A stretch of 57,430 bases of DNA from Candidatus Limnocylindrales bacterium (lineage in GTDB: Bacteria; Chloroflexota; Limnocylindria; Limnocylindrales; CSP1-4). Shown one piece after another: positions 1 to 57,430 of the stretch. How positions within the stretch are numbered: the stretch's first letter is position 1; each line of letters starts with the position of its first letter. The notes under the pieces were generated by a model. It was not told the origin of the DNA, did no database searches, and was given only the letters and a program-made list of their open reading frames with translations. Both the position numbers and the translations under genes were made by a program. The DNA lies in the NCBI GenBank assembly GCA_036393495.1, contig DASWGY010000137.1, positions 1 to 57,430 on the forward strand. Reading direction: 5' to 3'.

Positions 1-718
1 GGCCGTCCCGACCCGCGACCGACGAGACGCGGCTGCACGGCGCCGGACCCTCGACGACCTCCCAGGCGGCGCCATCCGGCGAGCGCCAGACCATCGCGGT
101 CGGGCAGGCTTCCTCGGCCGGCGTCGTCGCCGGGCGATGGCCGATCGCCAGGAGCTCCGATCCGCTGCTCGCGATGTCGGCGATGAGGCCGCGGTCGAAT
201 TCCGGACCGGCGGCCACGTCCGTCCATGCGCGACCGTCCGGCGACGTCCACATGGCGGCGCGGACGGTGGAGCCCGGCGTCAGCGCCCGCGAGGTCGACG
301 CGAACCCCGCGAGCACGAGCCCGGTCGGCCCGACGATCAGCCTGGTCACGCGGGCGGCGGCGAGCTCGTCGGGCGTGTCGAGGCTCCAGTCGATCCCGTC
401 GGCCGAAGACCAGATCCCGATCGTCAACATCTCGCTGGTGATGATCGTGGCGGCGACGATGATCCGGTCCCCGAAGGAGACGCCGGACGCAGCGCTGACG
501 CGCTGCTCGCTGCCGGGCAGGCGCACCGGCTCGCCCCAGTCGACGCCCGCGACCGGCGCCGCGGTCGGGGATGGGCTGGCGGCTGTCGATGGGGTCGCGG
601 TCGGCGACGGCGATGGGCTCTGGCTCGGAGTCGGGCTGCAGGCCGCACCGGCGAGGGCAATGACGAGCAGGACCGCTCCCGCAGCTCCGGCATCTGACAG
701 ACCCGCGCGTCGATGCAT
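1..718 (-). CDS. Secreted lipoprotein-like protein with Asp-box (BNR-like) SxDGxxW repeats; 5' part only, gene runs off the left edge
   Basis: Hand translation of the minus strand from the ATG at 718 stays open to base 1. It is not in the ORF track because no stop lies in the window. N-terminus MHRRAGLSDAGAAGAVLLVIALAGAACSPTPSQSPSPSPTATPS shows a basic start, a hydrophobic helix, a Cys and a Pro/Ser/Thr linker. Repeats SSADGIDW, TSPDGRAW and RSPDGAAW follow. Confidence 0.6.
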   Translation of the reverse strand, partial: MHRRAGLSDAGAAGAVLLVIALAGAACSPTPSQSPSPSPTATPSTAASPSPTAAPVAGVDWGEPVRLPGSEQRVSAASGVSFGDRIIVAATIITSEMLTIGIWSSADGIDWSLDTPDELAAARVTRLIVGPTGLVLAGFASTSRALTPGSTVRAAMWTSPDGRAWTDVAAGPEFDRGLIADIASSGSELLAIGHRPATTPAEEACPTAMVWRSPDGAAWEVVEGPAPCSRVSSVAGRDG

Positions 719-945
719 CGCCCTTCCCTCCGCCCCCGACAGCATGCGTCATCGAGACGCCCACGAAGGCCTGTCGTTACGAGCCGGGGCGGCGCGGGCG
801 GCGGCGCCGACGACGCTGGCGTTGGCTCGGCCGGCCCGGACGCGGGCGAGCCCGCCGAGGGATCCGGCGAGGAGACCGTCGAGGGCGAGTTCAAGGAGGT
901 CTGACCGGGCCGGCGGGCGGCACGCGCCGGCTCGGCCCGGCTGGT

Positions 946-1764
946 TCAGTCGCCGATGAACACGTCCCGCAGGCGACGCTGCCCGGCGTCGTCGATGCCG
1001 AGGCCATCCGTGAAGTAGGCGGCGATCGATCCGTACGCTCGATGCATCTCGCCGAGCGCCGCCTGGAGATAGCTCAGGCGAACCCTGGTCAGCGGCTCGA
1101 GCGCGGCTGGATCGCCGCCCGCTGCCTCGAAGTGGTCCAGCGCCTGATCCACCGTCCCGGTGAGCGCAGCGTTGCTGGCCAGGTAGTCGGCAATGACGGC
1201 GTCCTCGGGTACATCCAGGAGGAGCTGGAGCGCCGCCGCGGCCCAGCCGGTTCGATCCTTGCCCGTCGTGCAGTGGATGAGCCCTGGGAGCCGTGCCGGC
1301 TTGCCGAGGCCGAGGAACATCCGCCGGAGCGCCGCACGGGCGCTGCCGAGCGACACGAACTCCCGGTAGCGCTCCTCGAAGAAGGTCACGCTCCGCCCGC
1401 CCCCGAACATCGCGTTGGCCTCCTGCGGGTCGGTCATCAGCCGATAGAGGTTCGCCGGGCTGCCGGCCGGCGAATCGCGCATGACATCGGCGACGACGTA
1501 GCACACGCCGTCCGGAAGCTTGCCGAGATCGGGGTGCGTCCGACGTTCGAGCGTCGTCCGCAGGTCGTAGACGGTGCGGATTCCGAGGCGTTCCAGGGCG
1601 GCCCGGGCCAGGCCGGGCTCCAACCTCGCGAGGTCGGCGGAGCGGTAGGCGAGCCCGCGCCGGACGGGGTCACCCGAGTGGGTCCGGTGGCCGCCGAGGT
1701 CGCGCAGGTTGAGGATCGCGGCAGGCGGCTGGACGGGCGCGTCGAACGCCGTCGAGGCGGTCAG
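946..1764 (-). CDS. Protein-tyrosine phosphatase (Y_phosphatase3-like, CX5R active site)
   Basis: P-loop HCTTGKDRTG. The family's N-terminal NLRDLGG motif lies in-frame upstream of the track's TTG start (1623). No ATG, GTG or TTG lies between the upstream TAG and 1623. CTG at 1764 sits 7 nt after a GAGGAG Shine-Dalgarno (1777-1772). Confidence 0.8.
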   Translation of the reverse strand: MTASTAFDAPVQPPAAILNLRDLGGHRTHSGDPVRRGLAYRSADLARLEPGLARAALERLGIRTVYDLRTTLERRTHPDLGKLPDGVCYVVADVMRDSPAGSPANLYRLMTDPQEANAMFGGGRSVTFFEERYREFVSLGSARAALRRMFLGLGKPARLPGLIHCTTGKDRTGWAAAALQLLLDVPEDAVIADYLASNAALTGTVDQALDHFEAAGGDPAALEPLTRVRLSYLQAALGEMHRAYGSIAAYFTDGLGIDDAGQRRLRDVFIGD

Positions 1765-1912
1765 TTGGATGCTCCTCGAGATGTCGCCAGCGCCACACGG
1801 ATGTCCCGGGCAGACCCCGGAGCCGAATCGAGCCTACGTCGCCGGGGCGGACCGCCAGAGGGCCGTCCGGCCCGAAGTCGACCCTTCTTCGACGTCGCCG
1901 CGACGCGCTGGG

Positions 1913-1918
1913 TAGAGT
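1913..1918 (+). promoter_or_regulatory. -10-like TAnnnT box (TAGAGT) 6 nt upstream of the trkH GTG; implies a leaderless transcript
   Basis: TAGAGT-gcaccg-GTG, with no SD in between. Confidence 0.4.
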
Positions 1919-1924
1919 GCACCG

Positions 1925-3346
1925 GTGACGCTTCGCGGCCGACACCTGGGAGATCGTCGCGTCAGGGTCGAGGTGGTCCGGCCGCGCGACTTCGTCATCG
2001 CGCCCCCGAAGCGCATCCGCCGGCCGCCATCACCGGCGGCCGTCCTCATCCTCGGGTTCCTCGCCCTCATCGTCGTCGGGACCGTCATCCTCATGCTGCC
2101 GGCGGCGTCTCGCGACGGCTCCTGGACCGACCCGCTCACGGCCATCTTCACCGCCACGTCGGCCGTCTGCGTGAACGGGCTCGTCGTCGTCGACACGGCG
2201 ACGCACTGGAGCACGTTCGGCCACGTCGCGATCCTGGCGATGATCCAGATTGGTGGCTTCGGGTTCATGACCGGGTCGACCCTCCTGCTCTTCCTGCTCG
2301 TCGGCCGCCGGACCGGCCTGCGGGACCGGATCCTCGTCCAGGCCTCCACGGGCACCCCGGACCTTGGCAGCGTCACGGCCGTGGTGCGTCAGGTCGCGGT
2401 CTTCACGGCGATCGCCGAGGTGACCGGGGCGATCGTCCTGGCCGTCGCGTTCCTCGGCCGCGGGTGGGACCCGCTTTCGGCGACGACGAGCGGCATCTTT
2501 CACGCGATCTCTGCGTTCAACAACGCCGGCTTCGACACGTTGGGCGGCTTCCGGAGCTTCAGCGAGTTCGTGGGCAGCCCGGTCGTCCTCGGCGCCATCG
2601 CCGTCCTGTTCGTCGTCGGCGGCCTCGGCTTCGCGATCGTCGGCGACGTCGTCTACAAGCGGCGCTGGCAGCGCCTGGCGCTCGAGACGAAGATCGTCCT
2701 CGCGACGTCGGTCCTGCTGCTCGTCGGCGGTGCGGCGATCATCGCGCTCCTGGAGTGGTCCAACCCGGCCACGCTCGGCGGGCTGCCGGCGGCGGACCGG
2801 GTAACGAACGCGGTCTTCCACTCGGCCACGGCGCGCTCCGCGGGCTTCAGTGCGCTGAACCTCGGCAGGTTCGGTGAGGCCTCGCTGCTCGTCCTCGTTG
2901 CCCTCATGTTCATCGGCGGGGCGTCCGGGTCCACCGCGGGCGGGATCAAGGTCAACACGTTCAGCCTGCTCCTCATCGCCATCGTGTCGACCGCCCGCGG
3001 CGACCCGTCGGCATCGGCGTTCGGCCGGCGGATCCCGCACATCGTGGTCTTCCGGGCGATCGCGGTGGCCCTCCTCTTCATCGCCCTCGGGTTCGTCGTC
3101 CTGCTCGGGCTCGAGCTCACGGTAGGCGGTCGGCTCATCGACCTCGCCTTCGAGGCGATCTCGGCGCTGGCGACCGTCGGCCTGAGCACGGGCTTGACGC
3201 CCAACCTGCCCGACCCCGGCCAGATCCTGGTGGTCCTGGCGATGTTCGTCGGACGGATGGGCCCGCTGACCCTCGTCCTGGCATTGGCGGCGCGTGCCCG
3301 CCCGGTCTCGCACCGTCCCGCGGTCGAGACGATGCGGATCGGCTGA
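1925..3346 (+). CDS. trkH: TrkH/KtrB-family potassium uptake membrane subunit
   Basis: Polytopic membrane protein with the repeated pore-loop signatures typical of the family (TSAVCVNGL, IQIGGFGFMTG, ISAFNNAGF, GGASGSTAGGIKV). GTG start lies 6 nt after a TAGAGT -10-like box. Confidence 0.9.
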   Translation: MTLRGRHLGDRRVRVEVVRPRDFVIAPPKRIRRPPSPAAVLILGFLALIVVGTVILMLPAASRDGSWTDPLTAIFTATSAVCVNGLVVVDTATHWSTFGHVAILAMIQIGGFGFMTGSTLLLFLLVGRRTGLRDRILVQASTGTPDLGSVTAVVRQVAVFTAIAEVTGAIVLAVAFLGRGWDPLSATTSGIFHAISAFNNAGFDTLGGFRSFSEFVGSPVVLGAIAVLFVVGGLGFAIVGDVVYKRRWQRLALETKIVLATSVLLLVGGAAIIALLEWSNPATLGGLPAADRVTNAVFHSATARSAGFSALNLGRFGEASLLVLVALMFIGGASGSTAGGIKVNTFSLLLIAIVSTARGDPSASAFGRRIPHIVVFRAIAVALLFIALGFVVLLGLELTVGGRLIDLAFEAISALATVGLSTGLTPNLPDPGQILVVLAMFVGRMGPLTLVLALAARARPVSHRPAVETMRIG

Positions 3347-3362
3347 AGCCGGAAGGAGCGAC

Positions 3363-4010
3363 ATGAAGCACTCGGTCATGGTGGTCGGCCTCGGGCGGTT
3401 CGGGAGTGCCGCCGCCCTGGAGCTGATGGCCCTCGGCCACGAGGTCCTGGCGGTCGATTCCGACGAGGCGCGCGTCAACGAGCTCGCCCCGGATGTCACT
3501 CACGCGATCCAGGTCGACGCCAGCGATGAGGGGGCGCTCCGGGGGATCGGGGCCGGCGACTTCCAGCACGCGATCGTCGCGATCAGTGGCTCGACAGAGC
3601 CAAGCATCTTCGCCACGATGGCGCTCAAGAACCTCGGCGTGCGCAACGTGGTGGCCAAGGCCGCGACCGCGCTCCACGGGGCGATCCTCGAGCGAGTCGG
3701 GGCCGATCGCGTCGTCTACCCCGAGCGCGAGATGGGCACCCGTGTGGCCCACGCCTTCAGCATCCCCGACGTGATCGACTACCTCGACGTCGCGCCCGGC
3801 TTCGGCATCGTCCGGGTGCACCCGCAGGCGACCTGGGTGGGCAAGACCCTCCGCGACCTCGACCTTGGAGCTCGCCTGAACCTCTCGCCGATCGCTCTTC
3901 GACGCGGTACGAACGTCATCGTCAACCCGCATCGAGACGAACGGCTCAACGCGACCGATGAGCTCGTCCTCATCGGCCGCGACGACCGCCTCGACAAGCT
4001 CGGCGAGTGA
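3363..4010 (+). CDS. trkA: TrkA/KtrA-type potassium uptake regulatory subunit (RCK N+C domains)
   Basis: MKHSVMVVGLGRFGSAAALELMALGHEVLAVD is a Rossmann GxGxxG RCK_N motif, and the C-terminal part looks like RCK_C. GGAAGGAG SD precedes the ATG at 3363. It directly follows trkH. Confidence 0.9.
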   Translation: MKHSVMVVGLGRFGSAAALELMALGHEVLAVDSDEARVNELAPDVTHAIQVDASDEGALRGIGAGDFQHAIVAISGSTEPSIFATMALKNLGVRNVVAKAATALHGAILERVGADRVVYPEREMGTRVAHAFSIPDVIDYLDVAPGFGIVRVHPQATWVGKTLRDLDLGARLNLSPIALRRGTNVIVNPHRDERLNATDELVLIGRDDRLDKLGE

Positions 4011-4108
4011 TGCGGCCCCGGCGCGGCTGCACGACCGGGTCGACATCGGCCGCGAGACCGATGAGCGCGGCCGTTCGGGCGCGGCCGTTCGGGTAGGATT
4101 CCGCGTCC

Positions 4109-5050
4109 ATGCCGACCGACCAGACGTCGCAGCCGCTCATCCATGCCCGCGGGCTGACGAAGCGATTCGGCACGTTCACCGCCGTCGACGCCGTCGACTT
4201 CGAGGTCGCCCGGGGCGAGGCGTTCGGATTCCTGGGGCCGAACGGGGCCGGCAAGACCTCGACGATGCGGATGATCGGCTGCACCTCGCCGCTCAGCGAC
4301 GGCGAGCTGCGCGTCCTGGACCTGGACCCGCGCCACCACGGCCCCCAGATCCGGGCCCGCCTGGGCGTCGTGCCCCAGCAGGACACGCTCGACAACGAGC
4401 TGACGGTTCGCGAGAACCTCCTGATCTACGGCCGCTACTTCGGGCTGACGCGCGAGGAGTGCGCCCGTCGGGCCGACGAGCTCCTCGACTTCGTCCAGCT
4501 CGCGGACCGCGCCGGCGACCTGGTTGAGCCGCTGTCGGGCGGGATGAAGCGGCGCCTGACCATCGCCCGGAGCCTCATCAACGAGCCCGATCTGATGCTC
4601 CTCGACGAGCCGACGACGGGCCTCGACCCGCAGGCCCGACACCTCGTCTGGGACCGCCTCTATCGACTCAAGCAGCGCGGCGTCACGCTCGTCCTGACGA
4701 CCCACTACATGGACGAGGCCGAGCAGCTGTGCGATCGGCTCGTCGTGATGGACAAGGCCAGGATCGTCGCCGATGGCTCGCCGCGGCAGCTGATCGCCCG
4801 GTACTCCACGAAGGAGGTCGCCGAGTTCCGATTCGCACCCGGGATCCAGGAGACCCTCGACGGCCAGTTCGAGGGGCTCGCCGAGCGCGTCGAGCGGCTG
4901 CCGGATCGGGTCCTCCTCTACGCCGACGACGGCGAGGACGTGGTCCTTGCGGCACGGGACCGCGGACTGCACCCGGAGACCGTGCTCGTCCGGCGTTCGA
5001 CGCTCGAGGACGTCTTCCTCCGGCTGACCGGCCGGTCCCTGATCGAGTAG
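4109..5050 (+). CDS. ABC transporter ATP-binding protein (ABC-2/DrrA-like exporter)
   Basis: Walker A GPNGAGKTST, signature LSGGMKRRL, Walker B LMLLDEPTTGLD. Confidence 0.9.
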   Translation: MPTDQTSQPLIHARGLTKRFGTFTAVDAVDFEVARGEAFGFLGPNGAGKTSTMRMIGCTSPLSDGELRVLDLDPRHHGPQIRARLGVVPQQDTLDNELTVRENLLIYGRYFGLTREECARRADELLDFVQLADRAGDLVEPLSGGMKRRLTIARSLINEPDLMLLDEPTTGLDPQARHLVWDRLYRLKQRGVTLVLTTHYMDEAEQLCDRLVVMDKARIVADGSPRQLIARYSTKEVAEFRFAPGIQETLDGQFEGLAERVERLPDRVLLYADDGEDVVLAARDRGLHPETVLVRRSTLEDVFLRLTGRSLIE

Positions 5051-5066
5051 TCGAGGTGCCCGGCCG

Positions 5067-5909
5067 ATGGCAGCCCTGACCGACGCCCGCGGGCGGGCAA
5101 CGGCGCCCGTGCCGGACCTCGCCTCAAGCCGGGCCACGATGACCCGGGTCATGGAGCACCGGGCGCTGCAGTACCGGCGCACGTTCCGGGCCTCGCTCTT
5201 CAGCTCGTTCGGGATCCCGGTGCTCTTCCTGACCGCGATGGGCCTCGGGCTCGGCGGCTACGTCGACCAGGACCCCGACCCGTCGCTGGCCGGCCTGACC
5301 TACATCCAGTTCCTCGCCCCGGGCCTGCTCGCGGCGACGGTGATGCAGGCCGGCTCGTTCGAGGCCGCGTTCCCGATCCTCGGCGGGTTGCAGTGGAACA
5401 AGATCTTCCACGCGATGTTCGCGACCCCGATCCGGGCCCTCGACATCGTGCTGGGCAACCTCGCCTGGATCGCGCTCCGGCTGACGATGATCTCGGTGGC
5501 CTTCTCCATCATCGTCGTCGCCTTCGGCGCCAGCCGCTCGCCGCTCATCGTCCTGGCGATCCCCGCCGCGGTCCTGACCGGGCTGGCCTTCACTGCGCCG
5601 ATCATGGCCTACACGGCCACCCAGCGGACTCCCGACCGGTTCGCGGCAATGTTCCGCTTCGGGATTACGCCCCTGTTCCTGTTCAGCGGCACGTTCTACC
5701 CGATCGAGAGCCTGCCGTCATTCCTCCAGCCGGTCGCATGGATCTCGCCGCTGTGGCACGGCGTCGACCTGTGCCGAAGCCTGATGCTCGGGACCATCGA
5801 CCGGGATCCGTTCGGTGCGCTCGTCCACGTGGCAGTCCTCGGCGGAATCACCGTGGCTGGTGGTATCGCCGCGGCGCGGACGTTCCAGGACCGGCTCGTC
5901 AAGGGCTGA
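5067..5909 (+). CDS. ABC-2 type transporter permease
   Basis: Six-helix hydrophobic profile, located directly after the ATPase. An alternative start is MTRVMEHR at 5139. Confidence 0.8.
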   Translation: MAALTDARGRATAPVPDLASSRATMTRVMEHRALQYRRTFRASLFSSFGIPVLFLTAMGLGLGGYVDQDPDPSLAGLTYIQFLAPGLLAATVMQAGSFEAAFPILGGLQWNKIFHAMFATPIRALDIVLGNLAWIALRLTMISVAFSIIVVAFGASRSPLIVLAIPAAVLTGLAFTAPIMAYTATQRTPDRFAAMFRFGITPLFLFSGTFYPIESLPSFLQPVAWISPLWHGVDLCRSLMLGTIDRDPFGALVHVAVLGGITVAGGIAAARTFQDRLVKG

Positions 5910-5913
5910 CAGG

Positions 5914-6714
5914 ATGACGGCCCTCCGGATCACGCCCCTGTTCGCGTTCGGCAGCCGCCGGTCACTGCGGATGATCGAGCGCAACCTGCTCGTCTACAAG
6001 CACGGCTGGATGGTCCTGCTGTCGGGCTTCTTCGAGCCGCTCTTCTACCTCCTCTCGATCGGGTTCGGGCTGGGGCGGCTCGTCGGCGACGTGGCCGGCC
6101 CAGGCGGCCAGCCGATCCCCTATGCCCTGTTCGTCGCCCCGGCCCTGCTGGCCGCATCGTCGATGAACGGGGCGATCACCGAGAGCACCTTCAACTTCTT
6201 CTTCAAGCTCAACTACGACAAGACGTTCGCGTCGATCCTGACGACGCCGATGTCGCCGGCCGACATCTCCCTCGGCGAGCTTGCCTGGGCGCTCATCCGG
6301 GGGGCCCTGTACACGATCGGCTTCCTCGCGGTCATGGCGATCTTCGGGCTGGCGCGCTCGCCGCTGGTCCTGCTGGCGCTGCCCGGCGCGCTGCTCATCG
6401 GCTTCGCCTTCGCGGCCGTCGGGATGGCCGCGACGTCGTTCATGCGATCGTGGCAGGACTTCGATCTCATCCAGCTCGTGATCCTGCCGATGTTCCTGTT
6501 CAGCGGCACCTTCTTCCCGATCGACAGCCTGCCCGTGGCGGCCCAGGTCGTCGTCCAGCTGACGCCGCTCTACCACGGGGTCGACCTGCTTCGAACGTTG
6601 TCGGTCGGCGTCGTTGGACCCGGCACGATCGTCCATGTCGCCTACCTCGCGGCCATGGGCCTGGCCGGCCTGGCGATCGTCTCCCGGCGGCTCGACCGGC
6701 TGTTGCTGAAGTAG
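5914..6714 (+). CDS. ABC-2 type transporter permease (second paralog)
   Basis: Paralogous to the previous gene (FLFSGTFFPIDSLP... vs FLFSGTFYPIESLP..., PLYHGVDL vs PLWHGVDL). ATG at 5914 lies 4 nt after the upstream stop. The upstream part of the track ORF overlaps the previous gene. Confidence 0.8.
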   Translation: MTALRITPLFAFGSRRSLRMIERNLLVYKHGWMVLLSGFFEPLFYLLSIGFGLGRLVGDVAGPGGQPIPYALFVAPALLAASSMNGAITESTFNFFFKLNYDKTFASILTTPMSPADISLGELAWALIRGALYTIGFLAVMAIFGLARSPLVLLALPGALLIGFAFAAVGMAATSFMRSWQDFDLIQLVILPMFLFSGTFFPIDSLPVAAQVVVQLTPLYHGVDLLRTLSVGVVGPGTIVHVAYLAAMGLAGLAIVSRRLDRLLLK

Positions 6715-6722
6715 GTCGACGC

Positions 6723-7466
6723 GTGACTCGACGCGTGACCCCGGACCCGCCCGCCGAGCGACGGCAGGCAGTGGCCGCCCTGGAGCACGAGATCGTCGAC
6801 TGTCGCCGCTGCCCGCGGCTCGTCGAGTGGGGTGAACAGGTCGCCCGTGAGAAGGTCGCTCGATACCGCGACGAGCCCTACTGGGGCCGGCCGCTGCCGG
6901 GCTTTGGCGACCCCGATGCGCGGCTGCTCATCGTGGGGCTCGCTCCCGCGGCCCACGGCGGCAACCGAACCGGACGGGTCTTCACCGGCGACGCCTCGGG
7001 CGACTTCCTGTGGGCTGCGCTCCACGAGCTGGGGCTGGGGAACCGGGCCTCCAGCCGTCGAGCCGACGACGGCCTCGCGCTGACCGGCGTCCGAATCGCC
7101 GCCGCCGTCCGCTGCGCGCCGCCGCTGAACAGGCCGACGATCGAGGAACGGGACGCCTGCGCGCCATTCCTGGCCCGTGAGCTCGAGATCCTCGACACGG
7201 TCCGGGCCGTCCTCGTCCTCGGCCAGTTCGCGTGGGACGCCTTCCTGCGAGTCCTCGCCGGCGCCGGGGAGCCGGTCCCGCGCCCGCGGCCGCGGTTCGG
7301 CCACGGGGCCGAGGTCGAGATCGGGCGGCGCACGCTTGTCGGCTCCTACCACCCGAGCCAACAGAACACCTTCACCGGGAAGCTCACGACGCCGATGTTC
7401 ACGTCCGTGCTGGCCCGGGCCCGCGACCTCGCGGGCCTGTCCGGGGCCGACTCCTCGAGCGCGTAG
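6723..7466 (+). CDS. Uracil-DNA glycosylase superfamily protein, family-5 (UdgB)-like
   Basis: CRRCPRL Fe-S cysteine motif, GLAPAAHGGNRTGRVFTGD (the GLAPA-type motif A of family 5 rather than GE[AG]PG of family 4) and a C-terminal GSYHPSQQN motif. GTG start at 6723. The earlier part of the track ORF overlaps the permease. Confidence 0.8.
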   Translation: MTRRVTPDPPAERRQAVAALEHEIVDCRRCPRLVEWGEQVAREKVARYRDEPYWGRPLPGFGDPDARLLIVGLAPAAHGGNRTGRVFTGDASGDFLWAALHELGLGNRASSRRADDGLALTGVRIAAAVRCAPPLNRPTIEERDACAPFLARELEILDTVRAVLVLGQFAWDAFLRVLAGAGEPVPRPRPRFGHGAEVEIGRRTLVGSYHPSQQNTFTGKLTTPMFTSVLARARDLAGLSGADSSSA

Positions 7467-7816
7467 CTCTCGTCGAGGGCGCATCTCTAGCCCGCCCGCG
7501 CCCGTTCCTGACAGGCGTTACCCGGGAGAGCGCTCGTCCGCGGACCGCTGCCAGACGCGCGTCACGGCAGGCGCTTGACATGGGATCCGAGGACGTTCAC
7601 GTTCGGCGCGGTGCGGGCCCCACAGCCATCGACTGACGAGCGTGCTGCTGGGTAACAGATGGCACGAACGTGAAGCAAGCGATCAGGTAGTGCTACGGCC
7701 AGCACCGGAGCCGTCCTGTTGAGCTACGACGAGCACTTCACCTCGATCTCACGGGTCGGGTCGGTGCGGCTGAGCCGAGAGTGAGCTCGCCCGCCTCACC
7801 GTAGACTCACGGCTGT

Positions 7817-8926
7817 ATGGCCACGACCACCGACTACTACTCGACCCTCGGCGTCCCGCGAGGTGCGTCGGATGCGGAGATCAAGAAGGCGTTCCGGAAG
7901 CTTGCCCAGCAGTGGCACCCGGACGTCAACCAGGATCCCGCCGCCCACGACCGCTTCAAGGCGATCAACGAGGCCTACCAGGTCCTGTCCGACCCGGATC
8001 GGCGCCAGCGCTACGACATGTTCGGGACCGCCGGCGTCGAGGGCGATCCGGGCCTCGGCGGGTTCGGCGGGTTCGCCGACATCTTCGATGCCTTCTTCGG
8101 CGGGGCAGCGGGCGGGGGTGCCGGGAGGCGCGGGCGTCCGTCGGCCGGATCAGACCTCCGCTACGACCTCCGGATCACGTTCCGGGAAGCCGTCCTGGGG
8201 ACCGAGAAGGAGATCGAGTTCCCGGTCCTCGGGCGGTGCGAGACCTGCTCCGGGAGCGGTGCCAAGCCGGGCACGGAGGCGACCACCTGCCCCCAGTGCA
8301 ACGGCCGCGGCGAGGTCCGCTCGGTCCGCCAGACGATGCTCGGCCAGATGGTCAACGTCCAGGCCTGCCCTCGCTGCCACGGCGACGGGCGGATCGTCGA
8401 GAGCCCCTGCGAGACCTGCCGCGGCGACGGCCGGACGGAGCGGCGTCGAACGCTCCGGGTCACGATCCCGGCCGGGATCGACGAGGGCCACCAGATCCGC
8501 CTCTCGAACGAGGGCGAGGTCGGGCCGCGCGGCGGGCCGGCGGGCAGCCTCTACGTGGCCGTCCACGTCGCGCCCCATCCGGAGTTGAAGCGGGAGGGCA
8601 CCGAACTGATCTTCGAGGCCTCGATCGGGATTGCCCAGGCGGCGCTCGGGACGCGGATCCTCGTCCCGACGGTCGAGGGCGAGGACGCCGAGGTCGAGAT
8701 CAAGCCCGGCACCCAACCGGGCACCGAGATCCGCCTCCGCGGTCGGGGGGTGCCGCACCTCCGGCGGGCGGTGCGGGGCGACCTCCACGTCATCGTCGAC
8801 GTGGCCGTCCCGACGCGCCTCTCGAAGGCCGAGCGCGAGGCCCTCCACGCCTACGCCGACGCGGCAGGCGAGATCGTCGCCGAGGGCGGCGGGCTCCTCG
8901 GCAAGGTGCGTGACGCGCTCGGCTGA
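7817..8926 (+). CDS. dnaJ: Chaperone DnaJ
   Basis: J-domain with HPD (DYYSTLGV...WHPDVN), a Gly/Phe-rich linker, and four CxxCxGxG zinc-finger repeats (CETCSGSG, CPQCNGRG, CPRCHGDG, CETCRGDG). Confidence 0.95.
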   Translation: MATTTDYYSTLGVPRGASDAEIKKAFRKLAQQWHPDVNQDPAAHDRFKAINEAYQVLSDPDRRQRYDMFGTAGVEGDPGLGGFGGFADIFDAFFGGAAGGGAGRRGRPSAGSDLRYDLRITFREAVLGTEKEIEFPVLGRCETCSGSGAKPGTEATTCPQCNGRGEVRSVRQTMLGQMVNVQACPRCHGDGRIVESPCETCRGDGRTERRRTLRVTIPAGIDEGHQIRLSNEGEVGPRGGPAGSLYVAVHVAPHPELKREGTELIFEASIGIAQAALGTRILVPTVEGEDAEVEIKPGTQPGTEIRLRGRGVPHLRRAVRGDLHVIVDVAVPTRLSKAEREALHAYADAAGEIVAEGGGLLGKVRDALG

Positions 8927-9902
8927 CGGCGACCGTCCAGCGCCACGCCGGCGAGCGAGGACCGCGCCGCCCGCGAGCGCAGCCTGGCTCGAGCTCGCCG
9001 TCGAGGCCGATGTCGAGGCGGTCGAGGCGGTCAGCGAGATCCTGGGCCGCTTCGCACCGGGAGGGTCAAGCGTCGAGCCGGCCTTCCAGCTCGTCGACGA
9101 GGGGCTCGGCGCGGTCGTGGATCCGCACCGACCGGCGATCGTGCGAGCGTACGTGCCCGCCAGGGATCCGGCGGCGGCCGGCCGCGCCGCCCACCAGGCC
9201 GCGACCGCGCTGGGGCACCTCCAGGCATTCGGGCTGCGCCCCATTGGCGAGCTCCGGACGCGGATCGTCGACGAAGCCGACTGGGCCGCCGCCTGGAAGG
9301 TCCACTTCCCGGTCATGCGCGTTGGGCGGCGCCTCGTCATCCGACCGACCTGGCGCCGCCACCGGGCCTCCGGCGATGACGTCGTCATCGCCCTCGATCC
9401 GGGGATGGCTTTCGGGACGGGGCTCCATCCGACGACCCGGCTCTGCCTCGCTGCGCTGGAACGAGCCACCGCAGGAGGCGAGCTCGACGGCGCCCGCGTC
9501 CTCGATGTCGGCTGCGGCTCGGGGATCCTGTCGATCGCCGCCGCTCGTCTCGGCGCCCGCGACGTGACGGGCCTCGACATCGATCCGATCGCGATCGAGG
9601 CCACCCGGGCCAATGCCCGGCGGAACCGGCTCGCCCGCCGGATCCAGGCCCGCGCGGGCTCGCTGCCGAGCGGCGAGCCGGCGTTCGACGTCGTCGTCGC
9701 CAACCTCATCGCGTCCGTCCTCGTGACCCTGGCCGGGCCGCTCGGCGAGGAAGTCCGGCCGGGCGGGCTGCTCATCGCGTCCGGGATCTTCGAGGATCGG
9801 GTGGCCGAGGTCGCCGCCGCGATCGAGGGGGCCGGCCTGGTGGTCGTCGATCGATCCGACGAGGGCGAATGGGTGGCGCTCGCGGCCCGACGACCCGAGT
9901 GA
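8910..9902 (+). CDS. prmA: Ribosomal protein L11 methyltransferase PrmA
   Basis: WLELAVEADVEAVEAVSEIL N-terminal PrmA signature and SAM motif VLDVGCGSGILSIAAARLGA. The dnaJ-prmA order is conserved synteny. The start is uncertain: the in-frame GTG at 8910 overlaps the dnaJ end by 17 nt, and no ATG lies closer. Confidence 0.8.
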   Translation: MTRSADGDRPAPRRRARTAPPASAAWLELAVEADVEAVEAVSEILGRFAPGGSSVEPAFQLVDEGLGAVVDPHRPAIVRAYVPARDPAAAGRAAHQAATALGHLQAFGLRPIGELRTRIVDEADWAAAWKVHFPVMRVGRRLVIRPTWRRHRASGDDVVIALDPGMAFGTGLHPTTRLCLAALERATAGGELDGARVLDVGCGSGILSIAAARLGARDVTGLDIDPIAIEATRANARRNRLARRIQARAGSLPSGEPAFDVVVANLIASVLVTLAGPLGEEVRPGGLLIASGIFEDRVAEVAAAIEGAGLVVVDRSDEGEWVALAARRPE

Positions 9903-9994
9903 ATCCGGATGGTCCGGGTCCGGACCGACCACGGCTGATCGGCCCTGACCCGGCTGCAGGCCCCTCCCGGGAGTGGCCCGTACAATCCCGGTGG

Positions 9995-10456
9995 ATGCCC
10001 GCCACATTCCTCCCCCTGCTCCTCGCCGTGCATGTGGTGCTCGCGATCAGCCTCCTGCTGCCGCAGCTGCTGTTGCCGTTTGCCCTGCGCGCGAAGCGTG
10101 CGACGGTCGACTCGGACAGCCGGGTCATCCGGGGCCTCCTGGCGATGCAGTCGACCGGGACGGTGGTCATCGGCGTCGGGCTGGGGATCACCGGCCTCGG
10201 CCTGGTCGCGATCCTCGGGACGAGCCTGCTCAGCCAGCCCTGGCTCGTCGTCGGGCTGACGATCTACGTCCTCAATCTGGTCCTCGCGTTCTTCGTCCAG
10301 CGGCCGCGTCTCCGGCTCCTGCTCGGAATCCGGGCGGGGGCCGACGATGCCGTGTGGGCCACGCGCGCCAGACGACAGCGCTACGTTTCGTACGTCATGG
10401 CCGGACTCGTCGGGACGATCGGGTTCCTGATGAGCGCCAAGCCGCAGCTGTGGTGA
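9995..10456 (+). CDS. Hypothetical integral membrane protein (about 4 helices)
   Basis: MPATFLPLLLAVHVVLAISLLLPQLLLPF... with four hydrophobic segments. I recognised no family motif. Confidence 0.55.
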   Translation: MPATFLPLLLAVHVVLAISLLLPQLLLPFALRAKRATVDSDSRVIRGLLAMQSTGTVVIGVGLGITGLGLVAILGTSLLSQPWLVVGLTIYVLNLVLAFFVQRPRLRLLLGIRAGADDAVWATRARRQRYVSYVMAGLVGTIGFLMSAKPQLW

Positions 10457-10460
10457 ACCC

Positions 10461-10832
10461 ATGAGCGAGCCCCCGCCCGTCGATCGCGTCGCCGATTGCC
10501 TGTTCTGCCGGATCGTGGCCGGCGAGATCCCCTCGACCAAGGTCCACGAGGACGATGTCGTGGTCGCGATCCGCGACATCGCCCCGCGAGCGCCAACGCA
10601 CATCCTCCTGATGCCGAGCCGCCACGTCGCCTCGGCGGCTGACCTGACGTCGGACGACGGCGACCTGCTGGGCCGGATCTTCGGGACAGCCGCCGACATC
10701 GCCCGGCGCGAGGGCATTGCCGACCGTGGCTACCGGGTGGTCACGAACGTCGGCGCGTGGGGTGGCCAGACGGTCGATCACCTCCACTTCCATCTCATGG
10801 GCGGCCGGGCGTTCGACTGGCCACCGGGATGA
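10461..10832 (+). CDS. HIT-family (histidine triad) nucleotide hydrolase
   Basis: CLFCRIVAGEIP N-terminus and the C-terminal histidine triad HLHFHLMGG. Confidence 0.9.
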   Translation: MSEPPPVDRVADCLFCRIVAGEIPSTKVHEDDVVVAIRDIAPRAPTHILLMPSRHVASAADLTSDDGDLLGRIFGTAADIARREGIADRGYRVVTNVGAWGGQTVDHLHFHLMGGRAFDWPPG

Positions 10833-11458
10833 CCGACGAGCTGCCGCCCCGGCCGGTGGATCCGGGTCGGCGAGCCGGGGTCACCGCGGACCCCGCACCG
10901 GAGCGGACCTCGGCGAATCGCCGGGCGATCGTCCTCACGCTAGTCGTGGTGCTCGCCGTCCTCGTCCTGGGGGCCCTCGCCGGTGGCTCGAACCTGCCCG
11001 GCGGGGCGACGTTCCCGCCGGCCGGCGCGACCGCGGGCCAGGCGGGCAGCGCCGCGGCCGTGACCCGGGGCGAGGTCGCCCGGGCCCTCGCCGCGAGCGG
11101 TCTCCAGCTCGAGGACGCGACGACGACCTACCGGCCGGCCGAGGCACCGGCGTTCGCGACGGCCCCCCGGATCGTCGTCCGGGCGATCCTGCCCGACGAT
11201 CCGGGCCATGGCCTGCTGCTCATCTACGAGTTCCTCGACCAGGCCACCGCCGTCGCGGCCGCCGAAGCCCAGGCCGCCTACGTCGGAGGCGGTGTCGGCC
11301 GAGTCCAGTTCCCGAACGACACCCGCTTCGTGATCCGGGTCCTGGGCTCGACCGCCGTGTTCTACGCCTGGTCGCCACCGACCTCGACCGATCGCCGGGC
11401 GCTGGCGATCGAAGCCGCGCTCGAGACCCTCGGGATCGGGGTGCCCGTCCCGGGCTGA
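10829..11458 (+). CDS. Hypothetical membrane-anchored protein
   Basis: ATG at 10829 overlaps the HIT stop (ATGA). A single N-terminal helix IVLTLVVVLAVLVLGALAGG is followed by an Ala-rich soluble domain. No recognisable family. Confidence 0.5.
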   Translation: MTDELPPRPVDPGRRAGVTADPAPERTSANRRAIVLTLVVVLAVLVLGALAGGSNLPGGATFPPAGATAGQAGSAAAVTRGEVARALAASGLQLEDATTTYRPAEAPAFATAPRIVVRAILPDDPGHGLLLIYEFLDQATAVAAAEAQAAYVGGGVGRVQFPNDTRFVIRVLGSTAVFYAWSPPTSTDRRALAIEAALETLGIGVPVPG

Positions 11459-11561
11459 GCGCTTCCGGGATCCGGCCGCTACCGACGGCCTAACGCCCGG
11501 CAGGTTTCGGTCCGGCTGGAACCGCGGCACCACCCGCCCGCGCCGCACCACCGGAACACCG

Positions 11562-12320
11562 TCAACCGATGAGCGCGGTCTCCTGGGCCACCCCAACCGA
11601 GTCGTCGGCTCGCGCGTCGGCTCGCGACGGCGGCTCCACGTCGAGCAGGTAGCCGATTCCCTGGAAGGTCCGGATCCGGCCCGGCTCGCCGGGCGCGGCC
11701 CCGAGCTTGCGGCGGACGCGGCTGACCCACACGCGCAGGTACTGGAGATCGTCGCGGTACTCGGGGCCCCAGACCTTGGTCAGCAGCTCGGTGTGGAGCA
11801 CGACCTTGCCGGCATTCGCGGCGAGGTGCTGGAGGAGGAGCCACTCGGTTCGCGACAGCTGAACGAGCTCGCCGCCGCGGGTGACCATCCGCCGCTCGAG
11901 ATCGATCTCGACGTCGTCGAAGCGGAGCACCCCGGCGCCCGGTTCGGCCCCACCGGCGCGGCGGATGACCGCGCGGACGCGGGCCGCCAGCTCGTCAGGG
12001 TGGAAGGGCTTGGCGATGTAGTCGTCGGCCCCCAGGTCCAGGCCCTTGGCCTTGTCGGCCGTCGAACCCTTGGCCGTCAGGAGGATGACCGGCACCGGCC
12101 GGCGCTCGCGGAGCTGGCGCATGACCTCGATCCCGTCGAGATCGGGCATGACGATGTCGAGGAGGACGATGTCCGGGCGGACCTCCTCGGCCTTGGCCAG
12201 GGCCGCTTCACCGCCGTCGGCGGTCACGACCCGAAACCCTTCCTCGGCGAGGGCGATCGCGACGAGCTTCGTGATCCGGGGCTCGTCGTCGGCCACGAGC
12301 ACAAGCGGCTGTGTCGACAT
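11562..12320 (-). CDS. OmpR/PhoB-family response regulator (KdpE-like effector domain)
   Basis: Receiver domain LVLVADDEPRI...DIVLLDIVMPDLDG...LTAKG, plus a winged-helix domain (LLQHLAANAGKVVLHTELLTKVWGPEY...LRVWVSRVRRKLG). ATG at 12320 is preceded by GAGGAGG. Confidence 0.9.
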   Translation of the reverse strand: MSTQPLVLVADDEPRITKLVAIALAEEGFRVVTADGGEAALAKAEEVRPDIVLLDIVMPDLDGIEVMRQLRERRPVPVILLTAKGSTADKAKGLDLGADDYIAKPFHPDELAARVRAVIRRAGGAEPGAGVLRFDDVEIDLERRMVTRGGELVQLSRTEWLLLQHLAANAGKVVLHTELLTKVWGPEYRDDLQYLRVWVSRVRRKLGAAPGEPGRIRTFQGIGYLLDVEPPSRADARADDSVGVAQETALIG

Positions 12321-12643
12321 GACGCCTCCTCGATGCAATCTCGATTCAGGTCTCGCCCCGACACGTGCCGCGCTCGCTTCACGCGAACCCGGCTCCGGGA
12401 CGCACTCGGCATTGTCTCCCCGATCGGCTGCCGGCAGGGGAAACGTCGACATTGCAGCGGCCTTGCAGACGCATGACAGCCGCTGTCCGCCTGGCGACGA
12501 CGGGCGAAACGCACGGCAAAGCGGCAGAGAAGCGGGTCGTGATGCCGGCTAGAGGCCGATTCGGGGCATGATGAGGTCGACCGGACGGGCGGGGCCCTAG
12601 CCTCTGGTCGTCGCGGTCGCCGATGCTGCCATTGCTGCGGTCG

Positions 12644-12649
12644 TATCGT
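12644..12649 (+). promoter_or_regulatory. -10-like TATCGT box upstream of the GT4 gene
   Basis: TATCGT, then 22 nt including GGGAG, then ATG at 12672. Confidence 0.35.
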
Positions 12650-12671
12650 CCGATCGTGGGAGTCAGGTGTC

Positions 12672-13943
12672 ATGTCCGAGACGTACGTTCAGCGGCCCCT
12701 CCGCATCGCCCAGGTGGCCCCGCCGCTCGAGCGGGTGCCACCGGCGGCCTATGGCGGCACCGAGCGAGTCGTCCACGAGCTGACCGAGGAGCTGGTCAGG
12801 CGTGGCCACGACGTCACGGTCTTTGCCAGCGCCGACTCGACCGTGCCCTGCCGGCTCGTGCCGACCGTCCAGCGGGCCCTCTGGCCGAGCGGCTTCACCG
12901 GCGATCCGAGCCCGGCCTTCCTCGAGACGATGGACGCCGTCTTCGCGCGCGATGGCGAGTTCGACGTGATCCACAGTCATCTCGAGTGGTGGAGCCTGGC
13001 CCTGGCCCGCAGCCTCCGAAGCCCGTTCATTGCGACCTTCCACGGCCGGCTCGACGTCCCCTGGTCGCGCCGCCTCCTGGCTCGCCGCCCGTCGGGGCTG
13101 GTGGCGATCAGCCGGAGCCAGGCGTCGGTCCATCCGGAGGTCGACTGGACCGTCATCCACAACGGCCTGTCGCTTGACCGGATGCCCGTCGCCGTGCCTC
13201 GGGGCGACGGCCTCTGCTTCGTCGGGAGAATCGACGCGGAGAAGGGGATCCTCGAGGCCATCGAGATCGCGACGCTGACCGGACGACCGCTGCGGATCGC
13301 GGCCAGGATCGGATCTCGGCCCGACGAGCGCGCCTACTACCAGGACGTCTTCAAGCCGGCCATCGAGCGCGCTGGACGGGCCGTCGAGTACCTTGGGGAG
13401 CTTGCGACGGATGACCGGAACCGGCTCTACGCGGAGAGCTACGCGGCCCTCATGCCGGGTGCGTGGCCGGAGCCGTTCGGGCTCGTCGCGATCGAGGCCC
13501 TCGCCTGTGGGACGCCGCTCCTCGCGCGCCGGGTCGGCGCCCTGCCCGAGATCGTCACCGACGGGATCGACGGCTTCTTCGGCGACGACGCCGCCCACCT
13601 CGCCTTCCTGGCCGACCGGGTCACCGACCTCGATCGGGCGGCGATCCGGCGCCGGGTGATCACGCGCTTCTCGGCGGCCCGGATGGGCGATGCCTACGAG
13701 GCGCTCTACGACCGGCTTGTCGATCCTCGGGCGACCGCGATCACGACCGCGGGCGGCGGGCGCCGCGATCGACACATGGCCCCCGAGATAGTGACACCCG
13801 CCAACCGGATCGTCACCCCGGCGTCGGCACGGGCTGGCCGGCACCTCGAGGAACGGCCGGTCACGGGGCGCCTCGTCCCGGTTGGACCCGGAACGAACTC
13901 ACCCGTGCGGTCGGCGTCGTCGAGTCAGCGCCAGCGCGACTGA
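12672..13943 (+). CDS. Glycosyltransferase family 4 (GT-B fold)
   Basis: RIAQVAPP...YGGTERVVHELTEELVRRGHDVTVF N-terminus and the EPFGLVAIEALACGTPLLA retaining-GT motif. The C-terminal ~70 aa are low-complexity, so the true stop or functional end is uncertain. Confidence 0.8.
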   Translation: MSETYVQRPLRIAQVAPPLERVPPAAYGGTERVVHELTEELVRRGHDVTVFASADSTVPCRLVPTVQRALWPSGFTGDPSPAFLETMDAVFARDGEFDVIHSHLEWWSLALARSLRSPFIATFHGRLDVPWSRRLLARRPSGLVAISRSQASVHPEVDWTVIHNGLSLDRMPVAVPRGDGLCFVGRIDAEKGILEAIEIATLTGRPLRIAARIGSRPDERAYYQDVFKPAIERAGRAVEYLGELATDDRNRLYAESYAALMPGAWPEPFGLVAIEALACGTPLLARRVGALPEIVTDGIDGFFGDDAAHLAFLADRVTDLDRAAIRRRVITRFSAARMGDAYEALYDRLVDPRATAITTAGGGRRDRHMAPEIVTPANRIVTPASARAGRHLEERPVTGRLVPVGPGTNSPVRSASSSQRQRD

Positions 13944-14320
13944 CACACTTCCGATACCGCGGAGCGCGTCCCGCCGTAGGGCGCGCAAGCGCGGCCGCGG
14001 CACCGTCGATTGGCTGGCGGGGTTCCGGCCGCCCAGGGGGTTCGATGACGTCGTTCCCGCTGCGGCGGGGGGCCGTGCGCCGACCGCCGAGGTCGAAGGT
14101 TCGGGCCCCGTCAGCCGCCCCACGCAGGGCGCAACCGCCCGGATGATGGCGGTTGGAAGGGCGGGATCGGCGCGGCCGATCCCGGGGGAAGAGGCGACGA
14201 GGGAATCGCCGCATCCGCATCGTCGGGCCTCGGCCGCGTGGCCGGCATGTCCAGCCTGGCGTTCGGTGTTGCAGGCGCCTATCGAACGGCGACCCGGCCG
14301 CATCGTCGCGGGTCAGACAG

Positions 14321-14375
14321 GTGGACACCGTGCCGGGAGGGATCGCGGACCTTGTGGACACGGTGCGAGGAGGGA
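14321..14375. repeat. Two copies of a 22-nt direct repeat, 33-bp period
   Basis: GTGGACACCGTGCCGGGAGGGA (14321-14342) and GTGGACACGGTGCGAGGAGGGA (14354-14375) match at 19 of 22 positions. They sit in a 504-nt unassigned spacer between convergent genes. Confidence 0.7.
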
Positions 14376-14447
14376 GGCATCGGGCCGACAACGGCATCGC
14401 GATCACCCGTAACAACTGCCTTCCGCCAGCGTCACGCCAGGGCCCCG

Positions 14448-16766
14448 TCAGACGCGGATCACCACGTCCAGGCTGCCGCTGCGGCGAAGCACCTCCACGC
14501 TCGTCGCTCCACGCCAGCGATGGAACAGCAGGTCGACCGTCTGCCCGCCGACGTGGAGGTGCTCGATGGTGACCCGGCCGAGCCAGGTCGGCAGGTGAGG
14601 CCGATCGAGCTCGAGCGTCCCGTCGATGGCCCGCGCCCGCATGCCGAGCATCGTCTGAAGCAACGAGAGCGGGGCCGCCGCCGCCCAGGCCTGGGGCGAG
14701 CAGGCCACCGGGTAGGGGACCGGGACCGCAGCCGAGTCACGGCTGAAGCCGCAGAAGAGCTCCGGCAGCCGGAAGCCCGGCGACTGGCGAGCGGCTTCGA
14801 AGATCCGGGTCGCGATCCGGTTCGCGTCGTCGTGCCGGCCCGACCGCTTGAGGCCAGCCGCCGCGATGGCGTTGTCGTGGGGCCAGATGCTGCCGGTGTG
14901 ATAGCCGATCGGGTTGAAGCCGGGCTGGCCCGCGGCATACGTCCGAACGCCCCAGCCGGAGTCGAGCTCGTCGCTCTGGAGTCGCGCGGCGATCGATGCG
15001 ACTCGATCATCCGGCACGATCCCGCTCCAGAGGCAGTGGGCCGGGTTCGAGGTGATCGAGCCGACTGGCCGCTTGTCGGCATCGAGGGCGACGGCGTAGT
15101 AGGCCTGGTCCGGCATCCAGAACGCGGCGTCGAAGCGCTGGCGAAGGTCGGCCGCCTCGGCCTCGAGGCGATCGGCGAGGTCATCCTTGGCCAGGAGCCG
15201 TGCGAGCTCCGCCACCCGGAGCTTCGCATCGTAGACGTAGCCCTGGACCTCAACGAGGGCGATCGGTGGTCGGGCGATCGCGCCATCCCGATGACGGATC
15301 GCGTCGCCGGAGTCTTTCCAGCCCTGGTTGAACAGGCCGTCCTTCGCCCCGCGGGCGTACTCCACGAACCCGTCCCCATCCCGGTCCCCGTCGCCGTCGA
15401 TCCAGGCCAGCGCCGCCATCACATTGGGCCACAGCTCCCGGACGAGGGCCAGGTCGCCCGTCCAGCGGCACGTCTCACCGAGGAGGATCAGCCACAGCGG
15501 CGTGGCGTCGACGGAGCCGTAGTAGGGCCGGTGCGGGATCTCCCCGGTCCGGACCATCTCGCCCCAGCGGAGCTCGTGGAGGATCTTGCCCGGTGCCATG
15601 TCCCGGCTCGGGTCGTGCTCGGTGGCCTGCCACGCGGCCAGGATCCGGAGCGTGTCGTAGGCCAAGCCCGGCAGGAACGGCAGCGCCTCGAGCGCGGTGA
15701 TGATCGTGTCGCGACCGAACAGCGTGGTGAACCAGGGGATGCCCGCCGCAACGTAGCGGATGCCGGTCTCCGGGCCCTCGTTCATGAGCAATCGCAGGTC
15801 GGCCACGGAGCGATGGATCGCGAGGTCGAGGAGCTCGCCGTCAGAGTCGACGCGCGTCGCGTCCGCGGACCAGGTCCGGTACTCGGCGGCCGCCACCTCG
15901 GGCGCCGCGACCGGGGCCGAGGTCGGCGTCATGGCGTGGGCCGGGTGATTGGCGGCGTCCTCGAGCATCGACGCCGGATCGGCCTCGGCAGCGTCGACCG
16001 GCTGGAGGTCGGTCCACAGCCGCCATTCGACGTCGATCCGGCCGCCCGCCTTCAGGGTCGCCCGCCAGCGGAGCCGAACCGAGCCCTCGCCGCCCTCGCC
16101 GAGCGCTCGACCCGCATCCGTCAGGTCGGCCCGGGCCGTGACCTCGGCCGGGCTGAACGCCAGGCACGAGCGGCGAATGTGGGCGTCTCGGCCGATGTAC
16201 GAGAAGACCAGGCTTCGATCGGTCGCGGCGGTATCGAGGAATCGCCCCCGACCCGTGCGCGCCATGCCACGGACCTCGAAGATGTCGGCGGCGTCCACGT
16301 CCAGCTCGAGGTCCAGGACGAGCGCCTGCTCCTCGGGGCTGTAGTTCGTGACCGTGATCCGCTCGGCGAGGCCGTCCCCGATCCAGCGCCGCCGGACGAT
16401 CGACAGCGAGCGTCGGGCGACGGCCTCGCTCTGCTTGTCGTCCCGGTTGCGGAGGAATTCGGGGTTCGTCAGCTGGATGACGCCCTCGTGATTCCCCGAC
16501 ATCTCCGATCGCAGGAGGGTCGGGCGGAGGCCGTTCAGCCGCAGGATGGCGCAGGACAGGACCCGGGTGTCGAGATCGTACAGACCCAGTCCGCGCCCGT
16601 CGGGATGGATGTCGCCGAAGTTGTCCGCGAGCAGGTACAGGTTGCCGTGCTTGAGCACCGTGACGCCGCCGAGATCCGTCGCCGGATGGATCGTCGGAGT
16701 CGGTGCCGGCAGCCAGCGGAGGCCGGTCCCGGGGGTGCCCGGCCGATCGGCGGTTGGGCTGGTCAC
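14448..16766 (-). CDS. Amylo-alpha-1,6-glucosidase / glycogen-debranching-enzyme-like protein (GDE N-terminal + GDE_C domains)
   Basis: N-terminal VLKHGNLYLLADNFGDIHPDG, central FGRDTIITALEALP and GKILHELRWGE, C-terminal HTGSIWPHDN and CSPQAWAAAAPL, which are six-hairpin glycosidase signatures. GTG start. Confidence 0.8.
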   Translation of the reverse strand: MTSPTADRPGTPGTGLRWLPAPTPTIHPATDLGGVTVLKHGNLYLLADNFGDIHPDGRGLGLYDLDTRVLSCAILRLNGLRPTLLRSEMSGNHEGVIQLTNPEFLRNRDDKQSEAVARRSLSIVRRRWIGDGLAERITVTNYSPEEQALVLDLELDVDAADIFEVRGMARTGRGRFLDTAATDRSLVFSYIGRDAHIRRSCLAFSPAEVTARADLTDAGRALGEGGEGSVRLRWRATLKAGGRIDVEWRLWTDLQPVDAAEADPASMLEDAANHPAHAMTPTSAPVAAPEVAAAEYRTWSADATRVDSDGELLDLAIHRSVADLRLLMNEGPETGIRYVAAGIPWFTTLFGRDTIITALEALPFLPGLAYDTLRILAAWQATEHDPSRDMAPGKILHELRWGEMVRTGEIPHRPYYGSVDATPLWLILLGETCRWTGDLALVRELWPNVMAALAWIDGDGDRDGDGFVEYARGAKDGLFNQGWKDSGDAIRHRDGAIARPPIALVEVQGYVYDAKLRVAELARLLAKDDLADRLEAEAADLRQRFDAAFWMPDQAYYAVALDADKRPVGSITSNPAHCLWSGIVPDDRVASIAARLQSDELDSGWGVRTYAAGQPGFNPIGYHTGSIWPHDNAIAAAGLKRSGRHDDANRIATRIFEAARQSPGFRLPELFCGFSRDSAAVPVPYPVACSPQAWAAAAPLSLLQTMLGMRARAIDGTLELDRPHLPTWLGRVTIEHLHVGGQTVDLLFHRWRGATSVEVLRRSGSLDVVIRV

Positions 16767-16938
16767 GGGCCTGATTGTCGCCCGGATCGCGCTCTGCTGC
16801 CGACCGCGGTGCCGTTCCCTGCGACGGGCGGACTTCGTCCGTGTGATTCCGGCGCAAGGGATCGTTGCGGGTCCGCAATCGACCGCGATCGACCGGCTGG
16901 GCTACGATCGCCCGGGTCGAACCACCACCGGTGAGGCC

Positions 16939-19900
16939 ATGAGCACGATCGGCGACATCGAGCAACCGAAGGCGACGAGCGCTGCTGAGCCCTTCCGGGT
17001 CGAGCGGCTGCCCGAGGTGGTCAACGCGGTCTCCGACCCGATCACGGTCCAGGGCGCCGACGGCCGAATCGTCTTTGCCAACCTCGCCGCCGCGCGAGCC
17101 CTGGGGGTCGATTCTCCGGCCGAGCTGCTCACCGACGGATCCGCGATCAGTGGCCGCTTCGAGCTGTTCGACGAGCTCGGCCACCCGCTCGGGCCCGACG
17201 AGCTGCCGGGCCGCCGGGCGCTCCGGACCGGCCTGCCCCAGTCGCTGACGATCCGGCACCGCGAGCGCGCCACGGGTCGGGAGCGCTGGTCAGCGGTCGC
17301 CGCGGTGCCGCTTCTCGACGCCGACGGCCGGGCCGAGTTTGCCGTCAACTTCGCCCACGACGTCAGCGAGTCGAAGTTCCTCGAGGAGGCCCTCCGAGTC
17401 AGCGAGGCGCGAGCCAGGCTCCTCGCCGACGCGACCCGTGACCTGGACGAGTCGCTCGACCTCGATCGGACCGTGGCGACGGCGATGGCCCTGGCGGTGC
17501 CCCATCTCGCGGACTGGGCGACGCTCGATCTCGTCCTGCCCGACGGGACCCTGAACCGGGTCGCGGTCGACGCGGCGGACCCGCGAATGGCCGAGGTCGC
17601 CGACCGCCTCTGGGCCTTCACGGTCGAACCGGGGACCGGTCGCGCGGGCGACCGCGCCATCGCCGAGCGGCGACCCGTCATCGTCGGTCCCGACATCGCC
17701 GGGCTCGAGGACGATCCGGCCCGGCCCGAGCTCATCGAGACGATCCAGCGGCTGCGAACGACGAGCGCCATGGCCGTGCCGCTCATCGCCCGCGGAAGCG
17801 TCGAGGGGGTCCTGTTTCTCGCGGCGTCGGACGAGTCGCGGCGCTACGAGGCGTCGGATTCGCTCTACGCCATGGAGCTCGCCCGGCGGATCGCCCTCGC
17901 CGTCGGCAACGCCCGGCTGTACTCGGCAGAGCAGACGGCCCGCGTGGCCGCCGAGGACGCGGCCGAGCGAGCCGAGCGCCTGCTCCTGGACCTCGAGAGT
18001 CAGGGCAATCGATTCGAGACGATCATCCGCAACCTGCCCAATGGCGTCGTCGTCGCCGAGGCGCCCTCCGGCCGGATCCTCATCGTGAACGAGGCTGTCG
18101 ATCGGATCCTGGGCCCCGGTCCGACCGAGTGGACTGCCCACGGGGATCGGGCGATCGAGGGCCACCGACCCGACGGGAGCCGGCTGGCGGCCGACGACTG
18201 GCCACTGGCCCGGACGATCCGGACCGGCGAGCCGGTCGCGGAAGAGCGACTCCGGGTCGCCCGGGCCGACGGCACCGAGGTCTGGCTTGCCGCGCGCTCG
18301 GCGCCGATCACCGACGCGGACGGGCGGTTGACCGCCGGCGTGCTCGTGTTCGGGGATGTCACCGCCAGGCACCGCCAGCAGGTTCGGACGGAGTTCCTGG
18401 CGGAAGCCGGAGCCACCCTGGCCTCGTCCCTGGACTACGAGGAGACGATCGCCGCGGTCGCAAGGTCGGCCGTGCCGTCACTTGCGGACTGGAGCGCGGT
18501 CGACATCCTCGATGACCGTGGCGAGCTCCACGCGCTCGCCCTGGTCCACTCCGACCCGAACCGGGTCGCCCAGGTCGAGGCCCTCCGGGGGCGCCTCGAG
18601 TCGAGGGGCGTCCCGTCCCTGTCGGCGCGAGTGGTCCGGACCCTCCGGCCAGAGATCGTCAGCCTGTCGCCGAGCTCCATCGAGGCCGCGCTCAACGAGC
18701 TGCCGGCGGACGCTCTCGATCCGGACGATTCCGATGTCGTGCGAGCCTTCGCCGGCACGTCGATTGTGTGCGTCCCGCTCCTCGCCACGGGGCGTCCGGT
18801 CGGCACGCTCACCTTCGCGGCGTCGGGCGCGGTGAATCACCTTTCCGAGGACGACCTGCCGTTCGCCCAGGAGCTGGCCTCCCGGGCGGCCGCCGCGATC
18901 GAGACGGCCCGCCTGTTCCGCGACGCGGCGCGGTTCCGGATGATCCTCGATGCCGTTCGAGACGGCGTGACGCTGATCGACCCGAGCACGCTCCGCGTGG
19001 TGTATGCGAACGATGCCGTCCTCGACCAGCTGGGTCGGTCGCGCGGCGAGGTCGTCGGAGGGATGACCCCGGAATGGACCGAGGGATTGACTCGCGACCA
19101 GCTGGTCGACTTCGTCGCCCCACTGCTGAGCGGCGCCGAGCCCTCCCGGATCCTCGACGTCGTCCGGATCCGGCCAGATGGGACCCGGGTCCCGGTCGAG
19201 GTCAGCTGGCAGCGAGTCGAGCTGCCCGGGGTCGGGCCCCAGCTCATCGCGATCAGCCGGAACATCAGGGAGCGGATCGAGACCGAGCAGCGGCTGACCC
19301 AGCTGGCGAGGGCCGAGCATTCCCGGGCGGCCGAGCTCAACGCCATCATCGGCGCGATCGGTGAGGGTCTCATCGTCCTCGACGCGATGGGCCGCGTCAG
19401 CCTGGCGAATCCGACCGCGAGGTCGATCATCCAGCCGCTCGAGGAGTGGACCCTCGACGCCATCCTGGCGCGGTTCGAGGACCCCGACGACATCGGCCGC
19501 GCGGCCTTCACGACGCCCGGGGAGACCGTGACCCTGCGACGTACAGGCCCGGCCCGGCAATGGGTCGAGATCCGGAGCTACGCTGTCGAGAGCGATTCGC
19601 CGTCCGAGCGCGAGCACATCGTCGTGCTCCGTGACGTGACGGCCCTCCGGGAGCGCGAGGCCGTGCGCGACGCATTCGTCGGGATCCTGTCGCACGAGCT
19701 CCGGACGCCGGTCACCACGATCTACGCCGGGGCCAAGGTGCTCGCCCGCGAGGGTGGCGACCTGGACGCGGAGGCCCGCCGCGGGATCTTCGACGACATC
19801 CATCTGGAAGCCGAGCGGCTGCACCGCCTCGTCGAGGATGTCGTGGCCCTGACGAGGTTCGGGGAGGGCGCCCTCGAGATCGGCAGCGAGCCGGTGCTCC

Positions 19901-20346
19901 TCCAACGCATCATCCCGACTGTCGTCCGGTCCGAGGAGGGTCGATGGCCCGAGGGTCAGTTCGAGGTGGACCTCGAATCTGGCATGCCGCCGGTGTCCGG
20001 CGACCCGACGTACGTTGAGCAGGTCATCAGGAACCTCATGGCCAATGCCGTCAAGTACGGCGGAAGTCGGGCCCTGATCCGGGTCATCGGCCGGGCCGAG
20101 GACGACGAGGTCCGCGTTCGCGTCCTCGATGAGGGTCCCGGCTTCCCCGAAGCCGAGGCGGGGCGGCTGTTCGACCTCTACTACCGGTCTCCCTCGACTG
20201 CCCGGAAGGCCAGCGGCTCCGGGATCGGGTTGTTCGTGTGCGCCCGCCTGCTCCACGCCATGGGCGGCCGGATCTGGGCCGCGAACCGGCCCGAGGGCGG
20301 GGCAGAGTTCGGGTTCGCCCTGCGGGTGATGACCGAGGACCGCTGA
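16939..20346 (+). CDS. Cytoplasmic multi-sensor histidine kinase (PAS-GAF-PAS-GAF-PAS-PAS-HisKA-HATPase), no TM helix
   Basis: H-box SHELRTPVTTI, N-box VIRNLMANAVKYG, G1 DEGPGFP, G2 GSGIGLFV. Upstream are alternating PAS-like and GAF-like blocks. ATG at 16939; the upstream part of the track ORF is antisense to the glucosidase gene. Confidence 0.85.
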   Translation: MSTIGDIEQPKATSAAEPFRVERLPEVVNAVSDPITVQGADGRIVFANLAAARALGVDSPAELLTDGSAISGRFELFDELGHPLGPDELPGRRALRTGLPQSLTIRHRERATGRERWSAVAAVPLLDADGRAEFAVNFAHDVSESKFLEEALRVSEARARLLADATRDLDESLDLDRTVATAMALAVPHLADWATLDLVLPDGTLNRVAVDAADPRMAEVADRLWAFTVEPGTGRAGDRAIAERRPVIVGPDIAGLEDDPARPELIETIQRLRTTSAMAVPLIARGSVEGVLFLAASDESRRYEASDSLYAMELARRIALAVGNARLYSAEQTARVAAEDAAERAERLLLDLESQGNRFETIIRNLPNGVVVAEAPSGRILIVNEAVDRILGPGPTEWTAHGDRAIEGHRPDGSRLAADDWPLARTIRTGEPVAEERLRVARADGTEVWLAARSAPITDADGRLTAGVLVFGDVTARHRQQVRTEFLAEAGATLASSLDYEETIAAVARSAVPSLADWSAVDILDDRGELHALALVHSDPNRVAQVEALRGRLESRGVPSLSARVVRTLRPEIVSLSPSSIEAALNELPADALDPDDSDVVRAFAGTSIVCVPLLATGRPVGTLTFAASGAVNHLSEDDLPFAQELASRAAAAIETARLFRDAARFRMILDAVRDGVTLIDPSTLRVVYANDAVLDQLGRSRGEVVGGMTPEWTEGLTRDQLVDFVAPLLSGAEPSRILDVVRIRPDGTRVPVEVSWQRVELPGVGPQLIAISRNIRERIETEQRLTQLARAEHSRAAELNAIIGAIGEGLIVLDAMGRVSLANPTARSIIQPLEEWTLDAILARFEDPDDIGRAAFTTPGETVTLRRTGPARQWVEIRSYAVESDSPSEREHIVVLRDVTALREREAVRDAFVGILSHELRTPVTTIYAGAKVLAREGGDLDAEARRGIFDDIHLEAERLHRLVEDVVALTRFGEGALEIGSEPVLLQRIIPTVVRSEEGRWPEGQFEVDLESGMPPVSGDPTYVEQVIRNLMANAVKYGGSRALIRVIGRAEDDEVRVRVLDEGPGFPEAEAGRLFDLYYRSPSTARKASGSGIGLFVCARLLHAMGGRIWAANRPEGGAEFGFALRVMTEDR

Positions 20347-20394
20347 GCCGACGCGCCGGCGACGACCCGGGCCGCGGCGTCGCGGTGGCGTTGA

Positions 20395-20421
20395 GAGACC
20401 CGGGGCTCGGCCCCGGGTCTC
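20395..20421 (+). terminator. Strong GC hairpin downstream of the histidine kinase gene
   Basis: GAGACCCGGGGC-tcg-GCCCCGGGTCTC is a perfect 12-bp inverted repeat, 48 nt after the stop at 20346. There is no U-tract, which is common in high-GC genomes. Confidence 0.55.
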
Positions 20422-20850
20422 GTCGATGTGGTCCCTTGGCCAGCAGAGCCGACGCGCCTCAAGTCGAGCCTCTGGCCGGAGCCCTCGGCAGTCTCCGTCG
20501 GAGGACCCTCCGGCGATCCATCACCACGGGCCGGGCTCCTCGCAGCCGCATTGCAGCCCGACGCGTCGGGCGGTTCATCGCCCGGTCCATCGCCCAGCGC
20601 CTCGCGCCCCGCTCCGCGACCCGCCTCGGGTGGCCGCAACGGTCCTGTAAGCGGGGACGCGGCCGGGGTGGATTCCGGGCAACGTCACCAGGCGCAGGCT
20701 GTCAGGGACGCCGAAATGCCGCCCCGGACCGCGGTCCGGTCGCACCAGGCGTCGGATGGAGGAACGCGATGGTCCCGACCGGCGACCGCGGCGATCGCAC
20801 CGTGCCCACCGCCCTCGCGAGCCTGGCGCGTGGCCGGCAGGCGGCGTAGG

Positions 20851-22809
20851 GTGGGCCTCATCCTGGGGGTCCCGCAGCCGCTGCCGGCCGGCAGGGCTCG
20901 CGAGGGCCCGGATGCAACCCTCCTCCGCGAGCTGGGCCAGCAGATCCGCGTCGACGCGTTCCGGGCAGCGGCGATGAGCGCCGGTGCGGTGACGGTGATG
21001 GCGACGGCAGTCGCAACCTTGTCGGCCGCCGACGTCGTAGCGGTCCTGCTCGCTCGTCACCTGCGTTTCGACCCGGATCGGCCGGACGATCCCGCCGCCG
21101 ACCACCTGCTGCTCGCGAACGGGCGAGGCGGTCCCCTGCGGCCGGCCGCGCTCCGGGCGATCGGGGTCATCGCCGACGGCGAGCTCGAGGCGTTCAGTCG
21201 CGGCGAAGGGCGCCTGCCGGCATCGGCTGCCCGGTCCCACCCGTCGCCCATCGAGACTCCGGCCGGGACGCTCGGCGTCGGCCTCGCCGTCGCAACGGGG
21301 ATCTCGCTGGCGATGCAACGTCTGGAGCCCCGGGCGTCGCGGATCTGGCTGATCGGTGGCGACGACGAGCTCATGGATGGTGGTGTCTGGGGGGCGGTGG
21401 GAGTCGCCGGCGCCGAACGCCTCGACGCGTTGACCCTGATCGTCGACGTGCCTCGCGACGGACCCACCTCCGGGCCCCGGCGGGGCTGGGAGACACCGGC
21501 CCTGCGCCGTCGATTCGAGGCCTTCGAGTGGCGGGTCCTCGAGACGGATGGACACGATGTGAGGGCCATCGACGACGCGCTCCGGACGGCCTCCGCGACG
21601 CGCTTCCGGCCGACCGTCATCCTGGCCCGGACGATCGAGGGTCGCGGCCTCCGACGGACCGCCGGACGACCCGGCCAGCGTGGCGCGGAGTCGCCCAGCG
21701 TCGACGCGGCCATCCGGGAGCTCGGCGGGCGCCGCGAGCTGACGGTGGCGCCGGCGCGGCCGGTCGGGGCCAGGGCCAGGGACCGACGCTCGGTCGGGCG
21801 GCGAGGGGCGAGCCTTCCGCAGTGGCGTCGCGGAGATCGAGTCGCGATCGACGCGGCGATCGGTGAGGCGCTGGTCGCCATCGGAACGGCTCGGCCCGAT
21901 ATCGTCGTCCTCGACGGCCACGGCGATGGCGCGACCCACCTCGACCGCTTCGGCGCCGTGGACGCGCGGCGCTACTTCCGGGCGCAGGTCGACGCCCCGT
22001 TGCTGGTCGGCGCGGCCGCCGGGTTCTCGATCCGGGGCTGGCTGACCCTGGCAGGCATCCCGGCTTCGGGGGTCGTCCGAGCCGTCGAGGCGATCGAGCT
22101 TGCCGCCCAGAGCGGGCTGCCCCTTCGGATCCTTGCCTCGGGGGCCGGCCTCGGGGCTGGGCTGTCGTTCGCGACCTGGCTGCAGCAGGGCAACCTCGAG
22201 GACGTCGCCGCGCTCAGGGCGGTGGATGGGGCGGCGATCCTCCAGCCGTCCGACGCCAACCAGGCCGCGCTCCTCGTCGATGCCCTGCTCGACTGGCCGG
22301 GCGTCGGCTACATCCGGCTCGCCGCCCTCGAGGCCGCCACCGATCAGGATGGCGGCCCGCAGGTCCGGACGCCGCCCGACGACGGCCTCGCGATCGGCGG
22401 CAGCCGTGAGGTGGTGGCATCGGCGGAGGACCTCGTCACCGTGATCGCGAGTGGCTCGACGGTCGACGATGCCGTCCGTGCCGCCGGCGAGCTCGAGCCT
22501 GGCGGAGTCCCAGTCCGGGTCATCGATGCCTACTCGATCAAGCCGCTCGACGAGGACTCGATCGCGGCGGCCGTCGTCGCCGCCGACGGCCGCGTCGTGG
22601 TCGTCGAGGACCACCGCCCCGAGGGCGGGCTCGGCGACGCCGTCGCGGCCGCCCTCAGCGCCCGAGGGGTGCCCGTCCGGCTGGCCCACCTGGCCGTGCG
22701 CGGGACTCCGGCCCCCGGTTCCGTCGCCGAGCGCCGGGTGGCGGCGGGGATCGATGCGGCGGCGATCGTTCGAGCGGTCCGGCGGCTCGTCGCCGACTCG
22801 GGCCAGTGA
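20851..22809 (+). CDS. Transketolase-like protein (fused N- and C-terminal halves) with degenerate ThDP and catalytic motifs
   Basis: Collinear with transketolase (LSAADVVAVLL, GTLGVGLAVATG, ...LTLIVDV, C-terminal IDAYSIKPLDEDSI...VVVVEDH). The canonical SGHxGG, SKGH, GDGE..EG and GIAEQ positions read VTVMAT, ANGRGG, GGDDELMDG and QVDAP. The start (GTG 20851) is uncertain. Confidence 0.7.
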   Translation: MGLILGVPQPLPAGRAREGPDATLLRELGQQIRVDAFRAAAMSAGAVTVMATAVATLSAADVVAVLLARHLRFDPDRPDDPAADHLLLANGRGGPLRPAALRAIGVIADGELEAFSRGEGRLPASAARSHPSPIETPAGTLGVGLAVATGISLAMQRLEPRASRIWLIGGDDELMDGGVWGAVGVAGAERLDALTLIVDVPRDGPTSGPRRGWETPALRRRFEAFEWRVLETDGHDVRAIDDALRTASATRFRPTVILARTIEGRGLRRTAGRPGQRGAESPSVDAAIRELGGRRELTVAPARPVGARARDRRSVGRRGASLPQWRRGDRVAIDAAIGEALVAIGTARPDIVVLDGHGDGATHLDRFGAVDARRYFRAQVDAPLLVGAAAGFSIRGWLTLAGIPASGVVRAVEAIELAAQSGLPLRILASGAGLGAGLSFATWLQQGNLEDVAALRAVDGAAILQPSDANQAALLVDALLDWPGVGYIRLAALEAATDQDGGPQVRTPPDDGLAIGGSREVVASAEDLVTVIASGSTVDDAVRAAGELEPGGVPVRVIDAYSIKPLDEDSIAAAVVAADGRVVVVEDHRPEGGLGDAVAAALSARGVPVRLAHLAVRGTPAPGSVAERRVAAGIDAAAIVRAVRRLVADSGQ

Positions 22810-22953
22810 CGCGTCCATCTGGCCGGCGCCACCTGGCGCGCGCCTGCAACGCCGTCAGCCGGCCCGGACGACGGGTTGTAGCCGACCTCGTCGGATGCTG
22901 GGAGGCGTGGAGCGATCCACGCGAATCGGAGGATTGCAGCGGAGGACCCGACC

Positions 22954-23349
22954 ATGACGTATGACGAAGGGGTCACGAGACGAACACTCGACCCGGCCCC
23001 CGAACCGCCCTCGAAGGTAGTCGTCGAGCGGCGGGCGACCATCCATCCGAGCGGTGGCGAAGTGGCTCGCCGGATCATCGTCCTCGTCTTCGGGATCGTC
23101 CAGTCGCTGATCGTGCTGCGGCTGGCCCTCCTCCTCCTCGACGCCCGCGAGGGCAACGACCTGGTCGCGTTCATCCTCAACTCGAGCCAGCTGTTCGTGG
23201 CGCCGTTCGAGGGCATCCTCCGGACCGACGCGCTGGCGTCGGGCGGATCGATCCTCGACCTCGCGGCGATCGCCGCGCTCGTCGGCTGGACGATCCTCGA
23301 GGCAATCGCCATCTGGATCGTCAACGTCTTCCGCCGCGAACCCGCTTGA
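22954..23349 (+). CDS. YggT-like small membrane protein (putative)
   Basis: GGAGGA SD lies before the ATG. Two hydrophobic segments flank LFVAPFEGILRTD, resembling YggT-family repeats. Weak call. Confidence 0.5.
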   Translation: MTYDEGVTRRTLDPAPEPPSKVVVERRATIHPSGGEVARRIIVLVFGIVQSLIVLRLALLLLDAREGNDLVAFILNSSQLFVAPFEGILRTDALASGGSILDLAAIAALVGWTILEAIAIWIVNVFRREPA

Positions 23350-23541
23350 GCCTCACGGTCGGCGCCATCCGACGACCGATCCGAGGTGCCGGCCGCGCCG
23401 GGATACGACGAGCGACCCGTCGATCCCGGGCCGCGGTCGGCGCCACCACAGGCGAAGCAAGGGGTCGGCGACGGGGAGGACGCCGGCTTCGTGGTCGATC
23501 CGGTCCATGGCACGGCCTGTGACAGCGGCCGCCTCGATCGG

Positions 23542-23547
23542 TATCGT
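23542..23547 (+). promoter_or_regulatory. -10-like TATCGT box 8 nt upstream of the MttB-family ATG (leaderless-type)
   Basis: cgatcgGTATCGTcggccgccATG, with no SD. Confidence 0.4.
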
Positions 23548-23555
23548 CGGCCGCC

Positions 23556-25097
23556 ATGGACCCGGGCCTCGAGCCGATCGCGCGTCGCCGCAAGGAACGG
23601 CGCCCCGGCGGGGGCGTGCCGCAACTGCCCTGGCGGCGGCTCGTCAATCCCTTTCGGCCGGTCGAGATCCTGTCAGCCGAGCAGCTCGAAGCGATCCATC
23701 GGGCGTCGCTGCGGATCCTCACGGAGGTCGGCCTCCAGATCCTCGGCGATCGCGCGATCGACCTCCTGGCCGCCGCTGGCGCGACTGTCGATCGCGCAGA
23801 GCGGCGCGTCCGCCTCGAGCCCGGGTTCGTGGAGGAGCGGATCGGGACGGCGCCATCGACCTTCACGCTCCACGCTCGCAACCCGGCTCGCTCGATCGAG
23901 ATCGGAGGGCCGAATCTCGCCTTCACCTCGGTCGGCGGACCTGCCTTCGTCACCGACCTCGACCGCGGCCGGCGGCCCGGCAACGCCGCCGACCTCCGTG
24001 ACTACGTCCGCCTGATCGGCGCCCTCGACGTCATCCACCAGGAGGCCGGCGGGCCACTCGAGGCCACCGACCTGCCCGTGGAGACACGACACCTCGACCT
24101 CTACGAGCTCCTGGCGACGACCCTCGACAAGACCTGGCAATGCGTCGGCTTCGGCCGGACCCCGGTCGACGACGCGATCGAGGTTGCCTGCCTGGCCCGG
24201 GCCGTCGACCGCTCGACCCTCGTCGAACAGCCGAGCGTCATGACGATCATCAACTCGAACTCGCCGCTCCGCCTCGACGGGCCGATGTCGGACGGCCTCA
24301 TCGAGATGGCCGCCAATGGCCAGGCCGTCGTCGCGACGCCCTTCACGCTGGCGGGGGCGATGAGCCCGGCAACGATCGCCGGGGCTCTCGCCGAGCAGAA
24401 CGCCGAAGCCCTGTTCATGGTCGTCCTCACCCAGCTGGCCCGGCCCGGCGCGCCGGTCGTGTACGGCGGCTTCACCTCCAACGTCGACATGCGGACCGGC
24501 TCGCCGGCCTTCGGCACGCCTGAGTACGTGAAGGCGGCCTTCGCCACCGGCCAGCTCGCCCGACGCTACGGCCTGCCGTTCCGGTCGTCGAACGTGACCG
24601 GCTCGAACGCTGTCGACGCCCAGGCGGCCTACGAATCCGAGATGGCCGTGTGGGGTGCGGTCATGGGCGGGGTGAACCTGCTCTACCAGGGCGCCGGCTG
24701 GCTCGAGGGCGGGCTCACCGCTTCGTACGAGAAACTTATCCTCGACGCCGAGATCCTCCAGATGATCGGCGAGATCCTCCAACCGCTCGAGGTCAACGAC
24801 GCGGAGCTGGGGGTCGAGGCGATCGCGAGCGTCGGGCCGGGCGGGCACTTCTTCGGGACCCCCCACACCCTCGAGCGCTTCGAGCATGCCTTCTACCAGC
24901 CGATGCTCAGCGACTGGCGGAACTTCGAGACGTGGCAGGACTCCGGCGCCGAGACCGCAGCGGTGCGGGCGAACCGGATCTGGAAGCAGCTCCTGGCCGA
25001 GTTCGAGCCGCCGCCCCTGGCGATCGACCGCGCCGAAGCGATTGAGGATTTCGTGGCTCGCCGGAAGCGCGAGATCGGGGCGGTGCGCTCGCCGTGA
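23556..25097 (+). CDS. MttB-superfamily (trimethylamine methyltransferase-like) protein, non-pyrrolysine type
   Basis: Full-length similarity to the family (ILSAEQLEAIHRASLRILTEVG, NSNSPLRLD, ATPFTLAGAMSPAT, GGFTSNVDMRTGSPAFGTPE, GGHFFGTPHTLE). The ORF is uninterrupted with no in-frame TAG. TATCGT lies 8 nt before the ATG. Confidence 0.85.
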   Translation: MDPGLEPIARRRKERRPGGGVPQLPWRRLVNPFRPVEILSAEQLEAIHRASLRILTEVGLQILGDRAIDLLAAAGATVDRAERRVRLEPGFVEERIGTAPSTFTLHARNPARSIEIGGPNLAFTSVGGPAFVTDLDRGRRPGNAADLRDYVRLIGALDVIHQEAGGPLEATDLPVETRHLDLYELLATTLDKTWQCVGFGRTPVDDAIEVACLARAVDRSTLVEQPSVMTIINSNSPLRLDGPMSDGLIEMAANGQAVVATPFTLAGAMSPATIAGALAEQNAEALFMVVLTQLARPGAPVVYGGFTSNVDMRTGSPAFGTPEYVKAAFATGQLARRYGLPFRSSNVTGSNAVDAQAAYESEMAVWGAVMGGVNLLYQGAGWLEGGLTASYEKLILDAEILQMIGEILQPLEVNDAELGVEAIASVGPGGHFFGTPHTLERFEHAFYQPMLSDWRNFETWQDSGAETAAVRANRIWKQLLAEFEPPPLAIDRAEAIEDFVARRKREIGAVRSP

Positions 25098-25417
25098 TTC
25101 GCGGACCTTGTTGTCCACGCTCGGGCCAGAGCCGATCTGCTGGTTCTCTGGTGGCAACCGGTGTGGTCGCGGATCGGCCGTTGCGGCATGTCCCGACGAT
25201 CCCGCCCCGTCCCTGAACGGGGACGGGTCCGATCAGCTCGGCCGACTGGCCAGCTGGGACCCCATTTCCATGTCTCGTACCACACCGGTTCGTAGGTGAG
25301 GAGAGATGCGGTCGCAGGGCCTCCCTGAAGGCAGGGTATTCACGAATTAGATCCGGGCTCGCCGAGGGCCCATCGCCGGGTGTGTCGGGGCCCCCGCCGC
25401 TCTCCAAGCCTCCCTGA

Positions 25418-26716
25418 TCACCCCCGCCCGCGCAGCCGGCGGAACCGCTCCGGCCGGAAGGGCGAGATGTCGACGCTCGTGGGCCGGCCTTCGAGGATCT
25501 CAGCGACGAGCCGTGCCGTGATGGCGGCCAGGGTCAGGCCGACATGCCCGTGGCCGAAGGCAAGGACGACGTTCGGCGCCCTCGGGGCCCGGCCGATTAC
25601 AGGCAGCGAATCCGGCATCGATGGCCGGAAGCCGATCCATTGGCTGGCGCCGCCGGCGTCGAGCTCCGGAAAGACGGTCTGCGCGGCTGCGACGAGCTTC
25701 TCCGCCCGCCGGAAGTTCGGGGCGGCGCCGATCCCCGCGAGCTCATCCGTGCCAGCCAGCCGGAGGCCTCCGTCCAGCGCCGGGGTCAGCGCGAAGTGAT
25801 AGTCCCCGGACAGGATCGGTGTCCGCAGGGAGATCCCCGGACGGGGCAGCTCGACTCCATAGCCGCGCTCCGTGTCGAGCGGGACTGGTGCCCCGACCTG
25901 GCGGGCGAGGGGACCGGACCAAGCCCCCGCGGCGACCACGACGTTCGTCGCCCGAATGGCGCCCGCACTCGTCCGAACCTCACTCGTGACGCCGTCCTCC
26001 GCGACCAGGTCCCTGACATCGGCCCGGGCCACCGTCCCGCCAGCGGCGGTCAGGCGCTCTGCCAAGGCGGCCGTGAACGCGGCCGGATCAGGTGTGTACC
26101 GCGAGGCTGGGATGAGGATCCCGCGGTGGAACCTGCCGGCGAGCTGCGGGTCAAGGCTTCCGATGCCTGCGTCGTCGAGGATCTCGAGGCCGATGCCGCG
26201 CCGGCGCCGCAGCTCGAGCGCCAATGCGTCCCTGTCGAACGACGCCTCGGTCCGGTAGGCATATAGGAGCCCGCCGCCCGATGCGAGGGCCGCGGGACCG
26301 TCCGGCAGGAACCGCTCCCAGGCCTCCATCGCCGGCCCCACCAGCGTGCCCAGCGTCGACGAGATCGACTCGACCCGCGACGGCCGGCTGGCCAGGACGA
26401 ACCGCAGCAGCCACGGGGCCAGCCTCGGCAGGTACGTCCACCGGATCGCCAGCGGTGAGAGCGGGTCGAGGAGCATGTGCGGGACGGAACGGATAACGCC
26501 CGGTGTCGCCGTCGGCACGACGCCGGCAACCGACATGACTCCGGCGTTGCGACCCGACGCCCCGGTCCCGGGCACCGCGCGGTCGAGCACGATGACGTCT
26601 CGGCCGGCCTCGCGAAGCGCCAGCGAGGTGCACAGGCCGACCGCTCCGGCGCCGATGACGACGACATCAGCCGTCGCGGGGAGACCCCCGGTGCTGCCGT
26701 TCGCGCTGGCCGACAA
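25418..26716 (-). CDS. FAD-dependent oxidoreductase (DAO family: D-amino-acid / sarcosine-oxidase-beta-like)
   Basis: DVVVIGAGAVGLCTSLALREAGRDVIVLD dinucleotide fold and the C-terminal GHGHVGLTLAAITARLVAE. I prefer TTG at 26716 (GGAGG 7 nt upstream) over the track start 26884, which would overlap the divergent gene. Confidence 0.8.
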   Translation of the reverse strand: MSASANGSTGGLPATADVVVIGAGAVGLCTSLALREAGRDVIVLDRAVPGTGASGRNAGVMSVAGVVPTATPGVIRSVPHMLLDPLSPLAIRWTYLPRLAPWLLRFVLASRPSRVESISSTLGTLVGPAMEAWERFLPDGPAALASGGGLLYAYRTEASFDRDALALELRRRRGIGLEILDDAGIGSLDPQLAGRFHRGILIPASRYTPDPAAFTAALAERLTAAGGTVARADVRDLVAEDGVTSEVRTSAGAIRATNVVVAAGAWSGPLARQVGAPVPLDTERGYGVELPRPGISLRTPILSGDYHFALTPALDGGLRLAGTDELAGIGAAPNFRRAEKLVAAAQTVFPELDAGGASQWIGFRPSMPDSLPVIGRAPRAPNVVLAFGHGHVGLTLAAITARLVAEILEGRPTSVDISPFRPERFRRLRGRG

Positions 26717-26763
26717 TCCGACGCCTCCGCACTGCCCGCCTGGTTGCGACGGGTTATGACAGA

Positions 26764-26780
26764 GTACGATATCGTGATAC
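26764..26780. promoter_or_regulatory. GATATC-core motif; perfect 10-bp palindrome ACGATATCGT between divergent FAD-oxidoreductase and metallophosphoesterase genes
   Basis: GTACGATATCGTGATAC. It reads TATCGT on both strands. Confidence 0.6.
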
Positions 26781-26831
26781 GACACTGACGGGTGCCCGGC
26801 CACGGGCGGCGCGACCACGGAGGGACGAGCG

Positions 26832-27527
26832 ATGGTGCTGACCGAGCTCTTGATACCCGAGGATGCCATCGGCGGCGTCACCACGGTCGGGGCCCGACGG
26901 ATCGGTTTCCTGGGCGACGATCACAACGTCGAACAGGATGGCAGCGACCTCCCGGCCGAGGTCTTCGAGGCCTTCGCCGGGGTCGACCTCATCGTCCACC
27001 TCGGCCACATGGGCGTCCGCGACCAGCTGGCTCGCGGCGTCCTCGACCGCCTCGCCGGCCACGCGCCCATCCTGGCCGTTCGGGACGTCTCGACCGACCT
27101 CCAGGGTCAGCCGTACGTGACACCGGCGGAGGGTGATCGTGTCCGGGGGCTGACCCGGATCATCGAGGCCGGTGGTCTCCGGATCGGTGCCGTCCACAAC
27201 CTCGAGCGGCCGCCCGGGCCACCCATTCCGGCGCCGGCCGGCGGCATCCCGGCCTTCGCAGGCCTGGACGTCCGGGCAGTGCTCGAATCGAAGTTCGGGG
27301 GACCGGTCGATGTCGTGGCCTATGCCGGCACGCACCGACCGGTGGCGGTCAACGCCGGCGGCGTCCTGTTCGTCAACCCCGGCAGCCCGACCTGGCCGAA
27401 GGGCCCTGGTCGGGTAGCCGCCGAGCGGTCCCTCGGCACGGTCGGCATTCTGGAGGTCGGGGCGGGCGTCGCCTCGTTCGAGATCGTGGACCTCGGTCAC
27501 CTTGCCGCCGCGGCCGGCCGCGCGTGA
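26832..27527 (+). CDS. Metallophosphoesterase-fold protein (YfcE-like), motifs partly divergent
   Basis: RIGFLGDDHN, DLIVHLGH, AGTHRPV and VNPGSP line up with metallophosphoesterase motifs I-V but with substitutions. GGAGGG SD. Confidence 0.55.
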   Translation: MVLTELLIPEDAIGGVTTVGARRIGFLGDDHNVEQDGSDLPAEVFEAFAGVDLIVHLGHMGVRDQLARGVLDRLAGHAPILAVRDVSTDLQGQPYVTPAEGDRVRGLTRIIEAGGLRIGAVHNLERPPGPPIPAPAGGIPAFAGLDVRAVLESKFGGPVDVVAYAGTHRPVAVNAGGVLFVNPGSPTWPKGPGRVAAERSLGTVGILEVGAGVASFEIVDLGHLAAAAGRA

Positions 27528-28054
27528 GCGAGCTCGACGAGCTCCGTCTCGAGGTTCGCCGGCTGGCCGACCGGGAGTCCATTCGCGACGTCTTCACCCG
27601 GTTCGCTGCCGCCATGGACGGCCAGGATTGGGACCTCCTGGCGACCGTGTTCGCGGATGACGCCGTCTTCGATCACTCGGTCGAAGGCTGGAACGGGCAC
27701 GAATCGGCAGTCTGGACCGGGCAGTCCCGGATCCGGGCGGAAGTGGAAGCAGGCGCCGGGCGCCACTTCGCCTCGCACCACGTCATCACGAATCACCGGA
27801 TCGAGCTCGACGGCGATCGGGCCCGCGTCGTGGCCTACCTTCACTCGGTGCATCTGGACGACCCGCTCCGTCCCGACGTCCACGCCGATCACGGTGCCTG
27901 GTACCTGGCGGCGCTCGTTCGGCGCGCGGCCGGCTGGCGGATCTCGTGGCTGACCCACAAGAGTCTCTGGGCCGACCACGAGTACCAGCCTCCAGGTCCG
28001 GTGACGGATGCGGACCGACGGGCGATGCGGGAGCACGTCGCTCGCTCCACCTGA
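27524..28054 (+). CDS. SnoaL-like / NTF2-fold protein
   Basis: LADRESIRDVFTRFAAAMDGQDWDLLATVFADDAVFDHS is a typical SnoaL_4-type N-terminus. The GTG start overlaps the upstream stop (GTGA). Confidence 0.65.
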   Translation: MSELDELRLEVRRLADRESIRDVFTRFAAAMDGQDWDLLATVFADDAVFDHSVEGWNGHESAVWTGQSRIRAEVEAGAGRHFASHHVITNHRIELDGDRARVVAYLHSVHLDDPLRPDVHADHGAWYLAALVRRAAGWRISWLTHKSLWADHEYQPPGPVTDADRRAMREHVARST

Positions 28055-28102
28055 CCATCGCGCATCCGGCGGCCCGGCCGCTGGACAGGGGCCAGGCCAG
28101 GC

Positions 28103-29194
28103 TCAGTGGTCGCCGACGGTCGCGCCCTCCGGCCAATCGACCCCGACCGACCGTCCGAGCTCTCGTATGGCCTCGACTTTCGCTAGCGGGATCGGGATTC
28201 CATCCAGGCGTCGTCGTTCGGCAGTCTCGGCGCTTCGCTCGCCGGGGACGAACACTCGCGCTACACCCGGCGCGGGTGGCGAGGCATGGACCTGGTCGAT
28301 CAGATGCCTCACCCGGCTCTCGAAGGTCTCGATCGGCATCGAGATCCGCGGGTCGATCGCGATCAGGAAGAGGCTGACGCCCTGGGGCGTACCGCTGTCC
28401 ATCGGCTGGCCGACGTTCGGTGCGAAGAGCTCGCCGCCCGCAATAACGCCGGTCAGGACCTCGAGCATCAGGGCCAGGCCGTAGCCGCGGTGACCGCCCG
28501 CCGGGACCAGGAGTCCCGTCAGCCACGCCGCGGGATCGCGCGTCGGCCGGCCGCCAGCGTCGAACAGGACGCCCTCCGGCAGGAGCTCACCGCGCTCTCG
28601 AAGGGTGTCCATCTCGCCCGTCGACATGAGGGTCGTCGCCGAGTCGAAGACGAGCGGTGCGTAGGGTCCGGCCGAGCAGGCAATGGCGTGGGCCTGGTTG
28701 CCGAGGACGCGCCGCGTGCCGCCCCACGGCGCGGTGAGCGCCGGCCCGTTGGTGACGGCGAGGCCGATCATCCGGGCCTCCGCGGCGAGCCACGCGTAGT
28801 GGCCCATGGCCGCGGCCGAGCTGACATTGCAGATCGAGACCACACCGATCCCCGACTCGCGAGCTAGACCGATCGCGTGGCGCATGCCTCGACTCGCGGC
28901 GACCTGGCCCCAGCCCGTGTCGCCATCGAAGGCGGCGACGGCCGCGCGACTCCCGAGCGGGACCAGTCGGGCCCTTGGATCGGTTCCGCCAGCGCGAATC
29001 CGGGCAACACACTGGGGAAGCTTCGTACCGACGCCATGTGCCTCCAGGCCGCGGAGATCGGCCCATGCCATGGCGTCCGCAGCGAGCGACGCATCCTCCG
29101 CCGTCATGCCGACGGCCTCGAGGATGGCTGCGGCAAAGGCCCGCAGCGGCACGGCCTGGACCAGGATGGTCGACGGCGCGGCGGAGGCCATCAT
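28103..29194 (-). CDS. Ldh_2-family (malate/L-lactate/ureidoglycolate/Pyr2C-reductase type) protein, paralog 1 (last gene of operon)
   Basis: LRGLEAHGVG, LGNQAHAIA, FDSATTLMS, GGHRGYGLALMLEVLTGV and HASPPAPGVARVFVPGER are collinear with E. coli AllD-type proteins. The ATG at 29194 overlaps the upstream stop (ATGA). Confidence 0.85.
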   Translation of the reverse strand: MMASAAPSTILVQAVPLRAFAAAILEAVGMTAEDASLAADAMAWADLRGLEAHGVGTKLPQCVARIRAGGTDPRARLVPLGSRAAVAAFDGDTGWGQVAASRGMRHAIGLARESGIGVVSICNVSSAAAMGHYAWLAAEARMIGLAVTNGPALTAPWGGTRRVLGNQAHAIACSAGPYAPLVFDSATTLMSTGEMDTLRERGELLPEGVLFDAGGRPTRDPAAWLTGLLVPAGGHRGYGLALMLEVLTGVIAGGELFAPNVGQPMDSGTPQGVSLFLIAIDPRISMPIETFESRVRHLIDQVHASPPAPGVARVFVPGERSAETAERRRLDGIPIPLAKVEAIRELGRSVGVDWPEGATVGDH

Positions 29195-30096
29195 CCGGGG
29201 CCCGTCGCCTCGCCGTCGACCTGCGGCGAGGAGCTGGCGGCCGAGGCCTTCCAGGATCGCCACAGGGCGAGACGCTCGTCTGCTCGGAGGAGGCCGCAGG
29301 TGCGGCAGTACGCCTGGCGCCCAGGTACGACGTAGTTGATGCAGCAGATCCGGCGGACCTGGAGCGGACGCGGAAAGTCCGGGTCGTCGACGGTCTCCCA
29401 GGTGAGCAGGTCGAGCATCGGGTTGGGGCCGGGATGACCGGGCAGCCGTGGGCCAAAGAGGATGGCATCTCGATCCTCCGCCTGGGCGGCCTGTCGCGCC
29501 TGGTCGGGATCGTCGACCCCGTTCTCGTACAGCATGTCGATCTGCTCGGCGGCGGTCGACCAGAGGAGCTTCATCGAGACATGGGCCGTGGCGAGGATGC
29601 GCTCGAATGCCGGCGCGAGGTTGTCCCTGACCAGGCTCGTGAGGGCCTGGTCGCGCAGGACCCAGGCCGAGCCCGTGTCCTGCCCACCGAGGGGCCACCG
29701 AGTCGGCCGGTCGCCGGAGACGGCGACGGCGTCCGAATCCATCGACAGGACGACGCCCATCGGCATCTCGGTCCGGATCACGAAGGCGAGGCGGTCGAGC
29801 TGAACGTCCACCGCGACCCCGTGGGCGAGGGGAATGAGCGCCGCCGCGGCCACGGACCCGCAGTAGCGCCGGGCAAATCGTGACGCCGCTGCCCGGACGT
29901 CCTCGTCCTGCGGCCGGGCCGTCCACTCCAGAATGGCGCGGTTGAAGAAGTCGGGCAGACGGGCAGCCGACAGGAGCTCCTGGGCCGGCACGACTTCGCG
30001 GCCGGCCGGCGGTGCAAGGAAGATCGGGTAGGCGGCGCCGAACGGGCCGAACCGCCCGACTGCCTCGTCGATTGCGAGCTGGAGGTCCGCGGTCAT
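29191..30096 (-). CDS. FhuF-like (2Fe-2S)-binding protein (ferric-siderophore-reductase fold)
   Basis: C-terminal RICCINYVVPGRQAYCRTCGL gives C-C-x11-C-x2-C, like the FhuF C-terminal cluster motif. ATGA overlaps occur at both ends (30093-30096 and 29191-29194). Confidence 0.55.
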   Translation of the reverse strand: MTADLQLAIDEAVGRFGPFGAAYPIFLAPPAGREVVPAQELLSAARLPDFFNRAILEWTARPQDEDVRAAASRFARRYCGSVAAAALIPLAHGVAVDVQLDRLAFVIRTEMPMGVVLSMDSDAVAVSGDRPTRWPLGGQDTGSAWVLRDQALTSLVRDNLAPAFERILATAHVSMKLLWSTAAEQIDMLYENGVDDPDQARQAAQAEDRDAILFGPRLPGHPGPNPMLDLLTWETVDDPDFPRPLQVRRICCINYVVPGRQAYCRTCGLLRADERLALWRSWKASAASSSPQVDGEATGPG

Positions 30097-31166
30097 CGGT
30101 CGGGAAAGGACACGCCGAGTTCGGCGCCAAGCTTGGCCATGGCCGTCGCCTGGGGTGCCGGAATGGGGATGCCACCACGCTCGAACTCGACCGCGATCGA
30201 GTCTTTCCGCTCGCCGGGGACGCGAACCCTGGTCACGCCGGGTGCCGGCGGCGAGGCATGAACCTCGTCGATGAGCCGGTCGACCCTGGCCCGGAACTCG
30301 TCCGGTGGGAGGAAGCTGGCGGGGTCGAGCGCGAGCAGGAAGAGGCTGAGGCCCATCGCCTGGTCGAGGTGGTCCATGCCCACGATCTGGGTCGTCGTGC
30401 GGCCGCCGGACAGGACGCCGGTCAAGACTTCCCACAGGATGGCCAGGCCACCGCCCCGATGCCCGCCCATCGGCAGCAGCAGCAGGGTGTCCAGCGCTTC
30501 GGCAGCGTCGGTTGTCTCTCGTCCGTCGCGACCCAGGGCGACGCCCGGTGGGATCGGCTCGCCCCGCTCGCGGGCGGCCCGCATCAGGCCCATCGAGTAG
30601 GCGCTCGTCGACGAATCGAAGATGAGTGGCGGATGGTGGCCGGCGGGGGCACCGATGGCGAAGGCCTGGTTGCCGAGGAGCCGCTGCGAGCTGCCCCAGG
30701 GCGGCATGAGCGGAACCGAGTTCGTGATCGCCAGGCCGACGAGGCCCTCGCGGACCGCGAGCGCCGGGTAGTAGCCCATCGCGGCAGTCACATCACTGTC
30801 GCGAACGACGACGACACCGATCCCGACGGCCCGGGCCTTGTCGATCGCGAGTCGCATTCCACGACCACCGGCGACCGGCCCCCACCCGCCGGCGGCATCG
30901 AGAGAAGCCGTGGCCGCGGTTTCTCTGACCGGGGTCCAGTCGGCGTGGAGGGCGAGGCCGCCCCCGCGGGACCGTGCGGCGATCTGGAGCAGGCGGTTGG
31001 AGCCCGTCCCAAATGCCCCCCGAAGGTCGGAGTAGACCATCGCGTCGGCAGCGATCGCGGCGTCGTCGGCGGGCATTCCGAGGGCCTCGAGGACTGCCTC
31101 CGCGAAGGCCCGCAGGTCCGCAGCCAGGATGCGCCCCGGCGATGGGCGCGTCGTGGCCGGGCTCAC
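30093..31166 (-). CDS. Ldh_2-family protein, paralog 2
   Basis: LRGAFGTGSNRL, LGNQAFAIGAP, GGHRGGGLAILWEVLTGV, HASPPAPGVTRVRVPGER. The GTG at 31166 overlaps the upstream stop (GTGA). Confidence 0.8.
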   Translation of the reverse strand: MSPATTRPSPGRILAADLRAFAEAVLEALGMPADDAAIAADAMVYSDLRGAFGTGSNRLLQIAARSRGGGLALHADWTPVRETAATASLDAAGGWGPVAGGRGMRLAIDKARAVGIGVVVVRDSDVTAAMGYYPALAVREGLVGLAITNSVPLMPPWGSSQRLLGNQAFAIGAPAGHHPPLIFDSSTSAYSMGLMRAARERGEPIPPGVALGRDGRETTDAAEALDTLLLLPMGGHRGGGLAILWEVLTGVLSGGRTTTQIVGMDHLDQAMGLSLFLLALDPASFLPPDEFRARVDRLIDEVHASPPAPGVTRVRVPGERKDSIAVEFERGGIPIPAPQATAMAKLGAELGVSFPDR

Positions 31167-32266
31167 CAGGCCACCCCCAGCTCGGCCCCGAGCGACCGAA
31201 GCCGGGCGCTGAGCTCGGGCACAACCGGGACGCCTGTCCGCTCGCGCTCCGCTGCTAACGCGGCGGCCCGTTCGCCGGGGACGAGAACGGCCTGTACGCC
31301 GGCCATCGGAGGCGAGGCGTGAATCTGATCCACGAGGGTGTCGACGCGGGCCAGGAACCGCTCCCGCGGCAGCCAGGCCGATGGATCGAGCGCGAGCATG
31401 AAGTGGCTGACCGATTGGGATCGCGCGAGGTCGGCGATCGGAGTGATTTCGGATCCGAACCGGGCACCCCCAGACAAGACGCCGGTCAGGACAGCCCACA
31501 TCAACGACAACCCGAAGCCGCGATGACCGCCGATCGGCAGCAGGATTCCCGCGAGCGCCGCCGCGGGATCGATCGTTGGCGTGCCGGAGGCGTCAAGGGC
31601 GAGGCCCGCTGTCAGCGGCTCGCCACGGGCGATCAGGGCCTCGATGCCCGTCCAGGAGATGGCCGTCGTGGCTGAGTCGAAGATCACCGTCGGGCACCGG
31701 GCCGCCGGCGCCGCGATCGCGAAGGCCTGGTTGCCGAGGACGCGGGTTGTTCCGCCGTGAGGTGCCTGGAGGGGCGTCGTGTCGTTGATCGCCAGGCCGA
31801 CGAGGCCTTCGTCGGCGGCGAGGCTCGCGTACCAGCCCATGGCCGAGCCTGACGTGGTGTCCCGGACGACGACGATCCCCGCCCCCGTCGCGCGGGCCTT
31901 GACGATCGCAAGCCGCATCGCCCGCGTGCCTGCCACTTGGCCCCAGGCGCCCGCGGCGTTCAGGACGGCCGCAGCCGGCGTTTCGGCGACGACCCGGATT
32001 GCCGGAGCGGCCGGCGTTCCGCCGGCCCGGATCCGACCGACGAGGAGTGGCAGCTTGGCGATACCCTGGGCCGTGATCCCGCGGAGGTCGGCCCAGGCAA
32101 AGGCCGCGCCGACAGTCACCGCGTCGTCCTCCGGCATTCCGAGACGCTCGAGGACGGCGGCCACGAACGCCCGCAGACGGGCGGCGTCGATCAGCTCGTT
32201 CGGCTCGCTCACCCGGCGTTTGTCGGTACCCGTCCCAGACCGGTGTGCCGGCAGATCCTCGATCAT
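31163..32266 (-). CDS. Ldh_2-family protein, paralog 3
   Basis: LRGITAQGIAKL, LGNQAFAIAAP, GGHRGFGLSLMWAVLTGV, HASPPMAGVQAVLVPGER. ATG at 32266; GTG at 32212 is an alternative start. Confidence 0.8.
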   Translation of the reverse strand: MIEDLPAHRSGTGTDKRRVSEPNELIDAARLRAFVAAVLERLGMPEDDAVTVGAAFAWADLRGITAQGIAKLPLLVGRIRAGGTPAAPAIRVVAETPAAAVLNAAGAWGQVAGTRAMRLAIVKARATGAGIVVVRDTTSGSAMGWYASLAADEGLVGLAINDTTPLQAPHGGTTRVLGNQAFAIAAPAARCPTVIFDSATTAISWTGIEALIARGEPLTAGLALDASGTPTIDPAAALAGILLPIGGHRGFGLSLMWAVLTGVLSGGARFGSEITPIADLARSQSVSHFMLALDPSAWLPRERFLARVDTLVDQIHASPPMAGVQAVLVPGERAAALAAERERTGVPVVPELSARLRSLGAELGVAW

Positions 32267-32297
32267 GCCCGGCGCCCCCGACCCGAGCCCCGCCCGC

Positions 32298-33332
32298 TCA
32301 CAGCGTCAGCCCGAGGTCGGCGCCGATAGCCGTGAGACGCTCGTGAAGGGCGGCCCGGATCGGGATCCCGTCGCGCGCACGCTCGCGGGCGAGCGCGAAG
32401 CCTCGCTCGCCGGGCACCGTCACGCGCTCGACGCCAGGAGCCGGCGGCGAGGCGTGGATCTCGTCGATAAGCCGGTCGACTCGAGCTAGGAACTCTCCGA
32501 GGGGCTGGGCGAACTCAGGGTCGATGGCCATCAGGAACATGCTCACGGCCTGTGGCCGGTCGAGCTCGTCCGGCCCGGAGACCGCCGGGCCGTACCGCTC
32601 GCCACCCGCGAGGACGCCGGTGAGGACCTCCCACATGACCGCCAGTCCCGAGCCCCGGTGCCCGCCCATGGACCGAAGGATGCCGCTGAGCGCAACGTCA
32701 GGGTCGATGGTCGGCTGCCCGTCGGCGTCGAGCGCAACGTCCGGGGGGAGGGGTTCGCCACGGTCGCGGTACTCGTGGATTCGGGCGAGCGTGATCGCGG
32801 TCGTCGCCATGTCGAGCAGCAGTGGGTCATGGCGGCGGGCGGGGCAGGCGATGGCGAAGGCCTGGTTGCCGATGACCTTGGTCGTCCCTCCCCAAGGTGC
32901 CTGGAGCGGGGGCGAGTTGTTGATCGCCAGGCCGACCATCTTCTGGTCGGCGGCGAGGAGGGCGAAGTAGCCGAGCGGCCCTGCCGAGGTCGTGTTCCGG
33001 ACTGCTGCGACTCCGACGCCCGCCGAACGAGCCTGCCCGATGGCGTGACGCATCGCCCGGGCTCCGGCAATCTGGCCCCAGGTGTCGGCGGCGTCCAGCA
33101 CCGCGGTGGCATCCCGTTCGAGGACCTTCGTTCGCGCGCTTGTCGGGCTCGTCACGCCGGCCCGCAGGCGGCCCAGGTACTGCGGGATCTTCGCAACGCC
33201 AAGGGCACTGATCCCGCGGAGGTCGGACCACACGAGGACGTCGGTCAGCGCGGCCGCGTCGGCCCGGCTCATATCGGCCCGCTGGAAGACGGCCTCGGTA
33301 AAGGCTCGAAGGCGTTCGACCGGGACGCGCAT
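32298..33332 (-). CDS. Ldh_2-family protein, paralog 4
   Basis: LRGISALGVAKI, IGNQAFAIACP, GGHRGSGLAVMWEVLTGV, HASPPAPGVERVTVPGER. ATG at 33332 gives a family-typical N-terminus. The in-frame GTG at 33461 would overlap the upstream stop (GTGA) and add a 43-aa low-complexity extension. Confidence 0.8.
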   Translation of the reverse strand: MRVPVERLRAFTEAVFQRADMSRADAAALTDVLVWSDLRGISALGVAKIPQYLGRLRAGVTSPTSARTKVLERDATAVLDAADTWGQIAGARAMRHAIGQARSAGVGVAAVRNTTSAGPLGYFALLAADQKMVGLAINNSPPLQAPWGGTTKVIGNQAFAIACPARRHDPLLLDMATTAITLARIHEYRDRGEPLPPDVALDADGQPTIDPDVALSGILRSMGGHRGSGLAVMWEVLTGVLAGGERYGPAVSGPDELDRPQAVSMFLMAIDPEFAQPLGEFLARVDRLIDEIHASPPAPGVERVTVPGERGFALARERARDGIPIRAALHERLTAIGADLGLTL

Positions 33333-33457
33333 GGCCGGCGCGGCCGGGGCGCTCGTGCCTTCTTGTGTTCCGGCGCGACCAGCTCGCTCCGCGCCGGGCG
33401 AGCCCGGATCGCTGGTCGGCGTCGTTCCGCCGGGCGGGGCCGCGCCGCGCGCTCGAG

Positions 33458-34192
33458 TCACGCGGGTGTCCCGAAGGCCGTCCCCACGACCGCCTCGTGG
33501 GTCGCGATGACGAGCGTCGTGAGATCGAACACCGGCCGGCCCAGCGCCCGGCGAATGGCTGGCGCGTAGGGCGGAAAGTTCGTGCACTCGAGGACGAAGG
33601 CCCCGACGTCGGGGCTGCGGTCGACCACCCGAGCAGCGAGCGATACGAGCTCCGCCTCCAGGACCTCCCCGTCGGCCTCGGCACGACCCTCGAGGTACGT
33701 CTGGGCGAAGGTCGACTCCGGGGCCATGCCGCCGACCACGATGCGGAGGTCGCTCGACCTGAACCCGACGCCCTCGAATTGGGCTTCGGTCAGGTGAGGC
33801 TCGCTCATGGTGAGGATCCCGACGCTCCGATCGGGCCCGATCATCCGCGCCACGAGCGGGACCTGAAGGAGGGATGAGGACAGTACCGGTACGCTCACGG
33901 CGGCGGCCAGCTGTGGCTGAAACTGCGCGAGGAAGCCACAGCTCGTTGTGATCATCGGCACGCCCTCCTGCTCGAGCTCCCGGGCCGCGTCAACGAACTG
34001 GTCCCGGAGGGCGGAATCCGGGCGCTTTACGACGTATCCCGACGTCGCCCCGGGGACCACCCGGAAGCGAACCGGGAAGGGCCACGTGGCGGCATTGCCG
34101 ACGTCGCCGACGGGCCGCGGGAAGATCGTGTCGAGCATCAGGACCCCGAGCTCGTAGCCGTAGACGGTCCGACCGCCGGCGAGCGTCTGCAT
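33458..34192 (-). CDS. Asp/Glu/hydantoin-racemase-fold protein (two-cysteine type), copy 1
   Basis: ITTSCGFLAQFQ and VLECTNFPPY are the two conserved Cys positions of two-base racemases and isomerases. The start lies 5 nt after the AcnX small-subunit stop. Confidence 0.7.
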   Translation of the reverse strand: MQTLAGGRTVYGYELGVLMLDTIFPRPVGDVGNAATWPFPVRFRVVPGATSGYVVKRPDSALRDQFVDAARELEQEGVPMITTSCGFLAQFQPQLAAAVSVPVLSSSLLQVPLVARMIGPDRSVGILTMSEPHLTEAQFEGVGFRSSDLRIVVGGMAPESTFAQTYLEGRAEADGEVLEAELVSLAARVVDRSPDVGAFVLECTNFPPYAPAIRRALGRPVFDLTTLVIATHEAVVGTAFGTPA

Positions 34193-34197
34193 TCCGA

Positions 34198-34620
34198 TCA
34201 GGCGCCGCGGTGGACGGTGACGAGCCCGGTCTGGCCGTCGACCGTCACCTCGTCCCCGGTGTGGATCTCGGTCACGATGTCTGCGTCGGGCTGACAAACG
34301 ATCGGAACGCCGCCGAGGATCGCGCCCTGGACCAGCGAGGAATCGGGAAGGGCGACCTGGACGATCGCCACCGGGTTCGTCCCATGGACCACGAGCTGGT
34401 ACAGGAATCGCCACGCGCCAGCCGATCCGACCGTGTGGGGCAGCACGAGCACCCGCCCACCGACACTCTCGCCCGCCAGGGGATGCGTCCGATTGACGAT
34501 CTCGCCGGTCTTGATGTCGATGTCGCCGAGGAACGAGATTCCCTCGCTCGAGACGAGCGCCGGGCCCCGCGCCGTACCACGGACGATGCCGCGCCCGCGG
34601 ATCGGCCGGCTCGCGATCAC
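34198..34620 (-). CDS. Aconitase X swivel-domain small subunit (DUF126)
   Basis: GRGIVRGTARGPALVSSEGISFLGDIDIKTGEIV...GESVGGRVLVLPHTVGSAGAWRFLYQLVVHGTNPVAIV is a typical DUF126 sequence. The GTG at 34620 overlaps the large-subunit stop (GTGA). Confidence 0.8.
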   Translation of the reverse strand: MIASRPIRGRGIVRGTARGPALVSSEGISFLGDIDIKTGEIVNRTHPLAGESVGGRVLVLPHTVGSAGAWRFLYQLVVHGTNPVAIVQVALPDSSLVQGAILGGVPIVCQPDADIVTEIHTGDEVTVDGQTGLVTVHRGA

Positions 34621-35897
34621 CGTCCCGCTCGGGCCGGCACGAAACGGGCGGTGACCGCCGATTCGACGGCGCCTGCGGCGCTCGACAGGAGAGCTGCACA
34701 GCCGATCATGTCGCGGACATACTTCGCCTGTTTCGGCGAATCCACGACCATCGCCCGAATCGGCGGCGGCACGAGCTCCACCGATGGATCCGGGGAGGTG
34801 GTGCGAGCGAAGTGGCACGACATCGGGCAGGTATCGGTGATGATCCGGGCGCCCGAATCGGTGATGACTCGGGCCGTTCCGTCCTGCTCGGCGACGCTCC
34901 GGACGGCACGGCTCGTGGTGACCCACATTTCGACCCCGGGATGGACTCTGCGGCCCTCCAGGAGGCCGGCGTAGAGGCGCATCTCCTCACCTGATGCGTG
35001 GGGACAGCCGAGGTGGACGAAATCGACGGCCTCGCCCTCGGCCGGACCGCCAAAGGCCGCGTAGACGGCATCGATCTCGGGATCGCCGACGAGCAGCTCC
35101 TCGGTCGCCCGGCGTCCACGGAACGCGGCCGCCTCGTCAGCATAGGGAGGCGTCACGCCGGGGACGATGAACATCGAGACCCCGCCGGTCGTCGCCAGGC
35201 CGGCGCCGAGCGCGTCGAGCTCGTCGAGGCTCGGGCGACGACCCTCCAGGCCCAGGAATACCGGAACACCGGTTCCGACGATCTTTCCGACGTGATAGCC
35301 AAGGCAGCCGTAGTCGGTGATCGTCTCGAGACGCGCCTCGACTCGGACCCGGTGCGTCCCGACTCGGTTCTCGTCGAGGTGATAGCCGAAGCGCGGATAG
35401 CGGCCGGCGATCGCGGCATAGACCGAGAAGAAGCCATCCCGGTTGGAGCGGGCACCGAGGACCGAGTTGCAGAAGACGGTGACCCCGGATTCGATCGAGG
35501 TCATGTGGGTGTTCCAGGTGGGCCAGTAGCCCGCCCAGTAGGGCGTGCAGGTCATGGCACTGACGCAACCCAGATCGCCATGGGCCTTGACCCCCCGGAG
35601 GTGAATCCGGGCGAGGGCCTCCGGCGCCCCCGTATCCCGCCAGTGATCGGTGTCGACGTTGGTGACGTTCGCCGTGGTCGGGACGGACACCTTCGCCCCC
35701 AGGGACACGAGATCCTCGAGGAGCTCAACGTCCTGGGCATACATCGCCATCCCGGGGTGGACATGCGCGTAACCGATCGCGACCATGTCCTCGGCCCCGA
35801 ACGCGTCCCCGAGCTGGACGAGACCGGACATCGCCCGCTGCAGGGCTTCGCCCCGGTCCCCGTCCAGCATCGCCCGTTCGTCGTCGGTCAGCCGCAT
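34617..35897 (-). CDS. Aconitase X catalytic large subunit (DUF521)
   Basis: MRLTDDERAMLDGDRGEALQRAMSGLVQLGDAFGAEDMVAIGYAHV is a typical DUF521 N-terminus, with conserved Cys-containing blocks (FCNSVLGARSN, HLGCPH, TDTCPM). Confidence 0.85.
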   Translation of the reverse strand: MRLTDDERAMLDGDRGEALQRAMSGLVQLGDAFGAEDMVAIGYAHVHPGMAMYAQDVELLEDLVSLGAKVSVPTTANVTNVDTDHWRDTGAPEALARIHLRGVKAHGDLGCVSAMTCTPYWAGYWPTWNTHMTSIESGVTVFCNSVLGARSNRDGFFSVYAAIAGRYPRFGYHLDENRVGTHRVRVEARLETITDYGCLGYHVGKIVGTGVPVFLGLEGRRPSLDELDALGAGLATTGGVSMFIVPGVTPPYADEAAAFRGRRATEELLVGDPEIDAVYAAFGGPAEGEAVDFVHLGCPHASGEEMRLYAGLLEGRRVHPGVEMWVTTSRAVRSVAEQDGTARVITDSGARIITDTCPMSCHFARTTSPDPSVELVPPPIRAMVVDSPKQAKYVRDMIGCAALLSSAAGAVESAVTARFVPARAGR

Positions 35898-35971
35898 CGA
35901 GACGCCTCCGGACCTCCAGGCATCGCGCCGGCCGGCCGTCGGTCCGGCGGACGCCGCGAAGAGTCACGTCG

Positions 35972-35991
35972 CGATATCGTACACCGTTATC
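35972..35991. promoter_or_regulatory. GATATC-core motif pair (GATATC, then GTTATC 13 bp later) between the AcnX operon and the divergent racemase-like gene
   Basis: CGATATCGTACACCGTTATC. Confidence 0.55.
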
Positions 35992-36044
35992 AAAGCCCCT
36001 CTGGCCGGCACCGCCTCGGGTCGAGCCAGGAGCTGGAGGACCAG

Positions 36045-36782
36045 ATGAGCCGACCGCTGCTCGGGGGCCGTACCACCTACGGGCAGGACCTCGGTATCCT
36101 CATGCTCGACACCCGATTCGAACGGCTCCGGGGCGATGTCGGGAACGCGTCCACGTGGCCGTTCCCGGTCCGTTACAAGGTCGTGACCGGCGCGACCTCG
36201 TCCCGGATCATGGGCCGCGAGCCCGACCCCGATCTCATCGCACCGTTCGTGGCCGCGGCCCGCGAGCTCGACGCGGACGGCGTCACGGCGATCACGACGA
36301 GCTGTGGCTTTCTGGCCGCCTTCCAGCCCGAGCTGGCCGCCGCGGTGACAGTACCGGTCGTGACGTCGGCCCTCCTCCAGGTGCCGCTCGCGGCCCGGAT
36401 GATCGGACCGGACCGGCGGGTGGGCATCCTCACTGAGCGCCCGAACCTCACGGAGGCCCATTTCCGGGCCCTCGGCTGGTCCTCGACGGAGGTTCCGGTC
36501 GTCATCCGAGCGTTGCCCGACGAGGCCGTCTTCCCCACCATCTTCATCGACGGATCCGGCCGTCGCGTCGAGCCGAACCTCCTCGAGGCCGAGCTCGTCA
36601 GCGCCGCAGCGGCCCTGATCGCCGACGCCCCTGACGTTGGGGCGATCGTCCTCGAATGCACGAACTTCGTGCCCTTCTCTGCGGCCATGCGACGAGCGAC
36701 CGGACGGGCCGTTTTCGATCTGTACACCCTCGTCGCCGGGGTCAGTGCCGCCAGCCGGGAGACGGCTGTACGAGGCGGCTGA
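36045..36782 (+). CDS. Asp/Glu/hydantoin-racemase-fold protein (two-cysteine type), copy 2
   Basis: Clear paralog of 33458-34192 (GDVGNASTWPFPVRYKVV, ITTSCGFLAAFQP, LLQVPLAARMIGPDRRVGILT, VLECTNFVPF). GGAGGA SD. It is divergent from the AcnX operon. Confidence 0.7.
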   Translation: MSRPLLGGRTTYGQDLGILMLDTRFERLRGDVGNASTWPFPVRYKVVTGATSSRIMGREPDPDLIAPFVAAARELDADGVTAITTSCGFLAAFQPELAAAVTVPVVTSALLQVPLAARMIGPDRRVGILTERPNLTEAHFRALGWSSTEVPVVIRALPDEAVFPTIFIDGSGRRVEPNLLEAELVSAAAALIADAPDVGAIVLECTNFVPFSAAMRRATGRAVFDLYTLVAGVSAASRETAVRGG

Positions 36783-36815
36783 CGGCGGTCCTGCCCAGGA
36801 TCGAGCCCGCTCTGC

Positions 36816-38153
36816 TCAATCCGACCCCGGCGTCAGCAACAGGGTCAATCGCCCGAGGTCGTCGAGATCTTCGAGGGACTCGACCAGAGCGACAGCGTCT
36901 GCCAGCCGCTCAGGGTCGACGAAGTGGGAACCGTCGCGCGCCAGCCAGGTCTGGGGCTCCTCGGGCGGGAAGACGTGGTCTGAGCCCTCGGCCGCGATCG
37001 TCCGCCCATCGATCAGGTCGATCTCGAGGCGGGCATACCGGATGGGATGACCAGGCTCGAGCTCGATCCTTGTCCGGCGGAGGATCTCGCCGGAGCCGCC
37101 GTCCAAGCCCCAGATGAAGCGGTCATCCCGAAGGCCACCATCGTGGAGGATCGCCGACACCTGGAATGCGGCCGAGGATGCCATTTCGGACGGCGTCGCG
37201 AACGGCCCCAGACTGTGCCCGGCCCGGAAGTTCGCCCGCTCCTCGGGGAGACAGATCCTGATCTCGCGAACATCGGGCGGTCGCACGCCGTGCCGGGCGA
37301 CGAGATCGAGAGTCAGCTCGATCGGGACGATGTTCAGGGCGGTCCCGTCGTAGCGCTTGGTTGTCGCATTGCGAATCTCGGGCTCGCGGCCGAGCTCCGC
37401 GACGGCTCCGTCGATCGCCGCCGGCAGCACCCCGAAGAAGGACTCGTAGAACCCATTGCGGCCCTCGAGCACGTCGTCCGCCGCCCGCCCGCCTTCCTCG
37501 GCCAGGATCGCCCCGAGCATCCCGTTGCGGGCAACGAGGCTGTAGTAATGGGTGACCAGGTCGCCGATCGCGAGCCCCATCGCCGAATGCGCCGCGTACC
37601 CGATCGCGTGCGCGGCACGGGCGGAATCGAGGCCGAGCAGCCGGGCGCTGACGGCTGCCGCGCCGAATGGCCCGAACGGGATCGTGGGCCGTCGAGGAAC
37701 GGTCCCGTCCCAGGCCCAGATCGACCGCCCGAGCACGCCGATGACTTCGTAGCCGGCGACGATCGCGGCCAGGACGTCGCGGCCGTTTCGATGGCACGCC
37801 TCGCCGAAGGCCAGGGCCGGCGGGATCGTCACGAGGCCGGCGTGGACGCCGACGGGGAAGAGGACGTCGTCTCGGCCGTTGGCCCGCATCAGGGTGCAGT
37901 TCGCGAATGCTGCATCGAGCGGCTGGTGGCCGCCATCTCGACCGATGACCCTGCAGGGGCCAGCAGAGCCGAGGCGCTCGGCGACCCGGATCGCGGCCTC
38001 GCCGGCCGGCTGGCGCGCCCCGGTGAACGCGAGCCCGAGGTGATAGATGATGAGGTCCTTGGCCGTCCGGACCACGGAGGGCGAGAGATCCTCGTATCGA
38101 ACCGTCGACACGTAGGCGCCGACCCGCTCACTCAACGTCGATGATGCTGGCAT
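36816..38153 (-). CDS. MmgE/PrpD-family protein (2-methylcitrate-dehydratase-like fold)
   Basis: LSERVGAYVSTVRYEDLSPSVVRTAKDLIIYHLGLAF is a typical family N-terminus, followed by the AGYEVIGVLG block. ATG at 38153. Confidence 0.8.
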   Translation of the reverse strand: MPASSTLSERVGAYVSTVRYEDLSPSVVRTAKDLIIYHLGLAFTGARQPAGEAAIRVAERLGSAGPCRVIGRDGGHQPLDAAFANCTLMRANGRDDVLFPVGVHAGLVTIPPALAFGEACHRNGRDVLAAIVAGYEVIGVLGRSIWAWDGTVPRRPTIPFGPFGAAAVSARLLGLDSARAAHAIGYAAHSAMGLAIGDLVTHYYSLVARNGMLGAILAEEGGRAADDVLEGRNGFYESFFGVLPAAIDGAVAELGREPEIRNATTKRYDGTALNIVPIELTLDLVARHGVRPPDVREIRICLPEERANFRAGHSLGPFATPSEMASSAAFQVSAILHDGGLRDDRFIWGLDGGSGEILRRTRIELEPGHPIRYARLEIDLIDGRTIAAEGSDHVFPPEEPQTWLARDGSHFVDPERLADAVALVESLEDLDDLGRLTLLLTPGSD

Positions 38154-38197
38154 GAACGGCACCTCGGTAGGGGTCGCGCCGGCGCCCGGGGGCTGAT

Positions 38198-38219
38198 GAC
38201 GGATCCTGATATCGCATCC
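38198..38219. promoter_or_regulatory. GATATC / GTTATC motif pair between the PrpD-like gene and dapL
   Basis: GATATCGCATCCCGATGTTATC, with a hexamer offset of 16 bp. Confidence 0.5.
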
Positions 38220-38296
38220 CGATGTTATCATCGCCCGATCGTGGCTCAGTGGCGGCAGAATGCGTTCGCACCCACCCCGGACAGGAGGCCGATCGA

Positions 38297-39502
38297 ATGA
38301 ACGACCCCCGCGCAGAGCGGCTCCGAAGGCTGCCGCCGTATCTCTACATGGAGATCCGACGAAAGACCCGCGAGGCCCAGGCGCGAGGAATCGACGTGAT
38401 CAGCCTGGGCGTCGGCGACCCGGATCGGCCGACGCCCGATCACATCATCAGCGCCCTCGTCGAGGCGGCCGGGAAACCAGAGAACCACCGCTACCCTACC
38501 GATGAGGAGAAGGGTATGCGGGCCTTCCGGGAGTCGGTCGCCGGGTGGTACGGGCGCCGGTTCGGCGTCGACCTCGATCCCGACGGCGAGGTCGTCGCCC
38601 TCATCGGCAGCAAGGAAGGCAACCACCACCTGGCGCTCGCCGTGCTCGACCCGGGTGATGTCGCGATCATCCCCGACCCGGGCTACCCGGCCTACCTCGC
38701 AAGCGCGATCTTCGCCGGCGCCGAGGTGGTCCGGGTCCCCCTGCGGCCCGAGAACGACTTCGTCCTGGACATCAACGACCTTGGCGACGAGCTCGGCCGC
38801 CGGGCCCGGTTGTTGTGGCTCAGCTACCCGAACAACCCAACGACCGCGGTCGTCGACGTGCCGTTCTTCGAGCGCGTTGTTGCCTGGGCCCGCCGCAACG
38901 ATGTCGTCGTCGTCAACGACAACCCGTACTCCGAGATCGCCTTCGACGGTGTCCGGATCCCGAGCATCCTCGAGGCGGACGGGGCCCGGGACGTGGCCAT
39001 CGAATTCAACAGCCTGTCGAAGCCGTACAACATGACCGGCTGGCGGATCGGGATGGCGGTGGGCAATCGCGAGCTGGTCGGGGCCATCGCCCAGGTCAAG
39101 GAGAATACCGACAGCGGCGTCTTCAACGCCGTCCAGTACGCCGGCATCGCCGCCCTCGATGGTCCCCAGGACGCGATCGCGGCGAATCTCGAGGTGTACC
39201 GCCGTCGGCGCGACCTCGTCGTGGACACGCTCCGATCCGTTGGCCTGGCGCTCGATCGGCCGAAAGCCACGTTCTACGTCTGGGCCCCGATCCCGCCGGG
39301 CCTTGGCAGCATCGAGTATGCCGGCCGGCTGCTCGATCTCACGGGTGTCGTGGTGACGCCGGGGATCGGCTATGGGCAAATGGGCGAGGGGTATGTGCGT
39401 CTCTCACTGTCCGTCCCGGACGCCCGCCTCGCCGAGGCGATGGACCGGCTGAGCTCCGCTCGTCACGAGCTGGCCGCGCTCCCGGCGACGGCAGCCGGGT
39501 AG
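38297..39502 (+). CDS. dapL: LL-diaminopimelate aminotransferase (DapL-type class I aminotransferase)
   Basis: LPPYLYMEI, ISLGVGDPDRPTP, LIGSKEGNHHL, YPNNPT, and NSLSKPYNMTGWRIGMAVGN (the PLP lysine block). AGGAGG SD. It is followed by dapF. Confidence 0.75.
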   Translation: MNDPRAERLRRLPPYLYMEIRRKTREAQARGIDVISLGVGDPDRPTPDHIISALVEAAGKPENHRYPTDEEKGMRAFRESVAGWYGRRFGVDLDPDGEVVALIGSKEGNHHLALAVLDPGDVAIIPDPGYPAYLASAIFAGAEVVRVPLRPENDFVLDINDLGDELGRRARLLWLSYPNNPTTAVVDVPFFERVVAWARRNDVVVVNDNPYSEIAFDGVRIPSILEADGARDVAIEFNSLSKPYNMTGWRIGMAVGNRELVGAIAQVKENTDSGVFNAVQYAGIAALDGPQDAIAANLEVYRRRRDLVVDTLRSVGLALDRPKATFYVWAPIPPGLGSIEYAGRLLDLTGVVVTPGIGYGQMGEGYVRLSLSVPDARLAEAMDRLSSARHELAALPATAAG

Positions 39503-39509
39503 CCGCAGC

Positions 39510-40328
39510 GTGGCCCACTTCATCAAGTCCCACGGGCTCGGCAACGACTACCTCGTCATCGATCCCCGGGACCTTCCAGTCGAGCTGACGCCGGAGGCGA
39601 CGCGCCGGATCTGCGATCGCAATCGGGGCGTCGGCTCCGATGGCATCCTCCTCGTCGCCCCCTCCACTGCCGCTGACTTCGGGGTCCGGATCCTCAATCC
39701 CGATGGCAGCGAGGCCGAGAAGAGCGGCAACGGCGTCCGGATCTTCGCCAAGTTCCTGCGCGACCATGGCTACTCCGATCGCGATCGGTTCGTGATCGAG
39801 ACTCCCGGCGGCCTCGTGGCGGTCGAGCTCCACCGCCGCGACGGGCGCGTCGCCGAAGTCCTGGCCGAGATGGGCCGCGCTCGGTTCGACGACCTTGACG
39901 CCATCGATGTCGACGGTGGGCGGCTTGACGTCACCTCGGTGTCGGTCGGCAACCCCCATTGCGTCGTCGTCGTGCCCGACCTCGGCGCCGTCGATGTCCG
40001 GGGGCTCGGACCCAAGATCGAATCCCACCCCGCCTTTCCAAACCGGACCAACGTCCAGTTCGTCCAGGTCGTCACAAGGAGCGAGGTCCGCGCCGAGATC
40101 TGGGAGCGGGGAGCCGGCTACACCCTCGCCTCCGGCTCCAGCGCCTGCGCCGTCGCGGCGGCGTGCCATCGCCTCGGGCTCGTCGACCGGGAGGTCGCCG
40201 TGACGATGCCCGGGGGGCAGCTCCAGATCGCGATCGGCGAGGACGGGATGCTGCGGATGCTGGGACCCGTGGAGGAGGTCTGTAGCGGTGACCTCAGCGA
40301 GGAGCTCCTGGCGTCGTTGCGGGGCTGA
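39510..40328 (+). CDS. dapF: Diaminopimelate epimerase
   Basis: SHGLGNDYLVID, GSDGILLV, GNPHCVVVV and ERGAGYTLASGSSACAV include both catalytic Cys blocks. GTG start. Confidence 0.9.
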   Translation: MAHFIKSHGLGNDYLVIDPRDLPVELTPEATRRICDRNRGVGSDGILLVAPSTAADFGVRILNPDGSEAEKSGNGVRIFAKFLRDHGYSDRDRFVIETPGGLVAVELHRRDGRVAEVLAEMGRARFDDLDAIDVDGGRLDVTSVSVGNPHCVVVVPDLGAVDVRGLGPKIESHPAFPNRTNVQFVQVVTRSEVRAEIWERGAGYTLASGSSACAVAAACHRLGLVDREVAVTMPGGQLQIAIGEDGMLRMLGPVEEVCSGDLSEELLASLRG

Positions 40329-42834
40329 CCGCAGCGGCCAGGGTCGGGCCGTCGTCGGGTCGGACGGGGCGCACCCGGCACAGCGAGGATCGGTGGGGAA
40401 TGCCCCCGCTGATCGGGTCCCGAGCGTCGTTGTGGACGAGTAGGTTCACGTTCGATCCGCGCCGGTCGTAGGGGTCGATTGCCGGCAGGCCGATCTCCTC
40501 GGCGGCCTCCCACCAGCCGTGGCTGGTGCAGACCACGCCCGGCGCGATGGCGACGGTGACATCGGCTTGGGCTCGCGACTGACCGCGGGGCGTCTCGATG
40601 ATGACCCAGGCACCGTCCTCGATGCCATGCACTGCGGCCGTCTCGGGATGGATCTCGAGGGTCGGGTTCGGGTGGCTACGCCGAAGCGATGCGATCCCGC
40701 GGCCCTGGCTGTGGAGATACTGGGGTCGCTTGGCATTGGTCAGGACTAGCGGGTAGTCGCGCGCGAGCTCCGGGGTCCGAAGCGGGCTCTCGAGCGGCTC
40801 GTGGTACTCGGGCAGCGCCGGCTGACCGTGCTCCGCGAAAGCATCGACGAACAGCTCGACCTTTCGGGTCGGGGTGGCAAACCCCACCGGCCCGCCGGAC
40901 TCCGCCGGCTCGGCGTACTTCCGGTGGCGGATCGGGGGGGCAACCGGGATGCCGTGAGGCCGATCCAGGAGACCGGCCCACGTCAAGCCGGCGGGGGCAA
41001 GGACCTCGTCATAGGCAGCGCCGACATCCCCGCCGGCGAAGCGGTCACCGAGCCCGAGCCTGACCGCGAGGTCGAAGATGATCTCGACGTCGGGTCGCCG
41101 CTCGTAGCGGGGCGCGACGCTCCGTCGCCGGCGCTGGGCCATCCCGGCCCCGGTAACGATGAACATCTCGCTCTCGAGGAAGCTTGCCGCCGGGAGGACG
41201 ACGTCGGCGAAGGCGTTCGTGGGGGTGTGGTACAGCTCGGCTTGGGCGAAGAATTCGAGCCGCTCCAGCGCGGCCCGGCCGCGCTGCGGATCACCAGTGT
41301 TCATGATCGTGTTGCCGCCGAACGAGAGGAGCCCACGGACCTGGTAGGGCCGGCCTTCGAGGATGGCCGTGTAGAGGTCGTACGCGGCGATGTTTCCGGG
41401 GGGCGCGACCGGTGGACCCAATGGCCGATCGTCGCGGCCCAGGCGCCGGCTGGCCTGCTCCGGGCTGAGCGCGCCGGGCGCCCCAATGTCGGAGGTTCGG
41501 GGCCGCGACGGCATGACGTTTCCACCCGGCCGGTCCCAGTCACCGAGGAGGGCGTAGAGAACCTCGATCGCCCGACCCGCCTGGGTCGCGTTCGTGTGCT
41601 GGACGATCCCGTTCCAGGTGTGGTGGGACACCGGGCGGTTCCCGGTCATCAGGTCGAGGGCGGCCCGGATATCGGACGCGGCCACGCCCGTGATCCGGGC
41701 GGCGGTCTCCGGCTCGCACAGGGCTGCGGTCTCAGCCAGGCGCTCCACGACGGTCCGGCAAGGTACGGACCCACCCCGCGCAAGGCGAGCGTCGACGCGA
41801 CCGCGGATTGCAAGCCGCTCCGTCGGGCGGTCATAGGTGCCCGTCCGCGGATCGAGGACGGCGAGTTCGCCGGAGCTGGCGTCGAGGGCCACGAACCCGT
41901 CCGGCAGCGGAGATGGTCGGCGGGGCCCGGCGTCAGCGGTCGGATCGGCCGCGACCGCGACGTCGCCCGCCCGGAGCAGGCGCCCGGTGTCGTCCCGGAC
42001 GAGCAGCGGGCCGTTGGTCCAGTCGCGGACGAACTCGAGGTCGTAGCGGCGGCCTTCAATGAGGAGATGGATGAACGCCAGGGCCAGCGCCGCATCCGTC
42101 CCGGGCCGGACCTGGAGGACGACGTCGGCCTTGTTGGCCAGCCCGATCCGACGCGGATCCACGACGACGAGCCGAGCACCCCGGCGGCGGGCCGCCACGA
42201 CGCCGGTCGCGAGGTTCAGGAGCGTGGCCGACGGGTTCGAGCCCCACAGGACGATGCAGCCGCTCCGGTCGACGTCGGGCATCGGTAGCGGATAGACGCC
42301 GAACGTGTAGTGGGCGGCTCCGTCCCGGGCCCAGTTGCAGAGGTGGGTGTTGGTCATGTAGTTCGGGGATCCGAAGGCACCGGCCAGGCGCTTGACCCAC
42401 GGCTCGGTCGGAGACAGGCCGGTCCCGCTGCCGGTGCCACGACCGAAGGCCACAGCCTCGGGTCCCGACACCGCCCGTATCTCGAGGAGGCGAGCGGCAA
42501 TCAGCCCCAGCGCCTCGTCCCAGGTCGCCTCGCGCCAGCCCGGCTCGGGGTCGCTCTTGGGCCGGGTCCGGATCAGGGGCCGATTCAGCCGATGGGGATG
42601 ATCGTGGATCTCGGGCGCGGCCCGGCCTTTGGCGCAGATGGCGCCACCCTGGGGATGCTCGAGATCCGGCTCGAGGGCCGCGACCCGGTCGCCGTCGATG
42701 GCGACCGCCGACGGGCAACCAACGCCGCACAGGCTGCAATACGTCCTGACGACATCCCCGACGAGCCGCGACTCGCCTCGACGACCCGCCCGGCGGATGG
42801 GGGCGGTGTCGTGGTCGGCCGAGGATGTCGTCAT
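40294..42834 (-). CDS. Molybdopterin (bis-MGD) oxidoreductase, DMSO-reductase/formate-dehydrogenase superfamily
   Basis: N-terminal 4Fe-4S motif CSLCGVGCPSAV...ICAKG. Also NTHLCNWARDG (candidate Mo-ligand Cys) and the VVVDPRR and VLPAASFLE blocks. ATG at 42834. The 3' end overlaps dapF by 35 nt (convergent). Confidence 0.85.
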   Translation of the reverse strand: MTTSSADHDTAPIRRAGRRGESRLVGDVVRTYCSLCGVGCPSAVAIDGDRVAALEPDLEHPQGGAICAKGRAAPEIHDHPHRLNRPLIRTRPKSDPEPGWREATWDEALGLIAARLLEIRAVSGPEAVAFGRGTGSGTGLSPTEPWVKRLAGAFGSPNYMTNTHLCNWARDGAAHYTFGVYPLPMPDVDRSGCIVLWGSNPSATLLNLATGVVAARRRGARLVVVDPRRIGLANKADVVLQVRPGTDAALALAFIHLLIEGRRYDLEFVRDWTNGPLLVRDDTGRLLRAGDVAVAADPTADAGPRRPSPLPDGFVALDASSGELAVLDPRTGTYDRPTERLAIRGRVDARLARGGSVPCRTVVERLAETAALCEPETAARITGVAASDIRAALDLMTGNRPVSHHTWNGIVQHTNATQAGRAIEVLYALLGDWDRPGGNVMPSRPRTSDIGAPGALSPEQASRRLGRDDRPLGPPVAPPGNIAAYDLYTAILEGRPYQVRGLLSFGGNTIMNTGDPQRGRAALERLEFFAQAELYHTPTNAFADVVLPAASFLESEMFIVTGAGMAQRRRRSVAPRYERRPDVEIIFDLAVRLGLGDRFAGGDVGAAYDEVLAPAGLTWAGLLDRPHGIPVAPPIRHRKYAEPAESGGPVGFATPTRKVELFVDAFAEHGQPALPEYHEPLESPLRTPELARDYPLVLTNAKRPQYLHSQGRGIASLRRSHPNPTLEIHPETAAVHGIEDGAWVIIETPRGQSRAQADVTVAIAPGVVCTSHGWWEAAEEIGLPAIDPYDRRGSNVNLLVHNDARDPISGGIPHRSSLCRVRPVRPDDGPTLAAAVSPATTPGAPR

Positions 42835-42888
42835 CTGGGCACCTCGCTCGGACGCGGCTGCGGTCGGGCGCTTGGCGGCATGATGTCG

Positions 42889-42906
42889 GATATCGATATC
42901 GTATAC
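42889..42906. promoter_or_regulatory. Tandem GATATC-GATATC motif between the Mo-oxidoreductase and MFS genes
   Basis: GATATCGATATCGTATAC. Confidence 0.55.
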
Positions 42907-42986
42907 CCTTCTCGAGCGTCCTCCCCGAGGCGCGGTGCTACGGTGCTGGCCGCGCTGCCTACGACGCGCTGACGAGGAGTCCGACC

Positions 42987-44231
42987 GTGGCAACGACAGA
43001 GCCGGAGGCCGGCGGCCGGATCGCGGGCGATACCGGCCCGATGATCACCGCCCGTTCGGCGATGACGTTCGTGGTCCTTCTCGGCTCGGTCAGCCTCTTC
43101 TCGGACGCGACCTATGAAGGCGGACGCAGCCTCGTCGGCCAGTTCCTCCAGCTCCTCGGCTCGAGCGCTGCGGCAGTGGGCATCGCGGTTGGCGCCGGCG
43201 AGTTCCTTGGTTATGCCCTGCGGCTCGTATCCGGGTACGCGGCTGACCGGACCGGCGCGTACTGGCGGATCACCCTGCTCGGCTACGGCATCAATCTCCT
43301 GGCGATGCCGCTCCTCGCCTTTGTCGGCCGCTGGGAGATTGCCATCGCCCTGCTCTTCATCGAGCGCATCGGAAAGGCCATCCGAAACCCGGCTCGGGAC
43401 GCGATGCTGTCCTACGCGACGAAGGAGATGGGCCGCGGCTGGGGCTACGGCCTCCACGAGGCGATGGACCAGATCGGCGCGTTCGTTGGACCGCTCAGCG
43501 TGTCGCTGGCGCTGTTCCTGCGCGGCGCCGGCAACGCTGGCCTGGCTGACTACCAGGCCGCCTTCGTTATCCTCTTCGTCCCGGCCGTGATCGCAGTCTC
43601 CCTGCTCCTCCTGGCACGACGGCTGTTCCCGCACCCTCGTGACCTCGAGAGCAAGACCCCCCGAATCAGTGCCGAGGGTCTCGGGCGGACCTACTGGCTG
43701 TTCGTCATCGCGGCAGGGTTCATCGCCGCCGGGTATGCCGATTTCGCCCTCATGGCATTCCATTTCCACGCGATCGAACTGGTATCCGACGAGGTCATCC
43801 CGTTGCTGTTCGCTGTCGGCATGGCCGTCGATGCTGGCGCAGCCCTGGTGATGGGGCGGCTCTACGATCGGTCCGGCTTCGCCGTCCTCATCGTCGCGGT
43901 GGCCCTCGGGGCGATCTTCGCGCCGTTCATCTATTTCGGATCGCTGCCGATCGTGGTCGTCGGGATCGCCCTCTGGGGAATCGGTCTGTCCGCCCAGGAG
44001 AGCATCCTGAAGGCGGCCCTCGCCGGAATCATTCCCCATGAGCGGCGGGCCTACGGGTTCGGACTGTTCGCCACTGTCTTCGGGATCTTCTGGTTCGTCG
44101 GCAGCGCCACGATGGGCCTGTTGTACGACATCGAGGTCGGTTTCCTCGTCGCGTTCTCCGTCGTGAGCCAACTCCTGGCCCTGCCGATCTTCCTGGTCAC
44201 CAGGCGGCGCCTTGCAGCCGGCGAGGCCTGA
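42987..44231 (+). CDS. MFS transporter
   Basis: About 12 hydrophobic helices and the loop motif GYAADRTGAYWR. GTG at 42987 lies 7 nt after GAGGAG. Confidence 0.8.
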   Translation: MATTEPEAGGRIAGDTGPMITARSAMTFVVLLGSVSLFSDATYEGGRSLVGQFLQLLGSSAAAVGIAVGAGEFLGYALRLVSGYAADRTGAYWRITLLGYGINLLAMPLLAFVGRWEIAIALLFIERIGKAIRNPARDAMLSYATKEMGRGWGYGLHEAMDQIGAFVGPLSVSLALFLRGAGNAGLADYQAAFVILFVPAVIAVSLLLLARRLFPHPRDLESKTPRISAEGLGRTYWLFVIAAGFIAAGYADFALMAFHFHAIELVSDEVIPLLFAVGMAVDAGAALVMGRLYDRSGFAVLIVAVALGAIFAPFIYFGSLPIVVVGIALWGIGLSAQESILKAALAGIIPHERRAYGFGLFATVFGIFWFVGSATMGLLYDIEVGFLVAFSVVSQLLALPIFLVTRRRLAAGEA

Positions 44232-44255
44232 GCGCCGGGATCTTCGGTCAGGTCC

Positions 44256-44582
44256 TCAGGACGCCCCGACCGAAGTGGCGGGCTCGGCTTCCATGATCTC
44301 ATCGACGAGTTCTCGGATCTTCGACCGCGACTCCTCGAGCGCCTCCTGCCCGAGGTCGGTGATCCGGTAGTACTTGCGGACCTTGCCGTCCACGACCTGC
44401 TCCTCTCGAGTGAGATAGCCGGTCGCCTCGAGGTTATGGAGAAGCGGGTACAGCGTGCCCGGCGACAGGTGGTAGTCGTGGCGAGCCAGCTCGGCCAGGA
44501 ACGAGACACCGTAGATCGGACCTCGGCTCGCATGGTGCAGCACGTGGACCTTCACGAAGCCAAGGAAGAAGTCGCGGAACAT
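44256..44582 (-). CDS. PadR-family transcriptional regulator
   Basis: VHVLHHASRGPIYGVSFLAELARHDYHLSPGTLYPLLHNLEATGYLTREEQVVDGKVRKYYRITDLG is a canonical PadR winged helix. An alternative start is ATG at 44621. Confidence 0.85.
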   Translation of the reverse strand: MFRDFFLGFVKVHVLHHASRGPIYGVSFLAELARHDYHLSPGTLYPLLHNLEATGYLTREEQVVDGKVRKYYRITDLGQEALEESRSKIRELVDEIMEAEPATSVGAS

Positions 44583-44698
44583 CCGATTTGGCCTCGGATG
44601 GGCGCTGGGATCAGGTGGCATTGGGCAAAGTGTACCGGGCCAGTCCACTGGACGATGCCATGCTCGCCGACGCCCACCGCCGCGCCAGTGGCCCGCCA

Positions 44699-45607
44699 CT
44701 AGTTGCCGAAGCGAGCGACCTCAGCCAGGAGCTCGTAGGTCTTCTGCTGCTCATCGGGCTCGCCAGCGGTCGACGCGAGGAAATCGGTCACGCCAAGGGC
44801 CGCATATGCCGTCAGCGCCTCACGTACGGCGTCGGCCGACCCGACCATTGCCACGTCGGCGGTCCTCGGGGAACGGTCGAGGTCGAGGATCCGTCGATAC
44901 GATGGTCGCAGCTCGTAACCGGCGAGGCTCGGCGCGATCGCGTCCCGGACGATGGCTGGATCACGCTTCGTGGCGCAGACGGGGACGCCGGCGACGATCC
45001 GCGGCGCCGGTCGACCGGCGCTTGCCGCGGCCTCGACGATCGTCGGCACGGCGACCTCGCGAAGGTACCGCGGTCCGGCCAGGAAGATGATCGTCCCGTC
45101 CGCGGCCTGACCGGCAAGCCGCAGCATCTGCGGTCCGAGCGCCGCGATGAGGACCGGTGGCGCCTCGACAGCGCCGCCGAGCGGCGAGCGGTAGCCCGTC
45201 AGGCTGAACTCGTCGCCGCCGAACGTCACGGCCTCGCCGGCCAGCAGGGGCACCAGACAGCCAAGGTATTCACGCATGTGGCGGATCGGACGCCACGGGA
45301 ATCCCTGCATGCCCTCGACCGAGAACCGATGGCCCACCCCGAGGCCGAGGACGTGTCGACCGGCGCACGCCGCCTGCACCGTCAGCGCCTGCTGGGCAAG
45401 CGCCGTCGGATGACGCTGGTAGGTTACGACCACCGCCGTCCCGAGCTCGATCTGCTCCGTTCGGGAGGCCGCCAGGGCCAGCTGGGTCAGCGCGTCGAAC
45501 CGACCGGCCGTCCAGACGGTGGAGAAGCCGTCGGCCTCCGCCTGCTCGATGCGCGGCACGACGTCGTGCGGATCGGATGAAGCCGCGACCTGCAATCCGA
45601 TTCGCAA
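44699..45607 (-). CDS. Luciferase-like (LLM class) flavin/F420-dependent oxidoreductase
   Basis: LRIGLQVAASSDPHDVVPRIEQAEADGFSTVW..., IELGTAVVVTYQRHP and LGLGVGH are typical of the LLM class. TTG at 45607 has GGAGG 9 nt upstream. Confidence 0.75.
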   Translation of the reverse strand: MRIGLQVAASSDPHDVVPRIEQAEADGFSTVWTAGRFDALTQLALAASRTEQIELGTAVVVTYQRHPTALAQQALTVQAACAGRHVLGLGVGHRFSVEGMQGFPWRPIRHMREYLGCLVPLLAGEAVTFGGDEFSLTGYRSPLGGAVEAPPVLIAALGPQMLRLAGQAADGTIIFLAGPRYLREVAVPTIVEAAASAGRPAPRIVAGVPVCATKRDPAIVRDAIAPSLAGYELRPSYRRILDLDRSPRTADVAMVGSADAVREALTAYAALGVTDFLASTAGEPDEQQKTYELLAEVARFGN

Positions 45608-45660
45608 CGAGGGCGACCTCCGCGTCCCGTGATGGACCCAGAGGACGATGCTACCATCGC

Positions 45661-45687
45661 ACTGATATCGGGATGTGATATCGCTGG
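45661..45687. promoter_or_regulatory. Double GATATC operator-like element between the LLM oxidoreductase and the hypothetical gene
   Basis: ACTGATATCGGGATGTGATATCGCTGG matches 57327-57353 at 21 of 27 positions. Confidence 0.6.
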
Positions 45688-45737
45688 GACGTACCACCGG
45701 TTCGTCCGACGTTTCCAACTCTGGGAGGGCTCCCGGC

Positions 45738-46208
45738 ATGCCAACCGAGATCCGGGTCACGACGGACGACAACGAGCTGTCGCTTGAACAGCTGTCTTGG
45801 GCCATGCCGGACACGAGCGTGGTGATGGTCCGAATCGGCGAGAACTGGTGGCGCTTGATTTTCAGCGCCCGGGGTGGCAACTGGCCGCTGGCCGAGTACT
45901 ACTTGCGGCGCGTCCGGAAGCTCGAGAACGTCCTCGCGACCCTGCGTCCGAAGCATGCCGAGCGGCTCGCCCGATTCCAGGAGGAGGCGCTCCCGGCCGT
46001 CGAGGCGGCGATCGCGGCCCGTGACGCCGGCGGCCTCGAATCGGCCTTCGCTGCGGCCACGGATATGGCCAACCGGATGCATGTCGAATCTGGCTATCCG
46101 TACATCAAATGGGTCCTCCCCGCAACGGCCCCGCCCGGGCTCGATCTGGGGCCCGTCGTCGCGGCGCCGGCGGACGTCGCCCACGACCACGATGACGGTG
46201 CCCACTGA
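45738..46208 (+). CDS. Hypothetical protein (156 aa), no family recognised
   Basis: GGGAGGG SD lies before the ATG at 45738. The sequence has non-artefactual composition (MPTEIRVTTDDNELSLEQLSWAMPDTSVVMVRIGENWWRLIFSARGGNWPLAEYYLRRVRKLENVL...). Confidence 0.5.
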   Translation: MPTEIRVTTDDNELSLEQLSWAMPDTSVVMVRIGENWWRLIFSARGGNWPLAEYYLRRVRKLENVLATLRPKHAERLARFQEEALPAVEAAIAARDAGGLESAFAAATDMANRMHVESGYPYIKWVLPATAPPGLDLGPVVAAPADVAHDHDDGAH

Positions 46209-46309
46209 CGGTGTCGGCCGGCCCGGCGCCTTCAGCCGCGGTGCCCAGGTCCTCGTCATGCCCTGATAGCGTCGGAGCGAACCACGAGGCGAGCCTCGGG
46301 GACGGCGAC

Positions 46310-47473
46310 CTACGAGAGTGGCCCATTGGCCGCCGAAGGCGTCGCAGCCGTGCCACTGCTCGCGTCGCGCGTTGCGGTCTTCATCGCGCCCAGCCCGGTG
46401 GATGACGCGGTGCCGACGACGTCGATGCCCGGGAGGTCGAGCTCGCGAGCCCGGTGGCAGCGGACCATCCGACCCGGCGTGACCTCCTCCCAGACCGGGC
46501 GCTCGACCTTGCAGCGCTCGATCGCGAACTCGCAACGGGGGTGGAAGTAGCAGCCGCTCGGCGGCGCGGCAGGGTTGGCGACCTCGCCAGGGAGCGGCTT
46601 GCGCGCCGCTCGCGCCCGTGGATCCGGCTTGGGTACGGAGCCCAGCAAGGCCGACGTGTACGGGTGGAGCGGCTTCCGGAAGATCACGTCCCGCTCGCCC
46701 AGCTCGACCATCTGGCCCACGTACATGACCGCGATCCGGTCGCTGATGTGCTTCACGACACTCAGGTCGTGAGCAACGAAGAGGTACGTCAGGCGGAGCT
46801 GGTCCTGGAGGCGAAGGAGGAGGTTGAGGATCTGGGCCTGGACGGAGACGTCGAGGGCCGACACCGGCTCGTCGGCGACGATGAGCCTGGGGTTGAGCGC
46901 GAGGGCGCGGGCGATCCCGATCCGCTGGCGCTGCCCGCCGCTGAAGGCGTGCGGGAAGCGGCGCATGTACTCGCCCGGCAGGCCAACCAACTTCATCAGC
47001 TCGGCGACCCGGTCGATCCGGTCCTGGCGCTGCGTCGTGCCGTTCACGAGCAGCGGCTCGCCGATGATGTCGAGGATGGTCATGCGCGGATTGAGCGACG
47101 AGTACGGATCCTGGAAGATCATCTGCATCTCGCGCCTGAGGGGGCGCATCGCGCTGCGCGGGATGGCTCCGATGTCGACGACCTCTCCGGTTTGGCGCCG
47201 GAAGAGGATCCGGCCGGCTGTCGGATCGACAGCGCGGAGGATGCAGCGCGATGTCGTCGTCTTGCCGCAGCCGCTCTCGCCGACGAGGGCCAGCGTCTCG
47301 CCCTCGCGGACGTCGAAGGCGACGTCGTCGACGGCCCTGACCTCGCCGACAGCGCGGCGGAGCAGACCGGTCTGGATCGGGAAGAACTTCTGGAGCCCCC
47401 GGACCTCGAGGATATTCTCCGGCTTCTCCATCGTCAGCCCGGCGACCCCCGGACTCGCCGCGGACGGCGTCAT
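46310..47473 (-). CDS. Peptide/nickel-type ABC transporter ATP-binding protein (OppF/DppF-like)
   Basis: Walker [11 protein letters not shown], signature [15 protein letters not shown], and the C-terminal oligopeptide-ABC extension GCYFHPRC. The ATG at 47473 overlaps the upstream stop (ATGA). Confidence 0.85.
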
Positions 47474-48555
47474 CGGGACGCCTCGGGCCTGTCCGTCGCA
47501 TCCGCCCCGATGTCGTAGAGGTGGCAGCTGGCCGCGTGCCGATCTCCGAAGCTCGTCATCCCGGGGATCACCTCGGAGCAGATGCCGGCGATGGCGCTGG
47601 CACAACGCGGGTGGAAGGGGCAGCCGGTCGGCCTGTTGAACGGATGGGGGATCGATCCGCTGATCGTCGGGAGCGCCATCCGGGCAGTGGCCGTTACGCT
47701 CGGGATCGACTGGAGGAGAGCCTGGGTGTAGGGGTGCCGGGGCTCATGGAAGATCTGGTCGACGGTTCCCTGCTCGGCGACCCGGCCCAGGTACATGACG
47801 ACGACATCGTCGGCCATCTCGGCGATGACCCCGAGATCGTGGGTGATCAGCATGATGGCCATGCCGTTCTGTTGCTGGAGTCGCCGAAGGAGGTCGAGGA
47901 TCTGGGCCTGGGTCGTCACGTCCAGGGCCGTCGTCGGTTCATCGGCAATGAGCAGCCGGGGCTCGCCGGCGAGGGCCATGGCGATCATCGCTCGCTGGCG
48001 CAGGCCGCCCGAGAGCTGCCAGGCGTAGTCCTCGAGCCGCCCCTCGGGCCGAGGGACGCCGACCATCTTCAGGAGCTCGATCGACCGCGCCCGGACGGCC
48101 GCCTTCGACAGCCGGGCATGGAGTCGAACCGCCTCATTGATCTGGTCGCCAATCGTGTGAACGGGCGAGAACGACGTCATCGGTTCCTGGAACACGAGGC
48201 CGATGTCGCCGCCCCGAATCGACCGGATAGTCCGGCCGTTGCTCGGCAGGTTCACGAGGTTCAGCCAGTCGTCCCCTCGACGGAACATGATCTCGCCGCC
48301 GACGATCTGGCCGGGTCGCTCGATGATCCGGAGGATCGACTTGGCCGTCACGCTCTTGCCACAGCCCGTCTCGCCGACGATCCCCAGGGTTCGGCCCTCG
48401 AACAGGTCGAAGCTCGCGCCGTCGACCGCTCTGGTGATGCCCTCGTCGGCGATGAAGTAGGTTCGAAGATCGCGAACCGACAGGAGCGGCGAGCCGGTTG
48501 GGCCGGCGCCGGTGGAGGGGGAGGCGTGCGTCGCCGCGGGCACCGCGTCGATCAT
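47470..48555 (-). CDS. Peptide/nickel-type ABC transporter ATP-binding protein (OppD/DppD-like)
   Basis: Walker [11 protein letters not shown], signature [16 protein letters not shown]-terminal GCPFHPRC. Confidence 0.85.
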
Positions 48556-48684
48556 CGTTCGTCCATCCTAGCCCCGACATCCAGCGGGAGGCCCATTCGT
48601 ACGTCGCCGTTGGACGCCCTCAACCCTGACCTCCGGTGGTGCGCGTCGCGACTCGTCGCCCGTGCCGGAGCTTGGGCTCGGTGG

Positions 48685-48694
48685 ACGATATCAT
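48685..48694. promoter_or_regulatory. GATATC-core motif between oppD-like and chrA
   Basis: ACGATATCAT reads TATCAT on the plus strand and TATCGT on the minus strand. Confidence 0.5.
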
Positions 48695-48735
48695 AGTCCG
48701 ACAACAGGTTGGAAACGGAATCGCGGGAGGGCGGC

Positions 48736-49998
48736 GTGTCGGACGAGGTGGTGGATCGCGACAATTCGGGGCATTCCGGGCTGACAGAAGACGTCGCCTC
48801 GCAGATGCCCCACGGACCGGCCGCGCTCCTCGAGATCCTGCTCGTTGCCCTTCGCCTGGGGCTGACCTCGTTCGGGGGCCCGATCGCGCACCTCGGCTAC
48901 TTCAAGACCGAATACGTCGATCGGCGCCGGTGGCTCGATGCGGCAGTCTTCGCCGACCTCGTGGCGATTGCACAGTCGCTGCCCGGCGCTGCGAGCAGCA
49001 AGCTCGGGATCTCGATCGGGATCCTGCGCGGCGGCCTCGTCGGTGGCATCGCCGCCTGGATCGGCTTCACCCTTCCGTCCGCGCTCGCCCTGATCGCCTT
49101 CGCGATCGGGTCCCAGGCGCTCGGGTCCGAGGCCGACGGATGGATCCACGGACTCCAGGTCGTGGCCGTCGCGGTCGTCGCACTGGCCGTCTGGAGCATG
49201 GCTCGAAGTCTCACGCCCGATCGTCAGCGGGCGACGATCGCGATCATCGCCGCTGTCATCTCGCTGGCCGTGCCGACAACCGTCACGACGGTCACCTTGA
49301 TCGTCGTCGGTGGAGTCGTGGGTTGGCGGCTGCTGGGGAGCGATGGTGAGGGCGCCGGTGTCGCCGTCCACGTACGGATCAGCCGGCGGACCGGCCTCAT
49401 CGCCGGATCCCTGTTCGTCGGCCTGCTCGTCGGCCTGCCGCTGGCTCGCTCCGCGGTCGACAGCCAGCCGATTGCCCTCTTCGACAGCTTCTATCGTGTC
49501 GGCGCGCTGGTCTTTGGTGGCGGCAATCTCGTGCTGCCCCTGCTCCAGCCGGAAGTCGTGCCACCGGGCTGGGTGACGAATGACCAGTTCCTCGCCGGAT
49601 ACGGCGCGGCCCAGGCTGTTCCGGGCCCCCTCTTCACGTTCGCCGCATTCATCGGCGCCGCGGCGGTCCCGGAGCCGAACGGCCTTGCCGGGGGCACGCT
49701 CGCGATCCTCGCGATCTTCCTGCCGTCGTTCCTGCTGACCGTCGCCGCATTGCCGTGGTGGAGCGAGCTCCGGGCTCGCCAGGACGTCCGCGCAATCCTT
49801 CGGGGGGTGAACGCCACCGTCGTCGGCGTCCTCCTCGCTGCCCTCTATCACCCGGTGGCCACGAACGCCCTCAGTGAGCCTCGAGACGCCGCGCTCGCGC
49901 TCGCCTCATTCGGGCTGCTCGCCATCTGGAAGATGCCACCGTGGATCGTCGTGGTCGCGACGGCTGCCGGCGGGGCGTTACTCGAGGCGATCGCCTGA
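48736..49998 (+). CDS. chrA: Chromate transporter ChrA (two CHR domains)
   Basis: LRLGLTSFGGPIAHLGYF, and the second half FGGGNLVLPLLQ. The start is uncertain: GTG at 48736 after GGGAGGG, the track's TTG at 48709, or ATG at 48805. Confidence 0.8.
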   Translation: MSDEVVDRDNSGHSGLTEDVASQMPHGPAALLEILLVALRLGLTSFGGPIAHLGYFKTEYVDRRRWLDAAVFADLVAIAQSLPGAASSKLGISIGILRGGLVGGIAAWIGFTLPSALALIAFAIGSQALGSEADGWIHGLQVVAVAVVALAVWSMARSLTPDRQRATIAIIAAVISLAVPTTVTTVTLIVVGGVVGWRLLGSDGEGAGVAVHVRISRRTGLIAGSLFVGLLVGLPLARSAVDSQPIALFDSFYRVGALVFGGGNLVLPLLQPEVVPPGWVTNDQFLAGYGAAQAVPGPLFTFAAFIGAAAVPEPNGLAGGTLAILAIFLPSFLLTVAALPWWSELRARQDVRAILRGVNATVVGVLLAALYHPVATNALSEPRDAALALASFGLLAIWKMPPWIVVVATAAGGALLEAIA

Positions 49999-50063
49999 TC
50001 GGTGACCTCGAACCCCGGGTCGCGGGCAGCGGCCCGGGTGGCGCCCGGGCGCTCGGCGCAAGA

Positions 50064-51383
50064 TCAGGCGCCGCCGGCCACGACCTGTCCGCCCTTGACG
50101 ACGCACTGCGGTCGGGTGAGGGCCTCGAGGTCTGACAGCGGATCGTCGGTCGTCGCGACGAGATCGGCCAGGTGCCCAGGCTCGAGGACACCCAGGTCGT
50201 CCGCTGCCCCGAGCGCTTCGGCCGCAACGATCGTGCCCGCCTGGATCGCCTGCCACGGCGACATGCCGGCTTCACCCATCTTCGCGAACTGGCCCGCGTT
50301 CTCGCCGTGCGGGAAGACTCCGGCATCTGTTCCAAAGGCCATCCGGACGCCGAGGCGCAATGCAAGGCCGACGGTCGCAACCTTGGCCCGAGTCACCTGG
50401 ACGTTCCGCTCGATGACCTCGTCCGACCAGCCGAAGGACCGTGATCTGGCATCGATCCAGGGTCCGCTGTAGAGGTCGGTGACGAGGTACGTGCCGGCAG
50501 CCGCGAGAGCCTCGAGGGCCGGCTCAGACGCATACGTCCCGTGCTCGATCGTCCGAACGCCTGCCCTCGCGGCGACCAGCATGCCCTGGCTGCCATGCGC
50601 CGCCGCCGCCACCGGTAGCCCGCGGCGCGACGCCGCCTCGACGACCGCCGCCACGAGCTCCGGTGAGAGCTCGAGACGATCCGGGTCGGTCGGCCGGGCG
50701 ACGACACCGCCACCGGTGACGATGATCTTGACGAGGTCCGCGCCTTCCCTCGCCAGGTCGTTGACGACCCGCCGCGCGTCCGCGACGCTGCCGATGATGC
50801 CCCGCCGTAGTGGGTCGCGAGCGCCGGCAGCGCCCGCCGGTCCCCGACGCGCGGTGCCGGACATCGCGCCCGGACGCGGCCCCGCTGCCGCTTCCGGGTC
50901 GGCCCCGCCGCCCGCCGCCGTGACGTAGACCCCGGCGCACAACATGCGTGGACCGGGAACCAGGCCGACCTCGATCCCATCGCGTAGCCGGATGTCCGCA
51001 AAGGCGCGGACCGTCCCGACGTCGCGGACGGTGGTGAACCCGGCGGCGAGCGTCGCTCGGGCATTGGCGACACCGTGGAGCAGGTCGAGCTCGGGCGGGT
51101 CGTCGGGTGGGGTGACGCCACCGGAGGCCACCCCTCCGATGAGATGGACGTGGCAGTCGATGAGCCCGGGCAGGACCGTGAGGGCGCTGAGGTCGAGAGT
51201 TCGGTCGTGGTCGGGCTCCGGGTCGCCGCTCGGGATGACCGCTGCGATCCGGTCGCCGTGGACGAGGATCGCCGCCCGGTCCAGGACGCTGGCAGCCCGG
51301 ACGTCGAGGAGGCGGCCGGTCCGGATGAGGACTCGCAATTCGGGCACCTTCGCCCGGCCGGGATTGGGGTCGGTGGTTGACAC
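50064..51383 (-). CDS. Metal-dependent amidohydrolase (imidazolonepropionase/prolidase-like)
   Basis: VLPGLIDCHVHL is the HxH metal motif, with later AAAHG..., IEHGT and FGTDAG blocks. GTG start after GGAGGGAG. Confidence 0.8.
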   Translation of the reverse strand: MSTTDPNPGRAKVPELRVLIRTGRLLDVRAASVLDRAAILVHGDRIAAVIPSGDPEPDHDRTLDLSALTVLPGLIDCHVHLIGGVASGGVTPPDDPPELDLLHGVANARATLAAGFTTVRDVGTVRAFADIRLRDGIEVGLVPGPRMLCAGVYVTAAGGGADPEAAAGPRPGAMSGTARRGPAGAAGARDPLRRGIIGSVADARRVVNDLAREGADLVKIIVTGGGVVARPTDPDRLELSPELVAAVVEAASRRGLPVAAAAHGSQGMLVAARAGVRTIEHGTYASEPALEALAAAGTYLVTDLYSGPWIDARSRSFGWSDEVIERNVQVTRAKVATVGLALRLGVRMAFGTDAGVFPHGENAGQFAKMGEAGMSPWQAIQAGTIVAAEALGAADDLGVLEPGHLADLVATTDDPLSDLEALTRPQCVVKGGQVVAGGA

Positions 51384-51426
51384 GCGGCCTTTGCTCCCTC
51401 CGTTCCCTGGTCGGCGATGTCAGACG

Positions 51427-51436
51427 ACGATATCGT
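51427..51436. promoter_or_regulatory. Perfect palindrome ACGATATCGT between divergent amidohydrolase and amidase genes
   Basis: The 10-mer is identical to the one at 26766-26775. Confidence 0.6.
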
Positions 51437-51486
51437 AGACTGATCGTCAGATCGCGGCGAACGCGGATCTCCGACGGAGGGCCCCG

Positions 51487-52869
51487 ATGGAGGCGTCGAT
51501 CTTCGACTCGGTCGAGGCCCAGCGGTTGGCAATCGCCGAACGACGGCTGGAGCCTGGCAGGCTCATGAGCGCCACCCTCGAACAGATCGAGCGGCTCGAT
51601 CCGACGTTGCGGTCCTTTGTCGCAATCACCGCGACGAGTGCGCGGCGCGAGGCAGACGCGGCCGATCGTCGCGCTCGCGCCAGTGAGTCGGTCGAGCCGC
51701 TGCTCGGGATCCCGTTCGGGGTCAAGGACAACATCGACGCCGCCGGCTGGCCGACAACGGCAGCCTCCAGCTTCCTGCGCTCGAACGTCGCGGCCGAGGA
51801 CGCGACGGTCGTCGCCCGGTTGCGGGCCGCTGGGGCCATTCTCGTCGGCAAGCTCAACATGCACGAGTTCGCTTCGGGCGTGACGAGCGAGAGCGAGGAC
51901 TTCGGGACCGTCCAGAACCCCTTCGACCGGGACCGGATCCCGGGCGGCTCGAGCAGCGGCAGCGCGGTCGCGGTGGCGACCGGCCAGGTCGCCTTCTCGC
52001 TCGGAACGGACACGGGTGGCTCGGTCCGGATCCCCGCCGCGCTGTGCGGTGTCGTCGGCCTCAAGCCGACGACCGGCCGTGTCCCGACCCGTGGCGTCGT
52101 GCCCTGGAGCTGGGTCCTCGATCACGTCGGGCCGCTGACCCGAACGGTGCGGGATGCGGCGCTCGTGCTCAGCTCGATCGCCGGGTTCGATGTCGGCGAC
52201 CCGGCGACTCTCGACCACCCGGTCGACGAGTACCTCGCGGGCATTGACGGTGGCGTCGAAGGCCTCGAGCTCGCGATCCCTCGGTCGTTCCTGGGCGACG
52301 TCGAGCCCGCGGTCGGGGCGATCGTGGACGACGCGATCCGGGGCCTCGTCGACGCCGGTGCCCGGCTGCATGAGGTGGACTGGCCCGAGATCGGGGCGTC
52401 CGTGGACGTCCACCGGGTCATCGTCGATGCCGATCTCGCCGCCTTCCAGCGAGACCGCTTTGGCGAGGCGCCCGAGCGTTTCAGCGCCGACCTCCGGGCC
52501 AGACTCGTGCGGGGCACGGCCCGCTCCGGCTCCGAGGTAGCCGTGGCCCGGCGGACACAGCTGGCGATGACCCGCCAGGTCGACCTGCGCCTCGCGGAGA
52601 TCGACGCCCTCGTCCTTCCAACCGTTCCGATCGTCGCCCCGCGGCGAGCGGGGCTCGACGGCGCAAGAGCCTCCGAGATGCTCGCGTCGCTGGTCCGGCC
52701 GTTCAGCCTCTTCGGGACTCCCGCGATCAGCCTGCCAGTCGGCGACGTGGCCGGCCTGCCCGTCGGCCTCCAGATTGTCACCGCCCGGTGGACCGAAGCG
52801 AGGCTGCTCCGGATCGCGCGGGCAGTCGAGCGGCAGGTGTCCTGGCAGCCCCGAACGTTCGGGACCTGA
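51487..52869 (+). CDS. Amidase-signature family amidase
   Basis: GGSSSGSAVAVATGQVAFSLGTDTGGSVRIPAALCGVVGLKPT is the amidase signature with the Ser-cisSer-Lys context. GGAGGG SD. Confidence 0.9.
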   Translation: MEASIFDSVEAQRLAIAERRLEPGRLMSATLEQIERLDPTLRSFVAITATSARREADAADRRARASESVEPLLGIPFGVKDNIDAAGWPTTAASSFLRSNVAAEDATVVARLRAAGAILVGKLNMHEFASGVTSESEDFGTVQNPFDRDRIPGGSSSGSAVAVATGQVAFSLGTDTGGSVRIPAALCGVVGLKPTTGRVPTRGVVPWSWVLDHVGPLTRTVRDAALVLSSIAGFDVGDPATLDHPVDEYLAGIDGGVEGLELAIPRSFLGDVEPAVGAIVDDAIRGLVDAGARLHEVDWPEIGASVDVHRVIVDADLAAFQRDRFGEAPERFSADLRARLVRGTARSGSEVAVARRTQLAMTRQVDLRLAEIDALVLPTVPIVAPRRAGLDGARASEMLASLVRPFSLFGTPAISLPVGDVAGLPVGLQIVTARWTEARLLRIARAVERQVSWQPRTFGT

Positions 52870-52925
52870 GATCCAGCGACGGCGAGCCGGATCGCCCGCG
52901 CCAGTAGCAGGAGGAGGTAACAGAC

Positions 52926-53333
52926 TTGACCCCCACGCTGATCGTGATCCAGTGGCTCCACGTCTTCTGCGCGATCTGGTGGTTCGGGTCGCTGCTGTAC
53001 TCGCGGTTCGTCGTCTATCCCCGCCTTCGAGCGGTCGGCGGCGACCTCGAGGCCTCGGTCCGGTCGGCCTTGACGACGGGTCGAGCGCGGATGATCACGA
53101 TCACCGTCGCTACACTGACTGTCGGGCTGGGGGCGATCCGTGGGGCGGTCGGCGGTGCCCTCGACGACCCCGCGTCGGCCTACGGCCTCACGTACCTGGC
53201 TTCGTTCGCGATCGGGGTGGCCATGATCGTCTATCTCGTCGGTGGGTGGGACCAGCCGTTCCTGAACCGCCTGTACGTCCTGGCGTTCCCGGTCATCTTC
53301 AGCCTCATGATCCTGATGCGGTTCGGCCTCTAG
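52926..53333 (+). CDS. Hypothetical small integral membrane protein (4 helices)
   Basis: TTG start lies 7 nt after AGGAGGAGG. IQWLHVFCAIWWFGSLLY plus three more hydrophobic helices. No secure family. Confidence 0.5.
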   Translation: MTPTLIVIQWLHVFCAIWWFGSLLYSRFVVYPRLRAVGGDLEASVRSALTTGRARMITITVATLTVGLGAIRGAVGGALDDPASAYGLTYLASFAIGVAMIVYLVGGWDQPFLNRLYVLAFPVIFSLMILMRFGL

Positions 53334-53408
53334 TCGATGATCGAGTCGCGGGCGGCACCAGAACCCGGGCAGGCGGGCGCCCGGGATCGGCTGGATCTGC
53401 CGAAGGCT

Positions 53409-53440
53409 GGTATCGGCTCGTGATACCATCCGCCGATATC
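53409..53440. promoter_or_regulatory. Three phased hexamers GGTATC-N7-GATACC-N7-GATATC upstream of dppB-like
   Basis: GGTATCGGCTCGTGATACCATCCGCCGATATC. The first two hexamers form an inverted repeat. Confidence 0.55.
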
Positions 53441-53487
53441 GACGGGGGAGGCTCCTTCCCGGAGGCATCGTCGAGGTCAGGGGAGCG

Positions 53488-54480
53488 ATGATTCGGTATC
53501 TCCTTCGCAGGTTCGGCCTGGCGCTCCTGACGATCTGGGCGATCTCGATGGTCGCCTTCCTGATCATCCAGCTGCCCCCCGGCGACTACATCACGACGTA
53601 CATCTCAAGGCTCGGTGAGGCCGGAACCAGCACCTCGGAGCAGCAACTCGCCATCCTGCGCGAGCAGTACGGGCTGGACCAGCCCCTCTGGGTCCAGTAC
53701 GGGAAATGGATGAGCCTCGTCCTCCAGGGCCAGTTCGGTCTGTCGCTCCTGTACGTCCGGCCGGTGGCCGATGTCGTCGGCGAGCGTCTGGCCCTGACGA
53801 TGGTGGTCTCGATCGCCGCCCTGGCGTTCACCTGGATCCTGGCGATCCCGATCGGGATTTATTCGGCGGTGCGGCAGTACTCGATCGGGGACTATGTCTT
53901 CACGATCGTCGGCTTCATCGGCCTCGCCGTACCGAGCTTCCTGCTGGCCCTGGTCCTCCTGTACCTCTCGTTCGTCTACTTCGGGGCGAACATCGGCGGC
54001 CTGTTTTCGCCCGAGTTCGAGGATGCGCCGTGGTCGGTCGCGAAGCTCATGGACCTTCTCGGCCACCTGCCGATCCCGGCCCTCGTCCTGGGCAGCGCGG
54101 GGACGGCACAGCTCGTCCGCGTCCTTCGGGCGAACCTCCTCGACGAGCTGCGAAAGCCCTACGTCACGACGGCCCGGGCCAAGGGACTCTCCGAGCAGGT
54201 CCTCATTTCGAAGTACCCGGTCCGGGTCGCCCTGAACCCGTTCGCGAGCACGATCGGCTTCGTCTTTCCGACCATCGTGTCGGGCTCGATCATCATCTCG
54301 ACGGTCCTCAGCCTGCCGACGGTCGGGCCGGTCCTCCTGGCGGCGCTGCAGGCACAGGACATGTTCCTGGCCGGCGCGATCGTCCTGCTCCTCGGCGTCA
54401 TGACGGTCATCGGAACCTTCGTCTCCGATCTCATCCTGGCCTGGCTCGACCCTCGGGTCCGGCGAGCCAGAGCCGCGTGA
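53488..54480 (+). CDS. Peptide/nickel-type ABC transporter permease (DppB/OppB-like)
   Basis: MIRYLLRRFGLALLTIWAISMVAFLIIQLPPGDY is a typical N-terminus, with the EAA-like loop YVTTARAKGLSE. Confidence 0.9.
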   Translation: MIRYLLRRFGLALLTIWAISMVAFLIIQLPPGDYITTYISRLGEAGTSTSEQQLAILREQYGLDQPLWVQYGKWMSLVLQGQFGLSLLYVRPVADVVGERLALTMVVSIAALAFTWILAIPIGIYSAVRQYSIGDYVFTIVGFIGLAVPSFLLALVLLYLSFVYFGANIGGLFSPEFEDAPWSVAKLMDLLGHLPIPALVLGSAGTAQLVRVLRANLLDELRKPYVTTARAKGLSEQVLISKYPVRVALNPFASTIGFVFPTIVSGSIIISTVLSLPTVGPVLLAALQAQDMFLAGAIVLLLGVMTVIGTFVSDLILAWLDPRVRRARAA

Positions 54481-54490
54481 GGAACGGCCG

Positions 54491-55666
54491 ATGACCCAAC
54501 TGCTGGCGAGCCTGCCGGGCGATGACCACGACGTGGGAGTGACGGCCACGGGTGCAGCCTTGGTCGAGACATCTGGAGCCGAGGAGCAGATCTCGGTCGC
54601 CTCCCAGTGGCGCCTGATGTGGTGGCGGTTCAGGAAGCACAAGCTGGCGCTGCTTGGGGCGATCGTCGTGGCGTTGTTCTACGTGGCGGCGCTCGGGGCG
54701 GATTTCTTCGCTTACTCGAACCCCTACGACTCGGGCTCGGTCCGGGCCAACGTGCCGCCTCAGCCGATCTACTTCTTCGACAACGGCGAGTTCGGCCCGT
54801 TCGTCTACGGGTTGAAGCGGGAACGGGACACGGCCACGCTCAAGCTCATCTATACAGCCGACCCGAGCGTAAAGATTCCGCTCCAGTTCTTCGCCAAGGG
54901 GTTCGAGTACGACTTCCTCGGCATCTTCCCCGCGGACGTCCACATCATCGGTCCCGTGGATGGCGCGGCCGAGGAGACGATCTACCTGCTCGGAACCGAC
55001 ATCCAGGGTCGAGACCTGTGGTCGCGGATCATGTTCGGGACCCGAACATCGCTCACCATCGGCCTCGCCGGGGTGTTGCTGAGCCTCGTCCTCGGCGTCG
55101 TGCTAGGGGGTATCTCCGGGTTCTTCGGAGGTTGGGTGGACACGCTCATCCAGCGTCTCATCGAGATCATCCGGTCGGTCCCGGTGATCCCCCTCTGGCT
55201 CGGTCTGACGGCCGCGATGCCGAAGGACTGGGACATCCTCCTCGTCTACTTCTTCATCACGATCATCATCTCGTTCATCGGCTGGACCGAGCTGGGGCGC
55301 GTCGTCCGAGGTCGGTTCCTCGCCCTCCGCCACGAGGACTTCGTGGCGGCTGCCGAGCTCGCCGGCAGCAGCACCCGGCGGATCATCTTCGTCCACATGC
55401 TGCCGCTGTTGACGAGCCACATCATCGCGGCCACCACCCTGGCCCTGCCGGTCATGATCATCAGCGAGACGTCGCTGAGCTTCCTTGGCCTCGGGCTCCG
55501 TATCCCGGCGATCTCGTGGGGGACCCTCCTTCATGACGCCCAGAACGTCCAGGCCCTCGCGATCACCCCGTGGCTGCTGATCGTTGCCATTCCGGTGATC
55601 GTCGCGATCCTGGCCTTCAACCTCTTCGGTGACGGGCTCCGCGACGCTGCGGACCCGTACGCCTGA
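54491..55666 (+). CDS. Peptide/nickel-type ABC transporter permease (DppC/OppC-like) with long N-terminal extension
   Basis: LGTDIQGRDLWSRIMFGTRTSL, the EAA-like loop FVAAAELAGSSTRRI and ISWGTLL. Confidence 0.85.
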   Translation: MTQLLASLPGDDHDVGVTATGAALVETSGAEEQISVASQWRLMWWRFRKHKLALLGAIVVALFYVAALGADFFAYSNPYDSGSVRANVPPQPIYFFDNGEFGPFVYGLKRERDTATLKLIYTADPSVKIPLQFFAKGFEYDFLGIFPADVHIIGPVDGAAEETIYLLGTDIQGRDLWSRIMFGTRTSLTIGLAGVLLSLVLGVVLGGISGFFGGWVDTLIQRLIEIIRSVPVIPLWLGLTAAMPKDWDILLVYFFITIIISFIGWTELGRVVRGRFLALRHEDFVAAAELAGSSTRRIIFVHMLPLLTSHIIAATTLALPVMIISETSLSFLGLGLRIPAISWGTLLHDAQNVQALAITPWLLIVAIPVIVAILAFNLFGDGLRDAADPYA

Positions 55667-55689
55667 GCCACACAGGGCGACCTTCGGAC

Positions 55690-56130
55690 GTGCACGGGGA
55701 CGACGAGACGGACCGGCCCGGCCGAACGCCGCTGCGGATCCCGGGGACGGATCCCGCCCCGTCGTACTCGCCCGCGATCGCAGCCGACGGCTTCGTGTTC
55801 ATTTCAGGCCAGCTGGGGCTCGACCCGGAGACCGAGGTCATGGCCGACGGCGTCGAGGCCCAGGCGGCCCAGGCCCTCGAGAACGTCGCCTCGCTCCTGG
55901 CGGTCGCGGGACTGTCGCTCTCCGACCTCGTCAGGACGACCGTCCTCCTGACCCGAATGGAGGATGGCGCGGCCGTCGCGGCCGTTTGCAGCCGCCATCT
56001 GTCCGAGCCACGGCCCGCCCGGTCGATGTATGCCGTGGCCGCCCTACCGAGGGGCGCTCTCGTGGAGATCGATGGGATCGCGATCCGGCCGTCCGCAAGC
56101 AATCGGCGCGATCGGTCGACGAGCCGCTAG
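55690..56130 (+). CDS. RidA/YjgF-family reactive-intermediate (enamine/imine) deaminase
   Basis: YSPAIAADGFVFISGQLGLDPE..., and the C-terminal PARSMYAVAALPRGALVEIDGIA. GTG start. Confidence 0.85.
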   Translation: MHGDDETDRPGRTPLRIPGTDPAPSYSPAIAADGFVFISGQLGLDPETEVMADGVEAQAAQALENVASLLAVAGLSLSDLVRTTVLLTRMEDGAAVAAVCSRHLSEPRPARSMYAVAALPRGALVEIDGIAIRPSASNRRDRSTSR

Positions 56131-57320
56131 ACGAGGTCCTCCGGCCGGATCAGCTCGACGTCGTCGGTCGGCGGCTCAAGCCGGTAGGCCGACAGGAACT
56201 TGGCGCCGGTACGGGTGCAGTCCCCGTTGCAGGGGCACTCGGGGGCGTTTACGGCATAGCTCGGCACGAAGTACTTGTGGGCAAGTTGGAGGGCCTCCTC
56301 CTCCGAGATCCCCCATGACGACCACTGGGGTCGCGACGCCTCCGCGACCTTCACGGGGTCACCGAGGCGCCAGAGCATCGAGAACCGATCCGGGACCGAG
56401 ATCCCGAGGGCCATCGCCACGATCGAGATGTAGTGACGGATCGCGAGCCGCTCGCTCGCGAACTTGCCGAGCTCCCGGGTACAGCCGTGATAGAGCGTGA
56501 CGATCGCGTCGGCGCCAGCGTCTGCGACGTAGGCCTCGAGTGCGGACTGGGCGTCGAGGTACTCCTGGGTTCCGATCGTTGCCAGTCGCGGTCCCGCGTT
56601 GTCGCACAGTCCGAGGGTGGGCGTCTCGGCAAGCCCGATGACCTCGACGCCCGGGACGCGCCGGAGCAGGTCCATCGCGACCGGCGGATGGGCATCGCGG
56701 ACGCGGTGCTCGCCAAGGTGGCCGTGGACGAGGACCTTTGTCGGGACCGACGTCTGCCATGGCGTCGCCGACCCGAGCGCGTCGAGGCGACGAATGAGGA
56801 AGGACGCCAAGCCCGTGCTCTTGAAGTCGATCCCGACCTCCGGCTCAACGACGTCCGAGAATTGCATCTCGCACGCCGAGCACCACTGGATCGCCGTGCG
56901 CGGGGCGTAGGAGGCCATGCGCTTGACCGACGAGCGGACGACCTGGCGCGCCGCGTCGTGGAGGCCGTTGTTGCTGTAGGGCTTGCCGCAGCAGAATTGC
57001 TGCCCAGCGACGGCTGCGAAGTCGACGCCGAGGGCTTCGAAGACGGCCACAGCCTCCCGCATCAGGTGCGGCGTCTGGCGAACATTGCAGCCGAAGTTGA
57101 GCAGGACGTCGACCGGCCGCTCAGGGGCGGTGTGGCGTTCTGTCCAAGCTGATTCATCGCGCGAGACCTGGAGGTGCTCGCGCTCGATCATCGTTCGGTA
57201 GAAGGCAGGGTACGCGAAATCCGTCTTGGTCGGCCCGTCCTCTGGCATGGTCGGTTCGTCGGGGTTCAGCGAGGTCACCGAGCGCACAGGAGGCCCGGGG
57301 ATGGTGGCGTCGGTTGTCAT
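56127..57320 (-). CDS. CCG-domain (HdrB/GlcF/LutA-like) Fe-S oxidoreductase subunit
   Basis: The first CCG domain is complete (NFGC...FCCGKPY...WCSAC). The second is degenerate (GLCDNAG...YHGCT). ATG at 57320 lies 7 nt after a TATCAT box, so the gene may be leaderless. Confidence 0.7.
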   Translation of the reverse strand: MTTDATIPGPPVRSVTSLNPDEPTMPEDGPTKTDFAYPAFYRTMIEREHLQVSRDESAWTERHTAPERPVDVLLNFGCNVRQTPHLMREAVAVFEALGVDFAAVAGQQFCCGKPYSNNGLHDAARQVVRSSVKRMASYAPRTAIQWCSACEMQFSDVVEPEVGIDFKSTGLASFLIRRLDALGSATPWQTSVPTKVLVHGHLGEHRVRDAHPPVAMDLLRRVPGVEVIGLAETPTLGLCDNAGPRLATIGTQEYLDAQSALEAYVADAGADAIVTLYHGCTRELGKFASERLAIRHYISIVAMALGISVPDRFSMLWRLGDPVKVAEASRPQWSSWGISEEEALQLAHKYFVPSYAVNAPECPCNGDCTRTGAKFLSAYRLEPPTDDVELIRPEDLV

Positions 57321-57326
57321 GAGATC

Positions 57327-57361
57327 GATGATATCACGATGTGATATCACTGTCCGATATC
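57327..57361. promoter_or_regulatory. Three GATATC hexamers at exact 13-bp spacing upstream of the CCG-protein gene
   Basis: GATGATATCACGATGTGATATCACTGTCCGATATC. It contains the palindromes TGATATCA and GTGATATCAC. Confidence 0.6.
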
Positions 57362-57430
57362 CAGAGTCTTGGCGCGGACGGGACGATCGTCACCTGGCCG
57401 GCGACACTGACGGAGGAAAGAAGTGCGAGA

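Follow-up and report, generated by a model that had tools for sequence, protein, structure and literature searches.

Phased GATATC arrays in nine promoter regions of a ~31-kb gene block, predicted operators of a short PadR-family repressor

The hexamer GATATC occurs in the window (the whole 57,430-nt stretch of DNA that was analysed) as 13-bp-spaced arrays over nine promoter regions. Our analysis supports the view that one kind of transcription factor uses this motif as its operator, from the FAD oxidoreductase gene to the right edge of the window. We think it likely that the hexamers are half-sites for a 108-amino-acid PadR repressor, the copy encoded at 44256-44582 being the likeliest binder. 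We therefore regard it as a regulon prediction with good support, and not as a new kind of system.

An exact search found 15 GATATC hexamers in the window, at the positions that a sequence-only reading had listed by eye, apart from 38198, a typographical error for 38208. That reading expected three to four copies from mononucleotide frequencies, whereas dinucleotide shuffles give 7.1 ± 3.0, with at least 15 in 1 of 100; the 15 sites are thus present, but their total is only mildly high (about 2.6 standard deviations above the shuffles). It is the location of the hexamers, and not their marginal total, that provides the strong signal. Thirteen are intergenic, in 9% of the window, vs two in coding sequences (Fisher odds ratio 69, p = 1.3e-12). 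This intergenic share of 87% compares with 11.6% for hexamers of the same composition, and GATATC and the hexamers overlapping it are the top intergenic-enriched words of the window. The motif had also been said to mark every promoter region from the FAD oxidoreductase gene rightwards and to be absent from the gaps of the first 23 kb, and both statements hold: it is present in all nine promoter-bearing gaps of 26723-57430, whereas the 12 gaps of 1-23555 all lack it. It was not found in the short same-strand gaps 44583-44698 (116 bp, directly upstream of the PadR gene) and 52870-52925. The link of the MttB gene to the regulon through GGTATCGT at 23540 is not supported: the window has 210 hexamers with one mismatch, and this lone one lacks a phased partner, so it provides no evidence of membership. 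The label "catabolic supercluster" is fair for the gene content.

The phasing of the hexamers is a feature that had gone unmentioned in the earlier reading. They follow one another as hexamer-N7-hexamer, with two to four units per array. Hexamers with at most one mismatch form nine pairs at exactly 13 bp, compared with about one at other distances; 13 phased pairs score at least 10/12 where simulations give 0.96, and six phased triples score at least 14/18 where they give 0.13. The modest excess of the total could invite an explanation by chance, by the AT-rich composition of intergenic DNA or by copies of a small mobile repeat. However, the regions around the motif share at most 20 bp, with no longer repeat common to the sites, which argues against a repeat element. 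Together with the intergenic bias and the phasing, this effectively refutes such explanations, whose probability we regard as negligible. GATATC is also an EcoRV-type site, a known target of restriction-modification, and the two copies in coding sequences could suggest that such sites were purged from genes and kept or methylated in certain gaps. Yet the low coding count can be explained by the rarity of AT-ending codons in a 70% GC genome, and avoidance cannot yield 13-bp-phased arrays, degenerate partners (GATGTC, GTTATC) or the linkage to PadR described below. The scanned genes included no visible methyltransferase or endonuclease, and we consider this explanation extremely unlikely.

The nine sites, none of which is assigned a strand, are mostly set between divergent genes. 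Site 1 (26768-26786) has a tacGATATCgtg core and a weak phased hexamer, GACACT, between a DAO-type FAD oxidoreductase gene (25418-26716, minus strand) and a Metallophos/SnoaL gene (26832-28054, plus strand); its core is 52 nt upstream of the TTG start of the former and 59 nt upstream of the ATG of the latter, and the sole TANNNT words nearby are TATCGT/TACGAT. Site 2 (GATATC-N7-GTTATC, 35973-35991, pair score 11/12) separates the AcnX/Ldh_2 operon (28103-35897, minus) from an Asp/Glu-racemase-like gene (36045-36782, plus), and site 3 (GATGAC-N7-GATATC-N7-GATGTT, 38195-38226, triple score 14/18) separates a PrpD-like gene (36816-38153, minus) from DapL-like aminotransferase/DapF-like genes (38297-40328, plus). 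Site 4 (GATGTC-g-GATATC-GATATC-GTATAC, 42882-42906) lies between genes for a molybdopterin oxidoreductase (40294-42834, minus) and an MFS transporter (42987-44231, plus). Site 5 (GATATC-N7-GATATC, 45664-45682, pair score 12/12) is flanked by the gene of an F420-dependent LLM oxidoreductase (44699-45607, minus), followed on the same strand by PadR, and by orf156 (45738-46208, plus). Site 6 (gacGATATCata-N-GACAAC, 48687-48705, pair score 10/12) lies between OppD/F-type ATPase genes (46310-48555, minus) and a chrA gene (48736-49998, plus) whose product passes TIGR00937 and whose start is 49 nt downstream of the site. Site 7 (GATGTC-N7-GATATC-N7-GATCGT, 51416-51447, triple score 14/18) is placed between genes for an amidohydrolase (50064-51383, minus) and an amidase (51487-52869, plus), and site 8 (GGTATC-N7-GATACC-N7-GATATC, 53409-53440, triple score 16/18) is upstream of ABC permease and RidA genes (53488-56130, plus). 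Site 9 (57330-57361) is a perfect triple, GATATC-N7-GATATC-N7-GATATC, scoring 18/18, between a CCG-domain gene (56127-57320, minus) and a plus-strand gene with a start near 57422. Several of the sites have one perfect hexamer and weak partners.

The arrays are 45-90 nt upstream of start codons preceded by Shine-Dalgarno sites, and the sole -10-like words of these regions (TATCGT, TATCAT, TACGAT) overlap them. A single sigma-70-like promoter was predicted in 38.1-57.4 kb (CGGACA-17-TATCAT with TG, 57328-57356, minus strand, 7 nt before the ATG of the CCG gene), and it lies entirely within site 9. Could GATATC(G/A)T then simply be the generic -10 element of this organism, given that TATCGT and TATCAT fit TANNNT? 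For most flanking genes the lone TANNNT word within 150 bp upstream does overlap a hexamer, and the distances to the start codons suit a -10 position. However, such an element should not be missing from all the intergenic regions of the first 23.5 kb, and 13-bp phasing and triple arrays are foreign to a -10 box. Furthermore, the arrays of Firmicutes and metagenome loci stand beside separate canonical TATAAT boxes, and the motif follows a single family of regulators through phyla whose promoter usage is unrelated; we therefore judge this explanation very unlikely. A variant of it, in which the hexamers are -10 boxes of leaderless transcripts, was raised by ATG codons 6-9 nt past some of them (45656, 42881) and was rejected when gene calls and Shine-Dalgarno sites put the starts at 45607 and 42834, further downstream. 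An ATG just after a hexamer is retained by the CCG gene alone (57320).

We thus return to the operator reading, in which PadR would probably act as a repressor over the -10 region; the analysis shows the motif, its phasing, its conservation and its association in both directions with the PadR subfamily, and from these we infer binding itself, its stoichiometry, and repression rather than activation. Each PadR dimer would span two hexamers set 13 bp apart from start to start (6-7-6). GATATC is self-complementary, which lets hexamers chain into arrays of two to four units that may hold one or two dimers. A repressor bound there would block RNA polymerase, because the arrays overlap the sole -10-like words, and this could affect as many as 17 transcription units across the nine gaps. 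A ligand would presumably release PadR from the arrays.

The candidate repressor (44256-44582, minus strand) is a PadR-family protein of 108 amino acids, of the short subfamily-2 type resembling Rv3488 and ChrI. It matches Pfam PF03551 with 68 bits (cutoff 27) over residues 53-123 of the long ORF. Its closest solved structure is Rv3488 (5ZHC, E = 2e-26, full length), with residues 2-103 aligned to 7-108, as expected of a short PadR (~110 amino acids). By its score against the NCBIfam equivalog family NF053635 (109.9 bits, below the cutoff of 140), it is a relative of the Rv3488 family and not an equivalog. The recognition-helix region SPGTLYPxLH is nearly invariant in the alignment of the subfamily, where Y45 is invariant and R69 nearly so, and the window protein has Y24. 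The canonical DNA-binding residues of PadR proteins are two tyrosines starting helices 2 and 3 and a basic residue of the wing (PMC5728393). Among the scanned genes of 26.7-57.4 kb, this is the only regulator, and its gene lies mid-block amid the sites, downstream of a promoter bearing an array. Because its own upstream gap has no site, autoregulation would require co-transcription with the LLM gene that precedes it on the same strand and has an array upstream, which makes site 5 a possible autoregulatory site.

The association between arrays and this subfamily of PadR was found in both directions. A forward scan of 185,579 genomes with a DNA-only triple-array pattern gave 120 loci. At 17 of these loci, the start of a full-length homologue of the window PadR (39-56% identity) lies ~15-230 bp from the array. 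These 17 are spread over Firmicutes, Atribacterota, Acidobacteria, Actinomycetota (Acidimicrobiales) and Archaea (Methanobacterium, Geothermarchaeales). Weaker PadR-like genes adjoin the array in ~8 further loci, and in some groups of arrays (Bosea/Rhizobiales, Bacillus) a strong PadR is absent nearby; no unrelated factor family recurs beside the arrays of these loci. The reverse test examined the 200 bp upstream of 78 metagenome loci chosen solely by PadR homology. An exact GATATC was present in 42% of them vs 5.2% of controls, a pair scoring at least 11/12 in 28% vs 0.7%, and a triple scoring at least 15/18 in 42% vs 0.44%. In many of these loci the first hexamer directly adjoins the -10 box of a TTGACA-N17-TATAAT element, and most high-GC homologues have no upstream array. 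Arrays that seemed to lie inside a conserved ORF of uncultured Actinomycetota MAGs were traced to over-long ORF calls in high-GC DNA; in one such locus, L006, the array lies between divergent starts. LysR, GlnR/PhoP-type factors with their direct repeats, Lrp and ribbon-helix-helix proteins were weighed as binders on the shapes of their sites and rejected, as the block encodes no member of these groups and the arrays have none as a recurrent neighbour.

Closer relatives of the window also keep the motif in orthologous regions, as the operator proposal had required. In four loci from three relatives, whose PadR is 74-79% identical, it is retained in equivalent gaps, and the related contigs keep a PadR-MFS/Mo-oxidoreductase(-ChrA) core with the motif in gaps of matching type. 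The equivalent of the site 4 gap has it in L130 and in L133/L134, that of site 8 lies upstream of an Opp permease in L126 and L133, and a phased pair sits in the Mo-oxidoreductase/aminotransferase gap of L126. In L130 the motif is immediately upstream of PadR, so that, with the 17 pattern-selected loci, there are cases with the operator in the promoter of the regulator itself. The idea of a single operator coordinating the block is thus upheld by intergenic placement, phasing, lack of a longer shared repeat and conserved gaps, though not in its inclusion of MttB.

The sequence-only reading had set PadR aside, on the ground that classic PadR operators are of a different form, and suggested that the factor may be encoded outside the window. 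Such a protein, a subfamily paralogue or an unrelated factor, could own the sites and leave the local PadR in control of part or none of them. Indeed, L126 encodes two subfamily paralogues 9 kb apart (79% and 58% identical to the window PadR), each beside GATATC sites, which means that an unseen paralogue in the window's genome, of which 57 kb are in view, could bind some or all of them; the site-free gap upstream of the window PadR points the same way. This explanation is nonetheless rather unlikely in our view, since the subfamily association holds in both directions across phyla, no unrelated family is recurrent beside arrays, and the local gene lies amid the sites within a core conserved, with the motif, in relatives. 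The two-way association and the conservation in related contigs suggest that the cognate factor is most likely the block's own PadR, of the Rv3488/ChrI-like subfamily.

Some features of the predicted operator resemble those of characterized PadR proteins. LmrR-type PadR operators have the form ATGT-N8-ACAT. The window sites, GATATC-N7-GATATC, match neither this nor CNTGNA-N6-TNCANG and are similar in geometry alone. The dimer of Bacillus subtilis PadR contacts two 6-bp repeats with a 6-bp spacer (6-6-6) in the padC operator (Park et al. 2017, PMC5728393). Both would involve a winged-helix dimer, two 6-bp elements and repression relieved by a ligand, but the predicted 6-7-6 spacing is one base longer, the half-site CNTGNA differs from the self-complementary and chained GATATC, and B. 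subtilis PadR is of the long two-domain type whereas the window PadR is short. Control of many promoters by a short PadR has a precedent in cdPadR1 of Clostridioides difficile, itself a short PadR, which has two sets of inverted repeats in its own promoter, a requirement for an AT-rich spacer and many predicted genomic sites (PMC5050560). It differs in its motif (TACT-N11-12-AGTA), its subfamily and its flexible spacing.

The closest known systems are ChrI and Rv3488. ChrI is the PadR-family regulator of the chrIA1 chromate-efflux operon in Bacillus cereus SJ1 (He et al. 2010, PMC2936356). Like the window protein, it is a short PadR of ~100 amino acids of the same subfamily; the window chrA promoter has the motif, and hexamer-N7 arrays of this form are found in front of plasmid padR-chrA operons. 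Annotated records show hexamers at 13-bp spacing for padR-chrA operons of Hydrogenophaga and B. cereus, a GATATC-centred palindrome in S. haemolyticus, and a TATATC + GTTATC-gaatttc array upstream of chrA-padR in an E. coli IncF resistance plasmid. ChrA adjoins PadR in L126 and L069 and stands behind the Mo-oxidoreductase in L133, and array-linked PadR homologues beside chrA (L090, L093) are ~48-52% identical to the window PadR. A tblastn search with the latter matched 1,818 plasmid records, mostly of Klebsiella and Escherichia, and in the few that were inspected padR adjoins chrA. In contrast, the window chrA is on the strand opposite to padR and 4 kb away, outside any common operon, and the motif extends to ~16 more transcription units. 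Among these further units are those for catabolism of amino-acid derivatives, for peptide ABC transport, for a Mo-oxidoreductase and for an F420 LLM protein. Rv3488 of Mycobacterium tuberculosis (5ZHC, NF053635) shares with the window PadR the H-x-L-H-H-A and SPGTLYPxLH signatures and reportedly binds Cd and other metals. Upstream of Rv3488 and of its Streptomyces orthologues stands TAGAmT-N8-GCCGATATCGG; in the Rv3488 promoter a GATATC-like core, at the matching position, directly follows the TAGAAT box, but these genes have a single GCCGATATCGGC palindrome and the window has multi-hexamer arrays. We found no description of a ChrI operator in the searchable literature and, in the accessible literature, none of an operator for Rv3488 despite its solved structure; searches for PadR with GATATC, or for a self-complementary, 13-bp-phased operator code of this type, likewise returned nothing relevant.

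These comparisons raise a further possibility, which we judge just short of probable: a type of PadR that normally serves as the local regulator of a single efflux gene could have been recruited as the master repressor of ~31 kb (up to 17 units), using a GATATC code shared from Archaea to M. tuberculosis and clinical plasmids. The host is here an uncultured, high-GC, F420-using bacterium, and the units concern the catabolism and transport of nitrogen-rich compounds. More generally, the prediction gives a testable DNA target to a widespread and poorly characterised PadR subfamily that includes Rv3488. A defined operator could allow regulon prediction in any genome with such a PadR and could provide parts for chromate or metal biosensors. 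In this organism, ~38 genes are predicted to answer one signal, including those for hydroxyproline-type and amide catabolism, a peptide ABC transporter, the Mo-oxidoreductase, ChrA and the F420 oxidoreductase; this limits the range of candidate substrates for a gene cluster that otherwise resists interpretation.

An exact search found 15 GATATC hexamers in the window, matching the coordinates of the sequence-only reading apart from 38198, a typo for 38208. This total is modestly high, since dinucleotide shuffles of the window give 7.1 ± 3.0 and 1 in 100 reaches 15. To place the hexamers, we used a gene map built from third-position GC content, Pfam hits, and the gene calls of the source contig. 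Thirteen hexamers are intergenic (9% of the window) and two are in genes (odds ratio 69, Fisher P = 1.3e-12). GATATC and the overlapping words ATATCG, ATATCA, and ACGATA are the most intergenic-enriched hexamers, ranking above the Shine-Dalgarno word. The motif was proposed to mark the promoter regions of the right-hand block and to be missing from the first ~23 kb, and this is the case: it is present in each of the nine potential promoter gaps from 26.7 to 57.4 kb and in 0 of 12 gaps in the first 23.5 kb. The GGTATCGT ahead of the MttB gene, previously used to link this gene to the block, was not counted, being a single one-mismatch hexamer (1 of 210 in the window) lacking a phased partner. 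The longest stretch common to the nine regions around the motif is about 20 bp, which excludes mobile repeats. The long open reading frame of the DAO-type oxidoreductase (25418-26884) is too long; its likely start is the TTG at 26716, behind GGAGG at 26733-26737, and the 26768 site thus stays intergenic.

The feature overlooked by the first reading is the phasing of the hexamers. When one mismatch is allowed, nine pairs start exactly 13 bp apart, against about one at each other distance. The window has 13 phased pairs scoring at least 10/12 (0.96 in simulations, with a maximum of 3), all except one inside the nine gaps, and 6 phased triples scoring at least 14/18 (0.13 in simulations). Chance is excluded by these pair simulations and by the hexamers of the same base composition, just 11.6% of which are intergenic. 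The triple arrays include GATATC-acgatgt-GATATC-actgtcc-GATATC (57330-57361), GGTATC-N7-GATACC-N7-GATATC (53409-53440), and GATGTC-N7-GATATC-N7-GATCGT (51416-51447), and a four-hexamer array, GATGTC-g-GATATC-GATATC-GTATAC, lies at 42882-42906. One could regard the motif as a generic -10 promoter element. This is unlikely given the absence of the motif from the opening 23.5 kb, the phasing of the hexamers, and the separate TATAAT boxes that accompany the motif in other phyla.

The block's only regulator in the window is a 108-aa PadR protein (44256-44582, minus strand). We scanned 185,579 genomes, one per species, with the bare DNA pattern GATATC-N7-GATATC-N7-GATATC and obtained 120 loci, many of them plain 13-bp tandem repeats. 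Full-length homologues of the window's PadR were found by tblastn in 17 of these loci (39-56% identity, E values of 1e-18 to 1e-36), starting roughly 15-230 bp from the array; in an 18th (L076), the homologue is 2.3 kb away. The hosts include Clostridium, Lachnoclostridium, and other Firmicutes, Atribacterota, Bryobacterales, an Acidimicrobiales MAG, Methanobacterium, and a Geothermarchaeales archaeon. A profile of the array-linked PadRs added about eight weaker PadR-like genes adjoining arrays, some in Thermoplasmata. No strong homologue was found within the 8-kb loci of the conserved, 13-bp-phased TGATATCA arrays of Bosea/Rhizobiales alphaproteobacteria (L007, L023, L046, L088, L109, L110) or of an array common to Bacillus spizizenii and B. 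inaquosorum (L035, L062, L108, L115). These arrays could be regulon members remote from the regulator or sites of another factor.

The association also holds in the reverse direction. We examined the 200 bp upstream of the gene in 78 metagenome loci picked solely by homology to the PadR subfamily, with control windows from the same loci. Exact GATATC occurs in 42% of them (controls, 5.2%), phased pairs of at least 11/12 in 28% (0.7%), and phased triples of at least 15/18 in 42% (0.44%). The consensus of these arrays is wATATC-N7-rATATC-N7-GwTAwC, with an AT-rich spacer near gaaattc. In a frequent layout, TTGACA and TATAAT are 17 bp apart, the first hexamer abuts or overlaps the -10 box, and the last touches the start codon. 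Restriction-site avoidance cannot explain the pattern, since it is unable to yield phased, degenerate arrays tied to one regulator family. The sequence-only reading was right to propose an operator-defined regulon and wrong to set PadR aside: judged from sequence, the system is most likely a PadR repressor, an established kind, with its operators.

Related contigs with 74-79% identical PadRs (L126, L130, L133/L134) keep the motif in the corresponding gaps, the conservation in orthologous regions that had been put forward as a check. Their core consists of PadR, a convergent MFS gene, and a divergent molybdopterin oxidoreductase, sometimes followed by ChrA. The motif lies in the MFS/oxidoreductase gap, or in L126 in the oxidoreductase/aminotransferase gap; it also precedes Opp-type permease genes and an aminotransferase gene and, in L130, sits immediately before PadR. 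All 10 exact GATATC in 20 kb of L126 are intergenic. This contig has two paralogues of the subfamily 9 kb apart (1026-1421, 58%, and 10001-10375, 79% identical to the window protein), both adjoining GATATC sites; this points to duplication, and perhaps cross-talk, in the lineage. Some of the window's sites could therefore be shared with, or belong to, a second paralogue located elsewhere in the genome.

Among solved structures, the best match of the window's PadR is Mycobacterium tuberculosis Rv3488 (5ZHC, E value 2e-26), and the NCBIfam Rv3488 family is its top match, under the cutoff (109.9 versus 140 bits). The M. tuberculosis and Streptomyces orthologues have TAGAmT, 8 bp, and GCCGATATCGG ahead of the PadR gene. 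A second M. tuberculosis GATATC with a phased partner (locus L219, 1035-1053) lies in the divergent SDR/DoxX gap upstream of Rv3488, ahead of the DoxX gene and two genes from Rv3488; a Streptomyces plasmid PadR of this family likewise adjoins a DoxX gene. The GATATC operator code appears new: no description was found in the searchable literature, a scope outside which the 2018 Rv3488 paper falls. In other phyla, the genes downstream of array-linked PadRs are mostly exporters: ChrA, outer-membrane factors of RND efflux systems, a FetAB-like ABC pair, and a Na/Ca-exchanger-like protein. PadR and ChrA are paired in this way in the Bacillus cereus SJ1 chrIA operon; chromate induces both chrA1 and the PadR protein ChrI, and the ChrI operator was left undefined in that study (PMC2936356). 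Plasmid homologues were found by tblastn in 1,818 records, mostly of Klebsiella and Escherichia, and all padR-chrA operons inspected have the motif: AATATC-N7-AATATC in Hydrogenophaga, GATATT-N7-GATATT in B. cereus, a GATATC-centred palindrome in S. haemolyticus, and, in E. coli IncF plasmid NZ_CP068333 (L223, 1181-1225), TATATC then four GTTATC-gaatttc with a 13-bp period upstream of chrA-padR. The latter is a clinical multidrug-resistance plasmid, with the order sul1-chrA-padR-IS6100-mphR(A).

How could the protein read such arrays? In the crystal structure of B. subtilis PadR with DNA, one dimer reads two 6-bp repeats 6 bp apart, with recognition helices in successive major grooves and wings in minor grooves (PMC5728393). 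The 6-7-6 arrays of the window have the same geometry as this 6-6-6 site plus one base. In low-GC hosts, the spacer is often rich in A and T, a composition that would favour wing contacts. Across the subfamily, the recognition-helix segment SPGTLYPxLH hardly varies, as would fit a conserved DNA word. GATATC is its own reverse complement, so any hexamer can act as either half of a site, allowing chains of two to four or five; three hexamers could bind two dimers, or a single dimer in either of two registers. Nearly all TANNNT words of the GC-rich gaps in the window (TATCGT, TATCAT, TACGAT) overlap a hexamer, and each of the nine gaps has at least one flanking start codon 45-90 nt downstream. 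The single predicted sigma-70-like promoter in 19 kb (CGGACA-17-TATCAT) lies wholly within the triple array at 57330-57361. From this we infer repression by promoter occlusion, which would be relieved by a ligand. It is speculation, from the ChrA link and a conserved H-x-L-H-H-A segment, that this ligand is an oxyanion or metal. No site lies in the 116-bp gap directly ahead of the window's PadR gene; for PadR to regulate itself, transcription would have to continue through from the LLM promoter.

The predicted regulon spans nine gaps, up to 17 transcription units, and about 38 genes, and would be unusually large for a short PadR; cdPadR1 of C. difficile is a precedent for many predicted sites. 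The gaps serve, in turn, the DAO-type oxidoreductase and Metallophos/SnoaL; the AcnX operon and a second racemase-like gene; PrpD-like and a DapL-like aminotransferase with a DapF-like epimerase; the Mo-oxidoreductase and MFS transporter; an F420-dependent LLM oxidoreductase then PadR, and orf156; OppD/F ATPases and ChrA; an amidohydrolase and an amidase with orf135; two ABC permeases with RidA; and a CCG-domain protein and the right-edge gene. The AcnX operon (28103-35897, minus strand), behind the site at 35973-35991, is unusually dense in Ldh_2 (malate/L-lactate dehydrogenase family) genes, with four tandem paralogues, and has an FhuF-like ORF, an Asp/Glu-racemase-like gene, and the AcnX large and small subunits. 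An Opp/Dpp-type ABC transporter is split into two ATPase genes (46310-48555, minus strand) and two permease genes (53488-55666, plus strand) 5 kb apart, both halves behind GATATC sites; no substrate-binding protein gene lies within the window. Finally, two exact copies of the 12-mer CGACACTGACGG (26780-26791 and 57402-57413) each follow a GATATC site and stand a short distance before a plus-strand start codon; they may be coincidental or represent a further shared element.

Follow-up and report, generated by a model that had tools for sequence, protein, structure and literature searches.

What pathway is served by an operon in which a two-subunit aconitase X (AcnX), a racemase and a FhuF-like iron-sulfur protein are encoded together with four Ldh_2 paralogs? 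This question is raised by a soil Candidatus Limnocylindrales (Chloroflexota) bacterium, from which we analysed a stretch of 57,430 nucleotides, hereafter the window. Eight co-directional ORFs fill positions 28103-35897 of its minus strand. In order of transcription they encode the AcnX large subunit (426 aa, 34617-35897; Pfam AcnX, 374 bits), the AcnX small, or swivel, subunit (140 aa, 34198-34620; Pfam AcnX_swivel_put, 73 bits), the two-cysteine Asp/Glu-type racemase Race1 (33458-34192), the Ldh_2 paralogs Ldh2_A (32298-33332; Pfam Ldh_2, 340 bits), Ldh2_B (31163-32266; 312 bits) and Ldh2_C (30093-31166; 327 bits), a FhuF-like [2Fe-2S] protein (301 aa, 29191-30096; Pfam FhuF, 44 bits, cut-off 25.2) and Ldh2_D (28103-29194; 322 bits). 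Pfam profiles back the family calls made for all eight products in an earlier note on this DNA, and the tight array that it described holds on re-reading of the ORFs and six of the junctions.

Four junctions of the operon are 4-nt overlaps: GTGA at 34617-34620, where the stop of the AcnX large subunit gene meets the start of the small, GTGA at 31163-31166 between Ldh2_B and Ldh2_C, and ATGA on each side of the FhuF-like gene, at 30093-30096 with Ldh2_C and at 29191-29194 with Ldh2_D. Five nucleotides (TCGGA) separate the AcnX small subunit gene from Race1, and 31 nt (32267-32297) separate Ldh2_A from Ldh2_B. No terminator-like site was found on the minus strand within the operon. A possible GTGA overlap had also been proposed at 33458-33461, between Race1 and Ldh2_A. 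The motif is present, but a 125-nt, probably non-coding spacer (33333-33457) is the more likely junction, because the 129 nt following the motif have non-coding in-frame statistics (GC2 0.88 and GC3 0.74, as against 0.53 and 0.86 in the body of Ldh2_A) and public gene calls on two sister contigs (L007 and L008) begin Ldh2_A at the ATG at 33332, giving 344 aa. Alternatively, the stretch could encode a 43-aa low-complexity N-terminal extension of Ldh2_A that starts from the GTG at 33461. Unlike the probable spacer here, a 4-nt overlap joins the racemase and Ldh2_A genes in the orthologous loci L041 and L046.

In AcnX, the catalytic core is intact and the residues specific for hydroxyproline and for mevalonate-phosphate are replaced. 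The large subunit keeps the catalytic and cluster residues Asn77, Cys117, Glu136-Ser137, Cys298, Cys357, Lys389 and Tyr393, with His47 in place of Asp203 and Met50 in place of Ile206, both specific to C3LHyp dehydratases; its signature, H-[IV]-H-x-G-M-A-x-Y, is found in 119-120 of 120 homologs. The small subunit retains the catalytic Ser, with Cys71 changed to Ala, Thr72 to Gly and Trp35 to Leu, and across seven loci its motif GSAGAWRFLYQL is invariant and its signature GSAGAWRF is kept. Type-II AcnX subclasses c-f have been described as lacking the landmark residues and as uncharacterised (PMC8184944); by its residue pattern, the enzyme here is a member of a coherent, uncharacterised bacterial Type-II subclass. 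Since Asp203 is replaced by His and an invariant Arg lies soon after the catalytic Ser, its substrate would be expected to carry an extra anionic group.

Race1 falls within the PRK07475 subfamily of the Asp/Glu/hydantoin-racemase superfamily (NCBIfam PRK07475, 293 bits, cut-off 231; Pfam Asp_Glu_race, 45.5 bits). Across loci the motifs TTSCGF and LECTNF do not vary, and the matches of Race1 among solved structures are remote only. A paralog with 58% identity, Race2 (36045-36782, plus strand), is divergently transcribed, as are its counterparts in L041 and L046, while a single divergently placed racemase homolog adjoins the AcnX genes in L042, L043 and L047. The intergenic interval that separates Race2 from the operon (35898-36044), presumably a promoter/operator, yielded no consensus promoter and contains short inverted repeats.

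This combination of genes is not peculiar to the window, as the AcnX-racemase core, followed by two to three tandem Ldh_2 genes, occurs in four other independent locus types (L041, L046, L047 and L039), although related high-GC soil genomes supply much of this synteny, part of which may be due to shared ancestry. Proteobacterial genomes combine AcnX and the racemase with PrpD, a TPP enzyme, Asp_DH and RidA, and in the cultured Stella vacuolata the AcnX-racemase pair adjoins a TRAP transporter. In the searchable literature we found neither a published description of this gene set nor its assignment to a characterised pathway.

Judged by sequence, the dehydratase, the four dehydrogenase-like copies and the Fe-S protein are members of known families that fall in unstudied sub-branches, and for this reason an undescribed organic-acid pathway is probable here rather than the known hydroxyproline one. 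Our preferred reading, which we put at a little short of an even chance, is that the operon forms the core of an undescribed catabolic pathway whose substrate is likely a small anionic beta-hydroxy acid and not hydroxyproline. We infer an amino-dicarboxylate or hydroxy-polycarboxylate as the most likely substrate class; alpha-amino-beta-hydroxy acid/imine chemistry and hydroxy-polycarboxylate chemistry resembling that of citrate and isocitrate fit the context about equally well. In such a pathway, the two-Cys PRK07475-type racemases Race1 and Race2 would set the configuration at a carboxylate-bearing carbon or isomerise an enoate, AcnX would remove water across C2-C3 or add it, and the Ldh_2-fold enzymes would carry out redox chemistry at C2, interconverting 2-oxo and 2-hydroxy acids or imines and amines. 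Ldh2_D would be the likely catalytic reductase, and the His-less A and B types would either form heterodimers with it or convert other intermediates. The FhuF-like protein would have an accessory role, its gene having joined the array in this lineage; it probably transfers single electrons or liberates Fe(III) bound by an iron-chelating substrate.

The genes surrounding the operon look catabolic, and include those for an Opp-type ABC transporter, an amidase, an amidohydrolase, DAO, RidA and a PadR regulator. Next to Race2 lies a gene for an MmgE/PrpD-family protein (36816-38135, minus strand; Pfam MmgE_PrpD_N, 158 bits), whose best solved relative is the IDS epimerase 2HP0 (68 bits) and which is a recurring neighbour of the AcnX module and of FhuF-like genes (L041, L046, L043, L006 and L024-L026).

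In a neighbour-joining tree the four Ldh_2 copies of the operon represent four orthologous types, A to D, with type A orthologs in L041, L046 and L039, a type B ortholog in L047, a type C clade comprising the window copy, L041_2, L046_2 and L001_1, and type D orthologs in every AcnX-linked locus as well as beside FhuF-like genes in L024-L026. We read them as types of ancient origin within a non-canonical subfamily, each conserved by orthology. Their closest solved relatives are the 2-hydroxyacid dehydrogenases 1V9N and 2X06; archaeal malate and sulfolactate dehydrogenases score 193-202 bits. Ldh2_D, which was aligned to 1V9N, 2X06 and AllD, is alone among the four in retaining His44, the equivalent position being Leu in Ldh2_A, Gln in Ldh2_B and Thr in Ldh2_C. 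When Ldh2_A was aligned to 1V9N with HMMER, this His-to-Leu change was accompanied by His116 to Ser, GTNP to GNQA and Lys to Arg, and the four copies and 120 database relatives have GNQA for GTNP, Ser or Val for His116 and Arg for Lys224 at family-invariant sites. In AllD, His116, Thr156 and Pro158 contact the nicotinamide, whereas the subfamily here lacks all three. Because these contact residues are absent and the AllD mutant H116A is inactive, members of this subfamily may fall outside the ordinary NAD(P)H oxidoreductases altogether.

These replacements speak for the idea, raised in the earlier note, of a heteromeric Ldh_2 assembly with a dedicated Fe-S partner. In its fullest form, a His-bearing D (or C) subunit and the His-less A and B subunits would assemble obligately into a heteromer to which the FhuF-like protein docks, and perhaps also a CCG protein and a HemJ-like membrane protein, giving a new Fe-S-linked and possibly NAD-independent dehydrogenase or imine reductase; we consider this unlikely. 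Heteromer formation as such has circumstantial support, since the types are orthologous across genomes and a His-bearing D type is paired with a His-less type in every AcnX-linked locus (D with A or B in L039/L040, L047, L041, L046 and the window). The 4-nt overlaps that join C, FhuF-like and D genes in the window have a parallel in L026, where D, FhuF' and FhuF genes are joined by overlapping stops and starts. However, Asp174, the Arg equivalent to Lys224 and the PGE motif are kept in the cofactor site, which suggests continued NAD(P) binding; no flavin or other one-electron cofactor that might pass electrons to a [2Fe-2S] cluster is known for the Ldh_2 fold; and single C-type or D-type copies adjoin FhuF-like genes in L001 and L024-L026, so heteromers are not obligatory.

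The FhuF-like protein itself belongs to a rare family, with 49 strong representatives among 1.84 billion sequences, in which a CC-x11-C-x2-C motif (x10 in E. coli FhuF) and 13 Arg are invariant. Its AlphaFold2 model (pLDDT 90.4) has E. coli FhuF as top fold match (7QP5, TM 0.60/0.73), followed by palm domains of NIS synthetases. The idea of a dedicated partnership loses ground: FhuF-like genes elsewhere adjoin D-type Ldh_2, PrpD-like, racemase and CCG genes, but a FhuF-like gene lies inside an Ldh_2 array in this one species-level lineage only, and outside it none was found within 10 kb of AcnX/Ldh_2 loci. As these loci lack one, the AcnX step may have no functional tie to the FhuF-like protein. 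The proposed further partners are g56 (56127-57287, minus strand), a GlpC/LutA-like CCG (cysteine-rich) domain protein (Pfam CCG, 38 bits; NCBIfam GlpC, 51 bits, under the cut-off), and g52 (52926-53333, plus strand), a small membrane protein. FhuF-like genes have CCG genes as neighbours more often than any others (L001, L005, L006, L013-L017 and L027), although some CCG homologs are fused to HTH domains and thus resemble regulators. Homologs of g52 follow FhuF-like genes in many other loci by tblastn (L020-L026, L028, L029 and L036-L038); its family matches are weak, being UPF0093/HemJ-like for g52 (E = 0.044) and Urate_ox_N for the L026 ortholog.

It is improbable that the operon is instead biosynthetic, making a non-proteinogenic amino or hydroxy acid or a metallophore building block, although part of the neighbourhood could be. 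Genes for a DapL-type aminotransferase (38297-39502, plus strand; NCBIfam NF006756, 555 bits, cut-off 507) and DapF (39510-40328, plus strand; 243 bits, cut-off 115) follow the PrpD-like gene, which a DapL-type gene also adjoins in L041, L026 and L038; in L006 and L041, FhuF-like and PrpD genes have DapB-like and DapD-like genes in their vicinity; MFS exporter-type genes are close to a second FhuF-like paralog; and the fold shared with siderophore-synthetase palm domains points the same way. Against this, NIS, NRPS and opine synthase genes are absent from the 57 kb, dapL-dapF are perhaps plain housekeeping lysine genes, and the Opp and TRAP uptake systems, amidases, RidA and DAO are more in keeping with catabolism.

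Similarly improbable is that the Ldh_2 copies are partly redundant or decaying leftovers of duplication, with only Ldh2_D and perhaps one other functional. Neither of the family-invariant histidines is present in A, B or C, Ldh2_C has lost one that its orthologs keep, and its non-synonymous differences between strains are about as many as the synonymous ones or exceed them (2 vs 3 in L007, 5 vs 4 in L011, 6 vs 2 in L012), with 5 vs 3 (L007) and 7 vs 7 (L011) for Ldh2_D, but this comparison rests on just 1-14 differences per gene. Decay is not obvious in any copy: types A, C and D form conserved clades with 52-63% identity and intact ORFs across distant loci, no stop or frameshift interrupts any Ldh_2 copy in four independent assemblies of this species, and the codon statistics are fully coding-like.

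The baseline expectation, that AcnX and one Ldh_2 enzyme constitute an ordinary hydroxyproline module, is very improbable. In its favour, the C3LHyp dehydratase equivalog is the best named NCBIfam match for the large subunit of AcnX, some AcnX homologs are automatically named cis-L-3-hydroxyproline dehydratase at JGI, DAO and aldehyde dehydrogenase genes lie nearby in L047 and the window amidohydrolase resembles Xaa-Pro dipeptidase. Against it, the equivalog match reaches 264 bits where the cut-off is 700, four substrate-contact residues together with Cys71 and Asn294 are changed where Type-IIa enzymes keep all of them, a proline-racemase-type epimerase and other Lhp genes are absent, the racemase here is of the Asp/Glu type, and DpkA is the most distant of the solved Ldh_2 structures (87-95 bits).

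The region from 28103 to 35897 on the minus strand, in a window whose G+C content is approximately 70%, is filled by eight open reading frames (ORFs), and Pfam supports the family assignment of each product: the large and swivel (small) subunits of aconitase X (AcnX), an Asp/Glu racemase, four Ldh_2 proteins (Ldh2_A to Ldh2_D), and a FhuF-like protein encoded between Ldh2_C and Ldh2_D. The eight-gene set described in an earlier note on this DNA is thus real, and all of the families named there are correct. When compared with NCBIfam, the racemase scored above the cut-off for the uncharacterised PRK07475 subfamily, and none of the other seven operon proteins, the Ldh_2 copies included, reached an equivalog cut-off.

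The eight genes share one strand and are joined by four 4-nt overlaps, gaps of 5 nt and 31 nt, and one probable spacer of 125 nt. These junctions are as originally listed with a single exception, a GTGA overlap proposed between the first racemase gene (Race1) and Ldh2_A. Although orthologs are coupled at this position, we judged such a start to be unlikely, as translation from the GTG overlapping the racemase stop would add 43 codons with non-coding codon statistics and public gene calls start Ldh2_A from an ATG at 33332; a 125-nt spacer is therefore the more likely arrangement. A terminator scan found no terminator-like sites on the minus strand inside the operon, and the promoter and terminator scans gave no signal above shuffle expectation. 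Across the entire window, a tRNA scan found nothing and an Rfam scan matched zero families, and thus provided no riboswitch hint to a ligand. None of the operon ORFs is disrupted in L007, L008, L011 or L012, which are four independent assemblies from this species (98-100% identical).

The catalytic and swivel domains that mark a protein as AcnX are both present, on two polypeptides (PF04412, 374 bits; PF01989, 73 bits), with PDB matches to 7CNR and 7CNP. We read the AcnX residues from HMMER alignments to AtAcnX (7CNP) and TkAcnX (7CNR). The swivel-loop catalytic Ser, Asn233, Cys273, Glu292-Ser293, Cys508, Lys530 and Tyr534 (AtAcnX numbering) are retained, and the small-subunit Ser, Cys273, Glu292, Ser293, Cys508, Lys530 and Tyr534 are found in the window protein and in 120/120 homologs. 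The positions that contact cis-3-hydroxy-L-proline (C3LHyp) are changed, from Trp35 to Leu, Thr72 to Gly, Asp203 to His47 and Ile206 to Met50; these four residues normally hold the ring nitrogen and the pyrrolidine ring. Further changes comprise Cys71 to Ala and Asn294 to Gly, the gain of a Cys at the position of At-Ser449, like the archaeal three-Cys cluster site, and a Tyr in place of Asn53, which binds phosphate in archaeal AcnX. As His47, Met50, Tyr53 and Cys298 occur in 119-120 of 120 database homologs (59-100% identity; 119 for His47 and Met50), and the swivel motif GSAGAWRFLYQL is identical across seven loci, the window AcnX and its homologs form a coherent subclass with its own specificity, for which H-x-H-x-G-M-A-x-Y serves as a signature.

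Two-subunit AcnX proteins have been split into subclasses a-f, amongst which Type-IIa shows complete conservation of Trp35, Thr72, Asp203 and Ile206, the archaeal mevalonate-5-phosphate dehydratase represents IIb, and IIc-IIf, which have neither set of landmark residues, are uncharacterised (PMC8184944). Although TkAcnX (7CNR, Type-IIb) is the top solved-structure match for both the large (205 bits) and small (61 bits) subunits, and shares with them the two-subunit layout and a three-Cys set compatible with [3Fe-4S] or [4Fe-4S], a mevalonate-5-phosphate dehydratase is not supported, given the invariant Tyr53 in place of Asn53, a Gly48-Ser50 loop that reads H-P-G-M-A, a swivel-loop motif of GSAGAWRF where the archaeal enzyme has GSTVGSYV, a bacterial host, and neighbours that look catabolic and include no mevalonate-pathway genes.

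The ordinary hydroxyproline module that the earlier note took as its baseline resembles the operon in several respects. The C3LHyp system likewise has the AcnX fold, split into large and small subunits, with the catalytic Ser, Glu-Ser pair, Lys/Tyr and Cys ligands, a gene of C2-acting reductase type downstream, and an order of epimerase, dehydratase and reductase. The window differs in the Leu, Gly, His and Met that replace the four contact residues, in its third, archaeal-type Cys at the At-Ser449 position, in an epimerase of Asp/Glu-racemase rather than proline-racemase type, and in partner Ldh_2 proteins that are not DpkA-like and are present as 2-4 tandem types. Its scores against the C3LHyp dehydratase equivalog NF051439 (264 bits for the large subunit and 58 for the small) also fall well under a cut-off of 700, which refers to the fused protein. 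Judged by its landmark residues and by these cut-offs, the window AcnX appears not to be a C3LHyp dehydratase, and, with the Ldh_2 copies distant from DpkA as well, the hydroxyproline baseline is unsupported. The replacement of the acidic, amine-binding residue by His, in combination with an invariant Arg shortly after the catalytic Ser, suggests instead that the substrate bears an extra anionic group where hydroxyproline has its ring ammonium.

The four Ldh_2 copies are full-length matches to PF02615 (312-340 bits; cut-off 38.8) and are 47-53% identical among themselves. Their nearest solved relatives are 1V9N (P. horikoshii malate dehydrogenase; 193 bits with Ldh2_D and 202 bits with Ldh2_A), 2X06 (M. 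jannaschii sulfolactate dehydrogenase) and 1VBI from T. thermophilus. DpkA (1WTJ/2CWH) gave 95 bits with Ldh2_D, the weakest of 13 solved matches, and 87.5 bits with Ldh2_A, among the three weakest, and on this relative similarity a DpkA-type Pyr2C/Pip2C (ketimine) reductase would be ruled out.

In the Ldh_2 family, His44 and His116 are described as invariant, the H116A variant of AllD is inactive, the conserved cofactor site consists of His44, His116, Thr156, Pro158, Asp174, Lys224 and Gly306, and the counterpart of His44 in DpkA has been proposed to act as the general acid (PMC3527362). The window copies resemble AllD, ComC, 1V9N and DpkA in their full-length Pfam match and domain order, and all four keep Asp174 and the PGE motif; Gly306 is also kept. 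Unlike these relatives, all four have GNQA in place of GTNP (Thr156 to Asn, Pro158 to Ala) and Arg in place of Lys224, and His116 is replaced by Ser in copies A, B and D and by Val in copy C. The His44 position is occupied by Leu, Gln, Thr and His in copies A to D, respectively, such that His44 is found only in D (and in C elsewhere) and the two family-invariant histidines are together in none of the copies. The GNQA, His116 and Lys224 replacements run through the best 120 database homologs, and GNQA is found in 119 of 133 aligned Ldh_2 sequences, a set that takes in the window and locus copies.

By neighbour joining, 18 Ldh_2 copies from the window and eight other loci fell into four clades, which we refer to as types A-D. 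Type A has Leu and type B has Gln at the His44 position, type C has His with the exception of the window copy, and type D has His along with a one-residue insertion. Ldh2_C (30093-31166, minus strand) carries Thr where three orthologs keep the His44 equivalent. Its 2-6 non-synonymous and 2-4 synonymous codon differences between strains hint at relaxed constraint, although strain-level dN/dS rests on too few differences for a firm statement.

The earlier note had made recurrence in other genomes a test of its reading, and for the core of the operon this is borne out, as AcnX of this subclass lies with GNQA-type Ldh_2 genes in tandem in four other locus types; in all, 47 loci were compared. Two of these, L041 (a 4.39-Mb genome) and L046 (GCA_964516495.1), have the order PrpD-like, Race2 (divergent), AcnXL-AcnXS-Race1-Ldh2(A)-Ldh2(C)-Ldh2(D), with a DapL-type aminotransferase upstream in L041. 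The third, L047, contains Opp, DAO, aldehyde dehydrogenase and racemase genes together with Ldh2(D)-Ldh2(B)-AcnXL-AcnXS-2-hydroxyacid dehydrogenase, and the fourth, L039/L040, contains Ldh2(A) and Ldh2(D) along with AcnXL-AcnXS. In each, a single D type is accompanied by one or more His-less types. From these arrangements, the multiplicity of Ldh_2 copies is conserved rather than a peculiarity of the window.

The divergent racemase is also kept beside the AcnX pair in two proteobacterial genomes, Stella vacuolata and a 9-Mb assembly, in which Asp_DH- and SDR-type genes stand in for Ldh_2; the 9-Mb assembly additionally has PrpD, a TPP enzyme and RidA near the AcnX pair. The S. vacuolata locus (AP019702.1, 3407018-3428292), from a cultured alphaproteobacterium, encodes an AcnX pair that is 63% identical to that of the window with the same racemase type adjoining; also nearby are genes for a fused TRAP transporter and its TAXI-type binding protein, together with an SDR gene and an Asp_DH-like gene. 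This species makes a tractable host for a substrate search. Within a plasmid collection, the AcnX query found distant relatives alone (<38% identity), the Ldh2_D query had no match, and the FhuF-like query had a single match from Nostoc (24% identity), and so no annotated cultured context was gained.

The racemase matched PF01177 (45.5 bits) and PRK07475 (293 bits), and its motifs TTSCGF and LECTNF are invariant in 11 sequences; the Pfam match and the two catalytic Cys, one in each half of the protein, place it in the racemase superfamily. Race1 (33458-34192, minus strand) and Race2 (36045-36782, plus strand) are 58% identical and flank the AcnX genes, and the pair is kept in L041, L046 and L001, a locus with a FhuF-like gene. 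The pair suggests a heterodimer, or action on two stereocentres.

Beyond Race2, a PrpD-like gene (36816-38135, minus strand) encodes a protein whose best solved relative is iminodisuccinate (IDS) epimerase. Methylcitrate-type sets (PrpD, or AcnD with PrpF, followed by an aconitase) similarly bring together a PrpD-family protein and an aconitase-superfamily enzyme, with a cofactor-free two-residue isomerase/epimerase in the same neighbourhood. The window departs from such sets in that the PrpD-like protein is closest, and weakly, to IDS epimerase, the isomerase has the Asp/Glu-racemase rather than the PrpF fold, and citrate-synthase-like and lyase genes are absent. The flanks encode an Opp-type permease and ATPase, an amidase, a Xaa-Pro-dipeptidase-like amidohydrolase, a D-amino-acid-dehydrogenase-like flavoprotein, RidA and a PadR regulator, and by these annotations look catabolic. 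The PrpD-like gene is adjoined at 38297-40328 by genes for an LL-diaminopimelate aminotransferase of the DapL type and for a bona fide DapF. The aminotransferase-PrpD adjacency is also seen in L041, L026 and L038, and DapB-like and DapD-like genes lie near FhuF and PrpD in L041 and in L006, where the FhuF-like gene is beside PrpD-like, DapB-like and DapD-like genes. These genes may point to diaminopimelate or tetrahydrodipicolinate-like compounds.

The FhuF-like protein matched PF06276 (44 bits; cut-off 25.2), and its AlphaFold2 model (pLDDT 90.4) had E. coli FhuF (7QP5) as the top Foldseek match (probability 1.0; TM 0.60/0.73), followed by the palm domains of NIS siderophore synthetases. FhuF is the archetypal [2Fe-2S] ferric-siderophore reductase, in which consecutive Cys residues bind different irons, and the model predicts the same palm-like domain and C-terminal consecutive-Cys loop for binding [2Fe-2S]. 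Four Cys are invariant in 21/21 members of the FhuF-like family, in nearly all as CC-x11-C-x2-C and in one with x15, whereas the E. coli motif is C-C-x10-C-x2-C. The protein further differs from E. coli FhuF in an identity of approximately 20%, a score of 56.5 bits against the TIGR03951 equivalog (cut-off 63.85), the 13 Arg residues that are invariant in its family, and neighbours that are metabolic enzymes rather than siderophore uptake genes.

This family is rare. A word-seeded search of 5.8 billion proteins returned 31 clusters, an exhaustive profile search of 1.84 billion representatives gave 380 matches at E <= 1e-3 and 49 at E <= 1e-30, and the profile found one locus amongst 185,579 species genomes, which limits comparative power. 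Metagenomes yielded 28 loci. The FhuF-like gene lies inside an Ldh_2 array only in the window's own species. The arrangement in L024-L026 is Ldh2(D)-FhuF'-FhuF-g52-PrpD-aminotransferase, in which stops and starts overlap in the case of L026, and L001 has the FhuF-like gene beside a C-type Ldh_2 and both racemase paralogs. A GlpC/LutA-like CCG protein is the most prominent of the other recurrent neighbours, which also include amidases and Opp-type transporters. From these neighbourhoods we distinguish two partly overlapping gene sets, AcnX/racemase/Ldh_2 and FhuF/Ldh_2/PrpD/CCG, that are merged in the window. The unusual features of the operon are in part conserved (multiple Ldh_2 types, the racemase) and in part specific to this lineage (the position of FhuF within the array).

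A second FhuF-like paralog (46% identical) is encoded in the same genome on contig L016 (7979-10864), approximately 7.5 kb past the right end of the window and g56, the gene for its CCG protein. It is preceded by a family-5 solute-binding protein and three MFS genes, and followed by an aldo/keto reductase, an RpiR-type regulator, a luciferase-like monooxygenase and an HTH-CCG fusion. The CCG protein (g56, 56127-57287, minus strand; L016 13820-15178; L039 13436-14875) is the commonest FhuF-like neighbour. Because an HTH domain precedes the rest of the protein in some of its homologs, both redox-sensing regulators and electron-transfer subunits may belong to this family. The small gene g52 (52926-53333, plus strand; L026 3383-3784) follows FhuF-like genes in more than 10 loci and encodes a protein with four predicted hydrophobic segments, whose family matches are sub-threshold only (UPF0093/HemJ, E = 0.044; Urate_ox_N for the L026 ortholog, E = 0.008). 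This protein may be a membrane redox partner.

The conserved logic of the core would run from an epimerase through a C2-C3 dehydratase to a C2 oxidoreductase, and could serve two chemistries. By analogy with the conversion of hydroxyproline to Pyr2C, an alpha-amino-beta-hydroxy acid might be processed via an imine, for which RidA, DAO, the amidases and the Asp_DH genes beside AcnX in proteobacteria all speak. Alternatively, by analogy with the conversion of citrate to isocitrate, the substrate might be a hydroxy-polycarboxylate, consistent with the constant PrpD-family partner, with the affinity of the Ldh_2 copies to 2-hydroxyacid dehydrogenases, with the presence of TPP enzymes and an aminotransferase, and with the His/Arg substitutions of the AcnX pocket. 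Sequence comparison favours neither route. Under either chemistry the substrate would be a good iron chelator, in which case the FhuF-type reductase, with its arginine-rich surface, would make sense as an accessory for iron release or electron transfer, the role that we infer for it.

Amongst the Ldh_2 types, D is the best candidate for a working reductase, since it keeps His44, the counterpart of the general acid proposed in DpkA. Types A and B lack both His residues, yet they are conserved across genomes with Asp174, the PGE motif and the Arg for Lys224 kept, and would serve as partner subunits or else as enzymes that use another proton donor. Because D and C types occur singly beside FhuF-like genes, Ldh_2 heteromers would not be universal. 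In the most far-reaching proposal, heteromers of GNQA-type Ldh_2 (one His-bearing and one His-less subunit) and the FhuF-like [2Fe-2S] protein, possibly with the CCG and HemJ-like membrane proteins, would constitute a previously unrecognised Fe-S-coupled oxidoreductase of the Ldh_2 fold, acting with the AcnX subclass to degrade an iron-chelating hydroxy- or amino-polycarboxylate, such as siderophore/opine-type fragments or beta-hydroxyaspartate-like units; we consider this combination improbable.

The searchable literature assigns the cluster nowhere, and holds nothing relevant on the gene combination, on Ldh_2 heteromers, or on Fe-S/aconitase-type hydroxyaspartate dehydratases. The cluster is best filed as a new variant assembled from known families, of moderate interest for the testable context that it gives to both an unassigned AcnX subclass and an atypical Ldh_2 subfamily. 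If these readings hold, an AcnX subclass from amongst Type-II c-f would gain a conserved set of partner genes, and its function would be directly testable through cultured S. vacuolata, with its related AcnX, racemase and TRAP transporter. A coherent Ldh_2 subfamily that lacks the two His residues and GTNP, in sets of 2-4 types, would challenge the description of the family and may reveal pseudo-subunit pairing or a different chemistry, and a FhuF-family protein amongst metabolic enzymes would extend that family past siderophore iron release. Should none of them hold, the operon would simply join the many catabolic clusters of soil metagenome-assembled genomes that lack an assignment.

Outside of the operon, the convergent genes for DapF (plus strand) and an 846-aa molybdopterin oxidoreductase (minus strand) share 35 nt at their 3' ends (40294-40328). 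An MttB-superfamily methyltransferase is encoded in full length at 23556-25097 (Pfam, 622 bits; under the NCBIfam trimethylamine equivalog cut-off); it has no internal stop codon and is therefore a non-pyrrolysine member, and no adjacent gene for a corrinoid protein was noticed. Contig L007 (ENA k141_3860442), from a sister strain, matches the window at 99.7% identity between 45897 and 24834 and diverges beyond the latter position. There, a 480-aa L007 gene starts antisense to MttB (L007 20780-21281, against window 24834-25157) and has a precomputed FhuF Pfam match, whereas the corresponding antisense ORF of the window has no Pfam match; L007 may carry a third FhuF-domain gene at this site, or may be a chimeric contig.

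Follow-up and report, generated by a model that had tools for sequence, protein, structure and literature searches.

A divergent clade of Ldh_2-family proteins with coordinated active-site substitutions, encoded beside a split aconitase X in a Limnocylindrales bacterium

Gene content of the locus

The window is the whole stretch of DNA analysed, 57,430 nucleotides of contig DASWGY010000137.1 (assembly GCA_036393495.1, Candidatus Limnocylindrales bacterium). Four genes of the Ldh_2 family, copies 1 to 4, belonging to lineages W1 to W4, lie in it among the following genes.

25418–26884, minus strand: DAO-family FAD oxidoreductase (PF01266, 213 bits)
27524–28054, plus strand: SnoaL_4 protein (PF13577)
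28103–29194, minus strand: Ldh_2 copy 1, W1 lineage (PF02615, 322 bits)
29191–30096, minus strand: FhuF-like putative 2Fe-2S protein (PF06276, 4e-11; TIGR03951, 56.5 bits, under the cut-off of 63.85)
30093–31166, minus strand: Ldh_2 copy 2, W2 lineage, GTG start (PF02615, 327 bits)
31163–32266, minus strand: Ldh_2 copy 3, W3 lineage (PF02615, 312 bits)
32298–33332, minus strand: Ldh_2 copy 4, W4 lineage (PF02615, 341 bits)
33458–34192, minus strand: RacA, Asp/Glu-racemase-like, PRK07475 "hypothetical protein" (NF005679, 292.7 bits; PF01177)
34198–34620, minus strand: AcnX small (swivel) subunit (PF01989)
34617–35897, minus strand: AcnX large subunit (PF04412, 374 bits)
36045–36782, plus strand: RacB, second PRK07475 racemase-like protein, divergently transcribed (NF005679, 276 bits)
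36816–38231, minus strand: MmgE/PrpD-family protein (PF03972)
38210–39502, plus strand: DapL-like class I/II aminotransferase (NF006756, 555 bits against a cut-off of 507)

All four Ldh_2 ORFs matched PF02615 over its full length (312–341 bits against a cut-off of 38.8, profile positions about 1–333), and their GC3 was of the coding type (0.83–0.86). Position 33332 was preferred to 33461 as the start of copy 4 because the upstream extension shows a non-coding GC pattern, and the start of the DapL-like aminotransferase is uncertain since its ORF overlaps the start of the PrpD-like gene. The W3, W2, FhuF-like and W1 genes are joined by 4-base start/stop overlaps, the start of copy 2 overlapping the stop of copy 3 (GTGA) and the ATG of copy 1 overlapping the stop of the FhuF-like gene (ATGA). 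Positions 27400–36200 were scanned for promoters and terminators, and none was found on the minus strand.

The FhuF-like protein, encoded inside the operon, has a C-terminal CC-x11-C-x2-C, as read in the translation. RacA has both candidate catalytic cysteines (TSCGF, ECTNF), and in NCBIfam RacA and RacB match only "PRK07475 hypothetical protein". The closest solved relative of the PrpD-like protein is iminodisuccinate epimerase (2hp0/2hp3, 4e-18).

Family relationships and fold

None of the copies reached the NCBIfam equivalog cut-off of a named Ldh_2 enzyme (AllD, ComC, YiaK/DlgD or the PRK10098 malate/lactate/ureidoglycolate dehydrogenase); the best score was for sulfolactate dehydrogenase (218 bits, where 500 are required), the other scores also fell far short, and no specific model in NCBIfam captures the clade to which the copies belong. 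The closest solved relatives (164–202 bits, 33–36% identity) are ComC, the (R)-sulfolactate dehydrogenase of M. jannaschii (2x06), and the type-2 malate/lactate dehydrogenases of P. horikoshii (1v9n) and T. thermophilus (1vbi).

Copy 4, the sole copy modelled with AF2, gave a pLDDT of 93.8. Its model has the three-domain Ldh_2 fold: the 27 PDB chains found at E<=1e-3 are without exception Ldh_2 structures, and the highest TM is 0.96. Foldseek superposed it on ComC with TM 0.94 and an rmsd of 1.7 Å, the range over ComC, 1v9n and 1vbi being TM 0.94–0.95 and 1.6–1.8 Å. These three enzymes share with the window proteins their length, domain order, DLRG, D174, GG-x-basic-G and APG...PGE, but they also carry SHG (His44), N-x-N-H-x-G (His116), G-T-N-P and GxKG, which the window proteins lack save for His44 of copy 1. 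The C-terminal ASPPAPG...VPGE block is a feature of the family, and 1vbi reads ATPPAPGHEEVFLPGE there.

Active-site residues

Residues were mapped by HMMER alignments to 1v9n, 2x06, 1vbi and 4h8a, and by MAFFT with full-length AllD, the E. coli (S)-ureidoglycolate dehydrogenase (4h8a, 4fju), a member of the same family whose numbering is used throughout. In AllD the catalytic base was assigned as His116, and H116A is dead; His44 stacks against the nicotinamide ring, Pro158 also stacks on the nicotinamide, Lys224 neutralises the pyrophosphate, Asp174 is a ribose ligand and Gly306 lies in the PGE loop (PMC3527362). A sequence-only reading of the locus had taken the histidine of SHG for the acid/base of the family; in AllD that role falls to His116.

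The same reading had reported that only the last gene of the operon (28103–29194) keeps the SHG histidine, and this was borne out, the residues at position 44 in copies 1 to 4 being His (LEAHGVGTKL), Thr, Gln and Leu. Position 48 remains basic (Lys, Arg, Lys and Lys, so that Arg48 is retained in copy 2), with a 1-residue insertion just before it in copy 1; position 52 is Cys in copy 1 and Tyr in copy 4. The histidine of the (N/G)HxG block is missing from all four, as had been claimed, position 116 being Ser, Val, Ser and Ser. All four have Asn-Gln-Ala (GNQA) for Thr156-Asn157-Pro158, and all four have the conservative change of Lys224 to Arg in the GGHRG that had been noted in place of GxKG. 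Asp174 and Gly306 are unchanged. The Ser140-Asp141 pair specific to AllD is absent, and against the AllD model TIGR03175 the copies scored 154–176 bits, the cut-off being 496.

Because the HMMER and MAFFT alignments place the motifs unambiguously, the missing histidines are genuine substitutions. A shift by an indel, which the sequence-only reading had named as the finding that would undo it, was ruled out, as all of these alignments agree.

The canonical comparison set consisted of 136 cluster representatives at 50% identity, drawn from 1.84 billion proteins. His44 occurs in 132/136, His116 in 128/136, Asn157 in 121/136, Pro158 in 131/136 and Lys224 in 135/136, and every representative (136/136) keeps one or both histidines; of the pair, copy 1 retains just His44, and copies 2–4 lack both. 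The earlier claim that G-T-N-P is replaced by G-N-Q-A stood in part: Asn is an ordinary residue at position 156 in this family (69/136 canonical representatives), so the true change is N157Q with P158A.

Clade, lineages and selection

The four copies fall in one monophyletic clade of 113 leaves with zero canonical sequences inside it, and each lies in a different sub-clade (W1, 66 leaves; W2, 7; W3, 20; W4, 18). They represent four old paralogous lineages and are not recent duplicates. The clade has a coordinated signature (no His116, Gln157-Ala158, His223-Arg224), which fully supports the divergent subfamily that had been proposed. At 50% identity it forms about 13 clusters, clearly set apart from canonical members, and it includes hundreds of metagenomic sequences, with uncultured Acidimicrobiia, Chloroflexota and Streptosporangiaceae as hosts. 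The literature on PF02615/Ldh family oxidoreductases and on AcnX (DUF521/DUF126) with PrpD, racemase or Ldh was searched, and neither the clade nor the cluster was found described.

Inside each lineage conservation is highest at the altered pocket positions, with entropies of about 0–0.3 bits against lineage means of 0.9–1.3. The W1 sub-clade has H44 in 65/66, C52 in 61/66 and S116 in 65/66; in W3, Q44, K48, S116 and N-Q-A are each found in 20/20; some members of W2 retain His44. Asp174 is present in the 12/12 clade representatives examined as well as in the window copies, and Gly306 in 12/13 representatives.

Values of dN/dS were 0.10–0.17 for W1, 0.14–0.24 for W2, 0.19 for W3 and 0.09–0.19 for W4, similar to those of the neighbouring genes (RacA 0.13–0.25, AcnXL 0.04–0.13). 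The near-identical strain L023 differed by 0–5 synonymous sites per gene, too few for dN/dS. Pseudogenisation of the four copies, against which the sequence-only reading had already argued, is ruled out by the dN/dS of 0.09–0.24 together with the conservation within lineages.

Conserved gene neighbourhoods

The order AcnXL-AcnXS-Rac-W4-W2-W1 is kept in six distinct contigs of Acidimicrobiia type (L001–L006, with L007 duplicating L002), and AcnXL-AcnXS-Rac-W3 is found in L017 and L018. RacA lies upstream of Ldh_2 genes in L001–L007, L011, L017, L018 and L024, and the position of RacB is conserved in L001–L007 and L011. The PrpD-like gene is syntenic in L001–L007, L011, L018 and L024; the DapL-like gene adjoins it in L001–L007 and shares an operon with it in L018. 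DAO orthologs (51–54% identity) adjoin W4-type or W1-type genes in L008 (with W4), L021 (with W4 and SnoaL) and L026, and SnoaL_4 adjoins clade members in L018 and L021. W1-type genes are followed by FhuF-like genes in L018, L024 and L023, and in L026 a Mo-bisPGD oxidoreductase gene overlaps the W1-type gene by 4 bp. The recurring neighbours are thus split AcnX, PRK07475 racemase-like proteins, DAO, SnoaL_4, and FhuF-like and other Fe-S proteins (CCG-domain).

Genes for a DapL-like aminotransferase, DapF, DapB and LysA-like proteins also recur nearby, a possible link to lysine/DAP metabolism.

An obligate hetero-oligomer, in which copy 1 with its His44 would alone be catalytic and copies 2–4 structural or regulatory subunits, is improbable. 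Ldh_2 enzymes are dimeric, with the adenine end of the cofactor at the subunit interface; His44 occurs, among the window copies, only in W1; and a hetero-oligomer would equally account for the translationally coupled tandem W4-W2-W1 order of Acidimicrobiia and for the 4-bp overlaps joining W3, W2, FhuF and W1 in the window. Against it, a W3-type or W4-type gene is the only clade member beside AcnX/Rac or DAO in L008, L011 and L017, and L021 has two separate clade genes, each with its own neighbourhood. The His-less lineages have the same dN/dS as W1, with invariant and not relaxed pocket residues, and W1 itself is not a "normal" catalytic subunit because His116, Pro158 and Lys224 are missing from it. 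The earlier suggestion that most copies may be non-catalytic partners finds no support in the same observations. Lineage constraint, invariant pockets and lineages that occur singly therefore favour functional proteins over dead partners.

The accompanying aconitase X

The window AcnX belongs to an uncharacterised subclass of the split (type II) aconitase X proteins. The nearest solved structures of the large subunit are 7cnr and 7cnp. Catalytic Ser70, Glu292, Ser293, Lys530 and Tyr534 are kept together with the Cys ligands, the Ser70 equivalent being identified in the small subunit by comparison with AtAcnX. The landmarks of cis-3-hydroxy-L-proline (C3LHyp) binding are replaced: Trp35, Cys71 and Thr72 are Leu, Ala and Gly in the small subunit, and Asp203 and Ile206 are His and Met in the large one, where Asn294 is Gly as well. 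The bacterial split AcnX of types IIc–f likewise has two subunits, the window protein being compared on C3LHyp landmarks alone; these subclasses were flagged as functionally unknown, and associated Ldh_2, racemase-like and FhuF-like genes are not described among the AcnX neighbourhoods there (Watanabe et al. 2021).

That the copies are ordinary Pyr2C/Pip2C ketimine reductases resembling DpkA, completing the C3LHyp pathway after AcnX, is highly improbable. Characterised AcnX of types I and IIa yield delta1-pyrroline-2-carboxylate, the precursor from which a reductase makes proline, and DAO-type enzymes make cyclic imines too. Pseudomonas DpkA, the delta1-piperideine-2-carboxylate/pyrroline-2-carboxylate reductase (1wtj, 2cwh), has the Ldh_2 fold with cyclic imine 2-carboxylates as substrates, and an arrangement with an imine-producing dehydratase or DAO beside an Ldh_2 gene resembles the clade contexts. 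However, DpkA is a distant relative (87–95 bits, whereas ComC and MDH score 183–202), has both histidines and uses NADPH, while the His assigned as its acid catalyst is missing from all copies except copy 1; and the AcnX beside the four copies is not of the hydroxyproline type. The hydroxyproline pathway as stated (C3LHyp to Pyr2C to Pro) was ruled out on the lack of C3LHyp landmarks in AcnX.

Interpretation

On balance, we consider it probable, though by no means assured, that the four genes encode functional proteins of a separate Ldh_2 clade not described before (the "NQA/HRG clade") with a rebuilt active site, working in one shared pathway. The overall fold is retained, as is the ADP-ribose side of the site (Asp174, PGE loop, basic residue at 224), and the nicotinamide and catalytic corner has been rebuilt through His116 to Ser or Val, Asn157-Pro158 to Gln-Ala and a lineage-specific residue 44 (H, T, Q, L). 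Each copy may be an enzyme that binds ligand and works independently of the others, on a substrate or stereoisomer of its own, and the copies may act on successive or alternative 2-oxo, 2-imino or 2-hydroxy carboxylate intermediates of one catabolic pathway. That pathway would also draw on the split AcnX dehydratase transcribed with them, the PRK07475 proteins, the PrpD-like protein, Fe-S partners and the DAO-type flavoenzyme. It is these neighbours, themselves of putative function, that suggest the pathway and substrate class; catalysis by the copies is likewise presumed, and NAD(P)H may still be the cofactor. A non-catalytic ligand-binding role (sensor or chaperone-like) would also fit a pocket so strongly conserved.

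Altered chemistry in the clade is, judged from sequence, a plausible reading and the one preferred. Copies 2–4 may not be oxidoreductases, because both histidines and the nicotinamide-stacking Pro are gone. It is conceivable, if rather unlikely, that hydride transfer from NAD(P)H was abandoned and that the old cofactor/substrate cleft, lined by Asn156, Gln157, Ser116, Lys/Arg48 and Arg224, binds an anionic substrate for isomerase, epimerase, tautomerase or hydrolase-type chemistry, or for electron transfer to Fe-S partners. All contacts of AllD to the nicotinamide ring (His44, His116, Pro158) are replaced in W2–W4, when the loss of His116 alone kills AllD; 0/136 canonical representatives lack both histidines; and the recurring neighbours include NAD-independent redox proteins (FhuF-like 2Fe-2S, CCG-domain proteins, the Mo-bisPGD oxidoreductase of L026, DAO). 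Yet Asp174 is invariant across the clade, and the PGE loop and the basic residue 224 nearly so, for which continued dinucleotide binding is the simplest reason, and no non-redox Ldh_2 protein came up in the literature searched.

Significance

Every member of the Ldh_2 family is assumed to depend on NAD(P)H and to rely on one of two "invariant" histidines for catalysis. A sizeable clade under purifying selection breaks this rule in a coordinated way, and genome annotation labels its members "Ldh family oxidoreductase" or "malate-lactate-ureidoglycolate dehydrogenase". Characterising the clade would reveal either hydride transfer on the Ldh_2 fold by other than the canonical residues, or new chemistry. 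We regard as doubtful, but worth stating, that the clade is a new enzyme class on this fold that dispenses with NAD(P)H hydride transfer, in an undescribed catabolic pathway with Fe-S, Mo and AcnX partners; if true, the pathway would be one of amino- or hydroxy-(poly)carboxylate catabolism in uncultured Actinomycetota and Chloroflexota. Because the conserved operon connects the clade with PRK07475 and with a subclass of split AcnX, identification of one substrate would annotate the whole recurrent neighbourhood; the uncultured Acidimicrobiia, some of them sponge-associated, and Chloroflexota that carry it are abundant.

Gene string and residue substitutions

The minus strand from 35897 to 28103, in DNA of ~71% GC, carries a single compact run of eight genes.

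Genes of the minus-strand run, first to eighth
34617-35897, -, AcnX large subunit (AcnXL)
34198-34620, -, AcnX swivel subunit (AcnXS)
33458-34192, -, Asp/Glu-racemase-like gene (RacA)
32298-33332, -, Ldh_2 copy 4
31163-32266, -, Ldh_2 copy 3
30093-31166, -, Ldh_2 copy 2
29191-30096, -, FhuF-like gene
28103-29194, -, Ldh_2 copy 1

Four-base start/stop overlaps were found between copies 3 and 2 (GTGA), copy 2 and the FhuF-like gene (ATGA), and the latter and copy 1 (ATGA). GC3 was of the coding type (0.83-0.87) in the five downstream genes, that is the four Ldh_2 copies and the FhuF-like gene. For copy 4 a start at 33332 was favoured over one at 33461, since the extra stretch of the longer ORF shows no coding GC pattern.

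All four copies matched PF02615 end to end (312-341 bits), none met an NCBIfam equivalog cut-off, and their pairwise identity was 47-49%. Residues were mapped by aligning the copies with four solved structures, 1v9n, 2x06, 1vbi and AllD (E. coli (S)-ureidoglycolate dehydrogenase), and with full-length AllD. A search of 1.84 billion cluster representatives with a four-copy profile returned 18,015 family members; the best 150 of these comprised 13 clusters with the window-copy signature and 136 canonical clusters.

AllD residues in copies 1 / 2 / 3 / 4, and their frequency in canonical versus clade clusters
His44: H / T / Q / L; 132/136 versus 4/13
Arg48: K / R / K / K
His116: S / V / S / S; 128/136 versus 0/13
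Thr156-Asn157-Pro158: N-Q-A in all four; N157 121/136 versus 0/13, P158 131/136 versus 0/13
Asp174: retained in all four; 136/136 versus 12/12 (13th gapped)
Lys224: R in all four; 135/136 versus 2/13
Gly306: retained in all four; 135/136 versus 12/13

No canonical cluster (0/136) lacked both histidines, and in a separate sample SHG, G[TS]NP and GxKG occurred together in 119/120 AllD and Pyrococcus MDH relatives. In AllD the nicotinamide ring is sandwiched between His44 and Pro158, the proposed base His116 forms a hydrogen bond with the carboxamide (the H116A mutant has no activity), Lys224 serves to neutralise the pyrophosphate and Asp174 is a ribose ligand; both histidines were termed "invariant in this family" (PMC3527362). 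The altered core motifs noticed by the sequence-only reading were thus confirmed by these alignments, with two adjustments. The GNQA loop is changed at N157Q and P158A, but Asn156 itself is common among canonical members; His44 is indeed lost from three copies, but His116 is better supported as the catalytic residue (PMC3527362).

Clade, lineages and selection

A word-indexed search gave 320 relatives at E<1e-20, chiefly metagenomic; among the best 120 of these, GNQA was present in 90 and GGHRG in nearly all. In a neighbour-joining tree the NQA/HRG clade (Gln157-Ala158 and His223-Arg224, lacking His116) was monophyletic, with 113 leaves and no canonical sequence among them. This, with a residue signature unlike that of the 136 canonical clusters, bears out the proposal of a divergent Ldh_2 subfamily. 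One window copy fell in each sub-clade (lineages W1 to W4, with 66, 7, 20 and 18 leaves, respectively), and the tandem array therefore represents four ancient paralogs rather than a recent amplification.

Among Acidimicrobiia orthologs dN/dS was 0.09-0.19 for W4, 0.14-0.24 for W2 and 0.10-0.17 for W1, compared with 0.13-0.25 for RacA and 0.04-0.13 for AcnXL; the W3 lineage gave 0.19. The remodelled pocket positions ranked among the most conserved columns within each lineage (entropy ~0-0.3 bits versus column means of 0.9-1.3): H44 65/66, K48 64/66, C52 61/66 and S116 65/66 in W1; Q44, K48, S116 and N-Q-A each 20/20 in W3; L44 13/18, Y52 16/18 and S116 15/18 in W4. The AlphaFold model of copy 4 (pLDDT 93.8) superimposed on ComC, the M. 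jannaschii sulfolactate dehydrogenase, with a TM score of 0.94 and an rmsd of 1.7 A. Pseudogenisation, already doubted from the sequence, was ruled out by the dN/dS values (0.09-0.24 across W1-W4), the conserved pocket columns and the confident copy 4 model.

The same data speak against a non-catalytic subunit whose pocket has decayed. The suggestion that most copies are non-catalytic partners was further countered by the single lineages that often stand without the others at other loci, for which reason an obligate hetero-oligomer is unlikely; partnership of this kind was judged quite improbable.

The conserved Cys of the W1 lineage, copy 1 included, occupies the site of canonical Tyr52, which hydrogen-bonds His116. 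The lineage also retains His44 and has a one-residue insertion ahead of Lys48. A Cys/His pair is present in the former active site.

Gene neighbourhood

A conserved order was shared by six distinct contigs of Acidimicrobiia type, L001-L006 (L002 and L007 being one contig): aminotransferase (leftward), PrpD-like gene (rightward), the racemase-like RacB (leftward; 36045-36782, +, in the window), then AcnXL, AcnXS, RacA, W4, W2 and W1 (all rightward). W3 and the FhuF-like gene are additions in the window and in the near-identical strain L023, and an AcnXL-AcnXS-Rac-W3 arrangement occurred in L017 and L018. The aminotransferase is DapL-like; in the window its true start probably lies further downstream, since the ORF runs ~22 bp into the start of the divergent PrpD-like gene. 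The nearest relative of the PrpD-like protein is iminodisuccinate epimerase.

The window AcnX (34198-35897, -) is of the split bacterial type and keeps the catalytic Ser70, Glu292, Ser293, Lys530 and Tyr534 and the type-II Cys ligands. Its cis-3-hydroxy-L-proline landmarks are altered (Trp35 to L, Cys71 to A, Thr72 to G, Asp203 to H, Ile206 to M, Asn294 to G), so it appears to fall in one of the AcnX subclasses called functionally unknown by Watanabe et al. One racemase-like gene flanks the AcnX genes on each side in the window and L001-L007. The two paralogous proteins are 53-59% identical across loci, their sole NCBIfam match is PRK07475 "hypothetical protein", and each carries TSCGF and ECTNF, read from sequence as candidates for the Cys pair of two-base racemases.

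The FhuF-like protein (29191-30096, -), translationally coupled between copies 2 and 1, has a C-terminal CC-x11-C-x2-C. In unrelated contigs one or two such genes come after W1-type Ldh_2 genes, two in both L018 (3233-5067) and L024 (5205-7039); no siderophore genes were found near them.

Window genes recurring in other loci, with identity to the homolog
25418-26884, DAO, 54%
40294-43044, Mo-bisPGD enzyme, 62%
45747-46196 (wider interval 45666-46208), 153-aa protein, 56%
48697-49998, chromate-transporter-like, 62%
52962-53327 (wider interval 52908-53333), small TM protein, 41%
56127-57389, CCG-domain protein, 36%

Opp-type ABC genes, a luciferase-like oxidoreductase and an MFS transporter were recurrent too. 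Such recurrence suggests a larger functional island. DAO adjoins W4 in L008, and L021 has W4-SnoaL_4-DAO. The 40294-57389 set lay in shuffled order near clade Ldh_2 genes in L018, L020, L025, L026 and the P0069 contig; in the window this interval also holds an amidohydrolase (50064-51419), an amidase (51439-52869) and RidA (55633-56130). Genes of the lysine/DAP type are found with the cluster in several layouts (window 38210-40328, +; L017, L018, L020), as DapL-like aminotransferase and DapF, and elsewhere DapB and Orn/DAP decarboxylase. An MttB-family methyltransferase (23556-25097, +), full-length with 622 bits on PF06253, adjoins the DAO gene; having no in-frame stop it is a non-pyrrolysine member, and it was not conserved across the related loci.

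In L026 (5614-9080) a 4-bp overlap joins a molybdopterin (Mo-bisPGD) oxidoreductase gene to a W1-type Ldh_2 gene, a hint of co-translation and perhaps of a complex. The window ortholog of the oxidoreductase (62% identity) lies ~11 kb from the Ldh_2 genes.

Proposed cofactor use and pathway

Judging from the neighbours, the compound processed by the pathway is probably an amino- or hydroxy-(poly)carboxylate that has several stereocentres, and 2-oxo or 2-imino acids would be formed by the dehydratase and by the DAO enzyme. Canonical Ldh_2 enzymes act on acids of this class. That the copies are ordinary DpkA-like ketimine reductases is scarcely credible. With the ADP-ribose ligands kept and the nicotinamide corner replaced, the simplest reading, and on balance a somewhat probable one, is that clade members are still dinucleotide-binding enzymes with non-canonical catalysis. 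One possibility is acid-independent imine reduction; another, in W4, is a Ser116/Tyr52/Lys48 arrangement. The main rival, that NAD(P)H chemistry was lost altogether, draws on the Fe-S, Mo and flavin proteins that keep recurring nearby and was considered rather unlikely.

No mention of the clade or gene cluster was found in the literature searched, and databases give its members generic names.

Follow-up and report, generated by a model that had tools for sequence, protein, structure and literature searches.

The GATATC-like hexamers that recur at 13-bp spacing in a 57,430-nt contig of Candidatus Limnocylindrales bacterium (hereafter the window, i.e., the whole stretch of DNA that was analyzed) are most probably the half-sites of operators for a PadR-family repressor, which is encoded on the minus strand of the same contig at 44256-44699. 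A preliminary description of this DNA had listed four array regions. On inspection of the sequence, every hexamer was found where it had been placed (57330/57343/57356, 45664/45677, 53409/53422/53435, and 35973/35986), and a direct comparison of 57327-57353 with 45661-45687 likewise gave identity at 21 of 27 positions. The four regions are therefore all real, but the set was incomplete, as the arrays at 26768, 38208, 42882/42895, 48687, and 51416/51429/51442 had been left out. Sites are present in 9 of the 9 promoter-bearing intergenic regions (26.7-57.4 kb) of a 31-kb island of nutrient use and transport genes. Eight of these regions are divergent, which corresponds to up to 17 transcription units. 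The sites, none of which has an assigned strand, and the principal genes are listed below, with site scores in bits from the position-weight matrix (PWM) described further on.

57329..57362, site B: perfect GATATC at each of 57330, 57343, and 57356 in the sequence, forming two fused TATC-N7-GATA units (57332-57346 and 57345-57359; 27.8 and 23.1 bits); spans both core elements (-35 and -10) of the promoter that a promoter scan found for the CCG gene (CGGACA-17-TATCAT with TG, minus strand, 57356..57328)
53408..53441, array: GGTATC/GATACC/GATATC, two fused units (18.2 and 18.4 bits), 48-80 nt 5' of the ABC permease ATG at 53488
51415..51448, array: GATGTC/GATATC/GATCGT (19.5 and 12.7 bits), between amidohydrolase (minus) and amidase (plus) genes
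48686..48706, unit: GATATC-N7-GACAAC (19.9 bits), between an ABC ATPase operon (minus) and the chromate-transporter-family gene (plus)
45663..45683, site A: a single GATATC-N7-GATATC unit (hexamers 45664 and 45677; 27.5 bits), halfway between the divergent LLM-PadR operon (minus) and the P0001 gene (plus)
42881..42901, unit: GATGTC-N7-GATATC with an additional GATATC at 42889 (23.5 bits), between molybdopterin oxidoreductase (minus) and MFS transporter (plus) genes
38207..38227, unit: GATATC-N7-GATGTT (21.2 bits), between a PrpD/MmgE-like gene (minus) and an aminotransferase gene (plus)
35972..35992, unit: GATATC-N7-GTTATC (23.0 bits), between an AcnX/Ldh_2 operon (minus) and an Asp/Glu-racemase-family gene (plus)
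26754..26787, unit around GATATC 26768 (20.7 bits, with a 13.9-bit match beside it), between DAO-family FAD oxidoreductase (minus) and metallophosphoesterase (plus) genes; the leftmost site of the island
44256..44699, minus strand: PadR-family regulator (subfamily 2, Rv3488-like), in the operon headed by site A
44699..45607, minus strand: F420-dependent LLM-class oxidoreductase (Pfam Bac_luciferase; TIGR03564, 283 bits), first gene of that operon
45738..46208, plus strand: P0001, a conserved 156-aa protein, behind site A and divergent from the LLM-PadR operon
48709..49998, plus strand: chromate-transporter-family (CHR) gene (Pfam PF02417), a predicted regulon member
56127..57320, minus strand: CCG-domain protein (cysteine-rich, GlpC/HdrB-like; Pfam PF02754), directly behind site B

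The regulator clearly belongs to the PadR family, as it scores 68.0 bits against Pfam PF03551 (cut-off 27) over residues 53-123. Among proteins of solved structure, M. tuberculosis Rv3488 (PDB 5zhc; E 2.6e-26, residues 40-142) is the nearest relative, and end-to-end alignment with this 113-aa protein (residues 6-108) places the window PadR in subfamily 2, whose members are single-domain proteins of about 11-13 kDa that consist of a winged helix-turn-helix (wHTH) and one C-terminal dimerization helix (PMC5728393). Although Rv3488 is of the same size class and its equivalog model NCBIfam NF053635 is the closest model, the window PadR scores only 108.7 to 109.2 bits against a cut-off of 140 and by the NCBI criterion is not a member, making functional transfer from Rv3488 or from ChrI (see below) weak. 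The motifs PIYG, GTLYPLLH, and VRKYY occur at plausible positions, as judged from the sequence by itself; in B. subtilis PadR, the signature DNA contacts are Tyr20, Tyr42, and Lys67. The likely start codon is the ATG at 44582, which yields the conserved 108-aa form (orthologs begin with MLRDFF); a longer frame that opens at a GTG shares 1 nt with the LLM stop codon. No array is located directly 5' of the PadR start in the window, and thus the gene would rely either upon site A, which lies ~1 kb upstream on the far side of the LLM gene, or upon an unseen internal promoter. Site A would make the PadR system autoregulatory. For the LLM gene, we infer a start at TTG 45607 behind a GGAGG sequence.

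Linkage of the motif to this PadR is evident from other genomes. PadR orthologs in 25 other Chloroflexota genomes all have two to four hexamers upstream at exactly 13-bp spacing, and the arrays lie before, or overlap, the PadR-ortholog promoters throughout the Chloroflexota, including in low-GC genomes without island genes. They also precede PadR genes in the Actinomycetota, where PadR, motif, and island genes co-occur and one genome has ~35 sites in 60 kb. The preliminary description had regarded a lack of conservation in related genomes as grounds for abandoning its proposal; the arrays are instead kept upstream of orthologous genes. Because no ortholog of the CCG gene was found in 40 close relatives, conservation was sought in distant genomes, in five of which the CCG ortholog has GnTATC-N7-GATATC just 5', and all five encode a PadR ortholog (on the same contig as the CCG locus in G589, G591, and G592). 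Among 201 genomes of the same class, the exact GATATC-N7-GATATC occurs only in the present genome and one other (0 for the reversed-pattern control); PadR is found in three, including the two with the exact motif, and the other 198 have neither. Within G592, 13 of the 16 TATC-N7-GATA matches lie within 57 kb beside the PadR gene, compared to 0 for controls. Sites were likewise found at the orthologous CCG, Mo-oxidoreductase/MFS, ChrA, DAO, Ldh_2, aminotransferase, ABC permease, and P0001 promoters in G167 (whose PadR is 68.6% identical), G592, L002-L007, and L057/L058, with the gene order shuffled. Examples include the Mo-oxidoreductase/MFS gene pair in G167 (78640) and G592 (1582767 and 1585416), the aminotransferase (82366) and Ldh_2 (double site at 63583) orthologs of G167, the DAO ortholog of G592 (1601498), and the permease orthologs of L002 and L006 (xGCATC-N7-GATATC-N7-GTAAxC).

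The preliminary description had also proposed a genome-wide search for additional phased arrays by weight matrix. We trained a PWM solely on foreign sites 5' of PadR orthologs and ran it on the present genome, and its best matches concentrate on the contig: 11 of the 13 matches >18 bits are located there, although it makes up just 2.7% of the genome (binomial 4e-16), and they are spread over all nine of the promoter-bearing regions. No match of the control PWM exceeded 16.4 bits. Elsewhere in the present genome (G000), the match C134:2946 falls within a long ORF and probably arose by chance, while C225:7203, in a stretch rich in ATCGAT with a GntR gene ~3.3 kb away, probably belongs to another regulon. 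A further match, C211:2906, is also located off the island contig.

These results bear directly upon the unlikely scenario that the sites are operators of some other transcription factor, such as an AsnC/Lrp or LysR protein of the kind encoded on the G167 contig or the product of the gene at the contig end (GTG 57424). Lrp-type proteins bind multiple phased sites, and in G167 an AsnC gene does follow the CCG gene and a LysR gene is located within the same island; moreover, the window ends at 57430, only 6 nt into a divergent gene beside site B, for which GTG 57424 is a candidate regulator start. However, G000 has no close ortholog of the G167 AsnC (best match 37%) or LysR (32%), even though its island proteins are 60-75% identical, and neither gene is present at the other loci. 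In contrast, the motif tracks PadR orthologs even in small genomes in which transporters are the only flanking genes seen, and a PWM derived from PadR upstream regions alone finds the island sites. An OmpR-type response regulator at 11565-12452 was also considered as the binder and rejected, as it is located outside of the island with no sites nearby.

Inspection of the arrays indicates that the repeating unit is the palindrome TATC-N7-GATA and that abutting units have a GATATC hexamer in common, which accounts for the 13-bp register. A full unit would read (Y)nnTATC(R)-N5-(Y)GATAnn(R), i.e., hexamer-N7-hexamer. In the arrays 5' of PadR orthologs, the inner hexamers are GATATC in 5 of 5 cases, and the terminal hexamers preserve just the inner TATC or GATA (T at position 3 and A at position 4, each in 20/22), with the outermost base of the left terminal hexamer being G in merely 5/22. 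The fixed register noted earlier is borne out by the 230-bp regions 5' of 25 PadR orthologs, in which a spacer of 7 occurs in 26 units vs 0-4 for spacers 4-11, although these counts come from related genomes and are not statistically independent. The preliminary description had further suggested cooperative binding by several protomers or dimers, which fits the three- and four-hexamer arrays, whereas a two-hexamer site is presumably the operator of one dimer, such that only the longer arrays would imply more than one. Its comparison with iterons has to be abandoned, since iterons are direct repeats at a plasmid origin bound by Rep, while the units here are palindromic and located at nine chromosomal promoter regions without a replication context; among the window genes scanned against Pfam, no Rep or replication gene was detected.

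Many of the central hexamers double as a TANNNT -10 box (GATATC[A/G]T), which raises the question of whether the hexamers could be mere -10 boxes of separate or divergent promoters without any dedicated regulator. Many of them do have the sequence TATCGT or TATCAT, and TACGATATCGTA, being palindromic, is a TANNNT box on both strands. At site B, the proximal hexamer forms an extended -10 box located 7 nt 5' of the ATG; the CCG mRNA is probably leaderless, given the -10 TATCAT at 57333-57328 and the ATG at 57320. However, the site A hexamers (TATCGG, TATCGC, TATCAG, and TATCAC) are not TANNNT, and the 13-bp spacing never varies in three phyla, although a -10 box has no need of a partner at a fixed distance. 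In relatives of low GC content, the first hexamer overlaps a TTGACA-17/18-TAnnnT promoter, and further hexamers follow a clear TTGACA-17-TAnnnT promoter in the interval from the -10 to the start codon. The motif is also essentially limited to 57 kb of a 2.1-Mb genome. We consider this explanation very unlikely and reject it as the sole one, although the reading of central hexamers as TANNNT means that operator and -10 overlap and are not mutually exclusive. Tandem operators, as originally suggested in preference to plain -10 boxes, are supported by the invariant register, the conserved arrays, and the cognate PadR gene in the window.

GATATC occurs 15 times in the window vs 7.1 +/- 3.0 in shuffles, and the 129 copies in the whole 2.12-Mb assembly compare with ~109 estimated from 71.7% GC, which is near the base-composition expectation and speaks for neither avoidance nor spread. 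Only three exact GATATC pairs with 13-bp spacing exist in the assembly, all of them in the window, and none was found in the 2.12-Mb assembly at any other spacing from 7 to 23. When ≤1 mismatch was allowed, all seven GATATC-like pairs 13 bp apart in the assembly were on the 57-kb contig. TATC-N7-GATA itself occurs five times genome-wide, four of these in the window, compared to 0-2 for each of the other spacers from N3 to N12. A chance pattern, a dispersed REP-like repeat, or a restriction-modification footprint thus has a negligible probability despite GATATC being a common palindrome and the EcoRV site, and is effectively refuted by the pair counts, spacer counts, PWM (clustering p ~4e-16), and G592 clustering, as well as by the location of the sites at promoters rather than behind stop codons and by their unconserved spacers, which indicate that they are not copies of one element.

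The in silico analysis shows the motif directly, together with its fixed spacing, the extent to which it is conserved, and the link to PadR, whereas for the mechanism we infer physical binding, repression, an effector, and a stoichiometry from sequence. Bound PadR would exclude RNA polymerase from the promoter as part of a tandem-operator repressor system, and an effector would release it. The sites overlap -10-like TANNNT boxes, and site B takes in the entire core promoter of the probably leaderless CCG gene, coinciding with the sole sigma-70-like promoter match within 20 kb in the promoter scan. If wHTH domains sat on both halves of a shared GATATC, their half-site centers would be only 2-5 bp apart, so that filling adjoining fused units at once may be sterically impossible. 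If so, the three-hexamer arrays would represent alternative registers and would not argue for cooperative tiling. Between the Chloroflexota and Actinomycetota, the regulator appears to travel together with its operators and the island genes.

A more speculative possibility, to which we assign rather low confidence, is that subfamily-2 dimers of this clade line up next to one another along fused operators, with two dimers offset by 13 bp (approximately a quarter helix turn) sharing each GATATC, in a cooperative spiral occupancy, and that a formerly local CHR/MFS switch was recruited to a 30-60-kb catabolic/transport island (10 to ~35 operators) that moves between the two phyla as one self-regulated unit, perhaps with P0001 as a partner. 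If true, cooperative spiral occupancy would be a mode not described for PadR transcription factors. P0001 adjoins PadR in G591, G592, and JGI contigs and is a PadR neighbor in other phyla. It has no Pfam or NCBIfam match, and its 48 homolog clusters are all without a name; it is predicted to form a four-helix bundle (AF2 pLDDT 87), for which a fold search against PDB retrieved nothing but generic bundles of this type (E > 0.5 in every case).

The proposed system resembles B. subtilis PadR/padC in its family (wHTH, homodimer) and in an operator palindrome of two 6-bp repeats with a short spacer for one dimer, the B. subtilis spacer being 6 bp (PMC5728393). As with that protein, a small-molecule effector may relieve repression. 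The B. subtilis protein differs in being a two-domain subfamily-1 member rather than the short subfamily-2 type, in having a 12-bp register instead of 13 bp (7-bp spacer), in its half-site (CNTGNA vs (G/A)ATATC here), and in controlling a single promoter, compared to at least nine promoter regions predicted here; it also has no described fused operators with a common half-site. Fur and DtxR/IdeR-type operators, which belong to different families, accommodate several dimers on overlapping or contiguous short repeats, as may be the case here. StbA recognizes a 9-bp repeat with an 11-bp period. AspA (pNOB8) and StbA (R388), two DNA organizers with a PadR-like fold, illustrate that this fold is able to assemble on arrays of repeats (bioRxiv 10.1101/2022.04.29.490116; PMC5728393), but they function in segregation, unlike the promoter-located sites described here, and StbA binds direct repeats rather than palindromes. 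Our search of the literature on PadR with GATATC found no description of the present operator.

TATC-N7-GATA in a 13-bp register would provide a concrete predicted operator for an unstudied but widespread PadR clade, and a regulator type that is usually a one-operon switch is predicted here to control an island of up to 17 transcription units. The sites mark the limits and membership of a catabolic/transport island of uncultivated soil bacteria, so far uncharacterized, that encodes AcnX/Ldh_2, a CCG protein, a Mo-oxidoreductase, amidases, a peptide-type ABC transporter, and a CHR transporter; this definition narrows the search for the substrate and effector. The fused operators also offer a clean system in which to determine how many wHTH dimers are able to share one palindromic half-site.

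Ancestrally, the core of the system seems to have been PadR together with a transporter (CHR/ChrA, MFS, or TauE). CHR is the commonest partner of the present PadR clade in other genomes: ChrA orthologs are located directly behind PadR orthologs in L017, L021, and L029 and adjacent to them in L058 and Hydrogenophaga, while other orthologs pair with MFS or TauE. The window chrA, which is 61-63% identical to the ChrA genes of L017 and L029, is 4 kb from PadR and has its own site. The adjacency in L017, L021, L029, and L058 recalls the plasmid chrA-padR modules and B. cereus SJ1, in which the PadR-family gene chrI is upstream of chrA1 and chromate inducible (PMC2936356). No operator for chrI is described in PMC2936356, and none emerged from our literature search on PadR, chromate, and DNA binding. 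Whereas chrI is known only as chromate inducible, the regulon predicted here is not limited to the transporter but extends over a 31-kb island. The promoter regions of the Hydrogenophaga pBPS33-1 PadR (57.6% identical) and of a class-1-integron-linked chrA-padR module (PadR 40% identical) likewise contain hexamers with TATC, spaced at 13 bp, and in the plasmid collection >1,800 enterobacterial resistance plasmids carry relatives of this clade beside chrA.

The GATATC hexamers phased at 13 bp in the window are very likely operators for a PadR-family regulator encoded in the same window, as judged from comparative sequence evidence. The coordinates and sequences in the preliminary description were all correct on re-reading, including exact GATATC at 57330/57343/57356 (site B) and 45664/45677 (site A), the degenerate series at 53409/53422/53435 and 35973/35986, and the 21 of 27 identical positions between 57327-57353 and 45661-45687. 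GATATC occurs 15 times in the window (~70% G+C) vs. 7.1 ± 3.0 times in dinucleotide-preserving shuffles, and its total of 129 across the whole assembly of origin (G000; 2.12 Mb, 259 contigs, 75% complete, with contig C137 being the window) is near the composition-based expectation. Only three exact GATATC pairs at 13-bp spacing exist genome-wide, all in the window, and a genome-wide scan for pairs with ≤1 mismatch placed 7 of 7 on C137, including two arrays missing from the preliminary description (42882/42895 and 51416/51429). Among 201 genomes of the same class, exact GATATC-N7-GATATC was found in G000 and one other genome (G167) only, while a reversed-pattern control gave 0.

The island contig of G167, a Chloroflexi MAG (VBFY01000058), carries AsnC, LysR, and PadR genes, but a close homolog in G000 exists for PadR alone (68.6% identity). 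The AsnC and LysR proteins, being without one, were set aside as binders. The PadR homolog lies at 44289-44651 (-), within an ORF at 44256-44699 (-) whose product belongs to the PadR family (Pfam, 68 bits). Among solved structures, M. tuberculosis Rv3488 is its nearest relative (E 2.6e-26), and it scores 108.7 bits against the NCBIfam Rv3488-family equivalog model, under the 140-bit cut-off. The long GTG frame of this ORF shares 1 nt with the stop codon of the F420-type oxidoreductase (LLM) gene, which places both genes in an LLM-PadR operon headed by site A. The PadR gene of G167 is likewise preceded by GATACC-N7-GATATC-N7-GATGTC.

A phylum-wide search identified PadR orthologs at 52-67% identity in another 25 Chloroflexota genomes, some of them small and low in GC, and nearly all of these orthologs are preceded by two to four hexamers at exact 13-bp spacing, often reaching the start codon. 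Contrary to the idea that spacing might vary freely in relatives, the 230-bp regions upstream of these orthologs contain 26 units with a spacer of 7, compared with 0-4 for spacers of 4-11. In several low-GC relatives, a clear TTGACA-17/18-TAnnnT promoter overlaps the first hexamer, and its -10 box precedes the remaining hexamers; thus, the hexamers cannot all be -10 boxes, which bears out the preliminary claim that the arrays are more than plain -10 elements. A weight matrix (PWM) for the hexamer-N7-hexamer unit, trained on foreign PadR-upstream sites alone and then run over G000, placed 11 of its 13 matches >18 bits on C137 (2.7% of the genome; binomial 4e-16), with a control matrix reaching a maximum of 16.4 bits. 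In the class sample of 201 genomes, a PadR ortholog is present in three, two of which have the exact motif, and the remaining 198 have neither (Fisher p 1.5e-4, indicative only, as related genomes are not independent).

Arrays aligned from many genomes indicate the anatomy of the unit. Inner hexamers are GATATC in all five cases, while conservation of the terminal hexamers is confined to the half pointing into the array: left-end hexamers follow nnTATC (position 3 is T in 20/22, position 1 is G in just 5/22), and right-end hexamers follow GATAnn (position 4 is A in 20/22). Because the terminal hexamers keep only their inner half, the repeat unit is the palindrome TATC-N7-GATA, with a flanking preference for a purine after TATC and a pyrimidine before GATA. 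The 13-bp register arises because neighboring units overlap at the central AT of a common GATATC. TATC-N7-GATA has five matches in G000, four of them on C137, compared with 0-2 for each of the other spacers from N3 to N12.

Based upon gene calls from third-position G+C and Pfam, nine intergenic regions between 26.7 and 57.4 kb require a promoter (eight divergent, one unidirectional), and a site is present in all nine. The other gaps in this island are a single same-strand gap (amidase-P0002, 52869-52926) and gaps at convergent gene ends, and the first 26 kb of the window is without any site.

Sites in the promoter-requiring intergenic regions of the island and their flanking genes
26767: left (-), DAO-type oxidoreductase; right (+), metallophosphoesterase
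35972: left (-), AcnX/Ldh_2 operon; right (+), racemase-family gene
38207: left (-), PrpD-like gene; right (+), aminotransferase
42881: left (-), Mo-oxidoreductase; right (+), MFS transporter
45663 (site A): left (-), LLM-PadR operon; right (+), P0001
48686: left (-), ABC ATPases; right (+), CHR transporter
51415: left (-), amidohydrolase; right (+), amidase
53408/53421: unidirectional region; right (+), ABC permeases
57329/57342 (site B): left (-), cysteine-rich CCG-domain protein (56127-57320); right (+), gene cut by the contig end

Longest-ORF starts overrun operator regions in several island genes (36816-38231, 38222-39502, 40294-42993, and 42825-44231). Judged by ribosome-binding sites and ortholog lengths, the starts are likely better placed at ATG 38297 for the aminotransferase (AGGAGG ahead), ATG 42831 for the Mo-oxidoreductase, GTG 42987 for the MFS transporter (GAGGAG ahead), and TTG 45607 for the LLM oxidoreductase (GGAGG ahead). 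At the right edge, 57412-57430 (+) contains a good ribosome-binding site (GGAGGAAAG) and GTG 57424, which open a divergent gene truncated by the contig end and sharing its intergenic region with site B.

The arrays are also kept in relatives, with GnTATC-N7-GATATC found just upstream of CCG orthologs in both Chloroflexota (MAG loci L002 and L004) and Actinomycetota (L007, as well as L005 from Jatrophihabitans). All five genomes with a motif-bearing CCG ortholog encode a PadR ortholog (59-75% identical) that has its own sites upstream, and in three of the five, PadR and the CCG locus share a contig. TATC-N7-GATA has 16 matches in G592, an uncultured Actinomycetota genome (13 of them in a 57-kb stretch that ends next to its PadR gene; control 0), 11 in G591 (5 on the PadR contig; control 0), and 7 in G167 (5 on the island contig; control 2). 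A 70-kb PWM scan of G592 yielded ~35 sites >15 bits, nearly all intergenic. Among the observed versions of the island, this cluster (contig C4, 1568307-1628717, L051-L054) is the largest, spanning ~60 kb with almost one site per intergenic region and terminating beside the PadR and P0001 genes; the region also encodes orthologs of the window CCG, Mo-oxidoreductase, DAO, ChrA, P0001, and ABC genes. JGI metagenome contigs retrieved via P0001 present the same picture.

P0001 (156 aa, 45738-46208 (+)) has 48 homolog clusters, all annotated as hypothetical and from Chloroflexota and Actinomycetota metagenomes, and matches no Pfam or NCBIfam family. Its gene adjoins PadR in G591, G592, and the JGI contigs. 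AF2 confidently predicts a four-helix bundle (pLDDT 87) without a significant match in the PDB, and P0001 might serve the regulator as a partner or sensor.

The preliminary description had proposed an iteron-like or tandem-operator arrangement. The operator reading is supported by the PadR link, the PWM, and conservation, while the iteron-like part does not fit the palindromic unit. In B. subtilis, a single PadR dimer binds each palindrome, made of two 6-bp repeats spaced by 6 bp, and is released by effector (PMC5728393); the hexamer-N7-hexamer geometry here is nearly equal to that operator. Site A and other two-hexamer sites would most simply be single dimer operators, and site B and other three-hexamer sites would each be two fused operators. 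The 13-bp offset between fused units corresponds to ~86 degrees of helix rotation. Tiling by two dimers on the common hexamer is plausible, because overlapping dimers have precedents in Fur and IdeR and because PadR-fold proteins occupy repeat arrays; alternatively, a fused array may offer different registers. The PadR-fold examples are AspA and StbA (bioRxiv 10.1101/2022.04.29.490116; PMC5728393).

Site B overlies the sole sigma-70-like match in 20 kb (CGGACA-17-TATCAT, with TG ahead, minus strand), whose extended -10 box (TG-n-TATCAT) stops 7 nt short of ATG 57320, the start of the CCG gene. The region around this start (57320-57361 (-)) is without a Shine-Dalgarno sequence, and CCG orthologs at L002 and another locus (L006) have the same GATATCAT 6-8 nt ahead of an ATG. 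The proximity of the -10 box to the ATG suggests a leaderless CCG mRNA with its entire core promoter under the array. GATATC[A/G]T is also the sequence at many other central hexamers, where it can be parsed as a TANNNT box. Because site B covers a core promoter and central hexamers resemble -10 boxes, the best-supported model is repression by occlusion, in which bound PadR would block the promoters and would regulate itself via site A. PadR repressors with palindromic operators are a known kind of system; in the literature searched, we found no description of the operator of this PadR clade, of a fused 13-bp operator architecture, or of an island-wide PadR regulon portable between phyla.

Elsewhere in Chloroflexota, the gene after the PadR ortholog encodes an MFS, CHR (ChrA), or TauE transporter, and the window ChrA, which has its own site, is 61-63% identical to the PadR-linked Chloroflexota ChrA proteins. 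The B. cereus chrI gene, a PadR-family gene upstream of chrA1, is chromate-inducible (PMC2936356); neither that paper nor a literature search on PadR, chromate, and EMSA yielded an operator for chrI. In the padR-chrA pair of Hydrogenophaga pBPS33-1 (L049, 2465-2498; PadR 57.6% identical), the padR start is straddled by AATATC-N7-AATATC-N7-GATACA. In the enterobacterial chrA-padR module (PadR 40% identical), a 13-bp tandem TATCGAATTTCG lies upstream of chrA, seen on E. coli plasmid NZ_MG557999.1 (L050, 1207-1245) as TATATCGAATTTC / GTTATCGAATTTC ~40-70 bp ahead of chrA. This plasmid module adjoins sul1 and IS6100 and is represented by >1,800 plasmid records; PadR homologs occur on 1,893 plasmid records in the collection. 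The 13-bp TATC register apparently reaches into Proteobacteria, and given the arrays at Chloroflexota, Hydrogenophaga, and enterobacterial PadR loci, it seems to be shared across a wide PadR clade. As to the effector in this island, our guess would be an oxyanion or an island metabolite.

PWM hits elsewhere in G000 include two further loci. Contig C211 (2906-2926) contains a perfect 10-3-10 palindrome, ACTATATCGC-GTT-GCGATATAGT (PWM 25.1 bits), located where a membrane-protein-like gene begins; ~100 bp away is a divergent ArsR-family gene, which has a separate palindrome of its own (TGCAAGTAACTACTTGC). The first palindrome may be a target of PadR or of another factor. On contig C225 (7203-7330), two divergent genes flank an ATCGAT-rich repeat pair (GATAATCGATTGTCGATAAC and ATCGATGATCGATGATAC), with a GntR/FadR-type regulator gene ~3.3 kb away; this pair is probably part of a different regulon.
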